From a candidate division FCPU426 bacterium (GTDB lineage Bacteria; Oederibacteriota; PGYV01; Palsa-1178), in NCBI GenBank assembly GCA_963840035.1, contig CAWIXE010000002.1, positions 1-64,000 on the forward strand: a DNA stretch of 64,000 nucleotides. The letters run 5' to 3'. Both the position numbers and the translations under genes were made by a program. Positions 1-64,000 of this stretch are shown one piece after another; the stretch's first letter is position 1, and each line of letters opens with the position of its first letter. The notes beneath the pieces were generated by a model. That model was given only the letters and a program-made list of their open reading frames with translations, did no database searches and was not told the DNA's origin.

Positions 1-3000
1 GCAAGCCTGGTAGCGGACAGCATAACAGCGTCGCCGTCGGAGATAACGGTAGGGCAGCAGATACAGGTGGTAATGCAGGTAAGCAACATAGGTACAGCGA
101 ACGCGGAGATGGTGCTGCCTGTAACGCCGACAGCGTCGGGAGCAGTGGTGGTGACATCAGCGTCGCCTGTGACAATAACAGGCGGGACAAGCGCGAGCTT
201 CACATGGGTATATAACACGACAACGACGGGCGCAAAGACATTCTCGACATACGCGGCTGGAGTGGACGCGAATTCAAGGATAGCAAAGAGCACAATAGGA
301 ATAATAAGCAGCGCTGTAACGGTACAGAGCGCGCCGGTATTGGCTGCGGTAATAGGGGCAGTACCTTCGACGGTAAAGCAGTAGTGGACAATATAACGGT
401 AGTGTTAAATGTGACAAACAGCGGAGAGGCGCAGGCGAAACGGTAGTGCCGGGCTCGCGTATAACGTAAGCGGCGCGAGTTGCGAATTATGTAAGCGGAC
501 CGACGCCGGTGAGCGCGCCATGGCAGGCGGGGCAAACGAAAACTACACATGGGTATATATGGGGACAGGAATAGGGAACTTAAACTTCAGCGCGAACGTA
601 ACCGGAGGATACACACGGCGGCGGAGCGGCGACAGACTCAAACGCGATAATGGAAATGTGGTATCAAACGTGCCGATACTGGCAGCTGCCATATCAACAA
701 TACCAAACGCGGTAAGTTTAAATCAGAACTTCACTGTAATAATGACAGTAACAAATACAGGATTGGTAGACGCGGCGAATGTAACGGCGGCGGATTTAGG
801 AGTAGGCGCGCTTGGAACGGAAGCGGTAAAGCAGGGAATAGTAACGCCGGCGTCGCAGGCGATAAACGCAGGGCAGCACGGGTACTTCACATGGATATAT
901 AAGGCGAACACGACGGGCGTGATAACGTTAACAAGCACAGCCAGCTCGACAACAGGGCCTGTGACATCGAACATAGCGACGGGAACAGTGACGTCGTATA
1001 CGCTGCCTGACTTAAGCGTGGCGCATATGGATATTATAGGGCCGGTAACATATTCGGTAGGGCAGAGCGTAACGGTAATAATGACGGTAAGCAATATAGG
1101 CCAGACGACGGCAATAAACACAGCGGCGAACATGGAATTAACGAGGCTTGGAACAACAGCAGTGACATTATTAAGCGGACCGGTACCTGCATCAGCGACG
1201 ATAGTTGGAAGCGGCGGAGTGGCGGTATTCACATTCACATACAGGGCGGACACGGCCGGGACATTAGGGTTTAACGGAAACGCGACTGGATATGACGTAA
1301 GGACAGGAATCGCGTACAACTCGGGATTAGACAGCACGGATATGGTAACAGTGGTAATGCCTGCGACATTGACATCGGCAATAAGCGTAGTTGGGACAGG
1401 CAAGCATAATATCAACCAGGTAATAACAGTGATAATGACAGTGACAAACAGCGGGACAGCAGCTGCGAACAATGTAAACGGAAACGCGATGTATAAGACG
1501 TCAGGGTCGACAGGCGGAGTAATCCCGCAGACAGTGGCGTCGGTAGTTGGAACGATAGGAAGCGGAGCAAGCGCGTCATTTACATGGACGTATTTGGCGG
1601 TAGGAAACGGGAACGTAACGTTCAGCGGAAACGCGTCGGGAACAGACGCGAACTCTAGCGCGGTAGTATCGTCGCCGATGACGTTATCGACAACAGAACT
1701 CATACAGTCAGCGGCAGTGTTAACAGGAAGCCTGACAGCGGTGAACACATATGTGGGAACCGGGGCGTATATAACGGTGGTAATGAACGTGAACAACACA
1801 GGGGAAGCGACAGCCAACGCGGTAACGCCGGACCCTGTAGGAATATCTGATTTAACGAGGGTAACGCTGGTATCAGGAACGCCTGCGTCAGTAACGCTGG
1901 CCGGAGCGACATCGGGGCAGTTCACATGGGTATACCAGGCAGTGGCGCAGACAGCGGGAATAGTATTTACGACAACAGCGAGAGGAACAGACGCGAACAA
2001 CGCAGCGGCGATAAATACGGGATCAAAGACAACGGCGTCGGTGCAGATATATAATTCAGCGAGCGTAAATCTGACATCAATAGTGATAACGCCTGCGGGA
2101 ACGATATCGACAGGCCAAAATTATACAGTGGTAATGGCAGTAGCCAATAACGGATTGGGAACAGCGATAAATGTAGCGCCAAGCGCAGCTGCAGTAGTTG
2201 GAGCGGGATCTACAATAATAAGCGGACCGCTGCCGGCCGGAGGCCAGACAATAAACGCAGCCGGGACGCAGAACTTCACATGGGTATACAGGGCGGACGC
2301 GGCAGGAACGGTATCATATAATTCATCAGTAGTGGGAACAGACCAGGCGAGTTCGACAGCGCTCTCGGCAGGGCCGGCAACATCCAACAGCATAACAGTA
2401 GTAGGAGCGGCAAGCCTGGTAGCGGACAGCATAACAGCGTCGCCGTCGGAGATAACGGTAGGGCAGCAGATACAGGTGGTAATGCAGGTAAGCAACATAG
2501 GTACAGCGAACGCAGAGATGGTGCTGCCTGTAACGCCGACAGCGGCGGGAGCTGTAGTAGTGACATCAGCGTCGCCTGTGACAATAACAGGCGGGACAAG
2601 CGCGAGCTTCACATGGGTATATAACACGACAACGACGGGCGCAAAGACATTCTCGACATACGCGGCTGGAGTGGACGCGAATTCAAGGATAGCAAAGAGC
2701 ACGGTTGGAATAATAAGCAGCGCTGTGACGGTACAGAGCGCGCCGGTATTGGCTGCGGTAATAGGGGCAGTACCTTCGACGGTAAAGCAGATAGTGGACG
2801 ATATAACGGTAGTGTTGAATGTGACAAACAGCGGAGAGGCGCAGGCGAACACGGTAGTGCCGGTGCTCTCGGCGTATAACGTAAGCGGCGCGACGGTTGC
2901 GAATTATGTAAGCGGACCGACGCCGGTGAGCGCGCCATTGGCAGGCGGGGCGAATGTAAACTACACATGGGTATATAGAGGAACAGGAATAGGGCAGTTA

Positions 3001-6000
3001 GGATTCAGCGCGAACGTAACCGGAGCTGACATACACACGGCGGCGGTAGCGGCGGCAGATTCAAACGCGATAGTGGAGAATGTTGTGTCAAACGCGCCGA
3101 TACTGACAGCGGGCTTATCGACGATGCCAAACGCGGTAAGTTTAAACCAGAACTTCACAGTGATAATGACAGTGACAAACATAGGATTGGTAGACGCGGC
3201 GAATGTAACGGCGGCGGATTTAGGAGTAGGCGCGCTTGGAACGGAAGCGGTAAAGCAGGGAATAGTAACGCCGGCGTCGCAGGCGATAAACGCAGGGCAG
3301 CACGGGTACTTCACATGGATATATAAGGCGAACACGACGGGCGTGATAACGTTAACAAGCACAGCCAGTTCGACAACAGGGCCTGTGACATCGAACATAG
3401 CGACGGGAACAGTGACGTCGTATACGCTGCCTGACTTAAGCGTGGCGCATATGGATATTATAGGGCCGGTAACATATTCGGTAGGCCAGAGCGTAACGGT
3501 AATAATGACGGTAAGCAACATAGGCCAGACGACGGCAATAAACACAGCGGCGAACATGGAATTAACGAGGCTTGGAACAACAGCGGTGACATTATTAAGC
3601 GGACCGGTACCTGCATCAGCGACGATAGTTGGAAGCGGCGGAGTGGCGGTATTCACATTCACATACAGGGCGGACACGGCCGGGACATTAGGGTTTAACG
3701 GAAACGCGACTGGATATGACGTAAGGACAGGAATCGCGTACAACTCGGGATTAGACAGCACGGATATGGTAACAGTGGTAATGCCTGCGACATTGACATC
3801 GGCAATAAGCGTAGTTGGGACAGGCAAGCATAATATCAACCAGGTAATAACAGTGATAATGACAGTGACAAACAGCGGGACAGCAGCTGCGAACAATGTA
3901 AACGGAAACGCGATGTATAAGACGTCAGGGTCGACAGGCGGAGTAATCCCGCAGACAGTGGCGTCGGTAGTTGGAACGATAGGAAGCGGAGCAAGCGCGT
4001 CATTTACATGGACGTATTTGGCGGTAGGAAACGGGAACGTAACGTTCAGCGGAAACGCGTCGGGAACAGACGCGAACTCTAGCGCGGTAGTATCGTCGCC
4101 GATGACGTTATCGACAACAGAACTCATACAGTCAGCGGCAGTGTTAACAGGAAGCCTGACAGCGGTGAACACATATGTGGGAACCGGGGCGTATATAACG
4201 GTGGTAATGAACGTGAACAACACAGGGGAAGCGACAGCCAACGCGGTAACGCCGGACCCTGTAGGAATATCTGATTTAACGAGGGTAACGCTGGTATCAG
4301 GAACGCCTGCGTCAGTAACGCTGGCCGGAGCGACATCGGGGCAGTTCACATGGGTATACCAGGCAGTGGCGCAGACAGCGGGAATAGTATTTACGACAAC
4401 AGCGAGAGGAACAGACGCGAACAACGCAGCGGCGATAAATACGGGATCAAAGACAACGGCGTCGGTGCAGATATATAATTCAGCGAGCGTAAATCTGACA
4501 TCAATAGTGATAACGCCTGCGGGAACGATATCGACAGGCCAAAATTATACAGTGGTAATGGCAGTAGCCAATAACGGATTGGGAACAGCGATAAATGTAG
4601 CGCCAAGCGCAGCTGCAGTAGTTGGAGCGGGATCTACAATAATAAGCGGACCGCTGCCGGCCGGAGGCCAGACAATAAACGCAGCCGGGACGCAGAACTT
4701 CACATGGGTATACAGGGCGGACGCGGCAGGAACGGTATCATATAATTCATCAGTAGTGGGAACAGACCAGGCGAGTTCGACAGCGCTCTCGGCAGGGCCG
4801 GCAACATCCAACAGCATAACAGTAGTAGGAGCGGCAAGCCTGGTAGCGGACAGCATAACAGCGTCGCCGTCGGAGATAACGGTAGGGCAGCAGATACAGG
4901 TGGTAATGCAGGTAAGCAACATAGGTACAGCGAACGCAGAGATGGTGCTGCCTGTAACGCCGACAGCGGCGGGAGCTGTAGTAGTGACATCAGCGTCGCC
5001 TGTGACAATAACAGGCGGGACAAGCGCGAGCTTCACATGGGTATATAACACGACAACGACGGGCGCAAAGACATTCTCGACATACGCGGCTGGAGTGGAC
5101 GCGAATTCAAGGATAGCAAAGAGCACGGTTGGAATAATAAGCAGCGCTGTGACGGTACAGAGCGCGCCGGTATTGGCTGCGGTAATAGGGGCAGTACCTT
5201 CGACGGTAAAGCAGATAGTGGACGATATAACGGTAGTGTTGAATGTGACAAACAGCGGAGAGGCGCAGGCGAACACGGTAGTGCCGGTGCTCTCGGCGTA
5301 TAACGTAAGCGGCGCGACGGTTGCGAATTATGTAAGCGGACCGACGCCGGTGAGCGCGCCATTGGCAGGCGGGGCGAATGTAAACTACACATGGGTATAT
5401 AGAGGAACAGGAATAGGGCAGTTAGGATTCAGCGCGAACGTAACCGGAGCTGACATACACACGGCGGCGGTAGCGGCGGCAGATTCAAACGCGATAGTGG
5501 AGAATGTTGTGTCAAACGCGCCGATACTGACAGCGGGCTTATCGACGATGCCAAACGCGGTAAGTTTAAACCAGAACTTCACAGTGATAATGACAGTGAC
5601 AAACATAGGATTGGTAGACGCGGCGAATGTAACGGCGTTTGATTTAGGAGTAGGCGCGCTTGGAACGGAAGCGGTAAAGCAGGGAATAGTAACGCCGGCG
5701 TCGCAGGCGATAAACGCAGGGCAGCACGGGTACTTCACATGGATATATAAGGCGAACACGACGGGCGTGATAACGTTAACAAGCACAGCCAGCTCGACAA
5801 CAGGGCCTGTGACATCGAACATAGCGACGGGAACAGTGACGTCGTATACGCTGCCTGACTTAAGCGTGGCGCATATGGATATTATAGGGCCGGTAACATA
5901 TTCGGTAGGCCAGAGCGTAACGGTAATAATGACGGTAAGCAACATAGGCCAGACGACGGCAATAAACACAGCGGCGAACATGGAATTAACGAGGCTTGGA

Positions 6001-8297
6001 ACAACAGCGGTGACATTATTAAGCGGGCCGGTACCTGCATCAGCGACGATAGTTGGAAGCGGCGGAGTGGCGGTATTCACGTTCACATACAGGGCGGACA
6101 CGGCCGGGACATTAGGGTTCAACGGAAACGCGACTGGATATGACGTAAGGACAGGAATCGCGTACAACTCGGGATTAGACAGTACGGATATGGTAACAGT
6201 GGTAATGCCTGCGACATTGACATCGGCAATAAGCGTGGTTGGGACAGGCAAGCATAATATCAACCAGGTAATAACAGTGATAATGACAGTGACAAACAGC
6301 GGGACAGCAGCTGCGAACAATGTAAACGGAAACGCGATGTATAAGACGTCAGGGTCGACAGGCGGAGTAATCCCGCAGACAGCGGCGTCGGTAGTTGGAA
6401 CGATAGGAAGCGGAGCAAGCGCGTCATTTACATGGACGTATTTGGCGGTAGGAAACGGGAACGTAACGTTCAGCGGAAACGCGTCGGGAACAGACGCGAA
6501 CTCTAGCGCGGTAGTATCGTCGCCGATGACGTTATCGACAACAGAACTCATACAGTCAGCGGCAGTGTTAACAGGAAGCCTGAGTGCGGTGAACACATAT
6601 GTGGGAACCGGGGCGTATATAACGGTGGTAATGAACGTGAACAACACAGGGGAAGCGACAGCCAACGCGGTAACGCCGGACCCTGTAGGAATATCTGATT
6701 TAACGAGGGTAACGCTGGTATCAGGAACGCCTGCGTCAGTAACGCTGGCCGGAGCGACATCGGGGCAGTTCACATGGGTATACCAGGCAGTGGCGCAGAC
6801 AGCGGGAATAGTATTTACGACAACAGCGAGAGGAACAGACGCGAACAACGCAGCGGCGATAAATACGGGATCAAAGACAACGGCGTCGGTGCAGATATAT
6901 AATTCAGCGAGCGTAAATCTGACATCAATAGTGATAACGCCTGCGGGAACGATATCGACAGGCCAAAATTATACAGTGGTAATGGCAGTAGCCAATAACG
7001 GATTGGGAACAGCGATAAATGTAGCGCCAAGCGCAGCTGCAGTAGTTGGAGCTGCATCCACAATAATAAGCGGACCGCTGCCGGCCGGAGGCCAGACAAT
7101 AAACGCAGCCGGGACGCAGAACTTCACATGGGTATACAGGGCGGACGCGGCAGGAACGGTATCATATAATTCATCAGTAGTGGGAACAGACCAGGCGAGT
7201 TCGACAGCGCTCTCGGCAGGGCCGGCAACATCCAACAGCATAACAGTAGTAGGAGCGGCAAGCCTTGTGGCGGACAGCATAACAGCGACGCCGTCGGAGA
7301 TAACGGTAGGGCAGCAGATACAGGTGGTAATGCAGGTAAGCAACATAGGTACAGCGAACGCGGAGATGGTGCTGCCTGTAACGCCGACAGCGTCGGGAGC
7401 AGTGGTGGTGACATCAGCGTCGCCTGTGACAATAACAGGCGGGACAAGCGCGAGCTTCACATGGGTATATAACACGACAACGACGGGCGCAAAGACATTC
7501 TCGACATACGCGGTTGGAGTGGACGCGAATTCAAGGATAGCAAAGAGCACGGTTGGAATAATAAGCAGCGCTGTAACGGTACAGAGCGCGCCGGTATTGG
7601 CTGCGGTAATAGGGGCAGTACCTTCGACGGTAAAGCAGATAGTGGACGATATAACGGTAGTGTTAAATGTGACAAACAGCGGAGAGGCGCAGGCGAACAA
7701 TGTGGTACCGGTGCTCTCGGCGTATAACGTAAGCGGCGCGACGGTTGCGAATTATGTAAGCGGTCCGACGCCGGTGAGCGCGCCATTGGCAGGCGGGGCG
7801 AATGTAAACTACACATGGGTATATAGAGGAACAGGAATAGGGCAGTTAGGATTCAGCGCGAACGTAACCGGAGCTGACATACACACGGCGGCGGTAGCGG
7901 CGGCAGATTCAAACGCGATAGTGGAGAATGTTGTGTCAAACGCGCCGATACTGACAGCGGGCTTATCGACGATGCCAAACGCGGTAAGTTTAAACCAGAA
8001 CTTCACAGTGATAATGACAGTGACAAACATAGGATTGGTAGACGCGGCGAATGTAACGGCGTTTGATTTAGGAGTAGGAGCGCTTGGGACAGAGGCGATA
8101 AAGCAGGGAATAGTAACGCCGGCGACGCAGGCGATAAACGCAGGGCAGCACGGGTACTTCACATGGATATATAAGGCGAACACGACGGGCGTGATAACGT
8201 TAACAAGCACAGCCAGCTCGACAACAGGGCCTGTGACATCGAACATAGCGACGGGAACAGTGACGTCGTATACGCTGCCTGACTTAAGCGTGGCGCA
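1..8297 (+). repeat. Near-identical 2424-bp (808-aa, 7-module) tandem repeat; copies start at 1, 2410, 4834 and 7258 (last copy partial)
   Basis: GCAAGCCT(G/T)GT(A/G)GCGGACAGCATAACAGCG recurs at these positions; spacing is 2424 bp, except 2409 for the first copy, which carries deletions. Confidence 0.95.
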
Positions 8298-11200
8298 CCT
8301 GACATTTACTACAGCAGGGCCGTTCTCGGTAGGCCAGTCAGTGACGGTAGTAATGAGCGCAAGCAACACAGGAGCGACAGACGCAATAAACGCGGCGGTA
8401 AACGTGCCGTTAACAAGGCTTGGAACGTCGTCAGTAACGCTGCTCTCAGGGCCGGTGCCAGCTAGCGCGACAATAGCGGGATCAAACGGAGTGGCAAACT
8501 TCACATTCGTATACAGGGCAGACACAGCCGGAGACTTAGGGTTCAACGGAAACGTGACGGGATATGATGTAAGGACAGGGCTGCCGTACACAAGCGCGCT
8601 GATAAGCACTGCGTCGAATGTAACAGTGGTAATGCCTGCGACATTGACATCGGCAATAAGCATATTAGGAACAGGCAAGCATAATATAAGCCAGACGATA
8701 ACGGTAATAATGACGGTAACGAATACAGGGACAGCGGCGGCGCAGAATGTAAACGGGAACGCGGTATATATAACGAGCGGATCGACAGGCGGGGCAATAC
8801 AGCAGACGACGTCGTCGATAGTGGGAAGCATAGCAAGCGGAGCATCGGCATCATTCACATGGACATATTTAGCGGTAGGAAGCGGAAACGTGACGTTCAG
8901 TGTAAACGCGTCCGGAACAGACGCAAACTCTGGCGCGGTGGTATCATCGCCGATGACGTTGTCATCGACAGAGTTGATCCAGTCGGCCGCGTCGCTTACA
9001 GCGAGCATGGTATCGCTGAACACGAACGTTGGAACAGGCGCGAATATAACGGTAGTAATGAACGTAAACAACACAGGAGAGGCGACAGCGAACGCGGTAG
9101 CGCCGGACACTGTAGGAATATCTGATTTTGTAAAAGTAGGCTTAATAAGCGGCCCAGTGCCGGTGTCATTGACACTGACAAGCGGAATGGGCGGATCGTT
9201 CACATGGGTATACAGCGCGGTATCATCGACAGCTGCGCCGCTGTCGTTTACGACAACAGCGCGCGGAAAAGACGCGAACACAGGAGCGACAATAAACAGC
9301 GGAAGCAAGGACACGACAGCTTCACTTACGACGATATATAATTCAGCAAGCGTAAATGTATCGCCGATATCGATACTGCCTGCAGGGCCGATATCGACAG
9401 GCCAGAATTATACGGTGCTGTTAACGGTATCAAATAACGGACAGGGAATAGCGACGAATGTGGCGCCAAGCGGGGCAATACAAAACGGAGCGGCATCAAC
9501 GCTGATAAGCGGGCCGACGCCGGGCACATACGCGACATTAAACGCAGGAACAGCGAACACGTTCCAGTGGATATACAGGGCAGACGCTGCCGGAGTGGTA
9601 TCATTTAATGCGTCGGTTACAGGAACAGACCAGCTGAGCCTGACAGGGCTGACATCAGGGCCTGCGGTATCGAACAATGTCACAGTAGTAAACGCGGCAG
9701 CGCTTGCGATAAACAGCATCAGCGTAACGCCGGCAGAGATAACAGTGGGACAGCAGCTGACAATAGTGATGAACGTGGCAAACAACGGAACAGCGTCAGC
9801 GGACGCGGTACTGCCTGTAACGCCGACAGCGGCGGGAAGCGCAGTAGTGGGAATAGTAACGCCGGCGACGCCGCAGAATATAGGCGGAGGAGCGAATCAG
9901 GATTACACATGGATATTTGCCACAAGCGGAGCCGGGAATGAGACATTCTCAAGTTACGCGGTTGGGTATGACACATATTCAAAGATAACGAAGACGACAA
10001 CCGGAAGCGTAACAAGCGCGGCGGCGATCCAGACAGCGCCGGCATTCACGGCAGTAATAAGCGCGGTGCCTGCGACAGTAAGGCAGGTAATGGATAACAT
10101 AACGGTAGTGCTGAACGTGACAAACAACGGCCAGGCGCAGGCGACGAACGTAACGCCGGGAATAAACGCGTACACGGTAGCGGTAACGACGGCGAATCTG
10201 GTAAGCGCGCCAATACCTGCGAGCAAGACGATAGCAGGAGGAGCGACGGAATCATATACATGGATATATACAGGAAGCGGAGTAGGCACATTAGGATTCA
10301 GCGCGAACGTAACAGGAACAGACGCGCACACGGCAGGAGCGGTACCTGCGGTAAATTCGAACGCGGTGAACGTGAATGTGGTGGCGAATACGCCGTTGCT
10401 CTCGGCAGCGTTGTCAATGATGCCGAACGCAGTAAGTTTAAACCAGAACTTCACAGTGATAATGACAGTGACAAATACCGGGTTAGTGGACGCTGCGAAC
10501 GTAACGGCGGCTGACTTAGGAGTAGGGGCGCTTGGAACGGAAGCGATAAAGCAGGGCGTGGTAACGCCTGCGTCGCAGGCGATCAACTCGCTGCAGCACG
10601 GATACTTCACATGGATATATAAAGCGAACACGACAGGAGTGATAACGTTAACAGGCACTGCAAGTTCGACAACAGGGCCTGTGACATCGAACATAGCGAC
10701 GGGGACAGTGACGTCGTATACGCTGCCGAACCTGACCCGCACATATCTTGATATTATAGGACCTGTTACATATTCACAGGGGCAGTATGTTACTGTGGTA
10801 ATGACGGTTTCAAATACCGGCGAGACAACGCTGGCAAATACAGCTCCCAACGAACCGCTGACAAGGATGGGTATAGCAACCGCGACCCAGATAGGAAGCG
10901 TAGTACCGGCATCGGCAGCTATTTCCGGAAACGGAGGGGTTGCGTCGTTCACTTTTGTGTACAGGGCTGATACGACAGGCAGCCTTGGATTTAACGGAGG
11001 CGCGACCGGATATGACACAAGGACCGGAATTGGATATTCTTCGCCGCTTGTAAACTCAGCGCCGCCAATAAATGTAGTGGCGCCCGCGGCACTTGCTTCT
11101 GCCATAAGCGTTCTGGGAAGCGGATATCACAATGTCAATCAGATAATGACCGTCATCATGACGGTTACAAATACAGGCGCTACAGCCGCGAACAATGTAA

Positions 11201-14200
11201 ATGGTAACGCCATGTACATATTAAGCGGTTCTACAGGCGGCGTGATACAGCAGTCAACGCCTGCGATTGCGGGATCCATCGCAAGCGGAAGTTCGGCAAA
11301 CTTCACATGGACGTACCTGGCGGCAGGAACAGGGAATATTGTATTCAGCTCAAATGCCTCGGGAACTGACGTTAATTCAGGGTTCACAGTATCGTCCGCA
11401 ATGTCCAATTCGTCAATACAGCGCATACAGGCGCCGGCTAATCTGGCCGGTTCCATAGCGGTTTCCACGACATATCTCGGAACAGGCGCTAATATAACCT
11501 TAACTATGAATGTAACAAATACCGGAGTGGCAGGCGCTGCATCAGTGGTTCCTGACCCTGTTATAGTAACCAATGTATCAGGCGGAGCAGTAACACTTCT
11601 CACAGCGGCACCTGTGGCAACCGGCTTAGCCGGCGGTGATTCCGCGGTATTCACATGGGTTTACAGGACTGACTCGGCAGGAACACTCAACTTCAGAACC
11701 ACGGGCAGAGGCACGGATGTCAATGAGTTAACGCCAATAAATACCGGTCTGAAAATATCGGCTGATGTTGTGATATACGCTTCAGGAAGCGTAAACATCA
11801 GTTCAATAGCCATAACCCCGGCAGGAACCATATCGACAGGCCAGCAGTTTACAGTAATAATGTACGCAGCAAACAGCGGACAGGGTACGGCAATCAATGT
11901 TCAGCCTTCAGGGGATGTTCTTGTAGGTTCGTCAGCGACAAAAATAAGCGGGCCTGTTCCGGCAGTTGCCCCGAGCATAGCTTCGCTTGGATCACAGGAA
12001 TTTACATGGATATATACGGCAAACAGCGCCGGTTCAGTAGCGTTTAGTTCGTCAATAATTGGAACTGATTTTGCAAGTTTATCCCCGCTTGCGGCCGGCC
12101 CCGCGTTATCAAATGTCGTGCTTGTTGCAAATGCGGCAAATCTTACAGCTAATAGTATAGGTGTATTGCCTTCTGAAATAACAGCCGGCCAGCAGTTGAC
12201 GGTAATAATGAGTGTGGTCAATAGCGGAGACGTTACGGCTGAAATGGTTCTTGCTGTGACACCGACTGCAGCAGGCACAGCGGCTGGTTCGGTATCGCTT
12301 GTGTCATCCGCCGCTCCGGTCAACATACCCGGCGGGTCAAGCAATCAGGATTATACATGGATTTATAATACGACAGGGTCAGGAATTGTAACATTCTCAA
12401 GCCATGCAGTTGGATATGATTTCTACAGCAAGATAACAAAGACAACAACGGGAATAATAACATTGCCGGCCGCGATACAGACAGAACCTGCACTTACGGC
12501 AGTCTTAGGCGCTATCCCGTCAACAGTGCGGCAGGTCATGGATGATATTACAGTAGTAGTGAATGTCGCAAACGGCGGCGAGGCACAGGCTGTAAATGTT
12601 GCCGCTAGTATTTCCGCTTATAATACATCAGGCGCGACAGTAGCAAATTATGTAAGCGGACCTTCGCCTTTGACCATGCCTTTATCAGGCGGCTCAAATG
12701 GAAACTTTACATGGGTATACAGAGGAACAGGCGTTGGACAGCTGGGCTTTAGCGTGAATGTCAAGGGTGCTGACGTCCATACATCCACAGTATATGCTGT
12801 CAATTCAAATGCGGCAAATGTTGATGTCGTGTCCAATACGCCCATACTTGCGGCTGATTTAAGTTCAGCGCCGGCAACCATAAGCAATGGCCAGTATTTT
12901 ACTGTAATAATGACTGTCACTAATACAGGGCTTGTGGATGCTGCTGTTGTAACCGCGGCAGATCCGGGAATAAACCCGGCGGCTGGTTCAGCTACAAAAA
13001 TAGGGTCTGTACAGCCCGCTTCACAGGCAATTAACGCCGGGAACCACGGGTACTTCACCTGGATATACAGGGCAAACACAACAGGCGTGATAACGCTTAC
13101 AGGTTCAGCGGCTTCAACTACAGGCCCGGTTGTGTCAAACGCGCCGTCAACGACTGTAACCGCGCAGACAGTTCCGGATTTAACGCTCTCTCATTATAAT
13201 ATAACGGGGCCTGCCACATATTCGGTTGGCCAATATATCACCGCGGTAATGACGGTTTCAAATACCGGTGAGACAACAGCGGTTAATGTAACGCCAAACA
13301 TGCCTCAGACCAGGCTGGGTTCGGCATTAATAACGCTCATTGGAGCGCCTTCACCAGCGTCAGCGACCTTACCCGGAAGCGGCGGAGTCGCCACATTTAC
13401 ATTCGTGTACAGGGCTGATACGGACGGCACCATCGGGTTTAACGGAAATGTGACGGGATCCGACATCAGGACAGGACTGCCGTACAGCTCCACATTAAAG
13501 AGCACTCAGTCAGTGACCGTGATAACACCTGCGGCACTTACATCATCCATAAGTGTAATCGGAACCGGAAGGCATAATATGAGCCAGACAGTGACTGTTG
13601 TAATGACGGTTACAAATACCGGAGCTTCAGTTGCCAATAACGTCAACGGCAACGCTCTTTATACAACCGCGGCTTCAACCGGCGGGGCCATACAGCTGAC
13701 AACACCTGCGCTTGCGGGTTCTATCGCAAGCGGAGCGTCAGCTTCATTCACATGGGAATATCTGGCTGCAGGAACCGGCAGCGTAATATTCAGCGGAAAC
13801 GCGTCGGGTGTGGACGCGCTTTCAGGATTCCCGGCTGTTTCAGCCATGTCATTGTCGCAGGCGCAGCTCATACAGTCGCCTGCCGCATTAAGCGCTTCAA
13901 TTTCAGTCTCGCCGGCATTTGTCGGGACGGGCGCGGCTGTTACTGTAGCCATGAATATAAAAAACACCGGCGAAGCAGGCGCCTTAAATGTGCTGCCTGA
14001 TGCCGTTATAGTAACTAATGTTTCGGGCGGGTCTGTAACCCTTGTGTCGGCTGCGCCGGTATCAGTAACCTTAACAGGCGGCGCGTCCACTGTCTTTACA
14101 TGGATATACAGCGCTGATTCAGCGGGCACCCTGAACTTCAGGACCACGGGCAGGGCCAATGACGCCAATGAAGCAACGGCAATAAACTCAGGGCTTAAGA

Positions 14201-17200
14201 TTTCTTCAGACGTCGAAATTTACGCATCCGGAAGCGTGAATATAAATTCAATAGCCATAACCCCTGCGGGAACAGTTTCCGTGGGCCAGCAGTTTACTGT
14301 TATACTAACTGCCGTGAATAACGGACAGGGAACTGCCGTGAATGTGCAGCCTTCAGCCTGGAGCGCGTCAGGCGCCGCATCCACCAGAAACAGCGGGCCG
14401 CTGCCGGCAACTTTAGCGTCACTGGCAACTCTTGCCACGCAGGAGTTTACATGGATCTATACCGCGGATGCCCCCGGCGCCATAGTATTTAACTCGTCCT
14501 TAACCGGAACTGACCAGATAAGCTTAACGGCTTTATCAGCAGGATCTGCCGCGTCCAATACAATTACCATAGTCAACGCCGCGAACCTTGTGGCAAACAC
14601 AATATCGGCAGCTCCGGCAGAAGTAACGCTCGGCCAGCCTGTGACAGTGGTTCTGAATATCTCGAACAATGGCGGGGCTACAGCCGAGATGGTACTGCCT
14701 GTTACGCCGACCGCATCAGGCCCTGTAACCATTGATGTTCCTGCCACGCCCGCTGATATTGCGGCCGGAGCCAATCAGGATTATACGTGGACATTTATAA
14801 CGACAAATTCAGGCTTCATAAACTTCTCAAGCCATGCCATAGGATATGATTTCTACAGCAAGGCCACAAAGACCACTGTGGATATCACGACAAACGTTAT
14901 TAATGTGCAGACACCCGCGGCTATCACCGCTGTAATTACGGCACTGCCGGCGACTGTGAAAGAATTAAACGACATAATAACAGTGGTCATGAGCGTTTCA
15001 AACAGCGGACAGTCAACGGCCAATAACGTGATGGCGACAGTTACAGGTTATGGGACCGGAATTGTCGCAAACTACTTAAGCGGACCCGTGCCTGTAAATG
15101 CCACCATCACAGCCGGATCAACTTCGACATTTACATGGACATTCACGGGAATCGGCCTAGGCGTCCTGAACTTCAGCGGAAACGCGGCCGGTATTGACAA
15201 ACATACGTCATCACTCACTTCCTCGGATACGAATATAGCGGTTGTAAATGTGGTTTCCAACTCGCCGGTACTAACGGCTGACATGTCAATCATGCCCGCG
15301 AATGTGGCTGTAGGCCAGGAATTGACGATAATATTAACGGTTACTAACGTGGGGCTTGTTGACGCTTCTTCCGCCACACCGCCGGCATTTACGATTACAA
15401 CCGGTGTTACACAGATATCAGGCCCGACGCCGGCGTCGCAGTTCATACAGGCCGGCACGACAAAGTCGTTTGTGTGGAGATATGTCGCCACAACATCCGG
15501 CAATAAGACGGTAACAGGCAGGGCATGGGCGTCAAACGGCAGCGTCTACTCAAATTATGCCGAAGCATCTGTCATAGCCCATAACGGTTCAAATCTTACG
15601 CAGGATATCATACTCTCGCCGGCTGTAGTAAGCGTCGGCCAGAACTTCACCATACAGTTTGTAGTTACAAACACGGGCGGCAGCGCCGTAACCGGAGTTG
15701 TGCCGACTGCCTTTATAAAGATGGGAAGCGGAAATTATACATGGGTATCAGGCCCTGAACCCGCCACACAGACTGTAGCCGCGGGCGCGACAAGGGAATT
15801 CTTCCTTGTCTATAAAGCGATAGAAGCCGGCGACATTGGAATAAACGCCGGTGTAAAAGGCTATAACGAATACAGCGGCCAGATTGAGACAAGCCCGCTT
15901 AATTCTTCAAGCAACATGATTAACGCGGTTTCTCCCGCATCGCTGGTTTCAAGCATATATGTCCCGACAGTTGTAAACAGGGGCCAGTGGTTCACGGTGA
16001 CCATGCTGGTTACAAATAACGGCGGAGCCGCTTCCAACTCAACACTGCCTCTGCCGCTGAATATTGACGGGCCTGCGGGCGCCATAATACAGATAGCGCC
16101 TTCACCGGCAGCAATCGCGCCGGGCGCGTCAGCAATATTCACATTCACATACTCGGCAGCCGGCACAGGTACATTATCATTCAGAGGAAACGCGTCAGGC
16201 ACGGATGAGAACTCGCTTGCATCTGTTACAAGCGCTGAAACTTCAAGCGCCATAATGCGCATTAATAAACCGGCAAGCCTTGTGATGAATATATCCAAGG
16301 CGCAGATAGGCACGGTGGGAACGGGCGAATTCATAGACATAGTGCTTTCCGTGACGAACACGGGCGACACGGCAGCGCTTGATGTAACCCCGACCGCCAT
16401 AGCATTGGGCGGCGCCGGTTTTGCCGGATATGTCAGCGGATGCGTGCCTCAGAATGTGACATCGCTCGCGGGCGGCGCTTCAGCCTTCTTCGCGTGGCGT
16501 TATTCGGCGAATACAGCCGGTGTGGTAACATTCAGCGGCTCCATGCTGTCGGCAAATGACGCGATAAGCGGAGTGCCTGTGACGGTAACACCGTCGCTTG
16601 CGGCCGTATCAGTCACCATAGTAGACCAGGCTTCAATTAATATAACCGCGCTTACCGCTTCGCCTTCCACGATAAGCAACGGCCAGCAGGTAACCGTAAT
16701 AATGGATGTCAGAAATGACGGTACAGGCGACGCGATTAACGTGGCGCCTTCGGCAATGACTGTAATCGGCACTGCGGGATTAAACCCTGCATCAACACCC
16801 ACGCCTGCGGCATTGGTAACCAGCGGCGGAGGAACGGCTTCCTTCACATGGACTTATAATTCGGTTTCCACAGGCACATCGGTTTTCAGCGCAAAAGCCA
16901 ACGGTACTGACAATGCGTTCCCGTTCAAGGCTATAACTTCTGCCCCGTGGTGGTCAAATGCGGTCACTGTACAGCAGCCTGCAAACCTGACTGCGTCAAT
17001 GTTCCTTGTGCCATCGACTAAGGCCACGGTCGGACAGTTCATAACAGTGGTACTTGCTGTTACAAATACGGGCGGGGCAATGGCCCAGCAGGCATTCGGA
17101 GTTACGCCTGTTGTGACAAGCGGCAACGGCGGTTCCGCGCTTAACCTTACACTGCCCGCAAGCATTGATATACCCGCTCTTGGAAGCGTCAATTTCACAT

Positions 17201-20200
17201 GGACATACAGCGCCAATTCAACAGGCACAGTGACGTTCATCAGCGAAGCAAGGGGATATGACTTTAACACTAAGATAACAGCCACAGCGGGCGCGAGCGT
17301 CGGCGGGCTTAACATTCAGACAGCCCCTGTGCTTTCAACTGTAATTACAGCTTCACCTGCGGCAGTCGGGGTTGGTTCCAATATAACAGTTGTAATGTCC
17401 GTGTCCAACAGCGGACAGGCGGACGCCGGCATGGCAGTACCGACAGGTTTCGCTGTAAACGGCGCTTCAACCGCGCTTTACACGCTTTTATCCGGGCCGC
17501 TTCCTGTTTACACAACCATAACAGCAGGCCAGACAGTGACCTACACATGGATTTATAACCCGACATCCACGGGCGATCTTATATTTGACGGAGCCACAAC
17601 CGCGACAGATGTGAACAGCGGCGAGACATATAGCAGCACGCTTGCCACAAGCAACACTGTGCTTGTACAGCCTAACTACCCTGTCATGACCAGCTTTATC
17701 AGGGTCGCGCCGGCTGCTGTGTCAATCAACCAGAAGTTTACAATCGTAATGACAGTATCCAATACAGGAATAGTCGCCGCGAATAATGTGGCCCCGGTTG
17801 CGCCGCCGGCAATAGGCGTGGCAAGCGCCATATTCACAGGGCCAGCTCCTTCTACAGCGAACATACCTGCGGGCGGAACAGCAACGTTTACATGGGTTTA
17901 TACAGCGGGCTCCACGCCGGGAAGCGGCCTTGTGACTGACACTGCTTTCACCGGAATATATACTTCCACAGACAACAGCGACGGCGTTGCAAACGCCATA
18001 ACAGTCAACGCTCCGCCGCTCTTAGACGGCAACTATATGCTCATGTCAACGTCTCCTACCGGATTCTATTCAGTCGGACAGGTGATCACGCTGACTATGA
18101 CGATTAGCAATAACGGGGCGACTGACGCCGTGAACGTGGCGCCCCAGCTTCCTTTAACAAGGGTTGGAACAGGCAATGGCATAATCGGTTCGCCTTCGCC
18201 CGCTTCAATGTCCATACCGTCAGGCGCGACAGGGACGTTTACATGGAATGTCACGGCGACTACCGCGGGTGTCCTGGGTTATTATGGAAGGGCCACTGGC
18301 CAGGATATTAATACGCTTGCCACATATCAGAGCGTAACAGCCACTTCAACACAGGCCACCATACAGTCGCCGGCGCATCTTACTGCTGTCATCAACATAG
18401 AAGGCACAAAGATGAACCTCGGCCAGACGGTCCAGGTTACAATGAATGTCACAAATTCCGGCCAGTCACCGGCGGATAACGTAATACCTACGGACCTTCT
18501 GGTAACAGCTGATTCCACAGGCGGCATGATACCTCCGATAGGGCCTCTGCCTGCAAGCCACACCATAGCGGGCGGCGCCACTGAAATATTTACATGGGTC
18601 TTCCAGGCAACAGGCCAGGGCAGCGTAAAGCTTTACGGCAGCGCCTCAGGCACTGACCATAACAGTACGCTTGGCGTATCATCGGTTAACGCCACAAGCG
18701 CGCAGGTGCTGGTACAGATGCCGGCTCAGCTTAGCGCGAACATGTGGGTATCACCGGCCACTCCACCGGCGATAACGACAGGCCAGCAGATAACAGTATA
18801 TATGTCGGTAACCAATACAGGCGAAGCTGATGCGGTTGCAGTAACACCTACCGCGCTTGCTGAGGCGGGTACGGCTGTGGTAAATCCGTATTCATCACCG
18901 GCACCGGCCGCGGTAATAGCAGGAGGATCTACAACAGTCTTCACATGGGTTTTTGATACTGTTACATCCGGCACAAAGTCATTTAACGCGTCAGTTGACG
19001 GTTGGGACGGCAATGAGCCGGTTCAGATCGCCTCTAACGCCACTACATCAAATACAGTAACCATAGCTGACTCGGCATACTTAACGGCAGGAATGTCGGT
19101 TTCACAGCAGGTTGTTTCAGTTGGCCAGTCAATTACGGTAGTGCTTACAGTTACAAACGACGGCACGGCACAGACGGTTAACCCGGCAAATGTTACAGGA
19201 ACTGTACAGCTTGTAAATGTAACCGCGGGAATAGTGCCGCTGACACTGGCTTCAATTTCAGGCCCAATACTTGTTGCCGGGGAAGTTTCATTCACATGGA
19301 CATACAGCGCCACGGCGCCGGGCGTGGTTACATTCAGCTCATACGCAAGCTACGTTGACATATACGGAAGCAAACAGACTGTTCCGCAGCTTTCACCGCA
19401 GGTGCAGGTACAGGCGGCAGCCAACCTGACGGCTTCAATATCAGTGCCGTCAAACGTGAATAATGGACAGCTCTTTACGGTAAATATGCTGGTTAATAAT
19501 ACAGGCGGGGCAGGCGCTTCAAATGTGATGCCGGTCCTGGTTTCTGACACCGTATCAAGCACACCTGACATCACGCTGCAGAATGTAATATCAGCCCAGC
19601 CTATAGCGGGCGGAAGTTCGGCAAACTTCCAGTTCATATACCTGGCAAATACCAACGGCACGCTTTACTTCAGCGCGAACGCGGCCGGCATTGACGACAA
19701 CAGCGGCAGCGTTGTAGCGGCCCCGTGGACCCCAAGGGCCAATGTGGCTATACAGGCGCCGTCAAGCCTTTCTATTACGGCATTTACAAATACGCCTCCC
19801 GTTGTGACGCAGGATCAGCTCTTTACAATAAGAATGACTGTATCCAATTTCGGGGATGGCGGAGCGTATAATGTAGTACCGGTACTCTTTAACGGCGCCG
19901 GCGGAACAGCTATCCTGCGCTCAGGTCCGCTGCCTGTGTCAGCTCCGGCGCTTGCGGGTCATGAATCCATGACATTCACATGGACATATTCGGCGACAGG
20001 AGTCGGCAATATAGTGTATTCAGCCGGAGCCAACGGACGCGATACGAACACGTCGCTGGTTACAACATCAGGCCCGTCATTCGCAATTACAGAAGGCATA
20101 ATAGCGAAACAGGCAATACTTACATCAGAACTCATAGTTAAGCCTGCAATAGCGGGTTACAGCCAGCAGCTTACGGTACAGCTATCAGTTACAAATACCG

Positions 20201-23200
20201 GTGTTTATCCGGCGGCCAACGTGCACGCGGATACATTATGCTGGACACCGCCTGCTGGAGCGGATTATTTCACAAATACAGTAACGCCCGTAGGCCTCTT
20301 TAACCTGGCTGTTGGCCAGTCAAGGGTCTTCCAGTGGATATTTACAACCAGCAACCAGCCCGGCACCATTTCCTTCAGTGTTAAAGCTTTAGGCGTGGAT
20401 AATCCGACACCGGGTCCCGGAGTTGGCAATATAGAATCAACAAATGCCTTAAACACTGTTGTCATATCGCCGCCGCCACAGCTTTACGCCAGCATAGACG
20501 CGTTCCCGACGATTGTTAATGAAGGGCAGTTTATAACCATAATAATGACTGTTACAAACGCCGGAACTGCCACGGCAGTAAATGTTATGCCTTCACAGCT
20601 TTATAAGAGCGGTACAGGATTTACAACGCCGAGCAACCCGGATTCGCCAGTGCCTTCATCAACAAGCATTGCCGCAGGAGGAGAAGCTTACTTTACATGG
20701 ATTACACAGGCGGACAATCCGGGCGCCGGAGCAGTTAACTGGACGGGATGGGCAACAGGAAATGACATGAATAACGGATCGCCGGTAGCGGCCACGCAGA
20801 CAGCTTCAAACAACGTAACTATAGAAGTGGCCGCGACATTTGCCGCACCTTCAATATCCATACCGGCATTTGTCACGAGCGGCCAGACAATAACTGTGAC
20901 AATGACTGTAACAAATCTTGGAACTGGGACACTGCTTAACGCGGCTCCAAACCCGATAGGCTTAAACATTACAGGGACAGGCGGGCTTGTGCCGCCGAGC
21001 ACGCTTCCTTCGGCTGTCAATATAGCAGGCGGCACATCAGCGACATTTACATGGTTATACCTGGCAGCGGGTACCGGTTCGGTGCAGCTTCTCAGGCCAG
21101 CTGACAGGCACTGATTCAAATTCGGGAATGATTTATAATTCGGCGATAAGGACTTCGTCGGTGTGCGTCATACAGAACCCGGCAGTGCTGACATCAAAAA
21201 TATTTGTGAATCCGGCCGTTGTCTATAACGGCCAGCTTATTACAGTATCACTGGTTGTAACAAATTCCGGCCAGGCTACCGCTTCCTGGGTAAGCCCGAC
21301 CGCCCTTGTTGACGGAATAACATTAACACACGCAGGCATTATAGACCCGGTAGTAACCCAGATTAGCCCGTCACCTACGACTTATACGGTAACCGGAGGT
21401 AAGGTGTGGGTGTACAAATGGATTTATACCGCAAGCGGAGACGGCAGCATTACATTTAATTCAGAGGCTACAGGTATTGAGGATAATACAGGCAATACAC
21501 TGACGACACCAAGGACAGGTGCAACCATTACGCTCCTGCCTTCGGCGTCACTTACATCGTCAATGTGGCTTTCAAGCACCAGCCTGTCGGTCGGCCAGCA
21601 TATTACAGTCAGGATGACAGTTGCAAATAATGGTGTTGGTACTGCGCAGGCATATAATATTGACGTTAATCCGTCTGTATTATCCAGGATTGGTACGCCC
21701 GGTTCCCTAATATTCTTAACAGGCCCGACAATTGTCGATATGCCGCCGTTTGTAGCGCCATATCCGACACCTGTCACAAGGGCCGTAGGCGAATACGTAA
21801 CGTTTGAGTGGACTTATAGCGCGTCAGCGGTTGGCACATCCAACTTCAGCGCACAGGCAAGGGGCAGAGACTCGGGCATTGGCGCAATCACGGATATACC
21901 GTTATTATCACCGCAGGTCAGCGTGCTCACGCCGTCTTCGCTTGCGGCAGCGGTCACAGGATTCCCGGCGACTGTTAATATAGGTCAGAATTTTACGGTT
22001 CATGTAACCGTGTCAAATCTCGGCGGCACACCTGCAGTTTCAGGAGGCTCAGATAATTTATTCTGGGGCTATAACACAGCGCTTGCAACACTTGTAAGCG
22101 GACCAGTACCTGCAATACCGGCTGATTTTGCCGGAAATTCCAGGAGCGTATTTGAATTCAGGTTTACAGCAGCGTCAGCGGGTGCCTTCAGTGTCACTGC
22201 AAGCGCTACAGCCATTGATTCCAACTCGGGTCTGCCGGTTTCCTCGAGTGTGGCTACAGGAAATACAATTGCCATAAACAGGCCAGCCGACCTTACCAGT
22301 TATGTATCGGGAATACCTTCAAGCGGAACGTTATCGCTTGATCAGATAATAACTGTCATTCTGACAGTTTCAAATGTCGGGGATTCCAGGGCAAACGGCG
22401 TATTACCCGCAGCTCCTGCTATACAGTATAATTCAGCAGGGACAACAATCCTGCTTAAGAATTCGCCATCTGTCACGCCTGTAAATATTAACGGCAGCTC
22501 AACAGCAAGGTTTACCTGGACTTATTCAGCAACCGGGATAGGCAATGTAACATTCAGCGTATCAGCAGGGGCGGCCATAGATAATACCTCCGGCGCGGCA
22601 GTGCCTTACAGCGATCTCAATCCATCGGTTTCATTCAACATAACGCCTCCTATGCCGAATTTGGTCGTAAATTATGTAAGCAACATCTCAGCCCATAACC
22701 CGGTTTATTACGGGGAAGCCATAACAGTTATCATGAACGTGTCTAATATCGGGACAATAGCGGCGACTGCTGTAACACCGTCAGCGCTGCCATCGGTGCC
22801 GGCAGGCATTATAAATGACCCTGCCACAGTATCACCGGGCCCGGCAGCGATTATTCCGGTAGGCTCAAATGTCAGCTTCACATGGATTTATAACGCGAAT
22901 CCGGGTCCGACAGCAGGCGCTGCCACTATTGATCTTAGCGTGACCGGCATGAGCCAGGGAACACAGTTACCTGTTTCAATCTCTGACTCAACTGTCATAA
23001 CTGTTAAGGCTTCGGGCGCACACTTCTCAGCTGAAGTAAGCGCACTGCCTTCAACTGTCGCCATAACACAGTTCATTACAGTAGTAATGACGGTTACAAA
23101 CGACGGCCAGACAGTTGCTGATACACTTGTGCCTATCACACCTGTGCTTTCAAGCGGAAGCACGGGAGCTGTTACATTGTTAACATCGCCAACCGGACCA

Positions 23201-23686
23201 TGGGCTGGTATCGCTGTAGGGACGGCAACATCATTCACGTGGACATACAGCGCTTCAGCAGGAGGAGTGTTAAACTTCAGCACCGGGGTCAACTGGACTT
23301 ATACGGACGGGCTTGTGTCAGTTCCAGGCGTGTCGAGGATTGTATCGTCACAGGTCAGGATAGATATGGGCATCCCGCAGCCTGCGGCCATGAACAGCAT
23401 GGTCCTGAACAAGAACTCATTCAATGTAACCAACGGCGAAACGGTCGCGGTTACATTCAGCTCCACCAAAGCAGGCCCGGCACAGATGATGGTATTTAAT
23501 TCCGCGGGCGCCAGGATAAGGCTCGTGGATTTAGGGCCGGTCATACCTAACATACTTTACACGCAGCTTGCCGTATGGGACGGAACTGCGGATGATAAGA
23601 TGCGAGTAACAGCAGGCATATACATAATAAAGATAAAAGTGGGAACCGTAGAAATAGGCACTAAGCTGGTTGCCGTAAAAAAATAG
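1..23686 (+). CDS. Giant repetitive surface protein (5' end outside the window): roughly 65 Ig-like (CARDB/DUF11-like) modules estimated from length, with a C-terminal FlgD-Ig/T9SS-like sorting domain. Split in the ORF track by indels at ~381-660 and ~21085
   Basis: ORFs 67..384, 520..21114 and 21128..23686 all carry the same module (..GQxITVxMxVxNxG..A..V.P..FTWxY..G...F). Removing one base near 21085 gives GTGSV-SFSGQLTGTDSNSG-M, in frame with 21128. C-terminus reads VFNSAGARIR..WDGTADDKMRVTAGIYIIKIK..KLVAVKK. Confidence 0.85.
8298..15560 (+). repeat. Diverged copies of the same 7-module super-repeat (equivalent starts ~9697, 12136, 14581)
   Basis: Same module order at protein level (e.g. 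PAEITVGQQL / PSEITAGQQL / PAEVTLGQPV; TVRQVMDNIT / TVRQVMDDIT / TVKELNDIIT), period about 2440 bp. Confidence 0.85.
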
Positions 23687-23698
23687 CAGGGAGAAAAA

Positions 23699-25252
23699 AT
23701 GAAAAAGTATTTGAAGGCTGCAGTCTTCACAGCAGTGTTGCTTTTGCCGGGGCTTATATTGGCCCTTGGCGGCGGCACTTCAAACGCTGATTTCCTTAAA
23801 ATAGGCGTGGGCGCAAGGCCCGCTGCTATGGGTGACGCTTACGCGGCAGTATCAGACGACCCGAACGCGTGTTTCTGGAACCCGGCTGGAATCACATCCA
23901 TAGACAAATGGTCATTCACAGGAATGTATCTGGCGTGGTTCCTTAATTCCAATTATGAATTTGCCGCTGTTGTAATGCCCATTGATAATATGACAAACGC
24001 CGGGTTATCCATAAATATGCTTAACATTCCGGGTTTTGACTCGACTGGCGGGCTTGATACCCCTGCGCCTGCGTCATATGACCTGGCAGTAACGCTGACA
24101 CTTGCCCGTAACCTCGGCAATCTTTATACTAAAGATTTTACCATAGGCAATATTTCGCTCGGAGCGAATCTGACATATATTAAAAGGTCACTTACAGGCA
24201 TTGACCTGGGGTCGCAGTTTTCCGCTGATTTCGGATTAATTGCCAATATCACCGACTTCATGAAGTTCGGAATTGTGATGCAGGATATTGGCGCATCATT
24301 AGGAGAGGACCCGTCGCCGTTTAACATAAAGGCCGGCGGGAGCTGGAATATCGACATATCAAAGGATTTTTCAATGCTTATAGCCGCCGATCTTAACAAA
24401 CCGGTGGATGTCACCAATCCCGAGTTCCAGCGCTGGTATTTCGGCATCGGAACTGAGTTAAGGCTGACTAATTACGCGTTCATAAGGGCCGGATATAAAT
24501 TCGGGCAGGAATATCAGGGGCTTACAGCCGGATGCGGTTTTGCCATACCCGGAATGGGTTCGCTTGATTATGCGTTCATGCCGCATACTGAACTGGGAAA
24601 CACGCACCGGGCTTCGCTGTCGTTTAAATTTGGCAATCAGATACAGCGTCCGCTGGTGGGCTCGCCGCAGCCGCCGCAGAAAGTAACGGCCATATCCGGC
24701 GATAAAGTCGTATCCATCGGATGGGACCCGAATCCAGAGGGAAACATCATCGGATATAATATTTACTTCAAGGAAAAGACAGACAAAAAATACGCCAAGT
24801 TAAATAAAGAACCGATACTTGAGGAGTCAAAATTCAAAGCTCTGCTGAATAATGACGTCACATATTCGTTTGTGGTTACAGCTATTAACAACAGAAACCT
24901 TGAGAGCGTATACTCGTCCTCTACGGAGGCTACCCCCAAGAAATATGAGGTGTTAAAGCCGTCACAGGTCCAGGGCGTCATAGCCAAAGTTGACGGCACG
25001 AACATTGTCGTTACATGGAACTTAAACAAAGAGGATTTTGTAATAGGCTACAACCTGTATTATAAGAAAGACGGCGACGCCAAATATAAAAGGCTTAACC
25101 AAAAGATACTCAGAGAAGCTACAGCCACCTTAGGCGGACTTACGGCAAAGGTCAGGTATTTCTTCACCGTAACGGCGCTGACAAAGGACGGGATGGAAAG
25201 CGATTTCTCCGAGGTAAATTCGGCGCAGATTGACGCAGAGGAGTACTACTAA
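23699..25252 (+). CDS. PorV/PorQ-family (UPF0164-like) outer-membrane beta-barrel with two C-terminal fibronectin type III domains
   Basis: Signal peptide; FLKIGVGARPAAMGDAYAAVSDDPNACFWNPAG motif; barrel end LDYAF..ELGNTHRASLSFKFG; two FN3-like repeats (W..N.E..IIGYNIY..Y.F.VTA....ES..S). Confidence 0.8.
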   Translation: MKKYLKAAVFTAVLLLPGLILALGGGTSNADFLKIGVGARPAAMGDAYAAVSDDPNACFWNPAGITSIDKWSFTGMYLAWFLNSNYEFAAVVMPIDNMTNAGLSINMLNIPGFDSTGGLDTPAPASYDLAVTLTLARNLGNLYTKDFTIGNISLGANLTYIKRSLTGIDLGSQFSADFGLIANITDFMKFGIVMQDIGASLGEDPSPFNIKAGGSWNIDISKDFSMLIAADLNKPVDVTNPEFQRWYFGIGTELRLTNYAFIRAGYKFGQEYQGLTAGCGFAIPGMGSLDYAFMPHTELGNTHRASLSFKFGNQIQRPLVGSPQPPQKVTAISGDKVVSIGWDPNPEGNIIGYNIYFKEKTDKKYAKLNKEPILEESKFKALLNNDVTYSFVVTAINNRNLESVYSSSTEATPKKYEVLKPSQVQGVIAKVDGTNIVVTWNLNKEDFVIGYNLYYKKDGDAKYKRLNQKILREATATLGGLTAKVRYFFTVTALTKDGMESDFSEVNSAQIDAEEYY

Positions 25253-25256
25253 CATA

Positions 25257-25293
25257 TAAAAAAGGGCCGCGGTTAAAAACCGCGGCCTTTTTT
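25257..25293 (+). terminator. Intrinsic terminator, likely bidirectional
   Basis: GGCCGCGGTT-AA-AACCGCGGCC hairpin with an upstream A-run and a downstream T-run, just after the stop at 25252. Confidence 0.85.
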
Positions 25294-25313
25294 GTCTTTA
25301 AAAGGATGGCGCC

Positions 25314-27710
25314 ATGCAAAAAGTAATGGATGAATCCAACGAGTCCAGTATAGTCAAAAACATCCTGGATGACATAAATTTCCGCTGGTGGATGATTTCC
25401 CTGGCCATGCCGCTTTGTTCGGCGTATATCCTCATGAATAAAGGCTTAAGCCTTATGCCTTTGATTATCCTTTTTGTATTTTCCATAGCTTTAAACGGCG
25501 CGTTTTTATATCTTGTCAAAAATCAGATAAAATTCTACAGGGAAATATTTGTCGCGGAGGCTGTGACGGATATCCTGATTATTACCGTAGCAACCGCCCT
25601 GACAGGCGGCATGAAAAGCCCGCTTTATCTCGTATATTTCTTCATGCTTATAGACGGTTGCTTTGACTTCTGGTACGGCAAACGATTTTATTTTTTTATG
25701 GGCGGTTCTATTTTCGCGTACCTTATGCTTTACCTTTCCCTGAATTCATGGGGATTTGCCGGGCCCGACCTGTTTTCCTTTGTTGTAAGGGTTATCTTTA
25801 TGGGCGCCATTGGAATGATGGTGCATGGGCTTTCCGGGGAAATAAGGGAGCATGATGCGCTTGGCAAAGTAGCGGAGACGGAAAAAGAGAAATTGTACGC
25901 CGATGTAAAGATGGCAAATACAAGGCTCGAAGATTCCATAAGAAAAGCCACTGAAAACCTTGAAAAAACCAACCTGATGCTTGTTAAGAAAAATATCAGC
26001 CTTCTCGCGGCGCATGAGATTTATAAGACTGCCAACGAGACAAAAGACAAAAGGGAACTGCTTGAAATGATACTTGGCATTATAGTCCCGCTTATGAAGG
26101 GCCATGGCGGGGTAATATTTTCAACGAATGATGTTAAAAACAGGCTCAAAGTAGAAAGCATGAAAAAACTGGACTGGAATCCCGATTTTCAGCCGGGTCA
26201 GGAAATGGAAATACTTCCTGATTCCGAGCTCTACGGCGCAATGGTAAGGCGGCATGCCATGCTCTTTGAGAGCATAGAGGAAATGAAGGATATTTTTATG
26301 GCAACCAAGATAGTAAAAGGTTCATGCATTGTGGCGCCTTTAATTACCAGCGGGGAAGTCGGCGGAATAATAGTGGTTTTCAACAAAAGCCCGTATTTAT
26401 ACAACAAAACCGACGCTGAGCTGCTGGAGCTTTTAGGAGAGCAGATAGGAACGCTTATATACAGCAGGGCGCTTTATGATGAGATGAAGATAAAGGCCGC
26501 GGGCATGGAAAAACTTATCAAGGTAACAATAAGCATAGAGTCTACGCTTAACATTGACGAGATCATAAGCACGGCGCTGGTGGAGTCCATTAAAAAGCTG
26601 TTCCCATATTCCGGCGGAATAATCACAATGCTTGACGAATCAAACGACCTGAAGATCCGCGCCCAATACGGATATAAAGGCCGCCTGCTTGAGAAGTCGA
26701 TCCCGTCTGACTCAATAATGGGATGGGTGTTTAAGAACAATAAAGGCCTGATAATAAAAGAAGCTGAGAAGCTTAAGTTCTATAATAAAGAGATAGATTC
26801 CCTGTATTTCAGGGGCAATTCCATAATAGCGCCTATTTTGAGCAAAGGCAAAGTTGCCGGCACTATTTTTCTTTCGCGCGCGGAGACGTTTACGCGCGAA
26901 GACCTTTACCTGCTTACCATTCTTGCCACGCACGTGGGAAGCACCATTGAGATGGCGCATGTGTATGAAGGCGTGCAGAAGGACTACATAAATACGGTTT
27001 ACGCGCTGGCTGCCGCCGTTGACGCCAAAGACCATTACACCCACGGCCATTCCACCACCGTTATGAAATACTCGATGAAAATAGCCGAAGCCATGGGGCT
27101 CACGGATGATGAGGCTGAGACCATTAAGTACGCGGGGCTGCTGCATGACATAGGAAAAATCGGAATCAGTGAAAACATAATAAACAAACCCGGAAAATTA
27201 ACAAATGAGGAATACACCATAATAAAGATGCATCCGCAGCTCGGCGCCAATATTATTTCAAAGATCGATTCGCTGAAAAAACTCGTGCCGCTGGTACTGT
27301 CACACCATGAATGGTTCAATGGTTCCGGTTATCCGCTCGGCCTGCGCGGGGACGAGATAATGCTCGGGGCCAGGATAATAGCCGTGGCTGACGCCTATTC
27401 CACCATGACCTCAAAAAGGCCGTACCGTGACGAACGTTCCATGGATTATGCCGTAAAGGAAATGCAGAAATGTTCCGGCCAGCAGTTCGATCCTAAAGTC
27501 GTAAACGCTTTTCTTAAGGTTTTAAATGACGAGGAAGCTGATGAGAAAAAGGCGCTTGCGGAGAAGGCAAAACTTGAAGACGCCGGAAAAAGCCCGATGC
27601 AGGCCATATCAGAGGATGTGCCTGAAAAAATAAAAAAGCGTATCCGTGTAAAACTGGATAATGATAAAGATAAAGACGGTTTTGAAAAAGACGAGGAGTT
27701 TTATTCATAA
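25314..27710 (+). CDS. Membrane-anchored GAF-GAF-HD-GYP protein (putative cyclic-di-GMP phosphodiesterase)
   Basis: About 5 N-terminal TM helices, a coiled coil, two GAF-like segments, and AKDHYTHGHS..LLHDIGKIG..HHEWFNGSGYP..RIIAVAD motifs. Confidence 0.9.
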   Translation: MQKVMDESNESSIVKNILDDINFRWWMISLAMPLCSAYILMNKGLSLMPLIILFVFSIALNGAFLYLVKNQIKFYREIFVAEAVTDILIITVATALTGGMKSPLYLVYFFMLIDGCFDFWYGKRFYFFMGGSIFAYLMLYLSLNSWGFAGPDLFSFVVRVIFMGAIGMMVHGLSGEIREHDALGKVAETEKEKLYADVKMANTRLEDSIRKATENLEKTNLMLVKKNISLLAAHEIYKTANETKDKRELLEMILGIIVPLMKGHGGVIFSTNDVKNRLKVESMKKLDWNPDFQPGQEMEILPDSELYGAMVRRHAMLFESIEEMKDIFMATKIVKGSCIVAPLITSGEVGGIIVVFNKSPYLYNKTDAELLELLGEQIGTLIYSRALYDEMKIKAAGMEKLIKVTISIESTLNIDEIISTALVESIKKLFPYSGGIITMLDESNDLKIRAQYGYKGRLLEKSIPSDSIMGWVFKNNKGLIIKEAEKLKFYNKEIDSLYFRGNSIIAPILSKGKVAGTIFLSRAETFTREDLYLLTILATHVGSTIEMAHVYEGVQKDYINTVYALAAAVDAKDHYTHGHSTTVMKYSMKIAEAMGLTDDEAETIKYAGLLHDIGKIGISENIINKPGKLTNEEYTIIKMHPQLGANIISKIDSLKKLVPLVLSHHEWFNGSGYPLGLRGDEIMLGARIIAVADAYSTMTSKRPYRDERSMDYAVKEMQKCSGQQFDPKVVNAFLKVLNDEEADEKKALAEKAKLEDAGKSPMQAISEDVPEKIKKRIRVKLDNDKDKDGFEKDEEFYS

Positions 27711-27797
27711 AAGTCCGTGAGTTGTGGGTGGTGAACAGAGGGTGGTAATAAAAAACAAACAGGGTAATGCCTGTTTTTTGTTTTTAAGGGGGATAAA

Positions 27798-28184
27798 ATG
27801 GCTGAAAATACCGACCAACAGCAGGAACTTGAAAAGGCGTATGGAAGTACAGCAAAGAAAATTCTTACTGGCGTGCCGAGGGAAAATTGTATCAGATATT
27901 TCATAAAAAAAGGCGTTCCCCCCGAATATGCCGAGGATTTTGTTGATAAAGTTATTAAAGACACCGAAAACTTCAAAAAATCCCCCGGGTACAGAAAATA
28001 CCTTATAAATACGGCTAATCAGAGGCTGATTACAGGCTCGGTATGGCTTATTATGGCCGTAGTTGTAAGTCTGATATCGGTTACCGCTGCGGCGGCAGGT
28101 TTTTCCATGGCAATGTTTGTTTTTGGACTTGCTTTTCTTTTATTTGGGCTGTATTCCTGGATAATGATATTCAGAAAAAAATAG
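27798..28184 (+). CDS. Hypothetical protein with two C-terminal TM helices
   Basis: 128-aa ORF with AGGGG RBS and a hydrophobic C-terminus. Confidence 0.7.
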   Translation: MAENTDQQQELEKAYGSTAKKILTGVPRENCIRYFIKKGVPPEYAEDFVDKVIKDTENFKKSPGYRKYLINTANQRLITGSVWLIMAVVVSLISVTAAAAGFSMAMFVFGLAFLLFGLYSWIMIFRKK

Positions 28185-28334
28185 TTTTTCCGGGATATTT
28201 CACCGCGAGATTGTCCCCTGTGTAATTCAAATTCAGAATTGTGTTATTGATTATTTTGTGATATTATTGACAATTACCAGGAAAGACGGGGCTTGTTTAG
28301 ACCGCGCTCTTACAATGAAAAACAGGAGAAAAAC

Positions 28335-29210
28335 ATGATACTAAAATTAGGTTTACCAAAAGGCAGCCTTCAGGAATCAACTTTTAACATCTTTAAAAAA
28401 GCGGGGTTTACCATCAATGCCTCTTCACGCAGTTATTATCCGGGTGTTGATGACCCGGAAATCGCGATAACGCTTGTACGCGCGCAGGAAATGGCGCGCT
28501 ACGTCGCGGAGGGCGTATTTGATGCGGGACTGACCGGGTATGACTGGACCGTTGACAGCGGCGAAAAAGTAAAAATTGTGGATAAACTTGTTTACGGCAA
28601 GGTGGGCTTAAGGCCTGTGCGCTGGGTGCTTGCGGTGCCTGAGGATTCAAAAATAAGGACGGTAAAGGACCTTCAGGGTAAAAGAATATCAACGGAACTT
28701 GTCAACACAACAAAAAACTACCTGAAAAAACACGGCGTGACTGCGGATGTCGGGTTCTCATGGGGCGCGACCGAAGCGAAACCTCCGTATCTCGCGGACG
28801 CCATAGTGGAGCTTACCGAAACCGGTTCGTCCCTGCGCGCGAACAAGCTCCGTATTGTCGAAACGCTGCTTGAATCCACCACGGTTATGATAGCGAACGA
28901 AAAGTCGATCAAGGACAAATGGAAGGCCCAGAAGCTCTCAAATATCATGATGCTTTTAAAAGGCGCGTTAAATGCCGAAGAAAAAGTCGGATTAAAGCTG
29001 AACGTGCATAAAAAGAACCTAAACGCCATAATGAAGATCCTGCCGGCCCTTAAAAGGCCGACAGTGTCATACCTGCTCGGCGAGGAAAAGACATGGATGG
29101 CAATTGAAGTGGTGATAGACGAGAAAAAGGTAAGGGAACTTATACCGCAGCTCAAGGAAAAAGGCGCTGCGGATATAATTGAGTATCCGCTGAACAAAGT
29201 GATATATTAA
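28335..29210 (+). CDS. hisG: ATP phosphoribosyltransferase (long form)
   Basis: [53 protein letters not shown] before ATG 28335. Confidence 0.96.
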
Positions 29211-29250
29211 TTCTAGATTCGGGATTCTGAATTCTGAATTGAAGGGCTTA

Positions 29251-29673
29251 ATGAAAAAAAACATTGTTATTATGCTGTTTCTTATTTTTTCCGCCGGTTT
29301 GTTTGCCGAAGAGGCTGACATGTGGACAATGACTGACGATACTGTTTACTATAAGTCTGTAACCACTTCCGCTGACTTTAATTACAGGGAAGCCTATAAG
29401 CCGATAAGTTTTTCAGCGTCAGACCTTTTTCAGGATATAAAAGTCAGCGCTGTTGAGTCCGTACCTTTCGCGTTCCTTTATACTTTCGCCGGTTTGTGGG
29501 TGTCAAAAGCCATGCAGCAGGAAAGGTGGGACCCAAACCTGGGAAAAATTGACGACGAGGATAACAAAAGAGTCCTGATAATATCCCTTTCAGCTTTTGC
29601 CATAGTAAATGTGGCTGTAAATACGCTGGCATACTATGATTATGATAAGAAAAAGAAGGTGGAAGGAAAGTGA
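29251..29673 (+). CDS. Hypothetical exported/membrane protein
   Basis: Signal peptide MKKNIVIMLFLIFSAGLFA and two hydrophobic segments; overlaps the pgi start. Confidence 0.65.
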   Translation: MKKNIVIMLFLIFSAGLFAEEADMWTMTDDTVYYKSVTTSADFNYREAYKPISFSASDLFQDIKVSAVESVPFAFLYTFAGLWVSKAMQQERWDPNLGKIDDEDNKRVLIISLSAFAIVNVAVNTLAYYDYDKKKKVEGK

Positions 29674-31073
29674 AGAAGCATAAACTGCTGATTAATTTCA
29701 ATAATATGATGCCGCACAGGATAGGCAAAGAGGGAATTTCGCCCGCTGACATAAATTCATACAAAAACCGCATAAAAAACTGCCACAAATCACTCAAACA
29801 AAAAAGGGAAGACGGCCAGGTCGGTTTTATGTACCTGCCCTATGATGTGAAAATGCGCGACGAAGTAAAGAAAGTTGCGGAAGCCATAAAGGACAAATTT
29901 GAAAATTTTGTGGTACTGGGAATCGGCGGTTCCGCGCTTGGGACGCAGGCGCTTTGCAGGGCCCTGAAACACCCTTTTTATAACATGTTGCCGGGCGAAA
30001 AACGCAAGGCCCCAAAAATATATGTGATGGATAATGCCGATCCTGAGACGTGCATGGGCCTGTTTGACGTCATAGACATTAAAAAAACGCTTGTTAACGT
30101 CGTCTCAAAATCAGGAAACACGGCGGAAACCATAGCCTGGATGAAGGTCCTTTGGCAGAAGATGGAAAATAAGCTCGGCAAAGGAAAGCTAAAAGACCAT
30201 GTGGTAATCACCACAGACAGGGAAAAAGGGGCGCTTCGCAGACTTGTAAACAAACATGGTTTCATATCGTTTTTTGTGCCGGAAAACGTGGGCGGAAGGT
30301 TCTCTGTATTCTCGCCGGCAGGACTTCTCCCGCTGGCTTCAATCGGAGTGAACATTGACGAGCTTTTAAAAGGCGCGGCGTACATGGATACGCTCACCTC
30401 AAATGAGAATATATGGAAAAACCCGGCATATATGTCGGCTTTGCTTCACTACATATCCTGTGTAAAATATAAAAGGAACATAACGGTCATAATGCCATAT
30501 TCAAACGCCTTAAAGGAAGTGGCGGACTGGTTTGCCCAGCTGTGGTCTGAGTCGCTTGCAAAAAAATTTTCAACTGACGGTAAAGCTGTAAATACCGGGT
30601 TGACGCCGGTTAAGGCGCTCGGAGCCACTGACCAGCATTCGCAGAGTCAGCTTTATATGGAAGGCCCTTGTGACAAGGTTATTACTTTCATTAAAACGGA
30701 AAATTTCAGGGAAGATGTTGTTATGCCTTCAAATTTTAATGATGATGAAGCATCCTCATATCTGAGCGGAAAGAAAATGTCCAAGCTGCTCAACATGGAA
30801 CAAAAAGCGGTTGAAATGGCCCTTGCAAAAAACAGCAGGGCCAGCATGACCATAACGCTCCCTGAAATATCAGAGTTTACAATGGGACAGCTTATTTACT
30901 TTATGGAAGTTCAGACGGCTTTCATGGCAGAACTTCTGAATATAAATGCCTTTGACCAGCCGGGCGTGGAACTGGTAAAAAATACGGCAAACGCGCTGAT
31001 GGGAAGAAAAGGCAGCGCGGACATATTAAAGCAGGTTTCAACGGGCAAAGATAAGGCAAAATTTATTATATAA
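29670..31073 (+). CDS. pgi: Glucose-6-phosphate isomerase
   Basis: VLGIGGSALG, SKSGNTAET, VGGRFSV, QLWSESL, DQHSQ, NAFDQPGVE motifs. Confidence 0.96.
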   Translation: MKKHKLLINFNNMMPHRIGKEGISPADINSYKNRIKNCHKSLKQKREDGQVGFMYLPYDVKMRDEVKKVAEAIKDKFENFVVLGIGGSALGTQALCRALKHPFYNMLPGEKRKAPKIYVMDNADPETCMGLFDVIDIKKTLVNVVSKSGNTAETIAWMKVLWQKMENKLGKGKLKDHVVITTDREKGALRRLVNKHGFISFFVPENVGGRFSVFSPAGLLPLASIGVNIDELLKGAAYMDTLTSNENIWKNPAYMSALLHYISCVKYKRNITVIMPYSNALKEVADWFAQLWSESLAKKFSTDGKAVNTGLTPVKALGATDQHSQSQLYMEGPCDKVITFIKTENFREDVVMPSNFNDDEASSYLSGKKMSKLLNMEQKAVEMALAKNSRASMTITLPEISEFTMGQLIYFMEVQTAFMAELLNINAFDQPGVELVKNTANALMGRKGSADILKQVSTGKDKAKFII

Positions 31074-31118
31074 AGTCCCGGAGTATAAACGTAATACGGG
31101 CTAAAAAAAGGAGAACGC

Positions 31119-32402
31119 ATGGCGGACATTAAACCGTTCAGAAATTTGGGCTTTAATCAGGAGAAAGTTGATATTAAAAAGGTAATAATGCCGCCGTATG
31201 ACATTATAAAGGATAAGGATGTTGACGGTTATTATCAAAAGGATCCTCATAATATAATCAGGATTGACAAGGGGCTTGAAGGACTTGGCGATACCACGGG
31301 TAATAATAAATACACGCGCGCCGCGGACATCATGGACGACTGGATCAGGGATAATATACTTGTGACCGATAAAAATGATTCGTTTTATGTTTACACACAG
31401 GAATACAAGCTCCCTGACGGGCGGAAAAAAGAAATGACCAGTTTCTTTGCCGCTGTAAAAATTGAGGAGTTTGATAAAAGGATAATACTCCCGCATGAAA
31501 AGACGCATTCCGGCCCTAAAGTAGACAGGCTTGAGCTCATGAGGGCTACGCACGCCAATACAAGCCCGATTTTATCCATGTATTATGACAAGGAAAAAAA
31601 GGTGCATAACCTGCTTAAAGCGGTTATGAAAAAATCAAAGCCGTTTATATCATCCGCCAATGACGCGGGCAATAAGTTTAAAATGTGGCGCGTTGATGAA
31701 ACCGGGGATGTAAAAAAACTGCAGTCTTTTTTCAGCAAGAAACAGCTCTTTATAGCCGACGGACACCACAGGTATGAGACGGCGATGAATTACAGGAATG
31801 AAATGAGGGAAAAGCTTGGCGCAAAAGAAACACCGTATGACAGGATCCTGATGTGCCTGATATCGATGGAACATTCCGGAATATCAATACTCCCAACGCA
31901 CAGAATTTTTAAGGATTTTATGGATTTTGACCCTGAGGGCATGGAGTTTAAAAAGTATTTCACCGTAAAAAAACTTAAGAATACCGGCTCCCTTAAGAAG
32001 TTAATGATGAAGGAAACGGCCAAAAAAATCATTGGAATTGTTGTAAATAAAAAGGCGTATATTCTTGAATTAAAGCCGGCCGAGTACAAGAAGGCGCTTA
32101 AAAAAAAGGAACACATACTCGGATATTACATGCTCAGCGTGTCGATACTTCATACCCTTATTTTCGGGATAATTCTAAAGCTTCAGGAAAAAGACATGCT
32201 TTCAAAGATTATTTACACGCAGGACATGGATGAAGCCATTAATAGCGTTATAAAAGAAGGACATAAGGTTACTTTTATGGTCCAGCCGTCCACGGTCGCT
32301 GAAGTGAAAGAAATATCGCTTAACAAGGAAGTTATGCCGCAGAAAAGCACATACTTCCTGCCAAAATTAATAACGGGACTTTTAATCAATAAGATGAAGT
32401 AG
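31119..32402 (+). CDS. DUF1015 family protein
   Basis: MADIKPF, PPYD, ILPHEKT, FIADGHHRYETA, MPQKSTYFLPK motifs. Confidence 0.9.
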   Translation: MADIKPFRNLGFNQEKVDIKKVIMPPYDIIKDKDVDGYYQKDPHNIIRIDKGLEGLGDTTGNNKYTRAADIMDDWIRDNILVTDKNDSFYVYTQEYKLPDGRKKEMTSFFAAVKIEEFDKRIILPHEKTHSGPKVDRLELMRATHANTSPILSMYYDKEKKVHNLLKAVMKKSKPFISSANDAGNKFKMWRVDETGDVKKLQSFFSKKQLFIADGHHRYETAMNYRNEMREKLGAKETPYDRILMCLISMEHSGISILPTHRIFKDFMDFDPEGMEFKKYFTVKKLKNTGSLKKLMMKETAKKIIGIVVNKKAYILELKPAEYKKALKKKEHILGYYMLSVSILHTLIFGIILKLQEKDMLSKIIYTQDMDEAINSVIKEGHKVTFMVQPSTVAEVKEISLNKEVMPQKSTYFLPKLITGLLINKMK

Positions 32403-32489
32403 CAAGTTCAATAGCCCAAAGCTCAAAGCCCAAGGGTCAACATTGAGCCTTGAACATTTGACCCTTTGACACATCTCATAAGGAGTAAT

Positions 32490-33806
32490 ATGGACCTATT
32501 TAATGATGACCCTGCCCCTGCAAAAATAGATATGGCTAAACAGCCGCTTGCCTACAGGATGCGCCCCCAGTCACTTGAAGAGTTTGCGGGGCAGGAGCAG
32601 GCTGTAGGCGAAAAAGGGTTCCTTCGGGGCATGCTTGACAGCGGAAAAATACCGTCCATAATATTCTGGGGCCCTCCCGGAACCGGCAAAACCACGCTGG
32701 CTATGATAATCGCCGGCCATATTAAAGCTGAGTTCATTTCCTTATCAGCGGTCTCAAGCGGGATCAAGGAAGTAAAGGCGGTGGTTGAGGACGCCAAGCA
32801 GAACCTGCGTATGGGAAAGAAAACAATACTTTTTATAGATGAAATACACCGTTTTAATAAATCACAGCAGGACGCGTTCCTGCCGCATGTGGAAAACGGG
32901 ACCATCATTCTTATAGGCGCCACGACTGAGAACCCTTCTTTTGAGGTAAATTCCGCTCTTTTGTCGAGGACCAGGGTTATAACATTGAAAGCCCTGGAAT
33001 TTAAGGATATAAAAAAAATAACCCTGAACGCCCTGTCGGATAAGGCCCGCGGTCTGGGTAAAAGGACAATAGGCATAACGGACGAGGCCATAGGCGTTAT
33101 CGAGGCTGTATCAAACGGTGACGCAAGGACGGCCCTGAATATCCTTGAGGTCGTGGACGCGCTTAAAGAAGGCGACAGCGTGACAATCACTCCTGAGGAT
33201 GTAAAACGGGCGGCAGACAAGAAGACTTTTTTATACGACAAGGCCGGGGAAGAACATTATAATATAATATCAGCCCTTCATAAATCCATGAGGGATTCTG
33301 ACCCGGACGCGGCCGTGTACTGGATGGAACGTATGCTTGAAGCCGGAGAGGACCCGTTATATGTCATCCGCAGGGTTATCAGGTTTGCAAGCGAGGATGT
33401 GGGCAACGCGGACCCCATGGCCCTGGTTATGGCGAACGCGGCAAAGGATGCGTACCATTTTTTAGGCTCTCCTGAAGGCGAGCTGGCCATAGCGCAGGCT
33501 GTCATATACATCGCGTGCGCCCCGAAAAGCAACGCTGTTTACGCGGCGTATTCGAACGCCGGCGATGACGTAAAGACCACAAAGGACGACCCGGTGCCGC
33601 TTAACATCAGGAACGCGCCGACCGGACTCATGAAGGACCTGGGTTACGGGAAAGGATACAAATATGCACATGATTTTGAAGGCCATTTTGTAAAGCAGCA
33701 GCATTTGCCGGACAGGATAAAGGATAAGCTGTATTATTTTCCGTCGGAAAATGGGGCGGAAAAAAACATAAAAGAGAGGCTTGAACAATGGCGAAAAAAA
33801 ACCTGA
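32490..33806 (+). CDS. rarA: Replication-associated recombination protein A (RarA/MgsA AAA+ ATPase)
   Basis: PLAYRMRP, WGPPGTGKTT, FIDEIHRFNKSQQD, GATTENPSF, ISALHKSMRDSDPD. Confidence 0.96.
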   Translation: MDLFNDDPAPAKIDMAKQPLAYRMRPQSLEEFAGQEQAVGEKGFLRGMLDSGKIPSIIFWGPPGTGKTTLAMIIAGHIKAEFISLSAVSSGIKEVKAVVEDAKQNLRMGKKTILFIDEIHRFNKSQQDAFLPHVENGTIILIGATTENPSFEVNSALLSRTRVITLKALEFKDIKKITLNALSDKARGLGKRTIGITDEAIGVIEAVSNGDARTALNILEVVDALKEGDSVTITPEDVKRAADKKTFLYDKAGEEHYNIISALHKSMRDSDPDAAVYWMERMLEAGEDPLYVIRRVIRFASEDVGNADPMALVMANAAKDAYHFLGSPEGELAIAQAVIYIACAPKSNAVYAAYSNAGDDVKTTKDDPVPLNIRNAPTGLMKDLGYGKGYKYAHDFEGHFVKQQHLPDRIKDKLYYFPSENGAEKNIKERLEQWRKKT

Positions 33807-34915
33807 TATTACTGGCCCTTATCATTAACGCCTGCGTTTGTTTTGGGCAGATAGAGCTGCCCGCCACTGCCGAGTCCATCACTGCAACCGCAATGGCGGA
33901 TGACGCGGATATCCTTAATATAAACGTAAAGGAACTGCATCTGAACATAACGCCGTCATTTAAGCTTGTGCTCCCGGACACGAGCGTCAAACTTGGGTTA
34001 AGGCAGAAACTCGGCGACACAACGCTTGAAGGAATGACCGAATACAATTATATTTACAATAAGATAAAGTATATGCTCAAATACGGGCTTGAACTTTTCA
34101 TGCCGATGTCGGTAAGCATATATGACAATGTGGATTTCGAGCAGCTCTATCAGGATAAGAAATATATACAGAGGACCAAAGGCATAGGCGCAGCCATATC
34201 CTCGCCGCTGCTGCTCGGAGGGATAACGCTTTCCCAGGAATTAAAAAACGAGACTTATTACATAGCAAATCTTAAGGATGTCCTGGACACAAGCGACGGA
34301 GTCGCCACTGTAATTAATTCAAAAATTGACATTACGACCAAATCCGTTTTGCCCGGAAAAGACAGCGATGCAAAATATGCGGATTGGCAGTTTGACTTTA
34401 ACCTGGAAAAGGCGATACCCCATAAGTATTCACCGATAAACTACATGTTCCTGGATATGGCAATCGTAAAGACTATAAAATTCGACAAATTTACCGTCCT
34501 TGATTTCCGTACGGAGTCAGGTTATCTTTTCCTGCACGGCCACCTGCCGCTATGGAAACTTTATAAATTAGGCGGGTATGACAGGTTAATTGGTTATGAA
34601 TTTGACAAACTTCAGGGGTATTATAAGAATTTTGCCAGGGTTAAATATGAGGCAAACCCTTTCGGAGACCTTGGATGGGAACTTGGATGGCTGAAATTTG
34701 ACAGAATCCGGCCTTTTATGGTGGCTGATTTTGGCTGCGCCGGGGACATTTGGACGGTGCAGGCGATCAAAAACTACCGGGGCGGGCTTGGCGCCGGGGT
34801 GGTTTTGGACATAACATTCAGGAAAAGGACGCCGATTAAGATAACCCTTGCCATAGGGCAGGCCCTGGAAGCAGGCTATGCTCCGGTATTCTACTTTGTG
34901 CATGAGTTGCTGTAA
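33788..34915 (+). CDS. Putative outer-membrane beta-barrel (Omp85/ShlB-like C-terminal half)
   Basis: Signal peptide, alternating hydrophobic strands, YKLGGYDRLIGY resembling the LGG...VRGY motif, PFMVADFG, GLGAGV. Confidence 0.55.
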   Translation: MAKKNLILLALIINACVCFGQIELPATAESITATAMADDADILNINVKELHLNITPSFKLVLPDTSVKLGLRQKLGDTTLEGMTEYNYIYNKIKYMLKYGLELFMPMSVSIYDNVDFEQLYQDKKYIQRTKGIGAAISSPLLLGGITLSQELKNETYYIANLKDVLDTSDGVATVINSKIDITTKSVLPGKDSDAKYADWQFDFNLEKAIPHKYSPINYMFLDMAIVKTIKFDKFTVLDFRTESGYLFLHGHLPLWKLYKLGGYDRLIGYEFDKLQGYYKNFARVKYEANPFGDLGWELGWLKFDRIRPFMVADFGCAGDIWTVQAIKNYRGGLGAGVVLDITFRKRTPIKITLAIGQALEAGYAPVFYFVHELL

Positions 34916-35039
34916 AAGCAGCTATATTAATAAGTATTGAACAGTTTACCGCAAAAATAGTTTTTATAACTATGTTCTGGCAGCAGGCATAATATGCGCC
35001 TGTGTTTTTAGGGCTAAAGAATACGCCGAAAAAACCGAT

Positions 35040-35060
35040 AGTATACATAAGTTGTATACT
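35040..35060. promoter_or_regulatory. Palindrome AGTATACA-N5-TGTATACT, candidate operator
   Basis: Perfect 8-bp inverted repeat about 20 bp upstream of ATG 35082. Confidence 0.4.
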
Positions 35061-35081
35061 GTCCAGTTTAAAGGTGGAAAT

Positions 35082-36773
35082 ATGACAAGTGCCAAAGCTG
35101 CTTTCTTTTTGACGTTTTTTATTGCTGTTATTACAGCTAGGGCATATTCCGCGCCTGTAGCCTGTATGTTTAACAATTATCTTAATTATACGGCTGGTTC
35201 CAATACATTTTATTTTGATCTGGGGACTTCGGGGGCATACACACCTTCGCCAAATTCCATACTATTATATCAACATGTGGCGGGTTGCAATGACCCTGTA
35301 GGCACATCGCGCTATACCGTAAGGGTGAATAATTCATATTATGATATGTCCCTGGGAACGAACAGCCTGAACATGCATAATGAAACAACGGATTGGGCCT
35401 ATGGAAGAAAAAAATATGGCAATGCGGTAACCGTTTATTTCCACAGCAAATTAGTAGTCAACCCGGCAACGGGCATAAATATGGACACTATGCAGTTCAT
35501 GTTCGTTTTAATAAATGATTCCTCCAGCACAGTGACAACAGGATTTAGGCTCGAACTCGATACCCAGGTTGGGACAAATGATGGAGCAAAAATTTCTGTT
35601 GATAACGGAAATAACCAAATTGACAATAATAACCTATGGACAGCGGCGAGCCCTATTCCGTATAGTTATTGGGCCTATGATCAGGGGCCGAAAGGACTGA
35701 CCCCCACGACTGTTGCGAGAGGGTATCTATGGGGGAACAGTTACGGCGAGCCGGCAACACCGCCGGACGAGTTTGAAGTGGCTGATTGGAACCTGGTAAA
35801 CGGGATAGGGCAATGGTCATATTCCGCGGCCGGGTCAATCACTGCTGACAGCGCAGTTGTATTGTGGTGGAATAACGGCGGACCCGGCGGGACAGGATAC
35901 CAGCTTTCCCCGGGACAGGGAATTGTATTTATAACATATTATGGCATTAACCAGGAGCCATTATTCGTATCCCCGACAGCTACATATACTCAGACGCCAA
36001 CTTTTACAATAACATCAACTTATACCCCTTCATACACAAGAAGCCAGACATCGACTGCTACGGCCACACTGACAGGTACAGCCACTTCGACAGGTACGGC
36101 GACATATACGGCAACATATTCGGTTACGGTAACATATACTCCGACATATTCACCAACCGGCACCTGTTCAGCAGAGCCTTCAAACACCCACACAGCATCA
36201 GTGTCCCGGACAGTTACTTCGACTTTTACGAATACAATTACCGGGACGCCTTCGAAGACTCCGACTCTTTTCTTCTCTGCGACTGTTACACAGACTGATA
36301 CTCTCACGGAAACAATAACAGTGACCCGGACGCTAACCCTGACATTAACCCCGACGGAGACTCTAACTGCAACACAGACAGTGACAGTCAGCCCTGTTCA
36401 TACGGCGACGATGTCACATACAGTCACTCAAACAGCATCGGTAACAATGACATATACGCCTGTCCCTGTTGTAACATCCGATATTTTAGAGGTAAAAGGT
36501 TCCTTTCCTTCAGGTGACGGCGGGTCGACGCATATAGTATACTGGTTGGGAAATGACGCGGAAGTTACTATACGGGTATTTACTGTTTCGGGGGAGCTTG
36601 TCTGCGAAGCGGCGGAATTACAAGGGAAAAAAGGGTATAACAGTTATGAGTGGGATCTTAAAAACAGGGCAAAAAACCCCGTGGCAAGCGGTGTGTTCAT
36701 ATACAGGGTAAAGGCAAGGTTCGAAAGTGAAATGGAAGCAGTGGCTCTTTCAAAAATGGCGGTTATAAAATAG
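35082..36773 (+). CDS. Secreted protein: N-terminal beta domain, Thr-rich linker, C-terminal FlgD-Ig/T9SS-like sorting domain
   Basis: Signal peptide; long TxTxT tract; C-terminus IRVFTVSGELV..GYNSYEWDLKNRAKNPVASGVFIYRVK..KMAVIK. Confidence 0.8.
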   Translation: MTSAKAAFFLTFFIAVITARAYSAPVACMFNNYLNYTAGSNTFYFDLGTSGAYTPSPNSILLYQHVAGCNDPVGTSRYTVRVNNSYYDMSLGTNSLNMHNETTDWAYGRKKYGNAVTVYFHSKLVVNPATGINMDTMQFMFVLINDSSSTVTTGFRLELDTQVGTNDGAKISVDNGNNQIDNNNLWTAASPIPYSYWAYDQGPKGLTPTTVARGYLWGNSYGEPATPPDEFEVADWNLVNGIGQWSYSAAGSITADSAVVLWWNNGGPGGTGYQLSPGQGIVFITYYGINQEPLFVSPTATYTQTPTFTITSTYTPSYTRSQTSTATATLTGTATSTGTATYTATYSVTVTYTPTYSPTGTCSAEPSNTHTASVSRTVTSTFTNTITGTPSKTPTLFFSATVTQTDTLTETITVTRTLTLTLTPTETLTATQTVTVSPVHTATMSHTVTQTASVTMTYTPVPVVTSDILEVKGSFPSGDGGSTHIVYWLGNDAEVTIRVFTVSGELVCEAAELQGKKGYNSYEWDLKNRAKNPVASGVFIYRVKARFESEMEAVALSKMAVIK

Positions 36774-36876
36774 AATTTTATATTTTCAATTTTGAATTTT
36801 CAATTAGGGAAGGACTTGTTTCAGGCCGTAAATAGAAAATTGAAAATTTGGAATTGAAAAATCGTTTGATTTATTA

Positions 36877-36905
36877 TTGATTCTTCCCCATATTTCTGTT
36901 ATATT
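36877..36905 (+). promoter_or_regulatory. Candidate sigma70 promoter
   Basis: TTGATT-17bp-TATATT with a TG extended -10, upstream of ATG 36950. Confidence 0.5.
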
Positions 36906-36949
36906 AGTATAGTTTTTTACGGCAAAACAAAACCGACTGGAGCCAATAA

Positions 36950-37291
36950 ATGAGTTTAATGCTTGATGGATATGTATTTAACCCGATTTTACCGCTTGCT
37001 GATTATATAAAAAGCCCGGATATTGACGGGATTTTCGGTATTTTTTACCTTAAATATCCTGATAAAAAAATGGCTGATTATGGCGTGCTTTATATCGGGG
37101 ATACGACTGAAATCTATAGTGACGCGGCTTTCCCGCAGGGCCATAAGAAATATGAGTCCTGGGTGGAAAAGGCTAAGAGCGACGAAAACCTGTATATCGG
37201 AATGTGCCCGACACCGGGGCTTATGCCAAGAAAAAAAGACCTGATAAAAAACCATCTCATATATAAGTACAATCCGCCCTGCAATAAATAA
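36950..37291 (+). CDS. Small GIY-YIG-like fold protein, apparently degenerate
   Basis: GIFGIF..VLYIG..H..W..LIYKYNPPCN pattern. Confidence 0.55.
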   Translation: MSLMLDGYVFNPILPLADYIKSPDIDGIFGIFYLKYPDKKMADYGVLYIGDTTEIYSDAAFPQGHKKYESWVEKAKSDENLYIGMCPTPGLMPRKKDLIKNHLIYKYNPPCNK

Positions 37292-37297
37292 AATAAT

Positions 37298-37939
37298 ATG
37301 AAGACAAAAAATGCCGCCGCGGTTTTCATTGCCGTCGCGGCTTATTTTATTTGCGCGGGTTTTGTTGCGGCGGAAGTTTATCCGGTCTCTTCTGATTTAA
37401 GCTGGAAGTATAAAGGGCAGATGAAAAACAACCCCTCACAGAAGCTTGATTTCACCGCTAAAGTATTGCAGACCCGGAAGATTGGCGGGAAAGAATATGC
37501 CTATTATTCCGCGCCGAAAGTCGACACCCGCTTCATGGTAAGAACCGATGAAAACGGCGCGTACATGAAGCTCGTAAAATACCCCTTTCCCGTATTGAAA
37601 TTTATGACGGTAGATGTCAGCCTGAACCCTGAGATAAAATTCGTAAGCTTCCCTTATAAAGCCGGGGATGAATGGAAACAGGAGATAAAGGCGGAGGCCA
37701 ACCTGGTTCCGTTTAAACTCAACAGGAAAATTTTCGTAAAGTTTACGGTTGTGGGCACGGATGTTTTCAAACTTGACGGCGGGGAATTTACGGCGTATCA
37801 CGTAAAAATGGAGCGGGATGAAGGCGCCGGAACGGTGCGCGTTGAGGATAACTGGTTTGTGGAAGGCATAGGGTTTGTCCGCGGGGAAACGCCGGAGTAT
37901 TCCATAGAATTATATGAATTTAAAAAGGATGAAAAATGA
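37298..37939 (+). CDS. Hypothetical secreted protein
   Basis: Signal peptide, beta-rich sequence, WFVEGIGFV near the C-terminus. Confidence 0.7.
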   Translation: MKTKNAAAVFIAVAAYFICAGFVAAEVYPVSSDLSWKYKGQMKNNPSQKLDFTAKVLQTRKIGGKEYAYYSAPKVDTRFMVRTDENGAYMKLVKYPFPVLKFMTVDVSLNPEIKFVSFPYKAGDEWKQEIKAEANLVPFKLNRKIFVKFTVVGTDVFKLDGGEFTAYHVKMERDEGAGTVRVEDNWFVEGIGFVRGETPEYSIELYEFKKDEK

Positions 37940-38697
37940 TGGCGAAAAATATGGGGCTGATTTTGTGCCTTTTGATTTGTGCTGTTTGTTCCGGGTATAA
38001 AACCGCCGATAACGAAAACATAAGGTTCGGCTCACCGGAAGGAAAAGGAAAACTGCTTTCAAAAACGGGTTATGTTCTGTTATATGATTCCTCAAAGAGG
38101 AATCCGGTTTGGGTTTCGTACTGCCTCAAAAAAGAAAATATTATCACAAAGGACCCTAAGGCAGGCGCGTTTAAACCGGATTTGTCGCTGCCTGTATATG
38201 AAATGGTCCAGCGGACGGATTATCCGGGGGCATATGATAAATGCCCCATGGCGCCGGTTATTGACATGGCATATTCCACGAAGACCCATAAGGAGGCATT
38301 TCTCCTGACAAATGTATGTGCCATGAACCCGTTCCTGAAAAAAGGAGAATGGCGGAAACTGGAAGACAAAATACGCGATTTGGCAGCCAGATGCGGGCAG
38401 GTGTGGGTGGTAGCCGGGCCGGTATTTAATGATACTGTTAAAAAGAAATTTCTTTCATCCAATTCAAAGATCAGACTGCCTTCAGGTTTTTATAAAGTCA
38501 TACTTTACCAGGGAAAAGACAGCTCATTTAAAGCGATTGGTTTCTATTTTGATAATTCGAAGAATCAGCCCGGTGTATCGCAATCCATGTTAAGCATCGC
38601 CGGCATAGAGGATAAGACCGGGTTGAAGTTCTTTAGCGCCCTGCCGGATGAAGTCCGCGGGATACTGGTAAAAAATGCAATAGACCCCAATTTTTAA
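37936..38697 (+). CDS. DNA/RNA non-specific endonuclease (NucA/Serratia-type) homologue with altered active site
   Basis: YVLLYD..RNPVWVSY, FKPD, DY..YDKCPMAP, F.LTN, W.KLED.IR, VVAGPVF, P.GFYKVI, IED.TGLKFF. Confidence 0.85.
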   Translation: MMAKNMGLILCLLICAVCSGYKTADNENIRFGSPEGKGKLLSKTGYVLLYDSSKRNPVWVSYCLKKENIITKDPKAGAFKPDLSLPVYEMVQRTDYPGAYDKCPMAPVIDMAYSTKTHKEAFLLTNVCAMNPFLKKGEWRKLEDKIRDLAARCGQVWVVAGPVFNDTVKKKFLSSNSKIRLPSGFYKVILYQGKDSSFKAIGFYFDNSKNQPGVSQSMLSIAGIEDKTGLKFFSALPDEVRGILVKNAIDPNF

Positions 38698-38837
38698 ACA
38701 TCCATAAATCTGCAACAATACACCATCCCTGTTCGTCTAAATGTGTAGCAGCCATGCATTATGTTGTTTTTTGCCTTGTTTCATAAGGCTTTAATTGAAA
38801 ATTGAAAATTTGGAATTGAAAATTAGTCTTTATTATA

Positions 38838-38866
38838 TTGCTTTATGTTTCACCATGTGGTAAATT
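38838..38866 (+). promoter_or_regulatory. Candidate sigma70 promoter for the chaperone cluster
   Basis: TTGCTT-17bp-TAAATT with a TG extension. Confidence 0.45.
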
Positions 38867-38897
38867 ATCTGATAATCTAATCCGAAAGGAGCAACAA

Positions 38898-39596
38898 ATG
38901 AAGAAAATTATCGTTTTAGTATCAGTTTTAGCACTTGTTTTTGCTTTCGCGGCATGCAACAAAGGCGGCGCCGAGGCCGCAAAGGTTAACGGGACAGTCA
39001 TTACAACCCAGGACCTTGATGATGAGATTGAAAGCCTTCCTCCGCAGTATAAAATGTTCGCGCAGTCGCCGGACATGAAGCGGAAGATACTTGACAACCT
39101 CGTTATAAGCGAGCTGTTAATGCAGCAGGCGGAAAAAGACGGTCTCACTGCTAAGCCGGAAATACAGACTAAAATCAAGGAATACGAGAACCAGATTAAA
39201 GCGGACGCGCTCTCACAGATTGCCAACCTGAAAAAACAGGTTGAAAAGTCAGCGAAGATCGCGAAAAGGGAGACCGTAATAAAGGAACTCCTCCAGGCTA
39301 AGGATTTCAAGGACCAGGTTGTATCAGAAGCGGAAATAAAAACTTCTTATGGCCAGTATTCGTCCAACATGAAGAGGCAGGACCCGAACGCGAAGGTTGA
39401 GCCGCTTGAAAAGATCAGGGAAGACATCAAGAAGTCAATTGCAAGGACCAAGTGGCTTGATTCCATAAAGGCCACAGCCTCAATCACGGTAAATGAAAGC
39501 GCGCTTGGCATGGGCGCCGCGCCCGGGATGCAGGGAATGCCGCAGTCAGGCGTAAAGATACAGGAGCCGGCAAAGGCAGCCCCTGTAAAAAAGTAA
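38898..39596 (+). CDS. SurA-N/PrsA-like lipoprotein chaperone (no PPIase domain evident)
   Basis: Lipobox FAAC; AKVNGTVIT..LDNLVISELLMQQA. Confidence 0.75.
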   Translation: MKKIIVLVSVLALVFAFAACNKGGAEAAKVNGTVITTQDLDDEIESLPPQYKMFAQSPDMKRKILDNLVISELLMQQAEKDGLTAKPEIQTKIKEYENQIKADALSQIANLKKQVEKSAKIAKRETVIKELLQAKDFKDQVVSEAEIKTSYGQYSSNMKRQDPNAKVEPLEKIREDIKKSIARTKWLDSIKATASITVNESALGMGAAPGMQGMPQSGVKIQEPAKAAPVKK

Positions 39597-39607
39597 GAAA
39601 AGTATAA

Positions 39608-40534
39608 ATGAAAAAAGTAATCCTTCTTATATTTGCCGTGGCGGCAGCCGTGGCCCTTGCGGGCTGCGGCGGCCATGCCCCGGCAAAGGTACTTGCAACG
39701 GTTGACGGCACGTCTATTACCGCCGACATATTCTTTTTAAAGGCGAAGTTATACGGCCTGCCGGTTAAATCGCAGAAAGACGCTGAACAGTTCCTGAACC
39801 TGCTGATTAACGATGAGATCATATTGAAGCAGGCGAAGGTTAACGGCATTAATATGTCTGATGATGAAATGAAAAAAGAAATGGAGTCTTTCGCGCCTGA
39901 TTACGGCTCAAAAGAGACAAAAAAATCGCTGAAGGAATCCGGCATCAGGTACGGCGTCTGGCTTAAGGACCTGAAGGAAAAGATAATAAGGAAAAAAGTC
40001 ATAACAGAGATCATGAAGGACAAGATAAAAATAGAGCCTGACGAAGTGAAGGATTATTACTGGAGCAATATTACGGATTTCAGGAAACAAAAAAGGGTGC
40101 ACGCCAGGCAGATAGTGCTGGAGTCCCCTGAAAAGGCAAGGCAGGTCCAGCAGCTGATAATGCGCGGAGAGCCATTCGAAGCCCTCGCTGAAAAGTACTC
40201 AATAACTTCCGAGGGGAAATACGGCGGTGACCTGGGTTACTTCGCGGAAAAGGAAATGCCCGCATTCATAAATGAAGTGGTTTTTTCAATGAAAAAAGGC
40301 GGGATTAGCGGTATAATAAAATCACAGTACGGCTGGCACATCCTGAAAGTGGAGGACGTGCAGGAAGCCGACACGCCGGCTTATGAGGCGGTGAAAGACG
40401 AAGTGTACGCCAGGTATTATGACGAAAAAAAAGACGAGTACTTTAACGCGTGGATGGAAGAGCTGCATAAAGCGGCTGATATACAGATAAATAAAAAAAA
40501 TCTTGAAGGATTGACGGTGGAGGAGAAAATATGA
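39608..40534 (+). CDS. Parvulin-type peptidyl-prolyl isomerase lipoprotein (PrsA/PpiC-like)
   Basis: Lipobox LAGC; HARQI..FEALAEKYS..GGDLGYF..SQYGWHILKV. Confidence 0.9.
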   Translation: MKKVILLIFAVAAAVALAGCGGHAPAKVLATVDGTSITADIFFLKAKLYGLPVKSQKDAEQFLNLLINDEIILKQAKVNGINMSDDEMKKEMESFAPDYGSKETKKSLKESGIRYGVWLKDLKEKIIRKKVITEIMKDKIKIEPDEVKDYYWSNITDFRKQKRVHARQIVLESPEKARQVQQLIMRGEPFEALAEKYSITSEGKYGGDLGYFAEKEMPAFINEVVFSMKKGGISGIIKSQYGWHILKVEDVQEADTPAYEAVKDEVYARYYDEKKDEYFNAWMEELHKAADIQINKKNLEGLTVEEKI

Positions 40535-41511
40535 AAAAATTAACGGTGGTTCTGGCGCTGCTTATGTTGGCGGCGGGTTTCTTACAGGCGAAAAACGAGG
40601 ACAAAATACTCGTAAAGGTCAATGATGAGATCATACTTCAGAGCGATGTTGATGAGGCCCTGGAGATGGCCCAGGCGCAGCTCAAAATGGCGGGAAAGCC
40701 CGGCGACGCGGCTGACCTTAAGAAAAAAATACTTGAGGGCATGGTAGAGCAGAAGCTCATTATAACCATGGCAAAGGATGAGAATATAGCCATCAGCGAA
40801 GAAGCTGTGGCTGACAAGGTAAATGAATACCTGGACGGCTTAAGGGCCAAGTTCCCGAACGAACAGGCTTTTGAGGAAGCACTAGCGCAGGAAGGCCTTT
40901 CATACACAGATTTCAGGATCAAGATTGAAGGCCAGGTGAGGGACACGCTTGTTTACGGAAAAGTAAAGCAGAAAAAACAGCAGGACTTCATCAGCAAGTC
41001 CGCGGTAAGCGACGCTGAGATAGCCTCCTACTATGAAAAGAACAAGGACGCTTTTAAGGTAAATGACGAAATGAACATATCACAGATCTTTTTGGCAGCT
41101 GGCGAAGTGGAAACAGACAACCTGGCTAAATATGCCGCTGACTTAAAGGCAAGGGTTGATGCAGGCGAGGCGTTTGAGAAGGTCATGCAGGAATTAAACG
41201 GCAAAAAAGGCGTGACTACGGCGGAACTCGGCTGGATAAACACAAACGACCTGGACGCGCGCTTAAGGGCATCGTTAAAAAACCCGAAAAAGGGAAAAGT
41301 AACCGCGCCCATTGAGATACCTTCATCCGGCGACGGCAAGGGCGGATTTCATCTTTTAAAGATCGTTGACTATAAAAAAGGAACAGTCTCCGCGCTTAAC
41401 GATGAAATAAGGGAAAAAGTAAGGGTGAAGATCATCAGCGAAAAAGTTGAAAAAATGTGGTCTGAATGGATAGACACTGTAAAAAAGGAAGCCTATATAA
41501 AGTATATGTAA
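40531..41511 (+). CDS. surA: SurA-family chaperone/PPIase
   Basis: DKILVKVNDEIILQSDV N-domain; parvulin-like LGWI..GFHLLKI. Confidence 0.75.
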   Translation: MKKLTVVLALLMLAAGFLQAKNEDKILVKVNDEIILQSDVDEALEMAQAQLKMAGKPGDAADLKKKILEGMVEQKLIITMAKDENIAISEEAVADKVNEYLDGLRAKFPNEQAFEEALAQEGLSYTDFRIKIEGQVRDTLVYGKVKQKKQQDFISKSAVSDAEIASYYEKNKDAFKVNDEMNISQIFLAAGEVETDNLAKYAADLKARVDAGEAFEKVMQELNGKKGVTTAELGWINTNDLDARLRASLKNPKKGKVTAPIEIPSSGDGKGGFHLLKIVDYKKGTVSALNDEIREKVRVKIISEKVEKMWSEWIDTVKKEAYIKYM

Positions 41512-41612
41512 TTGAAGATTGTGGATTGTTGATTGCGGATTAATAGGCTGGTATTTTTTCTGGCCGGTTAATCCGCAATCTTCAATCTACTATCAACAAT
41601 CAGGAGGATTCC

Positions 41613-42623
41613 ATGGTAAAAGCCGGCATAATCGGCGGTTCGGGATTGACGGGCCGTGAGCTTATTAAAATACTTTTAAAGCACTCTGAAACCGAGATTA
41701 CCTGCATAACCTCGCGTCAGTACGCGGGTAAAAAGGTGTCTGACATATTCCCGGAACTCTCAGGCCGCCACGCCGGTATTTTTACGGACCCGGCCGATAA
41801 AAAAGTGCTATCCGATGTAAATTTGCTTTTCGTCTGCCTTCCCCATACCGAAGCCATGGAGTTCGTAAAAAAAGCGTATGACCACGGCATCCGCACAATT
41901 GACTTAAGCGCCGACTACCGCATTAAAGACAAAAAGGTTTATGAGGATACCTATAAGCACGTTCACAAATATCCGGAGCTCCTTAAAAAGGCCGTTTACG
42001 GCATGCCTGAGATAAACCGTGAGCAGATCCGCAAAGCGGACATCGTGGCTAATACAGGCTGTTACGCGAACTGTACCATGCTGGGAGTCCTGCCCGCGCT
42101 TTCAAAACTGAAGGTTGAATCCATAATTTCAGACGCCAAATCCGGTATTTCAGGGGCAGGAATAAAACTTGCGGCGTCATCCATGTATATTAATGTGAAT
42201 GAGAATGAGACCCCGTATAACGTCGGACGCAAGCACCGCCATGTGCCTGAGATAGAAGAGGTACTGGAAAAAGCCACCGGAAAACGGGTGCCGTTCATTC
42301 TCACGCCCCAGCTTATACCGGTTGACCGCGGAATGCTGGCCACCATTTACTTAAAGCTTAAAAAGGGCGTGAGCGTGGAAGAGGCAAAGGAAATATATAC
42401 GGAGTACTACGCGGCTGAGCCCTTTGTGCGCATACAGGAAAACATAAGCATACACAACGTGGCAAACACCAATTTCTGCGACATTAAAATAGAGGATTCC
42501 GGGTATAAGGATACTCTTATAGTCGTAAGCGCCATAGATAACCTTTTAAAAGGCGCCTCCGGCAATGCCGTGCAGAACATGAATATCATGCTCGGGTTCG
42601 ATGAAAAGGAAGGGCTTGTATGA
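41613..42623 (+). CDS. argC: N-acetyl-gamma-glutamyl-phosphate reductase
   Basis: IIGGSGLTG, CLPH, IDLSADYR, GCY, SGISGAG, HRHVPEI, IDNLLKGASG. Confidence 0.95.
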   Translation: MVKAGIIGGSGLTGRELIKILLKHSETEITCITSRQYAGKKVSDIFPELSGRHAGIFTDPADKKVLSDVNLLFVCLPHTEAMEFVKKAYDHGIRTIDLSADYRIKDKKVYEDTYKHVHKYPELLKKAVYGMPEINREQIRKADIVANTGCYANCTMLGVLPALSKLKVESIISDAKSGISGAGIKLAASSMYINVNENETPYNVGRKHRHVPEIEEVLEKATGKRVPFILTPQLIPVDRGMLATIYLKLKKGVSVEEAKEIYTEYYAAEPFVRIQENISIHNVANTNFCDIKIEDSGYKDTLIVVSAIDNLLKGASGNAVQNMNIMLGFDEKEGLV

Positions 42624-43803
42624 AAAAGGCCTATGTCCTGCCAAAAGGTTTTTACTCGGCTGGAATTAACGCCGGAATAAAAAAATCCCCGAAGCTTGAC
42701 GCGGGGCTTATTTATTCCCGGTCAGACTGCGACGCGGCCGGATTTTTCACCAAAAACCGCCTGAAGTCAGTGCACATTATTGAGGCAAAAAAAATTATAA
42801 ACGGGAAGATCCGCGCCATATTTTCAAACAGCGGCAGCGCCAACGCGCTTACCGGGAAAGCCGGATTTCAGGACCTTAAGGAAATCATAACTGCGCTGTC
42901 AAAAGCGCTGGCAGTGAAACCCGCGACGATCCTGGCGGCGGCAACCGGGAAAATAAGCAAGCGCATACCGGTTAAGAACGTGGTCCCATCCATTCCGGCG
43001 CTGGCCTCAGGTTTATCCGCGCATGATTCCAAATTCCCGAAGGCTATCATGACCACTGATCTGGTTGAAAAGTTTGCCAGTGAAAAAGTGGTATTGGGAG
43101 GCAGGAGTCGCATAGTCTCCGCCGCGGGAAAGGTTCGGGCATGATTTCGCCTGACATGGCGACCATGCTGGTATTCTGCATGACTGACGCGGCCATAGAT
43201 AAAAAACTCATGAGAGAAGCGGCTTTTGAAGCGGTGAAAATGTCCTTTAACCGGGTGACGGTTGACGGAGACATGAGCCCCAACGATACTGTGTATGTGC
43301 TCTCAAACGGCGAGGCAGGGAACAAAAAGATAACATCAAAGAGCGCCGACTATGAAAAGATAAAAAAGGCGTTCTGTTCGGTGTTTTACTCCATAGCTGA
43401 AGACATGGTGAAGGACGGCGAAGGCGCGACAAAATTCATAAAGCTTAACATAAGCGGGGCAAAGACACAGCTTGCCGCCGAGCGCGTGGCGCGGCAGATA
43501 GCGAACTCGCAGCTTGTAAAAACGGCGTTTTTTGGCCAGTCCTTAAACCCGGGACGCATCATAAGCGCCGCGGGGCAGACATTTGAGGATTTTAACCCGG
43601 AGAAAATAACGCTGAAATTCAACGGCAAAGCCATAATCTCAGGCGGTAAAATGCTTGATATGGCATATAAATCGGTGGGGAAAGAACTTAAAAAACGCGA
43701 CATATCAGTCGATTTAAACCTGGCGAACGGGAAGTACGGCTGTTATATACTCACGTCTGACCTGTCTTACGACTACGTAAAGATTAACGCCGATTACAGT
43801 TAG
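42620..43803 (+). CDS. argJ: Ornithine acetyltransferase/ArgJ with a one-base frameshift near 43130
   Basis: LPKGF..GIKK, NSGSANALTG, AIMTTD in the first ORF; KGSGMISPDMATML, VDGDMSPND, DGEGATK, DLSYDYVKINADY in the shifted frame. Confidence 0.9.
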
Positions 43804-43823
43804 TAAGCAGAAGTCCGGGATTG

Positions 43824-43846
43824 GTAGCCGCAACCTTCAGGTTGCG
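43824..43846 (+). repeat. REP-like palindrome (GTAG class)
   Basis: GTAGC-CGCAACCT-TC-AGGTTGCG. Confidence 0.7.
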
Positions 43847-43890
43847 CAGCGTGGTCTTAAAAACATGTACTATTTATGCGGGGTATTAAT

Positions 43891-44133
43891 ATGAGAACAA
43901 TTCCGGCTGGAAAAGCAAAAGCTGTTTTTAACAATCTGATTGATTTTATTTCGGATAATAAAGGTCCAATTCGTATTGCCTGGAAAAAAAGCGGTGCGAT
44001 TCTTATCCCGGAAAGAATGTGGCATGCCATGAAAGAAAGTTTATTCCTGATATCGATTCCCGGAATGAAAAAATCTGTGTTGCGCGGTTTGGCTGAGCCT
44101 ATCCGCAAATCAACAAAAACTTTACGCTGGTAA
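43891..44133 (+). CDS. Phd/YefM-family antitoxin-like protein, with no toxin gene following
   Basis: AKAVFNNLID..PIRI..AILIPERMWHAMKESLFLISIPGMKKSVLRGLAEP..LRW matches the YefM pattern (W..IQETLYLLSIPGM.ESI..G). Confidence 0.75.
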   Translation: MRTIPAGKAKAVFNNLIDFISDNKGPIRIAWKKSGAILIPERMWHAMKESLFLISIPGMKKSVLRGLAEPIRKSTKTLRW

Positions 44134-44174
44134 AAACAATTCCTTATTATATAATCAAAAAAACGGGGTGACAA

Positions 44175-45800
44175 ATGCGTTCTTTGTTAGGTGTGTTATT
44201 GCTTGTCGCAACGTACCTGCTTTCCATGCCGGCGCCCGCGTTTTCCATTTCCAATGACTTCATAGATGTCCGCACAGCCACAATAACCGCAGGGATAGGG
44301 AACATTGCGCTAATGAAAGTAAAAGGCAGGTTTGTGGAGGGTACAAAATCAGGGACCAAAATGATGTACGGATTTCCTTCCAATCCATGGAGCTCATATA
44401 CCACCATTAAAATAGAAGCCCCCGGCAACACGCTTGCTATTTACGGCGGCGGCGGCACGTGGATTACAAACCCTGTGGACGGCTTTGACGCTTCAAACAA
44501 TACTAAGAATACATCCGCATGGCAGCTATCCGGGATAAAAGTCACTCAGGACCTTACCATTGTAAATAACCCCAGGACAGGCTCAAACCCCGATACCCTT
44601 GAGATAAAATACACTGTTGAAAATACAAATACTTTTGCCGCGCGCGCGGGCGTAAGGACCATGATAGACACGCAGCTGGGCGGCAATGATAATTCCCCGA
44701 TAATCGCGCAGGGAATCGGCAGGATCATACAGGAACAGTCGTGGACGGGCGCGGCAGTGCCTGAGGCGTGGTACACGCTGGATAATTATTTTACCCCTTC
44801 CATAAAAGCGGAAGGAGGGATGAAGACGGGTTCGGCCACAGCGCCGGATATGTTCCTTATCGGCGACTGGGGATATATGAAAGAGGATATGTTCCGCTGG
44901 GATTATACTCTTCATCCTGAAGATATCACGGATACGGCTGTCGCCGTCTTCTGGGGTCCCTATGATTTTGCGGCCGGCGAGACAAGGTCGTTTAAGACTT
45001 ATTACGGCCTTCAGGAAGTATCCGGGGCCGAACTTGCCATTACAAAATCAGCGGACCTGGCAACGGCTAATTACGGCGATACTTTAAGTTACGTGCTCAC
45101 ATATTCCAACCTCTATGACGCGGCTTTAACCGGGCTTTCAGTATGGGATACGCTGCCGTGGAACACAACTTTTGTGGACGCGTCAACCGGATATACCTTA
45201 AGCGGAGGCGTAATCAGCTGGACAGGCCTTCCTGATATTTCAAATCATACGGATTATTATTCACAGTGGTTTACAGTGAGTATCAATGAGTATTACGGGG
45301 TAAAAGTTACAAACAGCGCTTCCGCCATGTACACTGACGCGTACTGGGCCGATAAGGAAGTCAGGTATTCAAATACAACCACTTCATTAATAGCCACGCT
45401 GACCCCGTCATCAACCCCTACGGTTACAGTTACTTTCACAAATACCCAAACGCATACAATAACGCCGACATCCACTATTACGCCCACCTATACGGCAACA
45501 CCGCCTGTCCTGGAACTTGAACTAAAAGGCGCTTTCCCCAACCCTGCGGAAAGTGAAGCCAGGATAGTCTTCAAATTATCAAGGGACGCGGGTATTTCCA
45601 TAAATGTGTATACTGTGTCAGGCGAAAAGGTGCGGGAACTTAAAATGGACGGGTTAAAAGGCATGAACGCGGGATTGTGGGATGGCAAAAATAATAAGGA
45701 GAAACCAGTGTCTTCAGGGACTTATATTTACATTTTAGAAGCTGATGCTGGTTCCGGCGGGAAGAAAAAAGCCGAAGGTAAATTATCCCTCATAAAGTAG
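44175..45800 (+). CDS. Secreted protein: N-terminal domain paralogous to the 35082 protein, DUF11 domain, Thr linker, C-terminal FlgD-Ig/T9SS-like sorting domain
   Basis: LAITKSAD..GDTLSYVLTYSN..VWDTLP (DUF11); GAFPNP..VYTVSGEKVR..GMNAGLWDGKNNKEKPVSSGTYIY..KLSLIK. Confidence 0.8.
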   Translation: MRSLLGVLLLVATYLLSMPAPAFSISNDFIDVRTATITAGIGNIALMKVKGRFVEGTKSGTKMMYGFPSNPWSSYTTIKIEAPGNTLAIYGGGGTWITNPVDGFDASNNTKNTSAWQLSGIKVTQDLTIVNNPRTGSNPDTLEIKYTVENTNTFAARAGVRTMIDTQLGGNDNSPIIAQGIGRIIQEQSWTGAAVPEAWYTLDNYFTPSIKAEGGMKTGSATAPDMFLIGDWGYMKEDMFRWDYTLHPEDITDTAVAVFWGPYDFAAGETRSFKTYYGLQEVSGAELAITKSADLATANYGDTLSYVLTYSNLYDAALTGLSVWDTLPWNTTFVDASTGYTLSGGVISWTGLPDISNHTDYYSQWFTVSINEYYGVKVTNSASAMYTDAYWADKEVRYSNTTTSLIATLTPSSTPTVTVTFTNTQTHTITPTSTITPTYTATPPVLELELKGAFPNPAESEARIVFKLSRDAGISINVYTVSGEKVRELKMDGLKGMNAGLWDGKNNKEKPVSSGTYIYILEADAGSGGKKKAEGKLSLIK

Positions 45801-45821
45801 ATGTTGGTTGATGAAGTTTTC

Positions 45822-45928
45822 GCAGGAGCTCGTCCGGCCTTAACTCCCAAATTAACTGTACTTGTATGTGTTTGTCATTGTTTGTATTGTCTGCTAAAAG
45901 GCCGGGCGAGCCACCGGCTCGCCCCTAC
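45822..45928 (-). repeat. REP-like palindrome with a degraded inverted partner (REPIN-like)
   Basis: Minus strand GTAG-GGGCGAGCC-GGT-GGCTCGCCC at 45904-45928; GCTCGTCCGGCCTT near 45828 is complementary to AAGGCCGGGCGAGC near 45898. Confidence 0.7.
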
Positions 45929-45981
45929 GAAAACTAATAAAAAGCGCCAGGTTGGATTTTTTAGGTTTTTTGTCAGGCTTG

Positions 45982-46011
45982 TTGACATTCATATAAAAAA
46001 TAGGGTATAAT
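45982..46011 (+). promoter_or_regulatory. Consensus sigma70 promoter
   Basis: TTGACA-18bp-TATAAT. Confidence 0.75.
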
Positions 46012-46063
46012 TAAATAAATACCTTATGTTTTCACGGCTTTTTTAGCGTGAGCGGAGGCAAGA

Positions 46064-48703
46064 GTGCGCGATTTATTATTAAAAAGCTTAAAGAGCTTTG
46101 TCGGGATTTGCATATTTATCATTATCCTGCTGACTTTTTTAATATCAGGCTGCGCTAAAAAAAGCAATCCGGCGGGGCCGACACCGCCTGCTGCCACAAA
46201 AACAAACACGCCTGACTGGACAACAACAGCCACGCCGACAAGGACTATAACAGTTTCAAAGACGCCTACAAAATCGGAAACGCCTACAAAAACCTCAACG
46301 CCTTTACCAACGTCAACGAATTCGCCTGATTTATCTTCCACATTTACGCAGACATATACTTTGCTTCCTACGCAGTCGCATACCATAACCAGCACGGACA
46401 CACAGACATGCACGCCTTCGGTTACTCTAACGGGCACTCTTACATTTACAGCCTCTCCCACTGACACGCAAAGCGCGACAGATACATTTACAGCCACGAA
46501 AACCGGCACTGAGACAGTCTCTGCTACAGTCACTCCGGCATCACCGACGCCGACATCCACGAATGTTATTTTTCATGGAAGTGTTGTTGTTTCGCCGGCT
46601 ACGCTCTATGGCATGACAACAGGGAACATGATATCCCTTACTTATACCGCCGGCACTCTCGGGTGGACAAACGGGCGCATAGTTATTAATTTGCCTGCAG
46701 GGTGGTCGCCGCCGAGTCTTTCGCCAACCACCCCGGGGTATTTTACCGTATCCACTAATGGCGGCGCTGTAGGCGTGGGTAAAAGCGGGAATTCCATAAT
46801 CCTGGATATTACCAGCCTTGCCGCGGATACCGGGTACGTGAACATTGTTTATGGCGATAAAAGTTTCGGCGGCGGGGCGTTCGTGGACGGGTCAGGCATA
46901 ACTGAAATTATAATGGAGGTTTCAGAAACTTCACATGTGACCTTCCCCCTTGCGTCCCAGCCGCAGGTAAATATAATTGCGGCTACGATGACGCCCACCA
47001 TGACCCAGACAGTTTTTGTGGGAGAGGGAAGCATAACGGTTTCTCCCGTTAACTTAACTGACGGTTCTTTCGGAAACACTGTAACCTTTGTTTACACGGC
47101 CGGAACTTCAAACTGGACTACCGGCACGCTGAGGATATCGCTCCCTCCGGGTTGGAGCCAGCCAAATCACAGTTCCGCGCTTAATCCCGGCTTTTATGAC
47201 GTGACCACAACGGCTGCGGACTGGTACTGGGCGGGCGCAGGGAATGATATATTAATAAGCGTGACAGGGCTGCAGGCAAATACCGGGACCATCACGATAA
47301 AATATGGAGACAGGACGTACGGCCCGGGGGCATATGTGACCGGTGCAGGGCTGATAAAGCTGACAACCTATACCGATATTTCCAGCACGGACGTCCATGA
47401 GATAGCTGTTTCACCGTATGTTAATATGTCGCCGCCCACGGCAACAGTCACATTGACACCCTCGGTGACTGATACTTATACATTCACGCAGACAGTCACA
47501 CTGACGGAAACCGTCACTGACACATGGACCGAGTCGCAAACGCCTACCATAACGCAGACATGGACAGCTTCGCCTACATTTACCGCGACGCCGTCAATTA
47601 CCGATACATTTACATTTACGGCCACGCCAACCATTACGGTTACATTTACAGTGACTCTTACGCCAACGCCGTTTTGGGACATACTTGGCGGAAAAAGTTT
47701 TTCTGACGGCACGGCTGATTTCGTTTCACTCTCTATTTATAACGGCCAGCCGTATGTGGCATATGAAGATAACATGCATTCCAACGGTGTAACGGTGATG
47801 AAATACTCGTCCGGGGCATGGTCGCCTGTCGGGGCAAAAGGGTTTACCGGGGGTATTTCCAATGATTGTTCGCTGGGCGTGGTAACAAATCCATACCTGG
47901 CATACAGGGATTTTAATAACGGAAATAAGGCAACCGTTATGAAATATGACGGTTCGGCATGGTCCAAGGTCGGAGGCGCCGCAATTTCGCCTGGCGCCGC
48001 CTATGAAGCATCGCTTTATACCGACGGTTTTAAAATTTTTACCGCTTACAGGGATAATTCTAACGGAGGAAGGGCTTCATGCAGGCTTTGGTTCGGGTCT
48101 GTGTGGAGCGACGTTGGAAGCCCGGGTTTTTCCAGCGGTACGGCGTCTTCAATATCGCTCGATGTTGATTCAGCAGGGACCCCTTATGTGGCTTTCAAGG
48201 AATGGGGATTTGATAATTTAGTCCAGAAATTGTCGGTGATGAAAAAAGGAGCGGCTGATATTAAATGGGTATATGTGGGCGGCCAGTACATAAGTTCTGC
48301 TGAGGCGGAGCACATATCATTTAAAATCGGCGGTTCGCCGGCTGTGCCATATGTGGCATACGCGGATTACGCGAACGGGAAAAAACTTACGGTAAAAAGA
48401 TTTAATGGGACCACGTGGGATGTGGTCGGCACTGCCGGAGTGTCCGCGGGCGAAGCCACATCCATATCGCTTTTCTTTAACGCCGCGGGAGAGCCTTCAG
48501 TCGCGATGGCAGACGTTGGCCTGGCGGGAAAAGCGTGCGTTTATAAATTTAACGGGGCAACATGGGACCTTTTCGCAATATTATCCGACGGAGCCGCCGG
48601 TTATGTATCCGCCGGGTACGGCAATGGCAAGCCTTTTGTGGCATTTAAAGACATAGTCAATGGCAACGGAGTGACAGTTATGACTTACGAAGGGGCTTTT
48701 TAA
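46064..48703 (+). CDS. Surface lipoprotein: Thr-rich stalks, two duplicated Ig-like modules, C-terminal beta-propeller-like repeats
   Basis: Lipobox ISGC; GSxxVSP..YTAGT..W..G...I.LP.GWS.P twice; repeats of W..VG...S.G.A...SL...PYVAY.D. Start codon uncertain. Confidence 0.75.
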   Translation: MRDLLLKSLKSFVGICIFIIILLTFLISGCAKKSNPAGPTPPAATKTNTPDWTTTATPTRTITVSKTPTKSETPTKTSTPLPTSTNSPDLSSTFTQTYTLLPTQSHTITSTDTQTCTPSVTLTGTLTFTASPTDTQSATDTFTATKTGTETVSATVTPASPTPTSTNVIFHGSVVVSPATLYGMTTGNMISLTYTAGTLGWTNGRIVINLPAGWSPPSLSPTTPGYFTVSTNGGAVGVGKSGNSIILDITSLAADTGYVNIVYGDKSFGGGAFVDGSGITEIIMEVSETSHVTFPLASQPQVNIIAATMTPTMTQTVFVGEGSITVSPVNLTDGSFGNTVTFVYTAGTSNWTTGTLRISLPPGWSQPNHSSALNPGFYDVTTTAADWYWAGAGNDILISVTGLQANTGTITIKYGDRTYGPGAYVTGAGLIKLTTYTDISSTDVHEIAVSPYVNMSPPTATVTLTPSVTDTYTFTQTVTLTETVTDTWTESQTPTITQTWTASPTFTATPSITDTFTFTATPTITVTFTVTLTPTPFWDILGGKSFSDGTADFVSLSIYNGQPYVAYEDNMHSNGVTVMKYSSGAWSPVGAKGFTGGISNDCSLGVVTNPYLAYRDFNNGNKATVMKYDGSAWSKVGGAAISPGAAYEASLYTDGFKIFTAYRDNSNGGRASCRLWFGSVWSDVGSPGFSSGTASSISLDVDSAGTPYVAFKEWGFDNLVQKLSVMKKGAADIKWVYVGGQYISSAEAEHISFKIGGSPAVPYVAYADYANGKKLTVKRFNGTTWDVVGTAGVSAGEATSISLFFNAAGEPSVAMADVGLAGKACVYKFNGATWDLFAILSDGAAGYVSAGYGNGKPFVAFKDIVNGNGVTVMTYEGAF

Positions 48704-48787
48704 TCACAGATCCCAAATCACAAGTCCCAAAGAAATCGACGGGATGTAAAGGCGCTAATTTGGGACTTGTGATTTGGGATCTGTGAT
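48703..48787. repeat. Perfect 29-bp inverted repeat built from 7-mers, with a 27-bp spacer
   Basis: ATCACAG-ATCCCAA-ATCACAA-GTCCCAA-A at 48703-48731 and its exact reverse complement at 48759-48787. Confidence 0.95.
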
Positions 48788-48835
48788 AGATTGTACCGGG
48801 AATTCTGACAATAAAATTGAGATGCGAGGTATTTA

Positions 48836-50098
48836 ATGGCTGAGTTGAAAAGCCTGGTAAACGGCAATACAGAGACATTCTTTGCCGATGATGTACAGAT
48901 AGCCGTATGGCATACGGACGAGGATGGTAATGTCAAAAAAGAAGGTGTTAAAATTGACGGCGAGATCAAAAGGATATTTCTTGACGACAACGGAAGGGAA
49001 ACCAATGAAAAAATTTTTATCGAACGCAATGAGCTGAAAAAAGGTGTGGCGCGTATTTATTTAAAAAACGGCAAGTTAAAGCAGGAAATGCAGGTTGATA
49101 ATTATAATGTCAACGGGTTTCTAAAGCTTTACTACCCGGGCGGAGGCATCCAGCTTGAAGGGGCTTATTTAAACGGCATCGGTCAGTGGCCGGTGAAATG
49201 TTATTACGAGAACGGAAAACTAAAAACCGAGAAGATCTTCTTGGAAAACAAGAAGGTCCAAAAAAACTTCTATGAAACCGGAGAGCTGGAATCTGAGGAG
49301 ACATACGAGGATGGGGTTGAAAACGGACCGTTTAAGATATACTACAGGAACGGCAAAGTAAAAGCGGAAGGTTCATACAAGCAGGGTAAAAAGCACGGTG
49401 TTTATAAGCTTTACTATGAAACAGGAATGATAAAACTGGAGGGCAACTATGATTCCGGAGTTGAGGAAGGAACCTTCAGGCTGTATTACCCGTCAGGCAA
49501 TGTGGAAACAGAAGAGGTTTATAAGGCGGGCAGGCAGGAAGGCCCCTATATACAGTATTATGAATCAGGCGGGGTAAAACTTTCCGGCCATTATGAGGGC
49601 GGTAAAAAGAACGGTGAGTACAAGATGTTTTTTGAAACAGGCAAGGTCAAACTTGAGGGGACGTATAAAGAAGGAAAAGAAGACGGTCCGTACAAACTTT
49701 ATTATGAGAACGGCGGAATAAAGATTTCAGGGGAATACAAGCAGGGTATTGAGGACGGGATTTACAAATTGTATCACCCTGACGGTTCCGTAAAAGTCGA
49801 GGGCCAGTACAAGGGCGGCAAAGAGCACGGCACATACAAGCTTTTTTATCCTTCGGGCAAATTAAAGGTTGAGGAAGTATATAAGGACGGGAAAGTGGAA
49901 GGCATGTACAGGGCTTATTTTGAGTCGGGGAAGGTGCAGGCCGAGAAAATATTTAAAAACGGCGTACATGACGGGCCGTGCAACTTATATCATGAGAACG
50001 GGAAGATAAAGATAGAAGCCCTTTTTAATGAAGGCGTTCAGATGGTGATGATAGAGTACGATGAAAAGGGCAATAAGGTGGAACAGCCGGAGGAGTAA
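48836..50098 (+). CDS. MORN-variant repeat protein (YwqK-like)
   Basis: More than ten 24-aa repeats of GxYKLYYExGxxKxEGxYKxGKxx. Confidence 0.9.
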   Translation: MAELKSLVNGNTETFFADDVQIAVWHTDEDGNVKKEGVKIDGEIKRIFLDDNGRETNEKIFIERNELKKGVARIYLKNGKLKQEMQVDNYNVNGFLKLYYPGGGIQLEGAYLNGIGQWPVKCYYENGKLKTEKIFLENKKVQKNFYETGELESEETYEDGVENGPFKIYYRNGKVKAEGSYKQGKKHGVYKLYYETGMIKLEGNYDSGVEEGTFRLYYPSGNVETEEVYKAGRQEGPYIQYYESGGVKLSGHYEGGKKNGEYKMFFETGKVKLEGTYKEGKEDGPYKLYYENGGIKISGEYKQGIEDGIYKLYHPDGSVKVEGQYKGGKEHGTYKLFYPSGKLKVEEVYKDGKVEGMYRAYFESGKVQAEKIFKNGVHDGPCNLYHENGKIKIEALFNEGVQMVMIEYDEKGNKVEQPEE

Positions 50099-50212
50099 TT
50101 CTTATAGTCAAATTACTAATTACTAATGACAAATTACTAATAATTAAAACGCAGCCTTTTGGCGCGTGTGCCCTGGGATAATTTATAATCTGACTAAATC
50201 GTGGAGGAAAGC

Positions 50213-51124
50213 ATGAAAAAATTTTTTGTTTTTACGTTGTGTTTCGTTGTGCTTCTTGGCGCCGGATCTTTATCTGCCAAGTCAAAAAAGAAACCGGGAG
50301 AAACTCCTGCGGCCGCGCAGAAAAACGATGGCGGGTCAATTCCGTTTGTCACGGATATAGCAAACGGCGGGGCTGTGTGGCCGGCGTTAACAAAGGGATA
50401 TGTTTATTACGCGCCTTCCGACATCAGGTCTGAGGATGAGGCTATCTCAAACATCCGTTCCAGCCAGGGCTTCATACGCATCCGCGGGGAAAAACCATAC
50501 GATATTGCTGTGGACAGGTACTCGGCGGTTTTCAAGATACAGTGGACCGAGAACCAGACCTTCCAGGAAAATGTCCCGACGTCCGGCGGTTTTTTCATCG
50601 GGTGGGATTACATCCCGACATTTTCAAATACGGTCCAGACCTACCACCAGACAAAACAGATGAATGACGCCCTTGCGGTGCAGTTTAAAGACATCGTGGC
50701 CATATATTTTTTCCAGAACAACCTGTGCCTGCGCGATTCCGGCGGCGGCATCAGCTACCTTGCCTCCGATAACGCGGCCGGGCTCAGGACGCTGGCTGAC
50801 TCCGTATATACCCTGGCGATAAAGGGCGGGGCAAAGATGGAGGGGGATTCGCTTTTTCAGATAGTCAAACTCAGCGAAAAGCAGTGCGACAACCTGAACA
50901 TAGAAAACGGTGACATGGTCACTTCCGTATTCGCCGGCAGCGAAGCAGACAGGGCGGGAATCAAAGAGGGGGATGTCATACTAAACCTGAAGGAAATCGG
51001 CGAAGCGGGCGGTTTTACCAAGTTTTTCGGGGCGAAGAAAGAACTTAAGATAATGCGTTTCACGCAGGACGGCAGCCTGATAAATTTCAAGAATGTGAAG
51101 ATCAGGATGAAGGGGGCGAAATAA
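50213..51124 (+). CDS. Secreted protein with a C-terminal PDZ-like domain
   Basis: Signal peptide; VTSVFAGSEADRAGIKEGDVIL. Confidence 0.75.
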   Translation: MKKFFVFTLCFVVLLGAGSLSAKSKKKPGETPAAAQKNDGGSIPFVTDIANGGAVWPALTKGYVYYAPSDIRSEDEAISNIRSSQGFIRIRGEKPYDIAVDRYSAVFKIQWTENQTFQENVPTSGGFFIGWDYIPTFSNTVQTYHQTKQMNDALAVQFKDIVAIYFFQNNLCLRDSGGGISYLASDNAAGLRTLADSVYTLAIKGGAKMEGDSLFQIVKLSEKQCDNLNIENGDMVTSVFAGSEADRAGIKEGDVILNLKEIGEAGGFTKFFGAKKELKIMRFTQDGSLINFKNVKIRMKGAK

Positions 51125-51125
51125 C

Positions 51126-52214
51126 ATGAAAAAAACAATAATACTCGCTTTCCTTATCGGCTTTTCCTCTATACTCTGCGCTATTAATGTAAATGTTATG
51201 ACAAACTCGGGGGAAGTGGTAACCGGGGTGCTCATTGGTTCGGATGAGAACGCGCTTTTTGTAAAAACCGCGGACGGCAACGCCAAGACAATAAAATACG
51301 GCAAGGTAAGCAAGATATTTGACGCGGAAACGGCAAAAGACATAACGGACAGGTATAAGGCGGCGGAGCAGGCAAAACCTTCCTCTGCGGCGGCAAAGCC
51401 CCCGCAGGCATCTTCCGGACCCAGGACTGAATATGAAACAATCGAAGAGTCGTCGGGGACAATTAACCTGCGGGAGAATGTCACAATATTTACCAGGACA
51501 GTGCCGAAGTATTTCGGGGTTGATGTTGCGCTAATGCAGTTCAATTTGCTTTTCGGGGACAATAAAAAGCTTAAAGAGGTCTTAAAACCTTACGCTGTTG
51601 ATTCCGGCGGATATACATACGATTCTGATTCAATGATGGTATCATTCGGGCTTAATGCCGATTTGTATATCAGGCCGATCGATGGTTTTGGGTTTGGCGG
51701 ATTTTATAACATGTCATTTGCCAACCAGAATCTTTCTGTTCACAGGAACCCGAGCCATGACGGGAGTGAATTTATGTACATTGATCTGCCAGTGACTTCT
51801 TACGGCGCTTTGATCAAACTTATCCCTTTTTCTACGGCTATTGTAGGAAGCGATGGTGAGCTTGTTGAAAACTTTGCGTGGAGTCTTGACTTAAAACTCG
51901 GGGCGTCGTCACTGGGAACGCTTTTTAGCGCTGCAAGCATTAATGACGAAAACTCAATTGGCGATGCGGTGGATCTCTCAGGGACAGCGCCGTATTTTGC
52001 CGTGGAAATGGTATTCAGCTCGCAGATGGACCTGTTTAAGTTCGGTATAGGGTATCAGCAGAGCGAGTTTGCGGAAATTAAGGCGGCTGAAGATTATGTT
52101 GCGCACCCCGGGATTACCGAACCTATCGGGACCGATTATTATGTCATGGCTGGAGGGGAAAAAATACCGTTTGTGATGCAGGGTGTTTATATGTACCTGG
52201 CGTTGGCATTTTAA
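51126..52214 (+). CDS. Putative outer-membrane beta-barrel protein
   Basis: Signal peptide, amphipathic strands, C-terminal YMYLALAF signature. Confidence 0.6.
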   Translation: MKKTIILAFLIGFSSILCAINVNVMTNSGEVVTGVLIGSDENALFVKTADGNAKTIKYGKVSKIFDAETAKDITDRYKAAEQAKPSSAAAKPPQASSGPRTEYETIEESSGTINLRENVTIFTRTVPKYFGVDVALMQFNLLFGDNKKLKEVLKPYAVDSGGYTYDSDSMMVSFGLNADLYIRPIDGFGFGGFYNMSFANQNLSVHRNPSHDGSEFMYIDLPVTSYGALIKLIPFSTAIVGSDGELVENFAWSLDLKLGASSLGTLFSAASINDENSIGDAVDLSGTAPYFAVEMVFSSQMDLFKFGIGYQQSEFAEIKAAEDYVAHPGITEPIGTDYYVMAGGEKIPFVMQGVYMYLALAF

Positions 52215-52228
52215 AAGTTGAATAACCC

Positions 52229-52349
52229 CGTATTGAGCCGGTTTGCATATGACGTGAGCAGTATGAAATGTTCGTGACATATACATATCGAATGGCTGGC
52301 TCACGCGTTTGAGAACAACGTCTGAGAGGGGGCAAGCCCCCTCTCTACA
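52229..52349 (-). repeat. Composite REP-like element, copy A (inverted relative to B and C)
   Basis: 52319-52349 is the exact reverse complement of 54311-54341; CATATACATATCGAATGGCTG is the reverse complement of CAGCCATTCGATATGTATATG in copy C. Confidence 0.85.
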
Positions 52350-52378
52350 ATTGTTGTAATAATTAAGATTAACACGGT

Positions 52379-52508
52379 GTAGAGACGGGACCTGTGCCCA
52401 TCTCAGGTGGGGTATTAAACAGGTTAAAGCGCAGAGACGCCCACCATTCGAGATGCATATGACATGAGAGTATTATAGAACTCATGGCATAGCGGGTGGC
52501 ATCTCTAC
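52379..52508 (+). repeat. Composite REP-like element, copy B
   Basis: GTAGAGACGGG..CCCATCTC, then CCATTCGAGATGCATATGACATGAG..CTCATGGCAT..CTCTAC. Confidence 0.8.
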
Positions 52509-52528
52509 GGAAATATTCGGGAGGGGAT

Positions 52529-54112
52529 ATGCCGGATAAGAAAACAAAAAAGGTAAAAGCAAAAACTGTTGTCATAAAAAAGCGCGAGACCTGGGGGTCA
52601 AAGCTCGGGATCATCCTTGCGGTAGCGGGTTCCGCGATCGGGCTCGGGAACTTCCTTCGGTTCCCGGTGCAGGCTGTCCAAAACGGCGGCGGCGCGTTTA
52701 TGATACCTTATCTTATAGCCCTTGTAATAGTCGGGCTTCCTCTTATGTGGATTGAGTGGACAGTAGGCCGTTACGGCGGCGGCTTTGGCCACGGCACGGC
52801 GCCGGGTATATTCCACACCATAGGCAACAAGAACCGCTTTATAAAATACTTCGGCGTTATCGGCATGTTCGGGCCGGTCGTGATATTCCTTTATTATTGT
52901 TTTATTGAGTCATGGCTTTTGGGGTTTACCTTCTTTTCGCTGACGCCTGATTACGCACTGGCTGTTAAGGCGGGAAAGATAGGGGAGTTTTTCAGCAATT
53001 ACATAACAGTCAAATCAGTCCTTTCCCCCGCTTACCTGTTTTTTCTGGTAACTTTCATCCTGAATTTTCTTATTTTATATTTTGGCATAAATAAAGGCAT
53101 TGAAACGGTATCAAAGATCGCCATGCCTCTGCTGATGGTTTTAGGGATAATACTTGTCATAAGGGTGCTGACCCTTGACATGCTGCACAGCCCTGATTTT
53201 AAGTGGAGCATAAGCCAGGGCATGGGTTTCATGTGGAATCCGGATTTCTCAAAACTTTTAAGCGCCAAAGTGTGGCTTGCCGCGGCAGGGCAGATTTTCT
53301 TCACGTTAAGTATTGGCATGGGTGTTATCATAACATACGCCAGTTACTTAAAAAAAGAGGATGATGTTGTGCTCTCGGGTTTAACTTCGACTGCGACCAA
53401 TGAATTCGCGGAAGTCATCCTCGGCGGTTCGATTATTATTCCTGCGGCATTTGCTTTTTTTGGGCCTGAAAAAATTATGGAAGTGGCGGCAGGCGGAACT
53501 TTCGGCATCGGTTTTATGACCATGCCTGTCATTCTGGATAAACTGCCTCTTTCGGTATTGTTCGGTTTTTTATGGTTCCTGCTTCTGTTCCTGGCAGGTA
53601 TTACATCCTCCATATCCATGCTCCAGCCCGCTATAGCGTTCTTTGAGGATGAATTTAACACCTCAAAAAGAAAGGCTGTGGGGGCAATCGGCGTAATTAC
53701 ATTTTTACTGATGCAGCCTGCCATTTTCTTCCTGGGAAAAGGGGTGGTCGATGAGCTGGATTTCTGGGCAGGCACATTTGCCCTGGTCGTATTCGGCCTC
53801 TTTGAGGTCATCATGTTTGGCTGGGTTTTCGGCATTGATAAAGCATGGGATGAGGTGCATAAAGGCGCCCAGATGAGGGTGCCGCGAATCTACAAATTCA
53901 TAATTAAATATGTAACCCCGGTATTTCTTGCGGCCATTTTAATCGGGTGGTTCATACAGAGCGGCCTGCCGGTAATAATGATGAAAGGCGTCCTGCCTGA
54001 GAATCAGCCTTATATAGTCTGGACAAGGGTGGGGCTTGTTTTTGTATTCGGGCTGCTTGCCCTTATGGTAAAGCTGGCGTGGAACAAGAGGAAAAAGGAG
54101 GGCCGCGAATGA
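52529..54112 (+). CDS. Sodium-dependent transporter, neurotransmitter:sodium symporter (NSS/SNF) family
   Basis: RETWGSKLG.IL..AGSAIGLGNFLRFP..NGGGAF.IPY; AAGQIFFTLS. Confidence 0.95.
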   Translation: MPDKKTKKVKAKTVVIKKRETWGSKLGIILAVAGSAIGLGNFLRFPVQAVQNGGGAFMIPYLIALVIVGLPLMWIEWTVGRYGGGFGHGTAPGIFHTIGNKNRFIKYFGVIGMFGPVVIFLYYCFIESWLLGFTFFSLTPDYALAVKAGKIGEFFSNYITVKSVLSPAYLFFLVTFILNFLILYFGINKGIETVSKIAMPLLMVLGIILVIRVLTLDMLHSPDFKWSISQGMGFMWNPDFSKLLSAKVWLAAAGQIFFTLSIGMGVIITYASYLKKEDDVVLSGLTSTATNEFAEVILGGSIIIPAAFAFFGPEKIMEVAAGGTFGIGFMTMPVILDKLPLSVLFGFLWFLLLFLAGITSSISMLQPAIAFFEDEFNTSKRKAVGAIGVITFLLMQPAIFFLGKGVVDELDFWAGTFALVVFGLFEVIMFGWVFGIDKAWDEVHKGAQMRVPRIYKFIIKYVTPVFLAAILIGWFIQSGLPVIMMKGVLPENQPYIVWTRVGLVFVFGLLALMVKLAWNKRKKEGRE

Positions 54113-54204
54113 ACATATTCGGCTGGTTGATGCTGATTGCGACCTGGGGGATAATAACGGTCATATGCGTGTATTGTTTTTACAGGATTTTAACGGAGAA
54201 GTGA
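54109..54204 (+). CDS. 31-aa single-TM peptide, candidate MetS-like small subunit of the NSS transporter
   Basis: MNIFGWLMLIATWGIITVICVYCFYRILTEK; ATGA overlap with the transporter stop; AAGGAGG RBS; below the ORF-track cutoff. Confidence 0.75.
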   Translation: MNIFGWLMLIATWGIITVICVYCFYRILTEK

Positions 54205-54247
54205 ATTTTAAATTTTCAATTAAAATAAAAATGCCTGTTTAGTATTT

Positions 54248-54271
54248 GTAGGGGCGATTCATGAATCGCCC
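54248..54271 (+). repeat. REP-like palindrome (GTAG class)
   Basis: GTAG-GGGCGATTCA-TGAATCGCCC. Confidence 0.8.
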
Positions 54272-54310
54272 GCACTAAAAAGCGGGAATAGAACGCTGCA
54301 CGTATGTTCT

Positions 54311-54430
54311 TGTAGAGAGGGGGCTTGCCCCCTCTCAGACGAAGAGCCAGCTTTGAGCCGCAGCCATTCGATATGTATATGCCATGAGTATATTGTAGAG
54401 CTCATGGCATATGCAAGCGGCGGCTCTACA
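54311..54430 (+). repeat. Composite REP-like element, copy C
   Basis: GTAGAGAGGGGGCTTGCCCCCTCTC, then GAGCCGC..CCATTCGATATGTATATGCCATGAG..CTCATGGCATATG..GCGGCTCTAC. Confidence 0.85.
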
Positions 54431-54450
54431 AAAAATATAAAAGGAACCCA

Positions 54451-55845
54451 ATGGAAAAAATAGTGTTTGCCGTTGTTTTGTCCGTGTTTTTCATGTTGTT
54501 CATCGCCGCTTACCTGGCGGCAGGTGTACTTCCTCCTGAGCGCTGTATTGACTGGACAACCGCGGGCATTCCGGGCGGGTTTAAGGACTATCCTGTCTCG
54601 GTCAATGTAATGGATTTCGGGGCAAAGGCTGACGGCAAGACAGACGATTCAAAGGCTCTTATGGACGCCATAGCAGACGCGAAAAACAATACGGCAGTAT
54701 TCATCCCGGCAGGGACATACCTTATTAAAAATCCGATAACTTTCGGTAAATCCATAGTCTTAAGAGGCGCGGGCAAGGATAAGACTTTCCTCGTATTTGA
54801 CTTTGCCGGAAACCCGGCAAAAGACGCCATAAATATTTCCGCGGATAACAGCGGGGAATGGGTGGAAATAATATCCGGGTATGAAAAGGGTTCTGAAAAA
54901 ATACTTGTGGACAGCGGCGGGGAATTCACGGAAGGCGGATTTGCAGAACTTTGCCAGGACAACGACCCGGAAGCCATGTACACCTCGTCAAACTGGAACC
55001 AGCCATGGGCGCAGAATGTCTGCGGCCAGCTCTTTAAGGTTGAAAAAGTAAACGGCAATGAAATATTCATGGACGAACCGCTTCATCTTGATTATAAGAA
55101 GGCGCTGAACGTAAGGGTGAGGCCTGTTTCCATGGTAATTGGGGCAGGGGTAGAGGCGCTTGCCTTAAAGCGTATTGATAAGGGCGACGCGAACATGATA
55201 ACGGTAAAATACGGGGCGTATTGCCGGATAAAGGACATTGAAAGCGAATACATATTAAGGACGCACGCCGCCCTTGAGTCATCATATAAGTGCGAAGTCA
55301 TTGGCAGCACTTTCCACCACGCCCATGATTACGGCGGCGGGGGCCATGGCTATGGAGTGGAACTTAAGCACAGGACAAACAACTGCCTGGTCGAGGGTAA
55401 TACTTTTTACACCCTGCGCCATTCCATGATGGTGCACTTAGGCGCGAACGGCAATGTCTTCGGATATAACATCTCCACGGACCCTGTAGCCACGGGGGAC
55501 CACACTCCTGGAACGATGATTTGCGACGTATCCATCCACGGCCATTACCCGTATATGAACCTTTTTGAGGGCAATACGGTGCAGAAGATAGAGGTGTCCG
55601 ATTACTGGGGCCCGTCAGGCCCGGGAAACACATTTTTTCGCAATATAATAAAAACGGAAGTTATTGTAAATGAACAGTCGCCATATCAGAATTTTTTATA
55701 TAATGCCGTTGAAAATGAAGGGCGTGAATTGTTGATTAGAGAAGATTCTGTCATTAATACCATTGTCGACACCGGAAATTCATTTGGAGCAGGGAAAAAT
55801 CCAATAAAAACGGCGGTTAAATCGCTTTACAAAAAGGCAAAGTGA
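54451..55845 (+). CDS. Secreted right-handed beta-helix protein (pectate-lyase-like/GH28-related)
   Basis: DWTTAGIPGG, VNVMDFGAKADGKTDDSKAL..AI..VFIPAGTY..VLRGAG, GGGGHGYGV, NLFEGN. Confidence 0.85.
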   Translation: MEKIVFAVVLSVFFMLFIAAYLAAGVLPPERCIDWTTAGIPGGFKDYPVSVNVMDFGAKADGKTDDSKALMDAIADAKNNTAVFIPAGTYLIKNPITFGKSIVLRGAGKDKTFLVFDFAGNPAKDAINISADNSGEWVEIISGYEKGSEKILVDSGGEFTEGGFAELCQDNDPEAMYTSSNWNQPWAQNVCGQLFKVEKVNGNEIFMDEPLHLDYKKALNVRVRPVSMVIGAGVEALALKRIDKGDANMITVKYGAYCRIKDIESEYILRTHAALESSYKCEVIGSTFHHAHDYGGGGHGYGVELKHRTNNCLVEGNTFYTLRHSMMVHLGANGNVFGYNISTDPVATGDHTPGTMICDVSIHGHYPYMNLFEGNTVQKIEVSDYWGPSGPGNTFFRNIIKTEVIVNEQSPYQNFLYNAVENEGRELLIREDSVINTIVDTGNSFGAGKNPIKTAVKSLYKKAK

Positions 55846-55933
55846 CATTTTCCCAGTGCGGTCCTGCCTTTTGCCTTATAATAATACTCAATTAGTGGTA
55901 TTTCAGACTGTGAAACGCAATGTTAAATTTGTA

Positions 55934-55962
55934 TTGAAAAAAAAATAAAACTATTGTATTAT
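55934..55962 (+). promoter_or_regulatory. Candidate sigma70 promoter for the DUF151-atp operon
   Basis: TTGAAA-17bp-TATTAT in an AT-rich gap. Confidence 0.5.
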
Positions 55963-56011
55963 CAGTTTTGTTATTTTAAACGCTCAACAAAGCGGTCAGG
56001 AGTTTTATATA

Positions 56012-56494
56012 ATGATTGAGATGAAAGTAAACGGACTGGCCATAGACAGCGCGTCAAAAATGCCTGTTGTAATACTGACTGACAAGGAAGAAAAACGGTT
56101 CTTACCAATATGGATAGGCGTATACGAGGCGGACGCGATACTTGTCGCGATTGAGTCGATAGAAGTCCCCCGCCCCATGACGCATGACCTGATTAAAGCC
56201 ATCCTTGAAACCATGGACGCGGCGGTGGAGCGGGTTGCCATCACAGAGATTACAAACAACACCTTTTTCGCCAAAATATACCTTTTAAAGGACGGCAAGG
56301 AAAAGGAAGTGGATTCCAGGCCCTCTGACGCGATTGCGCTTGCGTTAAGGATGGGAGCGCCCATATTTGTCTCGGAAAATGTCATCATGGAAGCGACTAT
56401 CATGGACAAGGACAAGTATGAGAAGGAAATGAAGGAATTCAAGGATTTTTTAAAAGAAGTCAAACCCTCTGATTTTAATAATTATAAGGAATAG
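56012..56494 (+). CDS. Bifunctional nuclease family protein (DUF151)
   Basis: LPIWIG..EA.AI, PRPMTHDL, DSRPSDAIALALR. Confidence 0.93.
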   Translation: MIEMKVNGLAIDSASKMPVVILTDKEEKRFLPIWIGVYEADAILVAIESIEVPRPMTHDLIKAILETMDAAVERVAITEITNNTFFAKIYLLKDGKEKEVDSRPSDAIALALRMGAPIFVSENVIMEATIMDKDKYEKEMKEFKDFLKEVKPSDFNNYKE

Positions 56495-56499
56495 CGGAT

Positions 56500-56718
56500 A
56501 TGAAAGAGGAAAACAGGGAACTGCTCCGCAAGACAGGGGAGCTCGGGGCCCTGGGATTTACCCTGGTACTCCTGACTTTTTTGGGGCTCGGCGCCGGGAT
56601 TATGCTGGATAAATGGACTAATTTAAAACCGCTCTTTACAATTGTGATGCTGCTCGCCGGCATCGCGGCAGGCTTTTGGTACCTGATATATAAGTTTGGG
56701 CAGCATGGAAAAAAATAA
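56500..56718 (+). CDS. AtpZ/AtpI-family small membrane protein
   Basis: G..LDKW....PLFTIV.LLAGI.AGF pattern; first gene of the atp cluster. Confidence 0.8.
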   Translation: MKEENRELLRKTGELGALGFTLVLLTFLGLGAGIMLDKWTNLKPLFTIVMLLAGIAAGFWYLIYKFGQHGKK

Positions 56719-57073
56719 AAAAGCCATACTCATATCAGGCATAGTGGCGGCGGTAATTTGCGCCGGACTTTATGCGTTCAACGCGAGGCTATCCCTGGGG
56801 ATTCTCGCGGGATACCTGACCGGACTTATAAATTTTTTCCTTATAGCGTCACAGGTAAAGAAAATGCTCGGGAGCGAAGGCGCGGCCGCGGCAAAAGTGA
56901 CGGCAGGATCGTTCTTTTACTTTTTAAGATTGCTTGGCGCCGCGGCGGTCATAGCGGCGGTTGTAATTAACGCGAAACACTTTTCAATAGCGGGATTTCT
57001 GGCCGGTTTTACGGCATATGTAGCGGTGATGATAACGGTACACGCGGTAAGCGCAAGAAAAACTGACAAATAA
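56705..57073 (+). CDS. atpI: ATP synthase subunit I-like protein
   Basis: Four TM helices, G...G.INF and Y..R pattern, directly before atpB. Confidence 0.7.
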   Translation: MEKNKKAILISGIVAAVICAGLYAFNARLSLGILAGYLTGLINFFLIASQVKKMLGSEGAAAAKVTAGSFFYFLRLLGAAAVIAAVVINAKHFSIAGFLAGFTAYVAVMITVHAVSARKTDK

Positions 57074-57086
57074 AACAGGTGATTCA

Positions 57087-57875
57087 ATGGAAGAAGCAAT
57101 ATTACTGGAAGGAAACTTACTTTTATTTGGCCTTGACGAGAAATCATCCATGACTATCTATATGGTAGTCCTCGACATGCTAATTGTCGCGTTTATTATC
57201 TGGCTCGGGTCTATTAACAAGAAGAGAAGGCCGGGAGGCGCTCAGAACCTGGTTGAGTGGACCGTTACTTACATATGCAATTATGCGGACTCCATAATCG
57301 GCGAGAAAGACGCGCCGCGTTATTACGCGCTTTTAGTCATGCTTTTCCTGTATATCTTTGTCGGGAACTTAATCGGGCTTGTTCCGGGACTTGTCTCGCC
57401 GACTTCGTCTCTTTCGGTTACCGTCACCCTTGCCGTAGGCGTGTGGCTTTATACGTGGTTTGAAGGTTTGACGCGCAAGGGGCCTATTAAATTTTTTGCC
57501 CATTACGCCGGGCCTTCAAGCGTTCCTATTGCCATCAGGATACCGCTTTTCTTCATTGAACTCTTATCAGACTTTTCCAGGATGATATCGCTCTCATTCA
57601 GGTTATTCGGAAACATCGTGGCAAAGGAAGTCCTTTTAAGTGTGCTTGTCACGCTTATACTTCTGTTCTGGCCCGTAGTAAAAGACAGCTTTATCAATGG
57701 CATGATATTTTCGATAGCCGCGGTGCTTCGTCCGCTTATTATCTGGCTCGGCGTGCTGGTGAGCTTAATCCAGGCCGGAGTTTTCACACTGCTTACGGCG
57801 ACATACATAGCCGGAGCGGCGGTATCGCACGAAGAGCATTCAGCTGAAGATGAGAAACATCACATAAACGTATAA
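57087..57875 (+). CDS. atpB: F0 subunit a
   Basis: [32 protein letters not shown]. Confidence 0.95.
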
Positions 57876-57897
57876 TAATAAACCAGGAGGTGAAAGT

Positions 57898-58281
57898 ATG
57901 AAAAAGTTAGCAAAGGTATTATTGGCAGTGATTTGTGTTCTTTCGTTGGCGTCTTTTGTTTTAGCGGCTGAACCTGCGGCAACAACCGAAGGCGCGGCTG
58001 TAGCGCAGAAAGCTGACAGCGGAAGCGTCCAGTTTTTCGCGTTCTCAGCGCTTGCTGCGGCACTTGGCGTAGGCATCGGCGCGTTAGGATGCGGCATCGG
58101 ACAGGGAATCGCCACTTCAAAAGCATGCGAAGGCGTAGCACGTCAGCCTGAAGCTGCTTCGAAGATCCAGGGTGTTCTGATCCTCGGACTGGCTATTATC
58201 GAGTCTCTCACGATTTACGCCCTTGTTATCGGTCTGATCCTGCTTTACGCAAATCCGTTACAGAAGTTTTTTATATCATAA
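57898..58281 (+). CDS. atpE: F0 subunit c with an N-terminal signal-like extension
   Basis: [27 protein letters not shown]. Confidence 0.95.
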
Positions 58282-58288
58282 TAGTAAA

Positions 58289-58308
58289 TGCGGGCCGTAT
58301 GGCCCGCA
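58289..58308 (+). other. GC-rich hairpin after atpE
   Basis: TGCGGGCC-GTAT-GGCCCGCA, no U-tract. Confidence 0.6.
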
Positions 58309-58408
58309 CGGCTTTATAACAATTTTAAATTTGAAATTTTGAATTTGAAATTGGCGAGAAAGAACTTGGGCTTTGAGCTTTGGGCTCTTGCCCTCAACGG
58401 AGGTTACA

Positions 58409-58903
58409 ATGGTAGATGTTAAATGGGAAATAGTGCTGGTACAGCTGATTACTTTTCTCGTGGGAATGTGGTTCGTATGGAACTCCATGATAAAAGCGCT
58501 CATAAAGACCATCAAGGAAAGGGGCGAGTACATCAAATCGACCCTGGATAAAGTTGAAAAGGACAAGGCTGACATAGAGGCCATGAAGGTTGATTATGAA
58601 AAAAAGATGCATGAAATGCAGTCTCAGGCATCGGCCGCGCTCAATAAGGCCATGGCTGACGGCGAGAAGATCAGGGAATCCCTCGTGGACGAGGCTAAAA
58701 AGGAAGGCATAAAGCTTATCACCGAGGCGAAGTCCGAGATAGAAGCTGAGAAAAGAAAGGCCATAGAGGAAGTAAAGAACACCATAGTGGACATCTCCAT
58801 GATGGCCGCCGAGAAAGCCATAAAGAAAAAGATAACGAAAAAGGACCAGATATCGATGGTGGACGAGTATATAAAAGAAATCGGCAAGACATCCAATAAT
58901 TAA
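58409..58903 (+). CDS. atpF: F0 subunit b
   Basis: One N-terminal TM helix, ER..I and a long coiled coil; GGAGG RBS. Confidence 0.93.
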   Translation: MVDVKWEIVLVQLITFLVGMWFVWNSMIKALIKTIKERGEYIKSTLDKVEKDKADIEAMKVDYEKKMHEMQSQASAALNKAMADGEKIRESLVDEAKKEGIKLITEAKSEIEAEKRKAIEEVKNTIVDISMMAAEKAIKKKITKKDQISMVDEYIKEIGKTSNN

Positions 58904-58918
58904 GGAGAGATGGCATAA

Positions 58919-59585
58919 ATGGCAAATTTAGTACTCCCTTCAAAATACGCGGAAGCGCTCTACAAGGCGGCAGTTGACGCAAACTCGCTTCATGCGGTTA
59001 CGGAAGAGTTAAAGTCCATAAGGGACATCATAGTTTCAAACCCGAAATTAAAAAGCGTCCTGATGCACCCGGGCATAAGCAAAGCGGAAAAGTCAGATAT
59101 GATTAAATCCCTTTTCGGCGAGAAGGTTTCAAAGCTTCTCGCTGAGGCTCATGCTTCTGCTCGTGGAAAAGAAAAGGGAAAATATTTTTGAGGACATTTG
59201 CGCCCTGTTCATACAAAAAGTGGACGAGGCGGGCGGGTTAAAGAAAATTACCATAGAGACCGCGTTCCCGCTGGAAGAAGAGGAAAAGGCGAAATTGATA
59301 GCCAGGCTGGAAAAGGCCATGGATAAAAAGCTGGTTGTGGATACAAAGGTAAACCCGGCCATACTCGGCGGCATCATAATAAGGGAGCGCATGAGGCAGA
59401 TAGACGCTTCCGTAATCCAGTTCTTAAGGTCCATGAGGGCGGACCTTACCGCGATCAAAGCGGTTAAAGTGAAAAAGCCCGTTAAAAAAACCGCGGCAAA
59501 AAAAGCCGCCTTAAAAAAAGAGGCAAAAAAATCAGTTAAAAAACCGGCCGCTAAAAAAACCGCGCCGAAAAAGAAGAAAAAATAA
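58919..59585 (+). CDS. atpH: F1 subunit delta, frameshifted near 59138, with a Lys/Ala-rich C-terminal tail
   Basis: KYAEALY..HP.I in the first ORF; LLVEKKRE..VNPAILGGIII..IDASV in the second; removing one base near 59138 joins them. Confidence 0.88.
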
Positions 59586-59641
59586 GCTTTCAATTGAAAA
59601 TTGAAAATATAAAATTCTAAATTTATTCAGGAGGAAAGAGC

Positions 59642-61150
59642 ATGCAGATCAGGCCGGAAGAGATTACGAATATTATAAAGTCCCAGCTGGAGAAATATGA
59701 GGCAAAAGTTGAATTAACCGAGGTCGGCCAGGTAATCTCGGTCGGAGACGGTATAGCCCGCGTGTACGGCCTTGACGGCTGTATGTCGCTGGAGCTTCTC
59801 GAGTTCCCGGGGCCCGTATTCGGCGTGGCGTTAAACCTTGAAAAGGATAACGTCGGCGTTGTTTTGATGGGCGATGATAAAGGCATTAAGGAAGGCGACA
59901 CGGTAAAAAGGACCGGCAGGATTATTTCAGTTCCCGTCGGCGATGAACTTATAGGAAGGGTAGTTAACCCGCTCGGACAGCCTTTGGACGGCAAGGGCCC
60001 GATAACCACCACGAAATTCAGGCCCGTTGAAGTAAAGGCGCCGGGAGTTGTCGACAGGAGCCCGGTTAAAGAACCGCTCCAGACAGGCATAAAAGCCATA
60101 GATGCCATGATCCCCATCGGCCGCGGCCAGAGGGAACTTATCATCGGCGACAGGCAGACCGGAAAAACAGCGGTCGCCATAGACGCCATAATTAACCAGC
60201 GCGGGGGCGATGTCATATGCATCTATGTCGCCATCGGACAGAAGCAGTCAACCGTCGCGAAAGTTGTTAAGACATTGGAAGAGCACGGGGCAATGAAATA
60301 CACTATAGTAGTTACCGCCGGCGCCTCTGACCCTTCGCCCCTTCTTTACATCGCTCCTTACGCGGGAGTTGCCATGGGCGAGGAATTTCAGTACCAGGGC
60401 AAGCACGTGCTTTGCGTATACGACGACCTGTCAAAACACGCTGTCGCATACAGGCAGATGTCGCTGCTCTTAAGAAGGCCGCCGGGACGCGAAGCTTATC
60501 CGGGCGACGTTTTCTATTTACACTCCAGGCTTCTGGAGAGGGCTTCAAAATTAAGCGAGAAACTCGGAGGCGGTTCCATCACGGCGCTTCCCATCATAGA
60601 AACGCAGGCCGGGGATATTTCAGCATACATCCCGACAAACGTCATATCCATCACGGATGGACAGATATTCCTTGAAGCCAATCTTTTCTTCGCGGGAGTC
60701 AGGCCGGCTATTAATGTGGGCCTTTCTGTATCGCGTGTCGGCGGAAACGCGCAGACTAAAGCCATGAAGCAGGTCGCGGGCAAGATGAAGCTCGATATGG
60801 CGCAGTACAGGGAACTCGCGGGATTCGCGCAGTTCGGGTCGGAACTTGACAAGGCATCGCAGGATCAGCTTAACCTTGGCCGCAGAATGGAAGAGATATT
60901 AAAACAGGGCCAGTATGTTCCGCAGGATGTAGCCGACCAGATCATAGTAATATACGCGGCGACCAACAGGTTCTTAGACGACATTCCCGTAGCTGAAGTT
61001 CCGAAATTTGAAGCGGCTCTGACAAAGTTTGTCGACGCAGGCCACAAGGATATCAAGAATGAGATTAAAGAGAAGAAAACACTCAGTGACGACCTTAAGA
61101 AAAAGATAGACAAGGTAATATTGGATTTCAAGGCTACTTATAAAAAATAG
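59642..61150 (+). CDS. atpA: F1 subunit alpha
   Basis: [37 protein letters not shown]. Confidence 0.98.
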
Positions 61151-61256
61151 TTTTAAGATAAAGTGATAGTTTGAAGTTTTAAGATTTAGGGCGGTACAGG
61201 GCAGTATCTTAAAACCCTAAACTTAAAACTTCCAAATCTCGATCTCAGGAGACCAT

Positions 61257-62108
61257 ATGGCAACACTTAGAACGATTAAAAAGAGGATCAAGAGCGCGGG
61301 AAACATACAGCAGATAACCAAGGCCATGAAGATGGTCTCGGCTGCGAAGCTCAGGAAAGCGCAGGACAGGATTATAGCGGCGCGCCCTTATGCTTCCAAG
61401 ATAGAGGAAGTCATAGACGAGCTGATAGTTAATGTCAAATCCGAGAAGGGCAAGTACCCCCTGCTCGAGGAAAATAAAGGCGTTAAAAAAGAGGCGCTGG
61501 TGCTGATCACGGCTGACAAAGGCCTCTGCGGCAGTTTTAACTCGAACCTTGTGAAGGAAGCCATGGCAAGGCTTAAGGAAAATCCGGACGTGGGCCTTTA
61601 CATTATAGGAAAAAAAGGCATGGACGTTTTTAAACGTCTTGGCATGGAAATAGAAAAATTCAAGTATAATGACAAAAATATAGGCTGGATTGACATTGAG
61701 GAATTAAGCGGGGACATGCTGAAGAATTACATAGCGAAAAAGTACGCGAAGATTACCGTCATTTTCAGCGAGTTCCAGTCGTCGCTCCAGCAAAAAATAG
61801 TAAAAAAGCAGATTGCGCCCGTGGTTTTCGAGACAAAAGGCGCTGTTGCCAGGGACTTCATATACGAACCGGAAGAAACCGAAGTTTTAAACGCGCTTCT
61901 TCTGCGCTATGTAAAAACGCAGTTATACAGGGCCGTGCTTGAGAACCAGACTTCTGAACAGGGAGTCAGGATGGTATCCATGGAAATGGCGACAAATAAC
62001 GCCAAAGACATGATACGCTCGCTTACGCTGCTGGCAAACAAGACGCGCCAGGCGCAGATAACGAAGGAAATACTCGAGATCGTATCGGGAGCGGAAGCGA
62101 TAAAGTAA
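61257..62108 (+). CDS. atpG: F1 subunit gamma
   Basis: ITKAMKMVSAAK, DKGLCG, RQAQITKEILEIVSGA. Confidence 0.98.
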   Translation: MATLRTIKKRIKSAGNIQQITKAMKMVSAAKLRKAQDRIIAARPYASKIEEVIDELIVNVKSEKGKYPLLEENKGVKKEALVLITADKGLCGSFNSNLVKEAMARLKENPDVGLYIIGKKGMDVFKRLGMEIEKFKYNDKNIGWIDIEELSGDMLKNYIAKKYAKITVIFSEFQSSLQQKIVKKQIAPVVFETKGAVARDFIYEPEETEVLNALLLRYVKTQLYRAVLENQTSEQGVRMVSMEMATNNAKDMIRSLTLLANKTRQAQITKEILEIVSGAEAIK

Positions 62109-62203
62109 GTTCGAAGGGTGGAGGGTGGAGTTCGGAGTTCAACCGGACCTGCCACAAGCCCTAAAAAATAAAAATGTCGGATGTGCCGTTGTCCGGGAGT
62201 TAA

Positions 62204-63664
<1,461 letters not shown>

Positions 63665-63676
63665 GGCGGAAAACAA

Positions 63677-64000
63677 ATGGCCAAATTGATGCAGATAGAC
63701 ATAGTGACGCCGGAGAAGAAAATATTTGACGGCAAGATAAAGGAACTGACAGCCCCGGGCATAAACGGCGAGTTCGGCGTATTGCCGGATCACGCCCCGT
63801 TCGCCACGGTTCTTGAACCCGGCGTTATTACTTTGTTCCTTGAAAATGGCACGCAGGACATGATGGCGGTATCAGGCGGTTACATAGAGGTTACCAGGGA
63901 AAAAGTGGTCCTTCTTGTGGAAACAGCCGAGCACGCCGAAGAAGTTGATGTGGATACTTTAAAGAGAAGGAAAGACGAGAAGGAAAGGCTCTTAAAGTCA
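63677..64000 (+). CDS. atpC: F1 subunit epsilon (truncated by the window end)
   Basis: MAKLMQIDIVTPEK..PGINGEFGVLPDHAPF..AVSGGYIEV. Confidence 0.93.
   Translation, partial: MAKLMQIDIVTPEKKIFDGKIKELTAPGINGEFGVLPDHAPFATVLEPGVITLFLENGTQDMMAVSGGYIEVTREKVVLLVETAEHAEEVDVDTLKRRKDEKERLLKS

Follow-up and report, generated by a model that had tools for sequence, protein, structure and literature searches.

A giant, stalk-like protein of a Goldbacteria-type bacterium is probably exported through an SprA-type pore and then retained on the cell exterior by a dedicated PorV-family barrel, whose gene lies immediately downstream. The host is uncultured, its genome is 98% complete, and the evidence gathered here is comparative or predicted. 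The original prediction, made from the stretch of DNA analysed (64,000 nucleotides, hereafter the window), had proposed an export and anchoring system resembling a type IX secretion system (T9SS) in a lineage that does not look like Bacteroidota. The identity of the genome agrees with that placement, and the proposed system is supported by the fold of the giant protein's C-terminal domain (CTD), the PorV-like barrel, the conserved pairing of both genes and an SprA homologue, from which we infer export itself.

The window begins at base 1 of contig C2 and includes no more of the giant gene than its C-terminal part, which appears on the + strand as three pieces. The first, a 5'-open fragment of 127 aa with one Ig-like module (1..384), continues an ORF of 6,244 aa (C1:1216333-1235064) that is left open at the end of contig C1 and constitutes the N-terminal part of the gene. 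It is followed by a 6,864-aa ORF made of back-to-back Ig-like (CARDB-like) modules of about 116 aa (520..21114), and by a C-terminal part of 852 aa that lacks a signal peptide (21128..23686). This three-piece split is probably the result of assembly indels. The contig-end consensus at 305..905 (+ strand), with several small deletions, is chimeric and mixes the C1 and C2 repeat copies, a probable assembly artefact: compared with the C1 copy, unit positions 1-300 and 900 to the end show no differences, while positions 300-900 are mixed. The assembly break lies in three near-identical tandem units of 2,424 bp each (808 aa, seven modules; 5..7261, + strand). The join between C1 and C2 is supported by the flank of C1 and by a conserved downstream neighbour, a membrane GAF-GAF-HD protein (25314..27710, + strand). 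Once the contigs are joined across the gap, the sequence likely encodes a protein of about 13,240 aa or more, in which a signal peptide is followed by a head domain that we call Q, then by 111 Ig-like modules, and finally by a type A-like T9SS CTD. The Sec signal peptide, located at C1:1216333, belongs to the same chain as the CTD only through this inferred join and a frameshift. With the C1 part added, the very long protein originally predicted is nearly twice as long as had been thought. The window itself has no single ORF of more than 7,800 aa and reads as the three pieces described. The contigs of relatives that were examined end, in all 11 cases, inside the giant gene, and giant genes of this kind are missed because assemblies break inside them.

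The frameshift, a single one at 21089..21090 (+ strand), separates the CTD and the seven modules preceding it from the rest. It is a probable assembly indel, without read coverage: contigs built from one low-depth DNA read set cover neither break of the giant gene. The 852-aa ORF was considered as a separate gene and discarded, because it has no signal peptide and the orthologues read through. It is improbable that the gene is truly broken in this strain, by decay or as an off state, leaving a long piece without a tag and a tagged piece without a signal peptide while the system works in relatives. The frameshift is indeed present in the assembly, but a single ORF crosses the site in 10/10 orthologues, a conserved motif of the housekeeping gene argJ is likewise interrupted by a one-base break, and no stops occur elsewhere along the 40 kb of the giant gene. 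In any case, such a break would concern the strain and not the mechanism, and it is compatible with the explanation favoured here.

The T/A/V/G/S-rich, charge-poor composition described for the modules was borne out by the residue percentages (T 13.9, A 12.9, S 11.2, V 10.8, G 9.9, K 1.2 and E 1.1%). The modules follow a strict seven-module period, and one of them matches PDB 9ifr structurally (Z 9.6). In this arrangement of tandem Ig-like modules the giant protein is similar to the CARDB/DUF11 (CLIPPER) fibrillar adhesin stalks (PMC12617251; PDB 9ifr), from which it differs in its seven-module period and in having no conserved lysine column. In a test for the Lys-Asp-Asn triad of CLIPPER/DUF11, no column with 15% or more Lys was found in the 111 aligned modules, and an isopeptide-locked stalk was ruled out for this reason. 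No adhesive head was found on the giant protein itself; the "very long filamentous adhesin" initially proposed looks like a stalk. With about 1.3 MDa and at least twice the size of SprB (6,497 aa; PMC9251779), it would be the largest T9SS-type cargo that we found on record.

The giant protein terminates in a type A-like, or FlgD_ig-like, T9SS CTD (23384..23686, + strand), where the predicted WDG..V.AG.Y..K..VKK ending is found at the extreme C-terminus (23686). As in type A CTDs, a sandwich of seven to eight strands with a basic last strand is observed. The anticipated FlgD/T9SS-CTD-like sandwich was recovered in the model, an Ig-like fold that matches the solved CTDs of PorZ, mirolase and NucA (Z 9.8, 9.4 and 8.9, respectively); this is consistent with a T9SS CTD and not diagnostic, since other Ig folds score alike, and a Foldseek search with a model of module plus CTD gave mixed Ig matches only. 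Profile TIGR04183 gives 18 bits with the CTD of the giant (cut-off 23), and E<=0.01 in 16/17 CTD orthologues (best 3e-8), 12 of these 17 also having a weak match to CHU_C. A held-out profile built from the other CTDs of the genome recovered that of the giant with an E of 2.9e-12, the next non-member having 0.018. Among orthologues, the CTD is more conserved than the adjacent module (53% vs 40% identity; higher in 66/66 pairs), and it bears a family-specific ILYTQ strand, of a type present in 1/100 of the CTDs of this genome.

After a gap of 12 bp, with a purine-rich RBS-like stretch, lies the barrel gene (23699..25252, + strand), encoding 517 aa with a signal peptide, a PorV-family 14-stranded β-barrel (residues ~25-315) and two C-terminal FN3 domains. 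The assignment to a PorV/PorQ-like protein was corroborated by the PorV_fam profile NF033709 (144 bits vs a cut-off of 90; residues 28-311), while with the Bacteroidota PorV equivalog NF033710 the barrel remains under the curated cut-off (42.3 bits vs 250). The PorP/SprF family PF11751 does not match the barrel, and its two matches in the genome are weak and under cut-off. A search for related loci with the single barrel protein as query gave no match. The model (pLDDT 91, 14 strands) has PorV as its best structural match (6h3i_F: Z 34.2, rmsd 3.0, 282 aligned). The FN3 extension, which had been noted as foreign to canonical PorV, is present as two domains, and is one among several periplasmic tails (FN3, OmpA, TPR and FlgD_ig) carried by the PorV-like barrels of this genome. 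Downstream of the barrel gene, the terminator proposed earlier can be recognised in the sequence as a G+C hairpin (25265-25287) followed by six T (25265..25293, + strand); it is likely intrinsic and looks bidirectional. A terminator scan, which lists the hairpin on the - strand only and gives 2 sites vs 5.8 expected by chance, adds no support. From their spacing, the giant and barrel genes would be co-transcribed.

The candidate SprA-type translocon region is located at C2:374859-381356, where four collinear TIGR04189 pieces fall in an ORF of 2,177 aa that has Phe as its last residue (best E 5e-21, without being counted over the cut-off). In the search for SprA/Sov that had been proposed, SprA profile matches appeared in 40/41 genomes, and phmmer with both halves of the homologue of this genome gave no match to solved SprA. 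GldM was detected in 0/41 genomes, and GldL, GldN and full GldK were not found in this genome. No T9SS-positive control genome was matched by these searches either, and divergence of GldKLMN could therefore account for the result. As for PorU, all 41 matches fall at profile positions 926-1095, which correspond to the CTD part, and none includes the protease domain. In Flavobacterium the motor is required to pull cargo off SprA (PMC10994853). The genome also contains three ExbBD-TonB-type clusters and MotAB, which nothing links to export; one of these clusters lies three genes behind a CTD-PorV pair.

In another reading, which we regard as very unlikely, the barrel acts in the manner of FadL, as a channel or scaffold, and the FlgD-like tail is a periplasmic docking module, the giant not being exported in a T9SS-like manner. 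FadL-family barrels do reach Z 26-29.5 with the model (29.5 for FadL 3dwo), the UPF0164 profile matches the barrel weakly, the best sequence match of the CTD tail is FlgD, some barrels bear FlgD_ig domains at their periplasmic end, and the known motor was not found. However, PorV scores about 5 Z units above FadL, the SprA homologue is widespread, about 100 signal-peptide proteins of this genome end in a CTD, and a 1.3-MDa rod would be hard to fit in the periplasm.

Export followed by retention on a private barrel is further suggested by gene order. The pairing predicted to be conserved in relatives was found in every case, the same CTD being upstream in 16/16 orthologous barrel loci with upstream DNA; in relatives G003 and G005 it is carried by a stub of ~170 aa (signal peptide, linker and CTD) with no stalk. 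This genome has 38 PorV-like genes, and 19/36 of those mapped directly follow a CTD gene, vs 62/2,722 other genes (22/38 with three added by hand), while 3/36 mapped precede one. The dedicated cargo-shuttle pair initially suggested stands as a pair, but it is not a one-off, the cargo-then-PorV order being genome-wide and cross-phylum. Since the searches detected no PorU protease, the data agree better with a barrel that anchors its cargo permanently than with a shuttle that is recycled. It is unlikely, although it retains some weight, that the barrel belongs to a large set of PorV paralogues that can stand in for each other, placed beside the giant gene for co-expression of enough carrier and recycled after the giant is handed over to another anchor or released. 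Such a generalist would resemble the PorV of Flavobacterium, whose plastic hydrophobic contacts allow it to handle every type A CTD (PMC12618676), and 79/98 CTD genes here have no barrel directly behind. Paralogous CTDs and barrels show a weak co-divergence (Mantel r 0.235, p 0.011, 21 pairs), which is not significant once duplicates are pruned (r 0.18, p 0.068). Against this, the family-specific CTD is kept beside the barrel even where the stalk is gone, PorU is matched in its CTD part alone, and 4/20 long PorV-like paralogues carry OmpA domains, which fit with static anchoring.

According to the explanation favoured here, the giant would be exported by Sec and fold in the periplasm; its CTD would enter SprA and bind the cognate barrel at its loops, in the way known for type A CTDs and PorV. 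In view of the undetected PorU protease, the CTD is likely uncleaved, and barrel and cargo would stay together 1:1, like SprB-SprF and PG1035-PorP. The two FN3 domains, on the periplasmic side, would serve as a tether for the barrel or as its coupling to some energy source, and the chain would project about 0.4-0.5 µm (111 modules of ~4 nm each, by our estimate). Overall, type A parts would work under a type B logic of one cargo and one carrier, without the known motor.

A new observation concerns the head domain. Q is a novel domain (residues 33-190 of the giant) found at the N-terminus of mature stalks, whose other end bears whichever anchor the host uses, and CTD-less proteins ending in another conserved domain, P, are encoded directly upstream of Q-headed genes, including a Patescibacteria-like locus. 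At C1:1212446-1215649, P makes up the last 205 aa of the encoded protein. P occupies the extreme C-terminus, and the CTD is absent, in 36/36 P proteins. The adjacency is seen in 13/21 loci found by Q and in 19/26 found by P, and the 10 Q-positive genomes, out of 99, all have P. Neither domain matched a Pfam family, a PDB sequence search gave no noteworthy match, and the Atlas offers leads only (unnamed clusters for P, 0.93-0.94; carboxypeptidase-regulatory-like for Q, 0.81). P as a second type of CTD was discarded on similarity (hhalign 0.5%), and a diverged Q downstream of P in locus L201 was not confirmed (hhalign 6%).

These features suggest that P and Q may be a portable docking pair, and a second, tag-less protein likely docks on the tip of the giant. 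With less certainty, the N-terminal Q would bind the C-terminal P of the upstream gene's CTD-less product, which would thereby be displayed at the stalk tip and possibly be carried out. There is a considerable chance, somewhat short of even, that P does not bind Q and is an independent surface-binding or export module, both genes travelling together as an operon only; this concerns the tip-docking step alone. In favour of this, 5/26 P loci have no recognisable Q downstream, P occurs without Q in genomes G024 and G056, some Q genes in G010 and G017 lack an adjacent P, and phylogeny is a confounder of the co-divergence between P and Q (r 0.55). Docking is favoured, in turn, by the invariable terminal position of P in CTD-less proteins, its dissimilarity to the CTD, the position of Q on host-anchored stalks, and the P-then-Q order kept in distant hosts. 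In cohesin-dockerin systems, anchor-less enzymes dock on an anchored scaffold. The proposed logic is similar by analogy only, the anchor-less protein having a duplicated module at its end and the partner being borne by an anchored scaffold; no sequence similarity of P and Q to cohesin-dockerin or any Pfam/PDB family was found, and their binding is putative.

In published accounts the T9SS is restricted to Bacteroidota or the FCB group, and works with a single general PorV and a GldLM motor. As in SprB-SprF and other type B CTD-PorP/SprF pairs (PMC12618676; PMC9143113), a giant repetitive surface protein gene here directly precedes a barrel gene, with one carrier for one cargo that is proposed to remain barrel-bound; unlike them, the CTD is type A-like, the barrel is of the PorV family and no gliding motor was found. 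The PorV fold and, as a candidate, the SprA homologue are shared with the PorV shuttle, type A CTD and SprA/Sov translocon (PMC10994853; PDB 6h3i, 8gl6, 8glk), from which the present system differs in its many PorV-like genes in place of one general shuttle, their periplasmic tails, the undetected GldKLMN and PorU protease, and a host outside Bacteroidota/FCB as usually defined. A literature search, with most subscription journals outside its scope, yielded no description of this system in Goldbacteria, of a PorV expansion outside Bacteroidota or of piggy-back T9SS cargo, although databases already contain names of the kind "PorV/PorQ family protein [Goldiibacteriota]".

We tentatively propose, as a possible but doubtful whole, that Goldbacteria have a type IX-like system, motor-less or differently powered, with private PorV carrier-anchors, a 1.3-MDa stalk, and tag-less giants riding out to its tip via an undescribed P-Q pair, which in Patescibacteria and probably archaea would be combined with the membrane anchors of those hosts. 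The locus would represent the outer-membrane half of a T9SS outside the known phyla, in a candidate one, where cargo and PorV form cognate pairs and no motor is detectable. It makes carrier specificity testable with small proteins, the ~170-aa stub and its barrel being a minimal pair, as well as whether SprA works with another power source. If P binds Q, it would constitute a new portable protein-docking module and the first case of piggy-back export via a T9SS-type pore.

The giant stalk/barrel locus at the left end of the window is a real feature, although the repeat gene, for which a single chain of more than 7,800 aa had been predicted, is read as three ORF pieces on the forward strand: 1-384, 520-21114 (6,864 aa) and 21128-23686 (852 aa, without a hydrophobic signal peptide). 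Since one ORF is collinear across 21089-90 in all 10 orthologous proteins tested from relatives, a set that left out the more distant locus L038, the break there is read as a single frameshift. An assembly indel is its likely cause, because housekeeping argJ (window 42620-43803) has a similar break, a probable one-base deletion in its conserved KGSGM motif; public reads gave no coverage at 21089-90. Twelve bp after the giant gene stands a 517-aa barrel gene, followed by a hairpin with a T-run, as anticipated.

The genome (G000; 3.46 Mb, three contigs, 98% complete) holds the probable N-terminal part at the end of contig C1, as a 6,244-aa ORF with a signal peptide at its start, open at the contig end. 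This ORF breaks off within a 2,424-bp repeat that is also found at the start of C2, the contig whose bases 1-64000 form the window; apart from positions 300-900, where two unit types are mixed with small deletions, the first unit of C2 does not differ from the last complete one of C1. Overlapping these units, the simplest join, gives about 13,240 aa and 1.32 MDa, and the protein would be longer if repeat copies have been collapsed. The join is independently supported, because the flanking genes on the two sides are contiguous in genomes G003 and G005. In the joined chain 111 modules (median length 116 aa, repeating in sevens) follow one another without spacers; it has no transmembrane segment past the signal peptide, and its last module is predicted to fold as an Ig-like sandwich. 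Lysine reaches 15% in no column of the aligned modules, and therefore these are not isopeptide-locked CLIPPER domains as defined in PMC12617251. SprB measures 6,497 aa (PMC9251779); as proteins of at least 10,000 aa are known in several phyla (10.1101/2023.11.21.568195; PMC11573180), size alone is not new. Neither excerpts of these two surveys nor a term search of the Goldbacteria paper (PMC7031533) turned up a mention of this system. Directly 5' of the giant lies a 70-aa helix-turn-helix-like ORF (C1:1216068-1216280), with a similar ORF in the same place in locus L086.

The suspicion that the host is unlike Bacteroidota was borne out. Its AtpG falls in a tight clade (61-88% identity, the next matches falling to 48%) labelled Goldbacteria/Goldiibacteriota in seven cases, Spirochaetia in one, Firmicutes in one and 'bacterium' in two; barrel orthologues are labelled in the same way, and the host is read as Candidatus Goldiibacteriota.

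The barrel is PorV-like, as proposed: it scores 144 bits against NF033709 (cut-off 90), far under the cut-off of the Bacteroidota PorV equivalog, and its model (pLDDT 91, 14 predicted strands, two FN3 domains) has PorV as top match among 48,161 chains (Z 34.2, rmsd 3.0, 282 aligned), followed by FadL proteins (Z 29.5 and 27.8). The predicted sandwich fold of the C-terminal domain (CTD) also held, the model resembling the solved T9SS CTDs of PorZ (Z 9.8), mirolase (9.4) and NucA in the translocon (8.9), with unrelated Ig domains scoring alike (up to 10.4). By sequence, the giant's own tail scores under the TIGR04183 and FlgD_ig cut-offs and has FlgD as its best PDB match; a profile built from the 99 other tails of this kind in the genome recovers it at E 2.9e-12, and orthologous tails match TIGR04183 (16/17) and FlgD_ig (17/17) at E<=0.01.

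Conservation of the pairing was confirmed, the same CTD preceding the barrel in all 16 orthologous loci with upstream DNA (L003-L018; L019 has none). It is carried there by module stalks in 13, a Thr-rich linker in one and a stub of about 170 aa in two, these last being minimal signal peptide-linker-CTD genes beside the barrel where the stalk cluster is absent (L013:907-1443 in G003; L015:931-1467 in G005). CTD identity is 53%, versus 40% for the adjacent module, and is the higher in 66/66 pairs, which are not independent; the giant's CTD also has a strand seen in one of the genome's 100 CTDs. The pair is nevertheless not unique in its arrangement. A PorV-like profile gives 39 matches in 38 genes of G000 (27 over cut-off), and a CTD gene precedes 19 of the 36 mapped ones versus 62 of 2,722 other genes (22/38 once three are added by hand). 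Among 80 loci of other phyla, including Elusimicrobia, Zixibacteria, Marinimicrobia, Eisenbacteria, Calditrichota, Poribacteria and Ignavibacteria (10 without a mapped gene; four genes without upstream DNA), a CTD gene lies before 31 of 77 PorV-like genes and after seven, of those with an upstream gene. Gene order thus points to CTD-then-PorV pairing as a general habit, across the genome and other phyla. Paralogous CTDs and barrels co-diverge weakly (r 0.235, p 0.011, n=21; after pruning, r 0.18, p 0.068, n=16). Nor is the FN3 extension of the barrel special, the tails of 20 longer paralogues carrying TPR (7), OmpA (4), FlgD_ig (3, one also OmpA), FN3 (1) or nothing recognised (6).

Secreted proteins with the same CTD type and no barrel directly behind are encoded at window 35052-36773 and 44175-45800. 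The window also holds a membrane GAF-GAF-HD gene (25314-27710), conserved directly 3' of the barrel across the order, a small Omp85-like barrel (33788-34915), and three tandem SurA/PrsA-type peptidyl-prolyl isomerase genes (38838-41511), whose products possibly help large exported proteins to fold.

In described systems, all type A CTDs are handled by PorV, and type B cargoes require a barrel encoded directly 3', to which they are thought to remain bound (PMC12618676; PMC9143113 for type B); the CTD is bound by PorV loops inside SprA, and release is powered by the GldLM motor (PMC10994853). A type A-like tag with a PorV-type barrel used as cognate exporter-anchor is the best reading, put forward with reasonable confidence.

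T9SS is said to be confined to Bacteroidota or FCB (PMC12618676; PMC11205867). Of the T9SS components proposed for a search, a candidate SprA was detected and the motor was not. A 2,177-aa ORF (C2:374823-381353) has four collinear SprA matches (best E 5e-21, not counted over cut-off), such a match being present in 40/41 genomes; 100 of 3,028 called genes in G000 end in the CTD, and TIGR04183 is matched over cut-off in 24/24 genomes of the order. In searches without a T9SS-positive control, GldM was found in 0/41 genomes and GldL and GldN were not found in G000, where GldK gave partial generic matches only; PorU was matched through its CTD part only, and PorP/SprF under cut-off. Around the SprA homologue, which has N-terminal FN3 domains (C2:374859-384589; loci L049, L050), lie TPR and PorV-OmpA genes upstream and a multi-FN3 CTD gene, itself split in two, downstream. 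A CTD cargo-PorV pair also opens the stretch C2:1329528-1343156; behind it come a 1,037-aa lipoprotein-like gene and then genes for ExbB, two ExbD and a TonB-like protein, a cluster that is a possible alternative energiser.

The giant begins with a domain of about 155 aa, Q, also present on a 433-aa CTD protein, encoded by the second gene upstream. Each of the two follows a CTD-less, Thr/Pro-rich signal-peptide protein (1,067 and 3,787 aa, respectively) ending in a common, internally duplicated domain of about 205 aa, P; the 433-aa Q-FN3-linker-CTD adaptor is thus encoded between the two P proteins (C1:1199778-1215649; locus L051). Of 21 loci retrieved with Q, 13 have P directly 5' (two of the remaining eight stop at a contig edge), and of 26 retrieved with P, 19 have Q directly 3' (two without downstream DNA, five without recognisable Q); the two sets share loci and include duplicates, 43 pairs coming down to 25 distinct ones. 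In 36/36 distinct P proteins, P lies no more than 65 aa from the C-terminus and the CTD is absent. Among 99 genomes of the phylum, some of which were used to build the profiles, 12 have P, and the 10 with Q all have P as well; G010 has two separate triplets of P gene, Q-CTD gene and PorV-TPR gene. Of the best 78 Q representatives, 32 score as CTD-ended, many others being fragments, and several long ones end in a transmembrane or amphipathic helix instead. One of these, named Candidatus Moraniibacteriota, shares 43% identity over 1,230 aa with the Q protein after P in L200. P-then-Q order and membrane-anchored Q stalks also occur in hosts seemingly unrelated to Goldbacteria (L197-L200; P0176, P0180, P0195, P0197). 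In L197 a Kelch propeller is part of the P protein; this locus, like the Q proteins with a zinc-ribbon end, may by its architecture be archaeal.

Each host would then anchor Q-stalks in its own way, and P proteins, which lack an anchor, would dock on these stalks; where the host is diderm, such docking would imply co-export of P. Gene order and domain architecture tip the balance slightly towards P binding Q, and tip docking is a weaker extension of the exporter-anchor reading. Motor-less or differently powered type IX-like export, with private PorV carriers and P-Q docking, may all be combined in this lineage, a tentative proposal that is, as a whole, rather doubtful.
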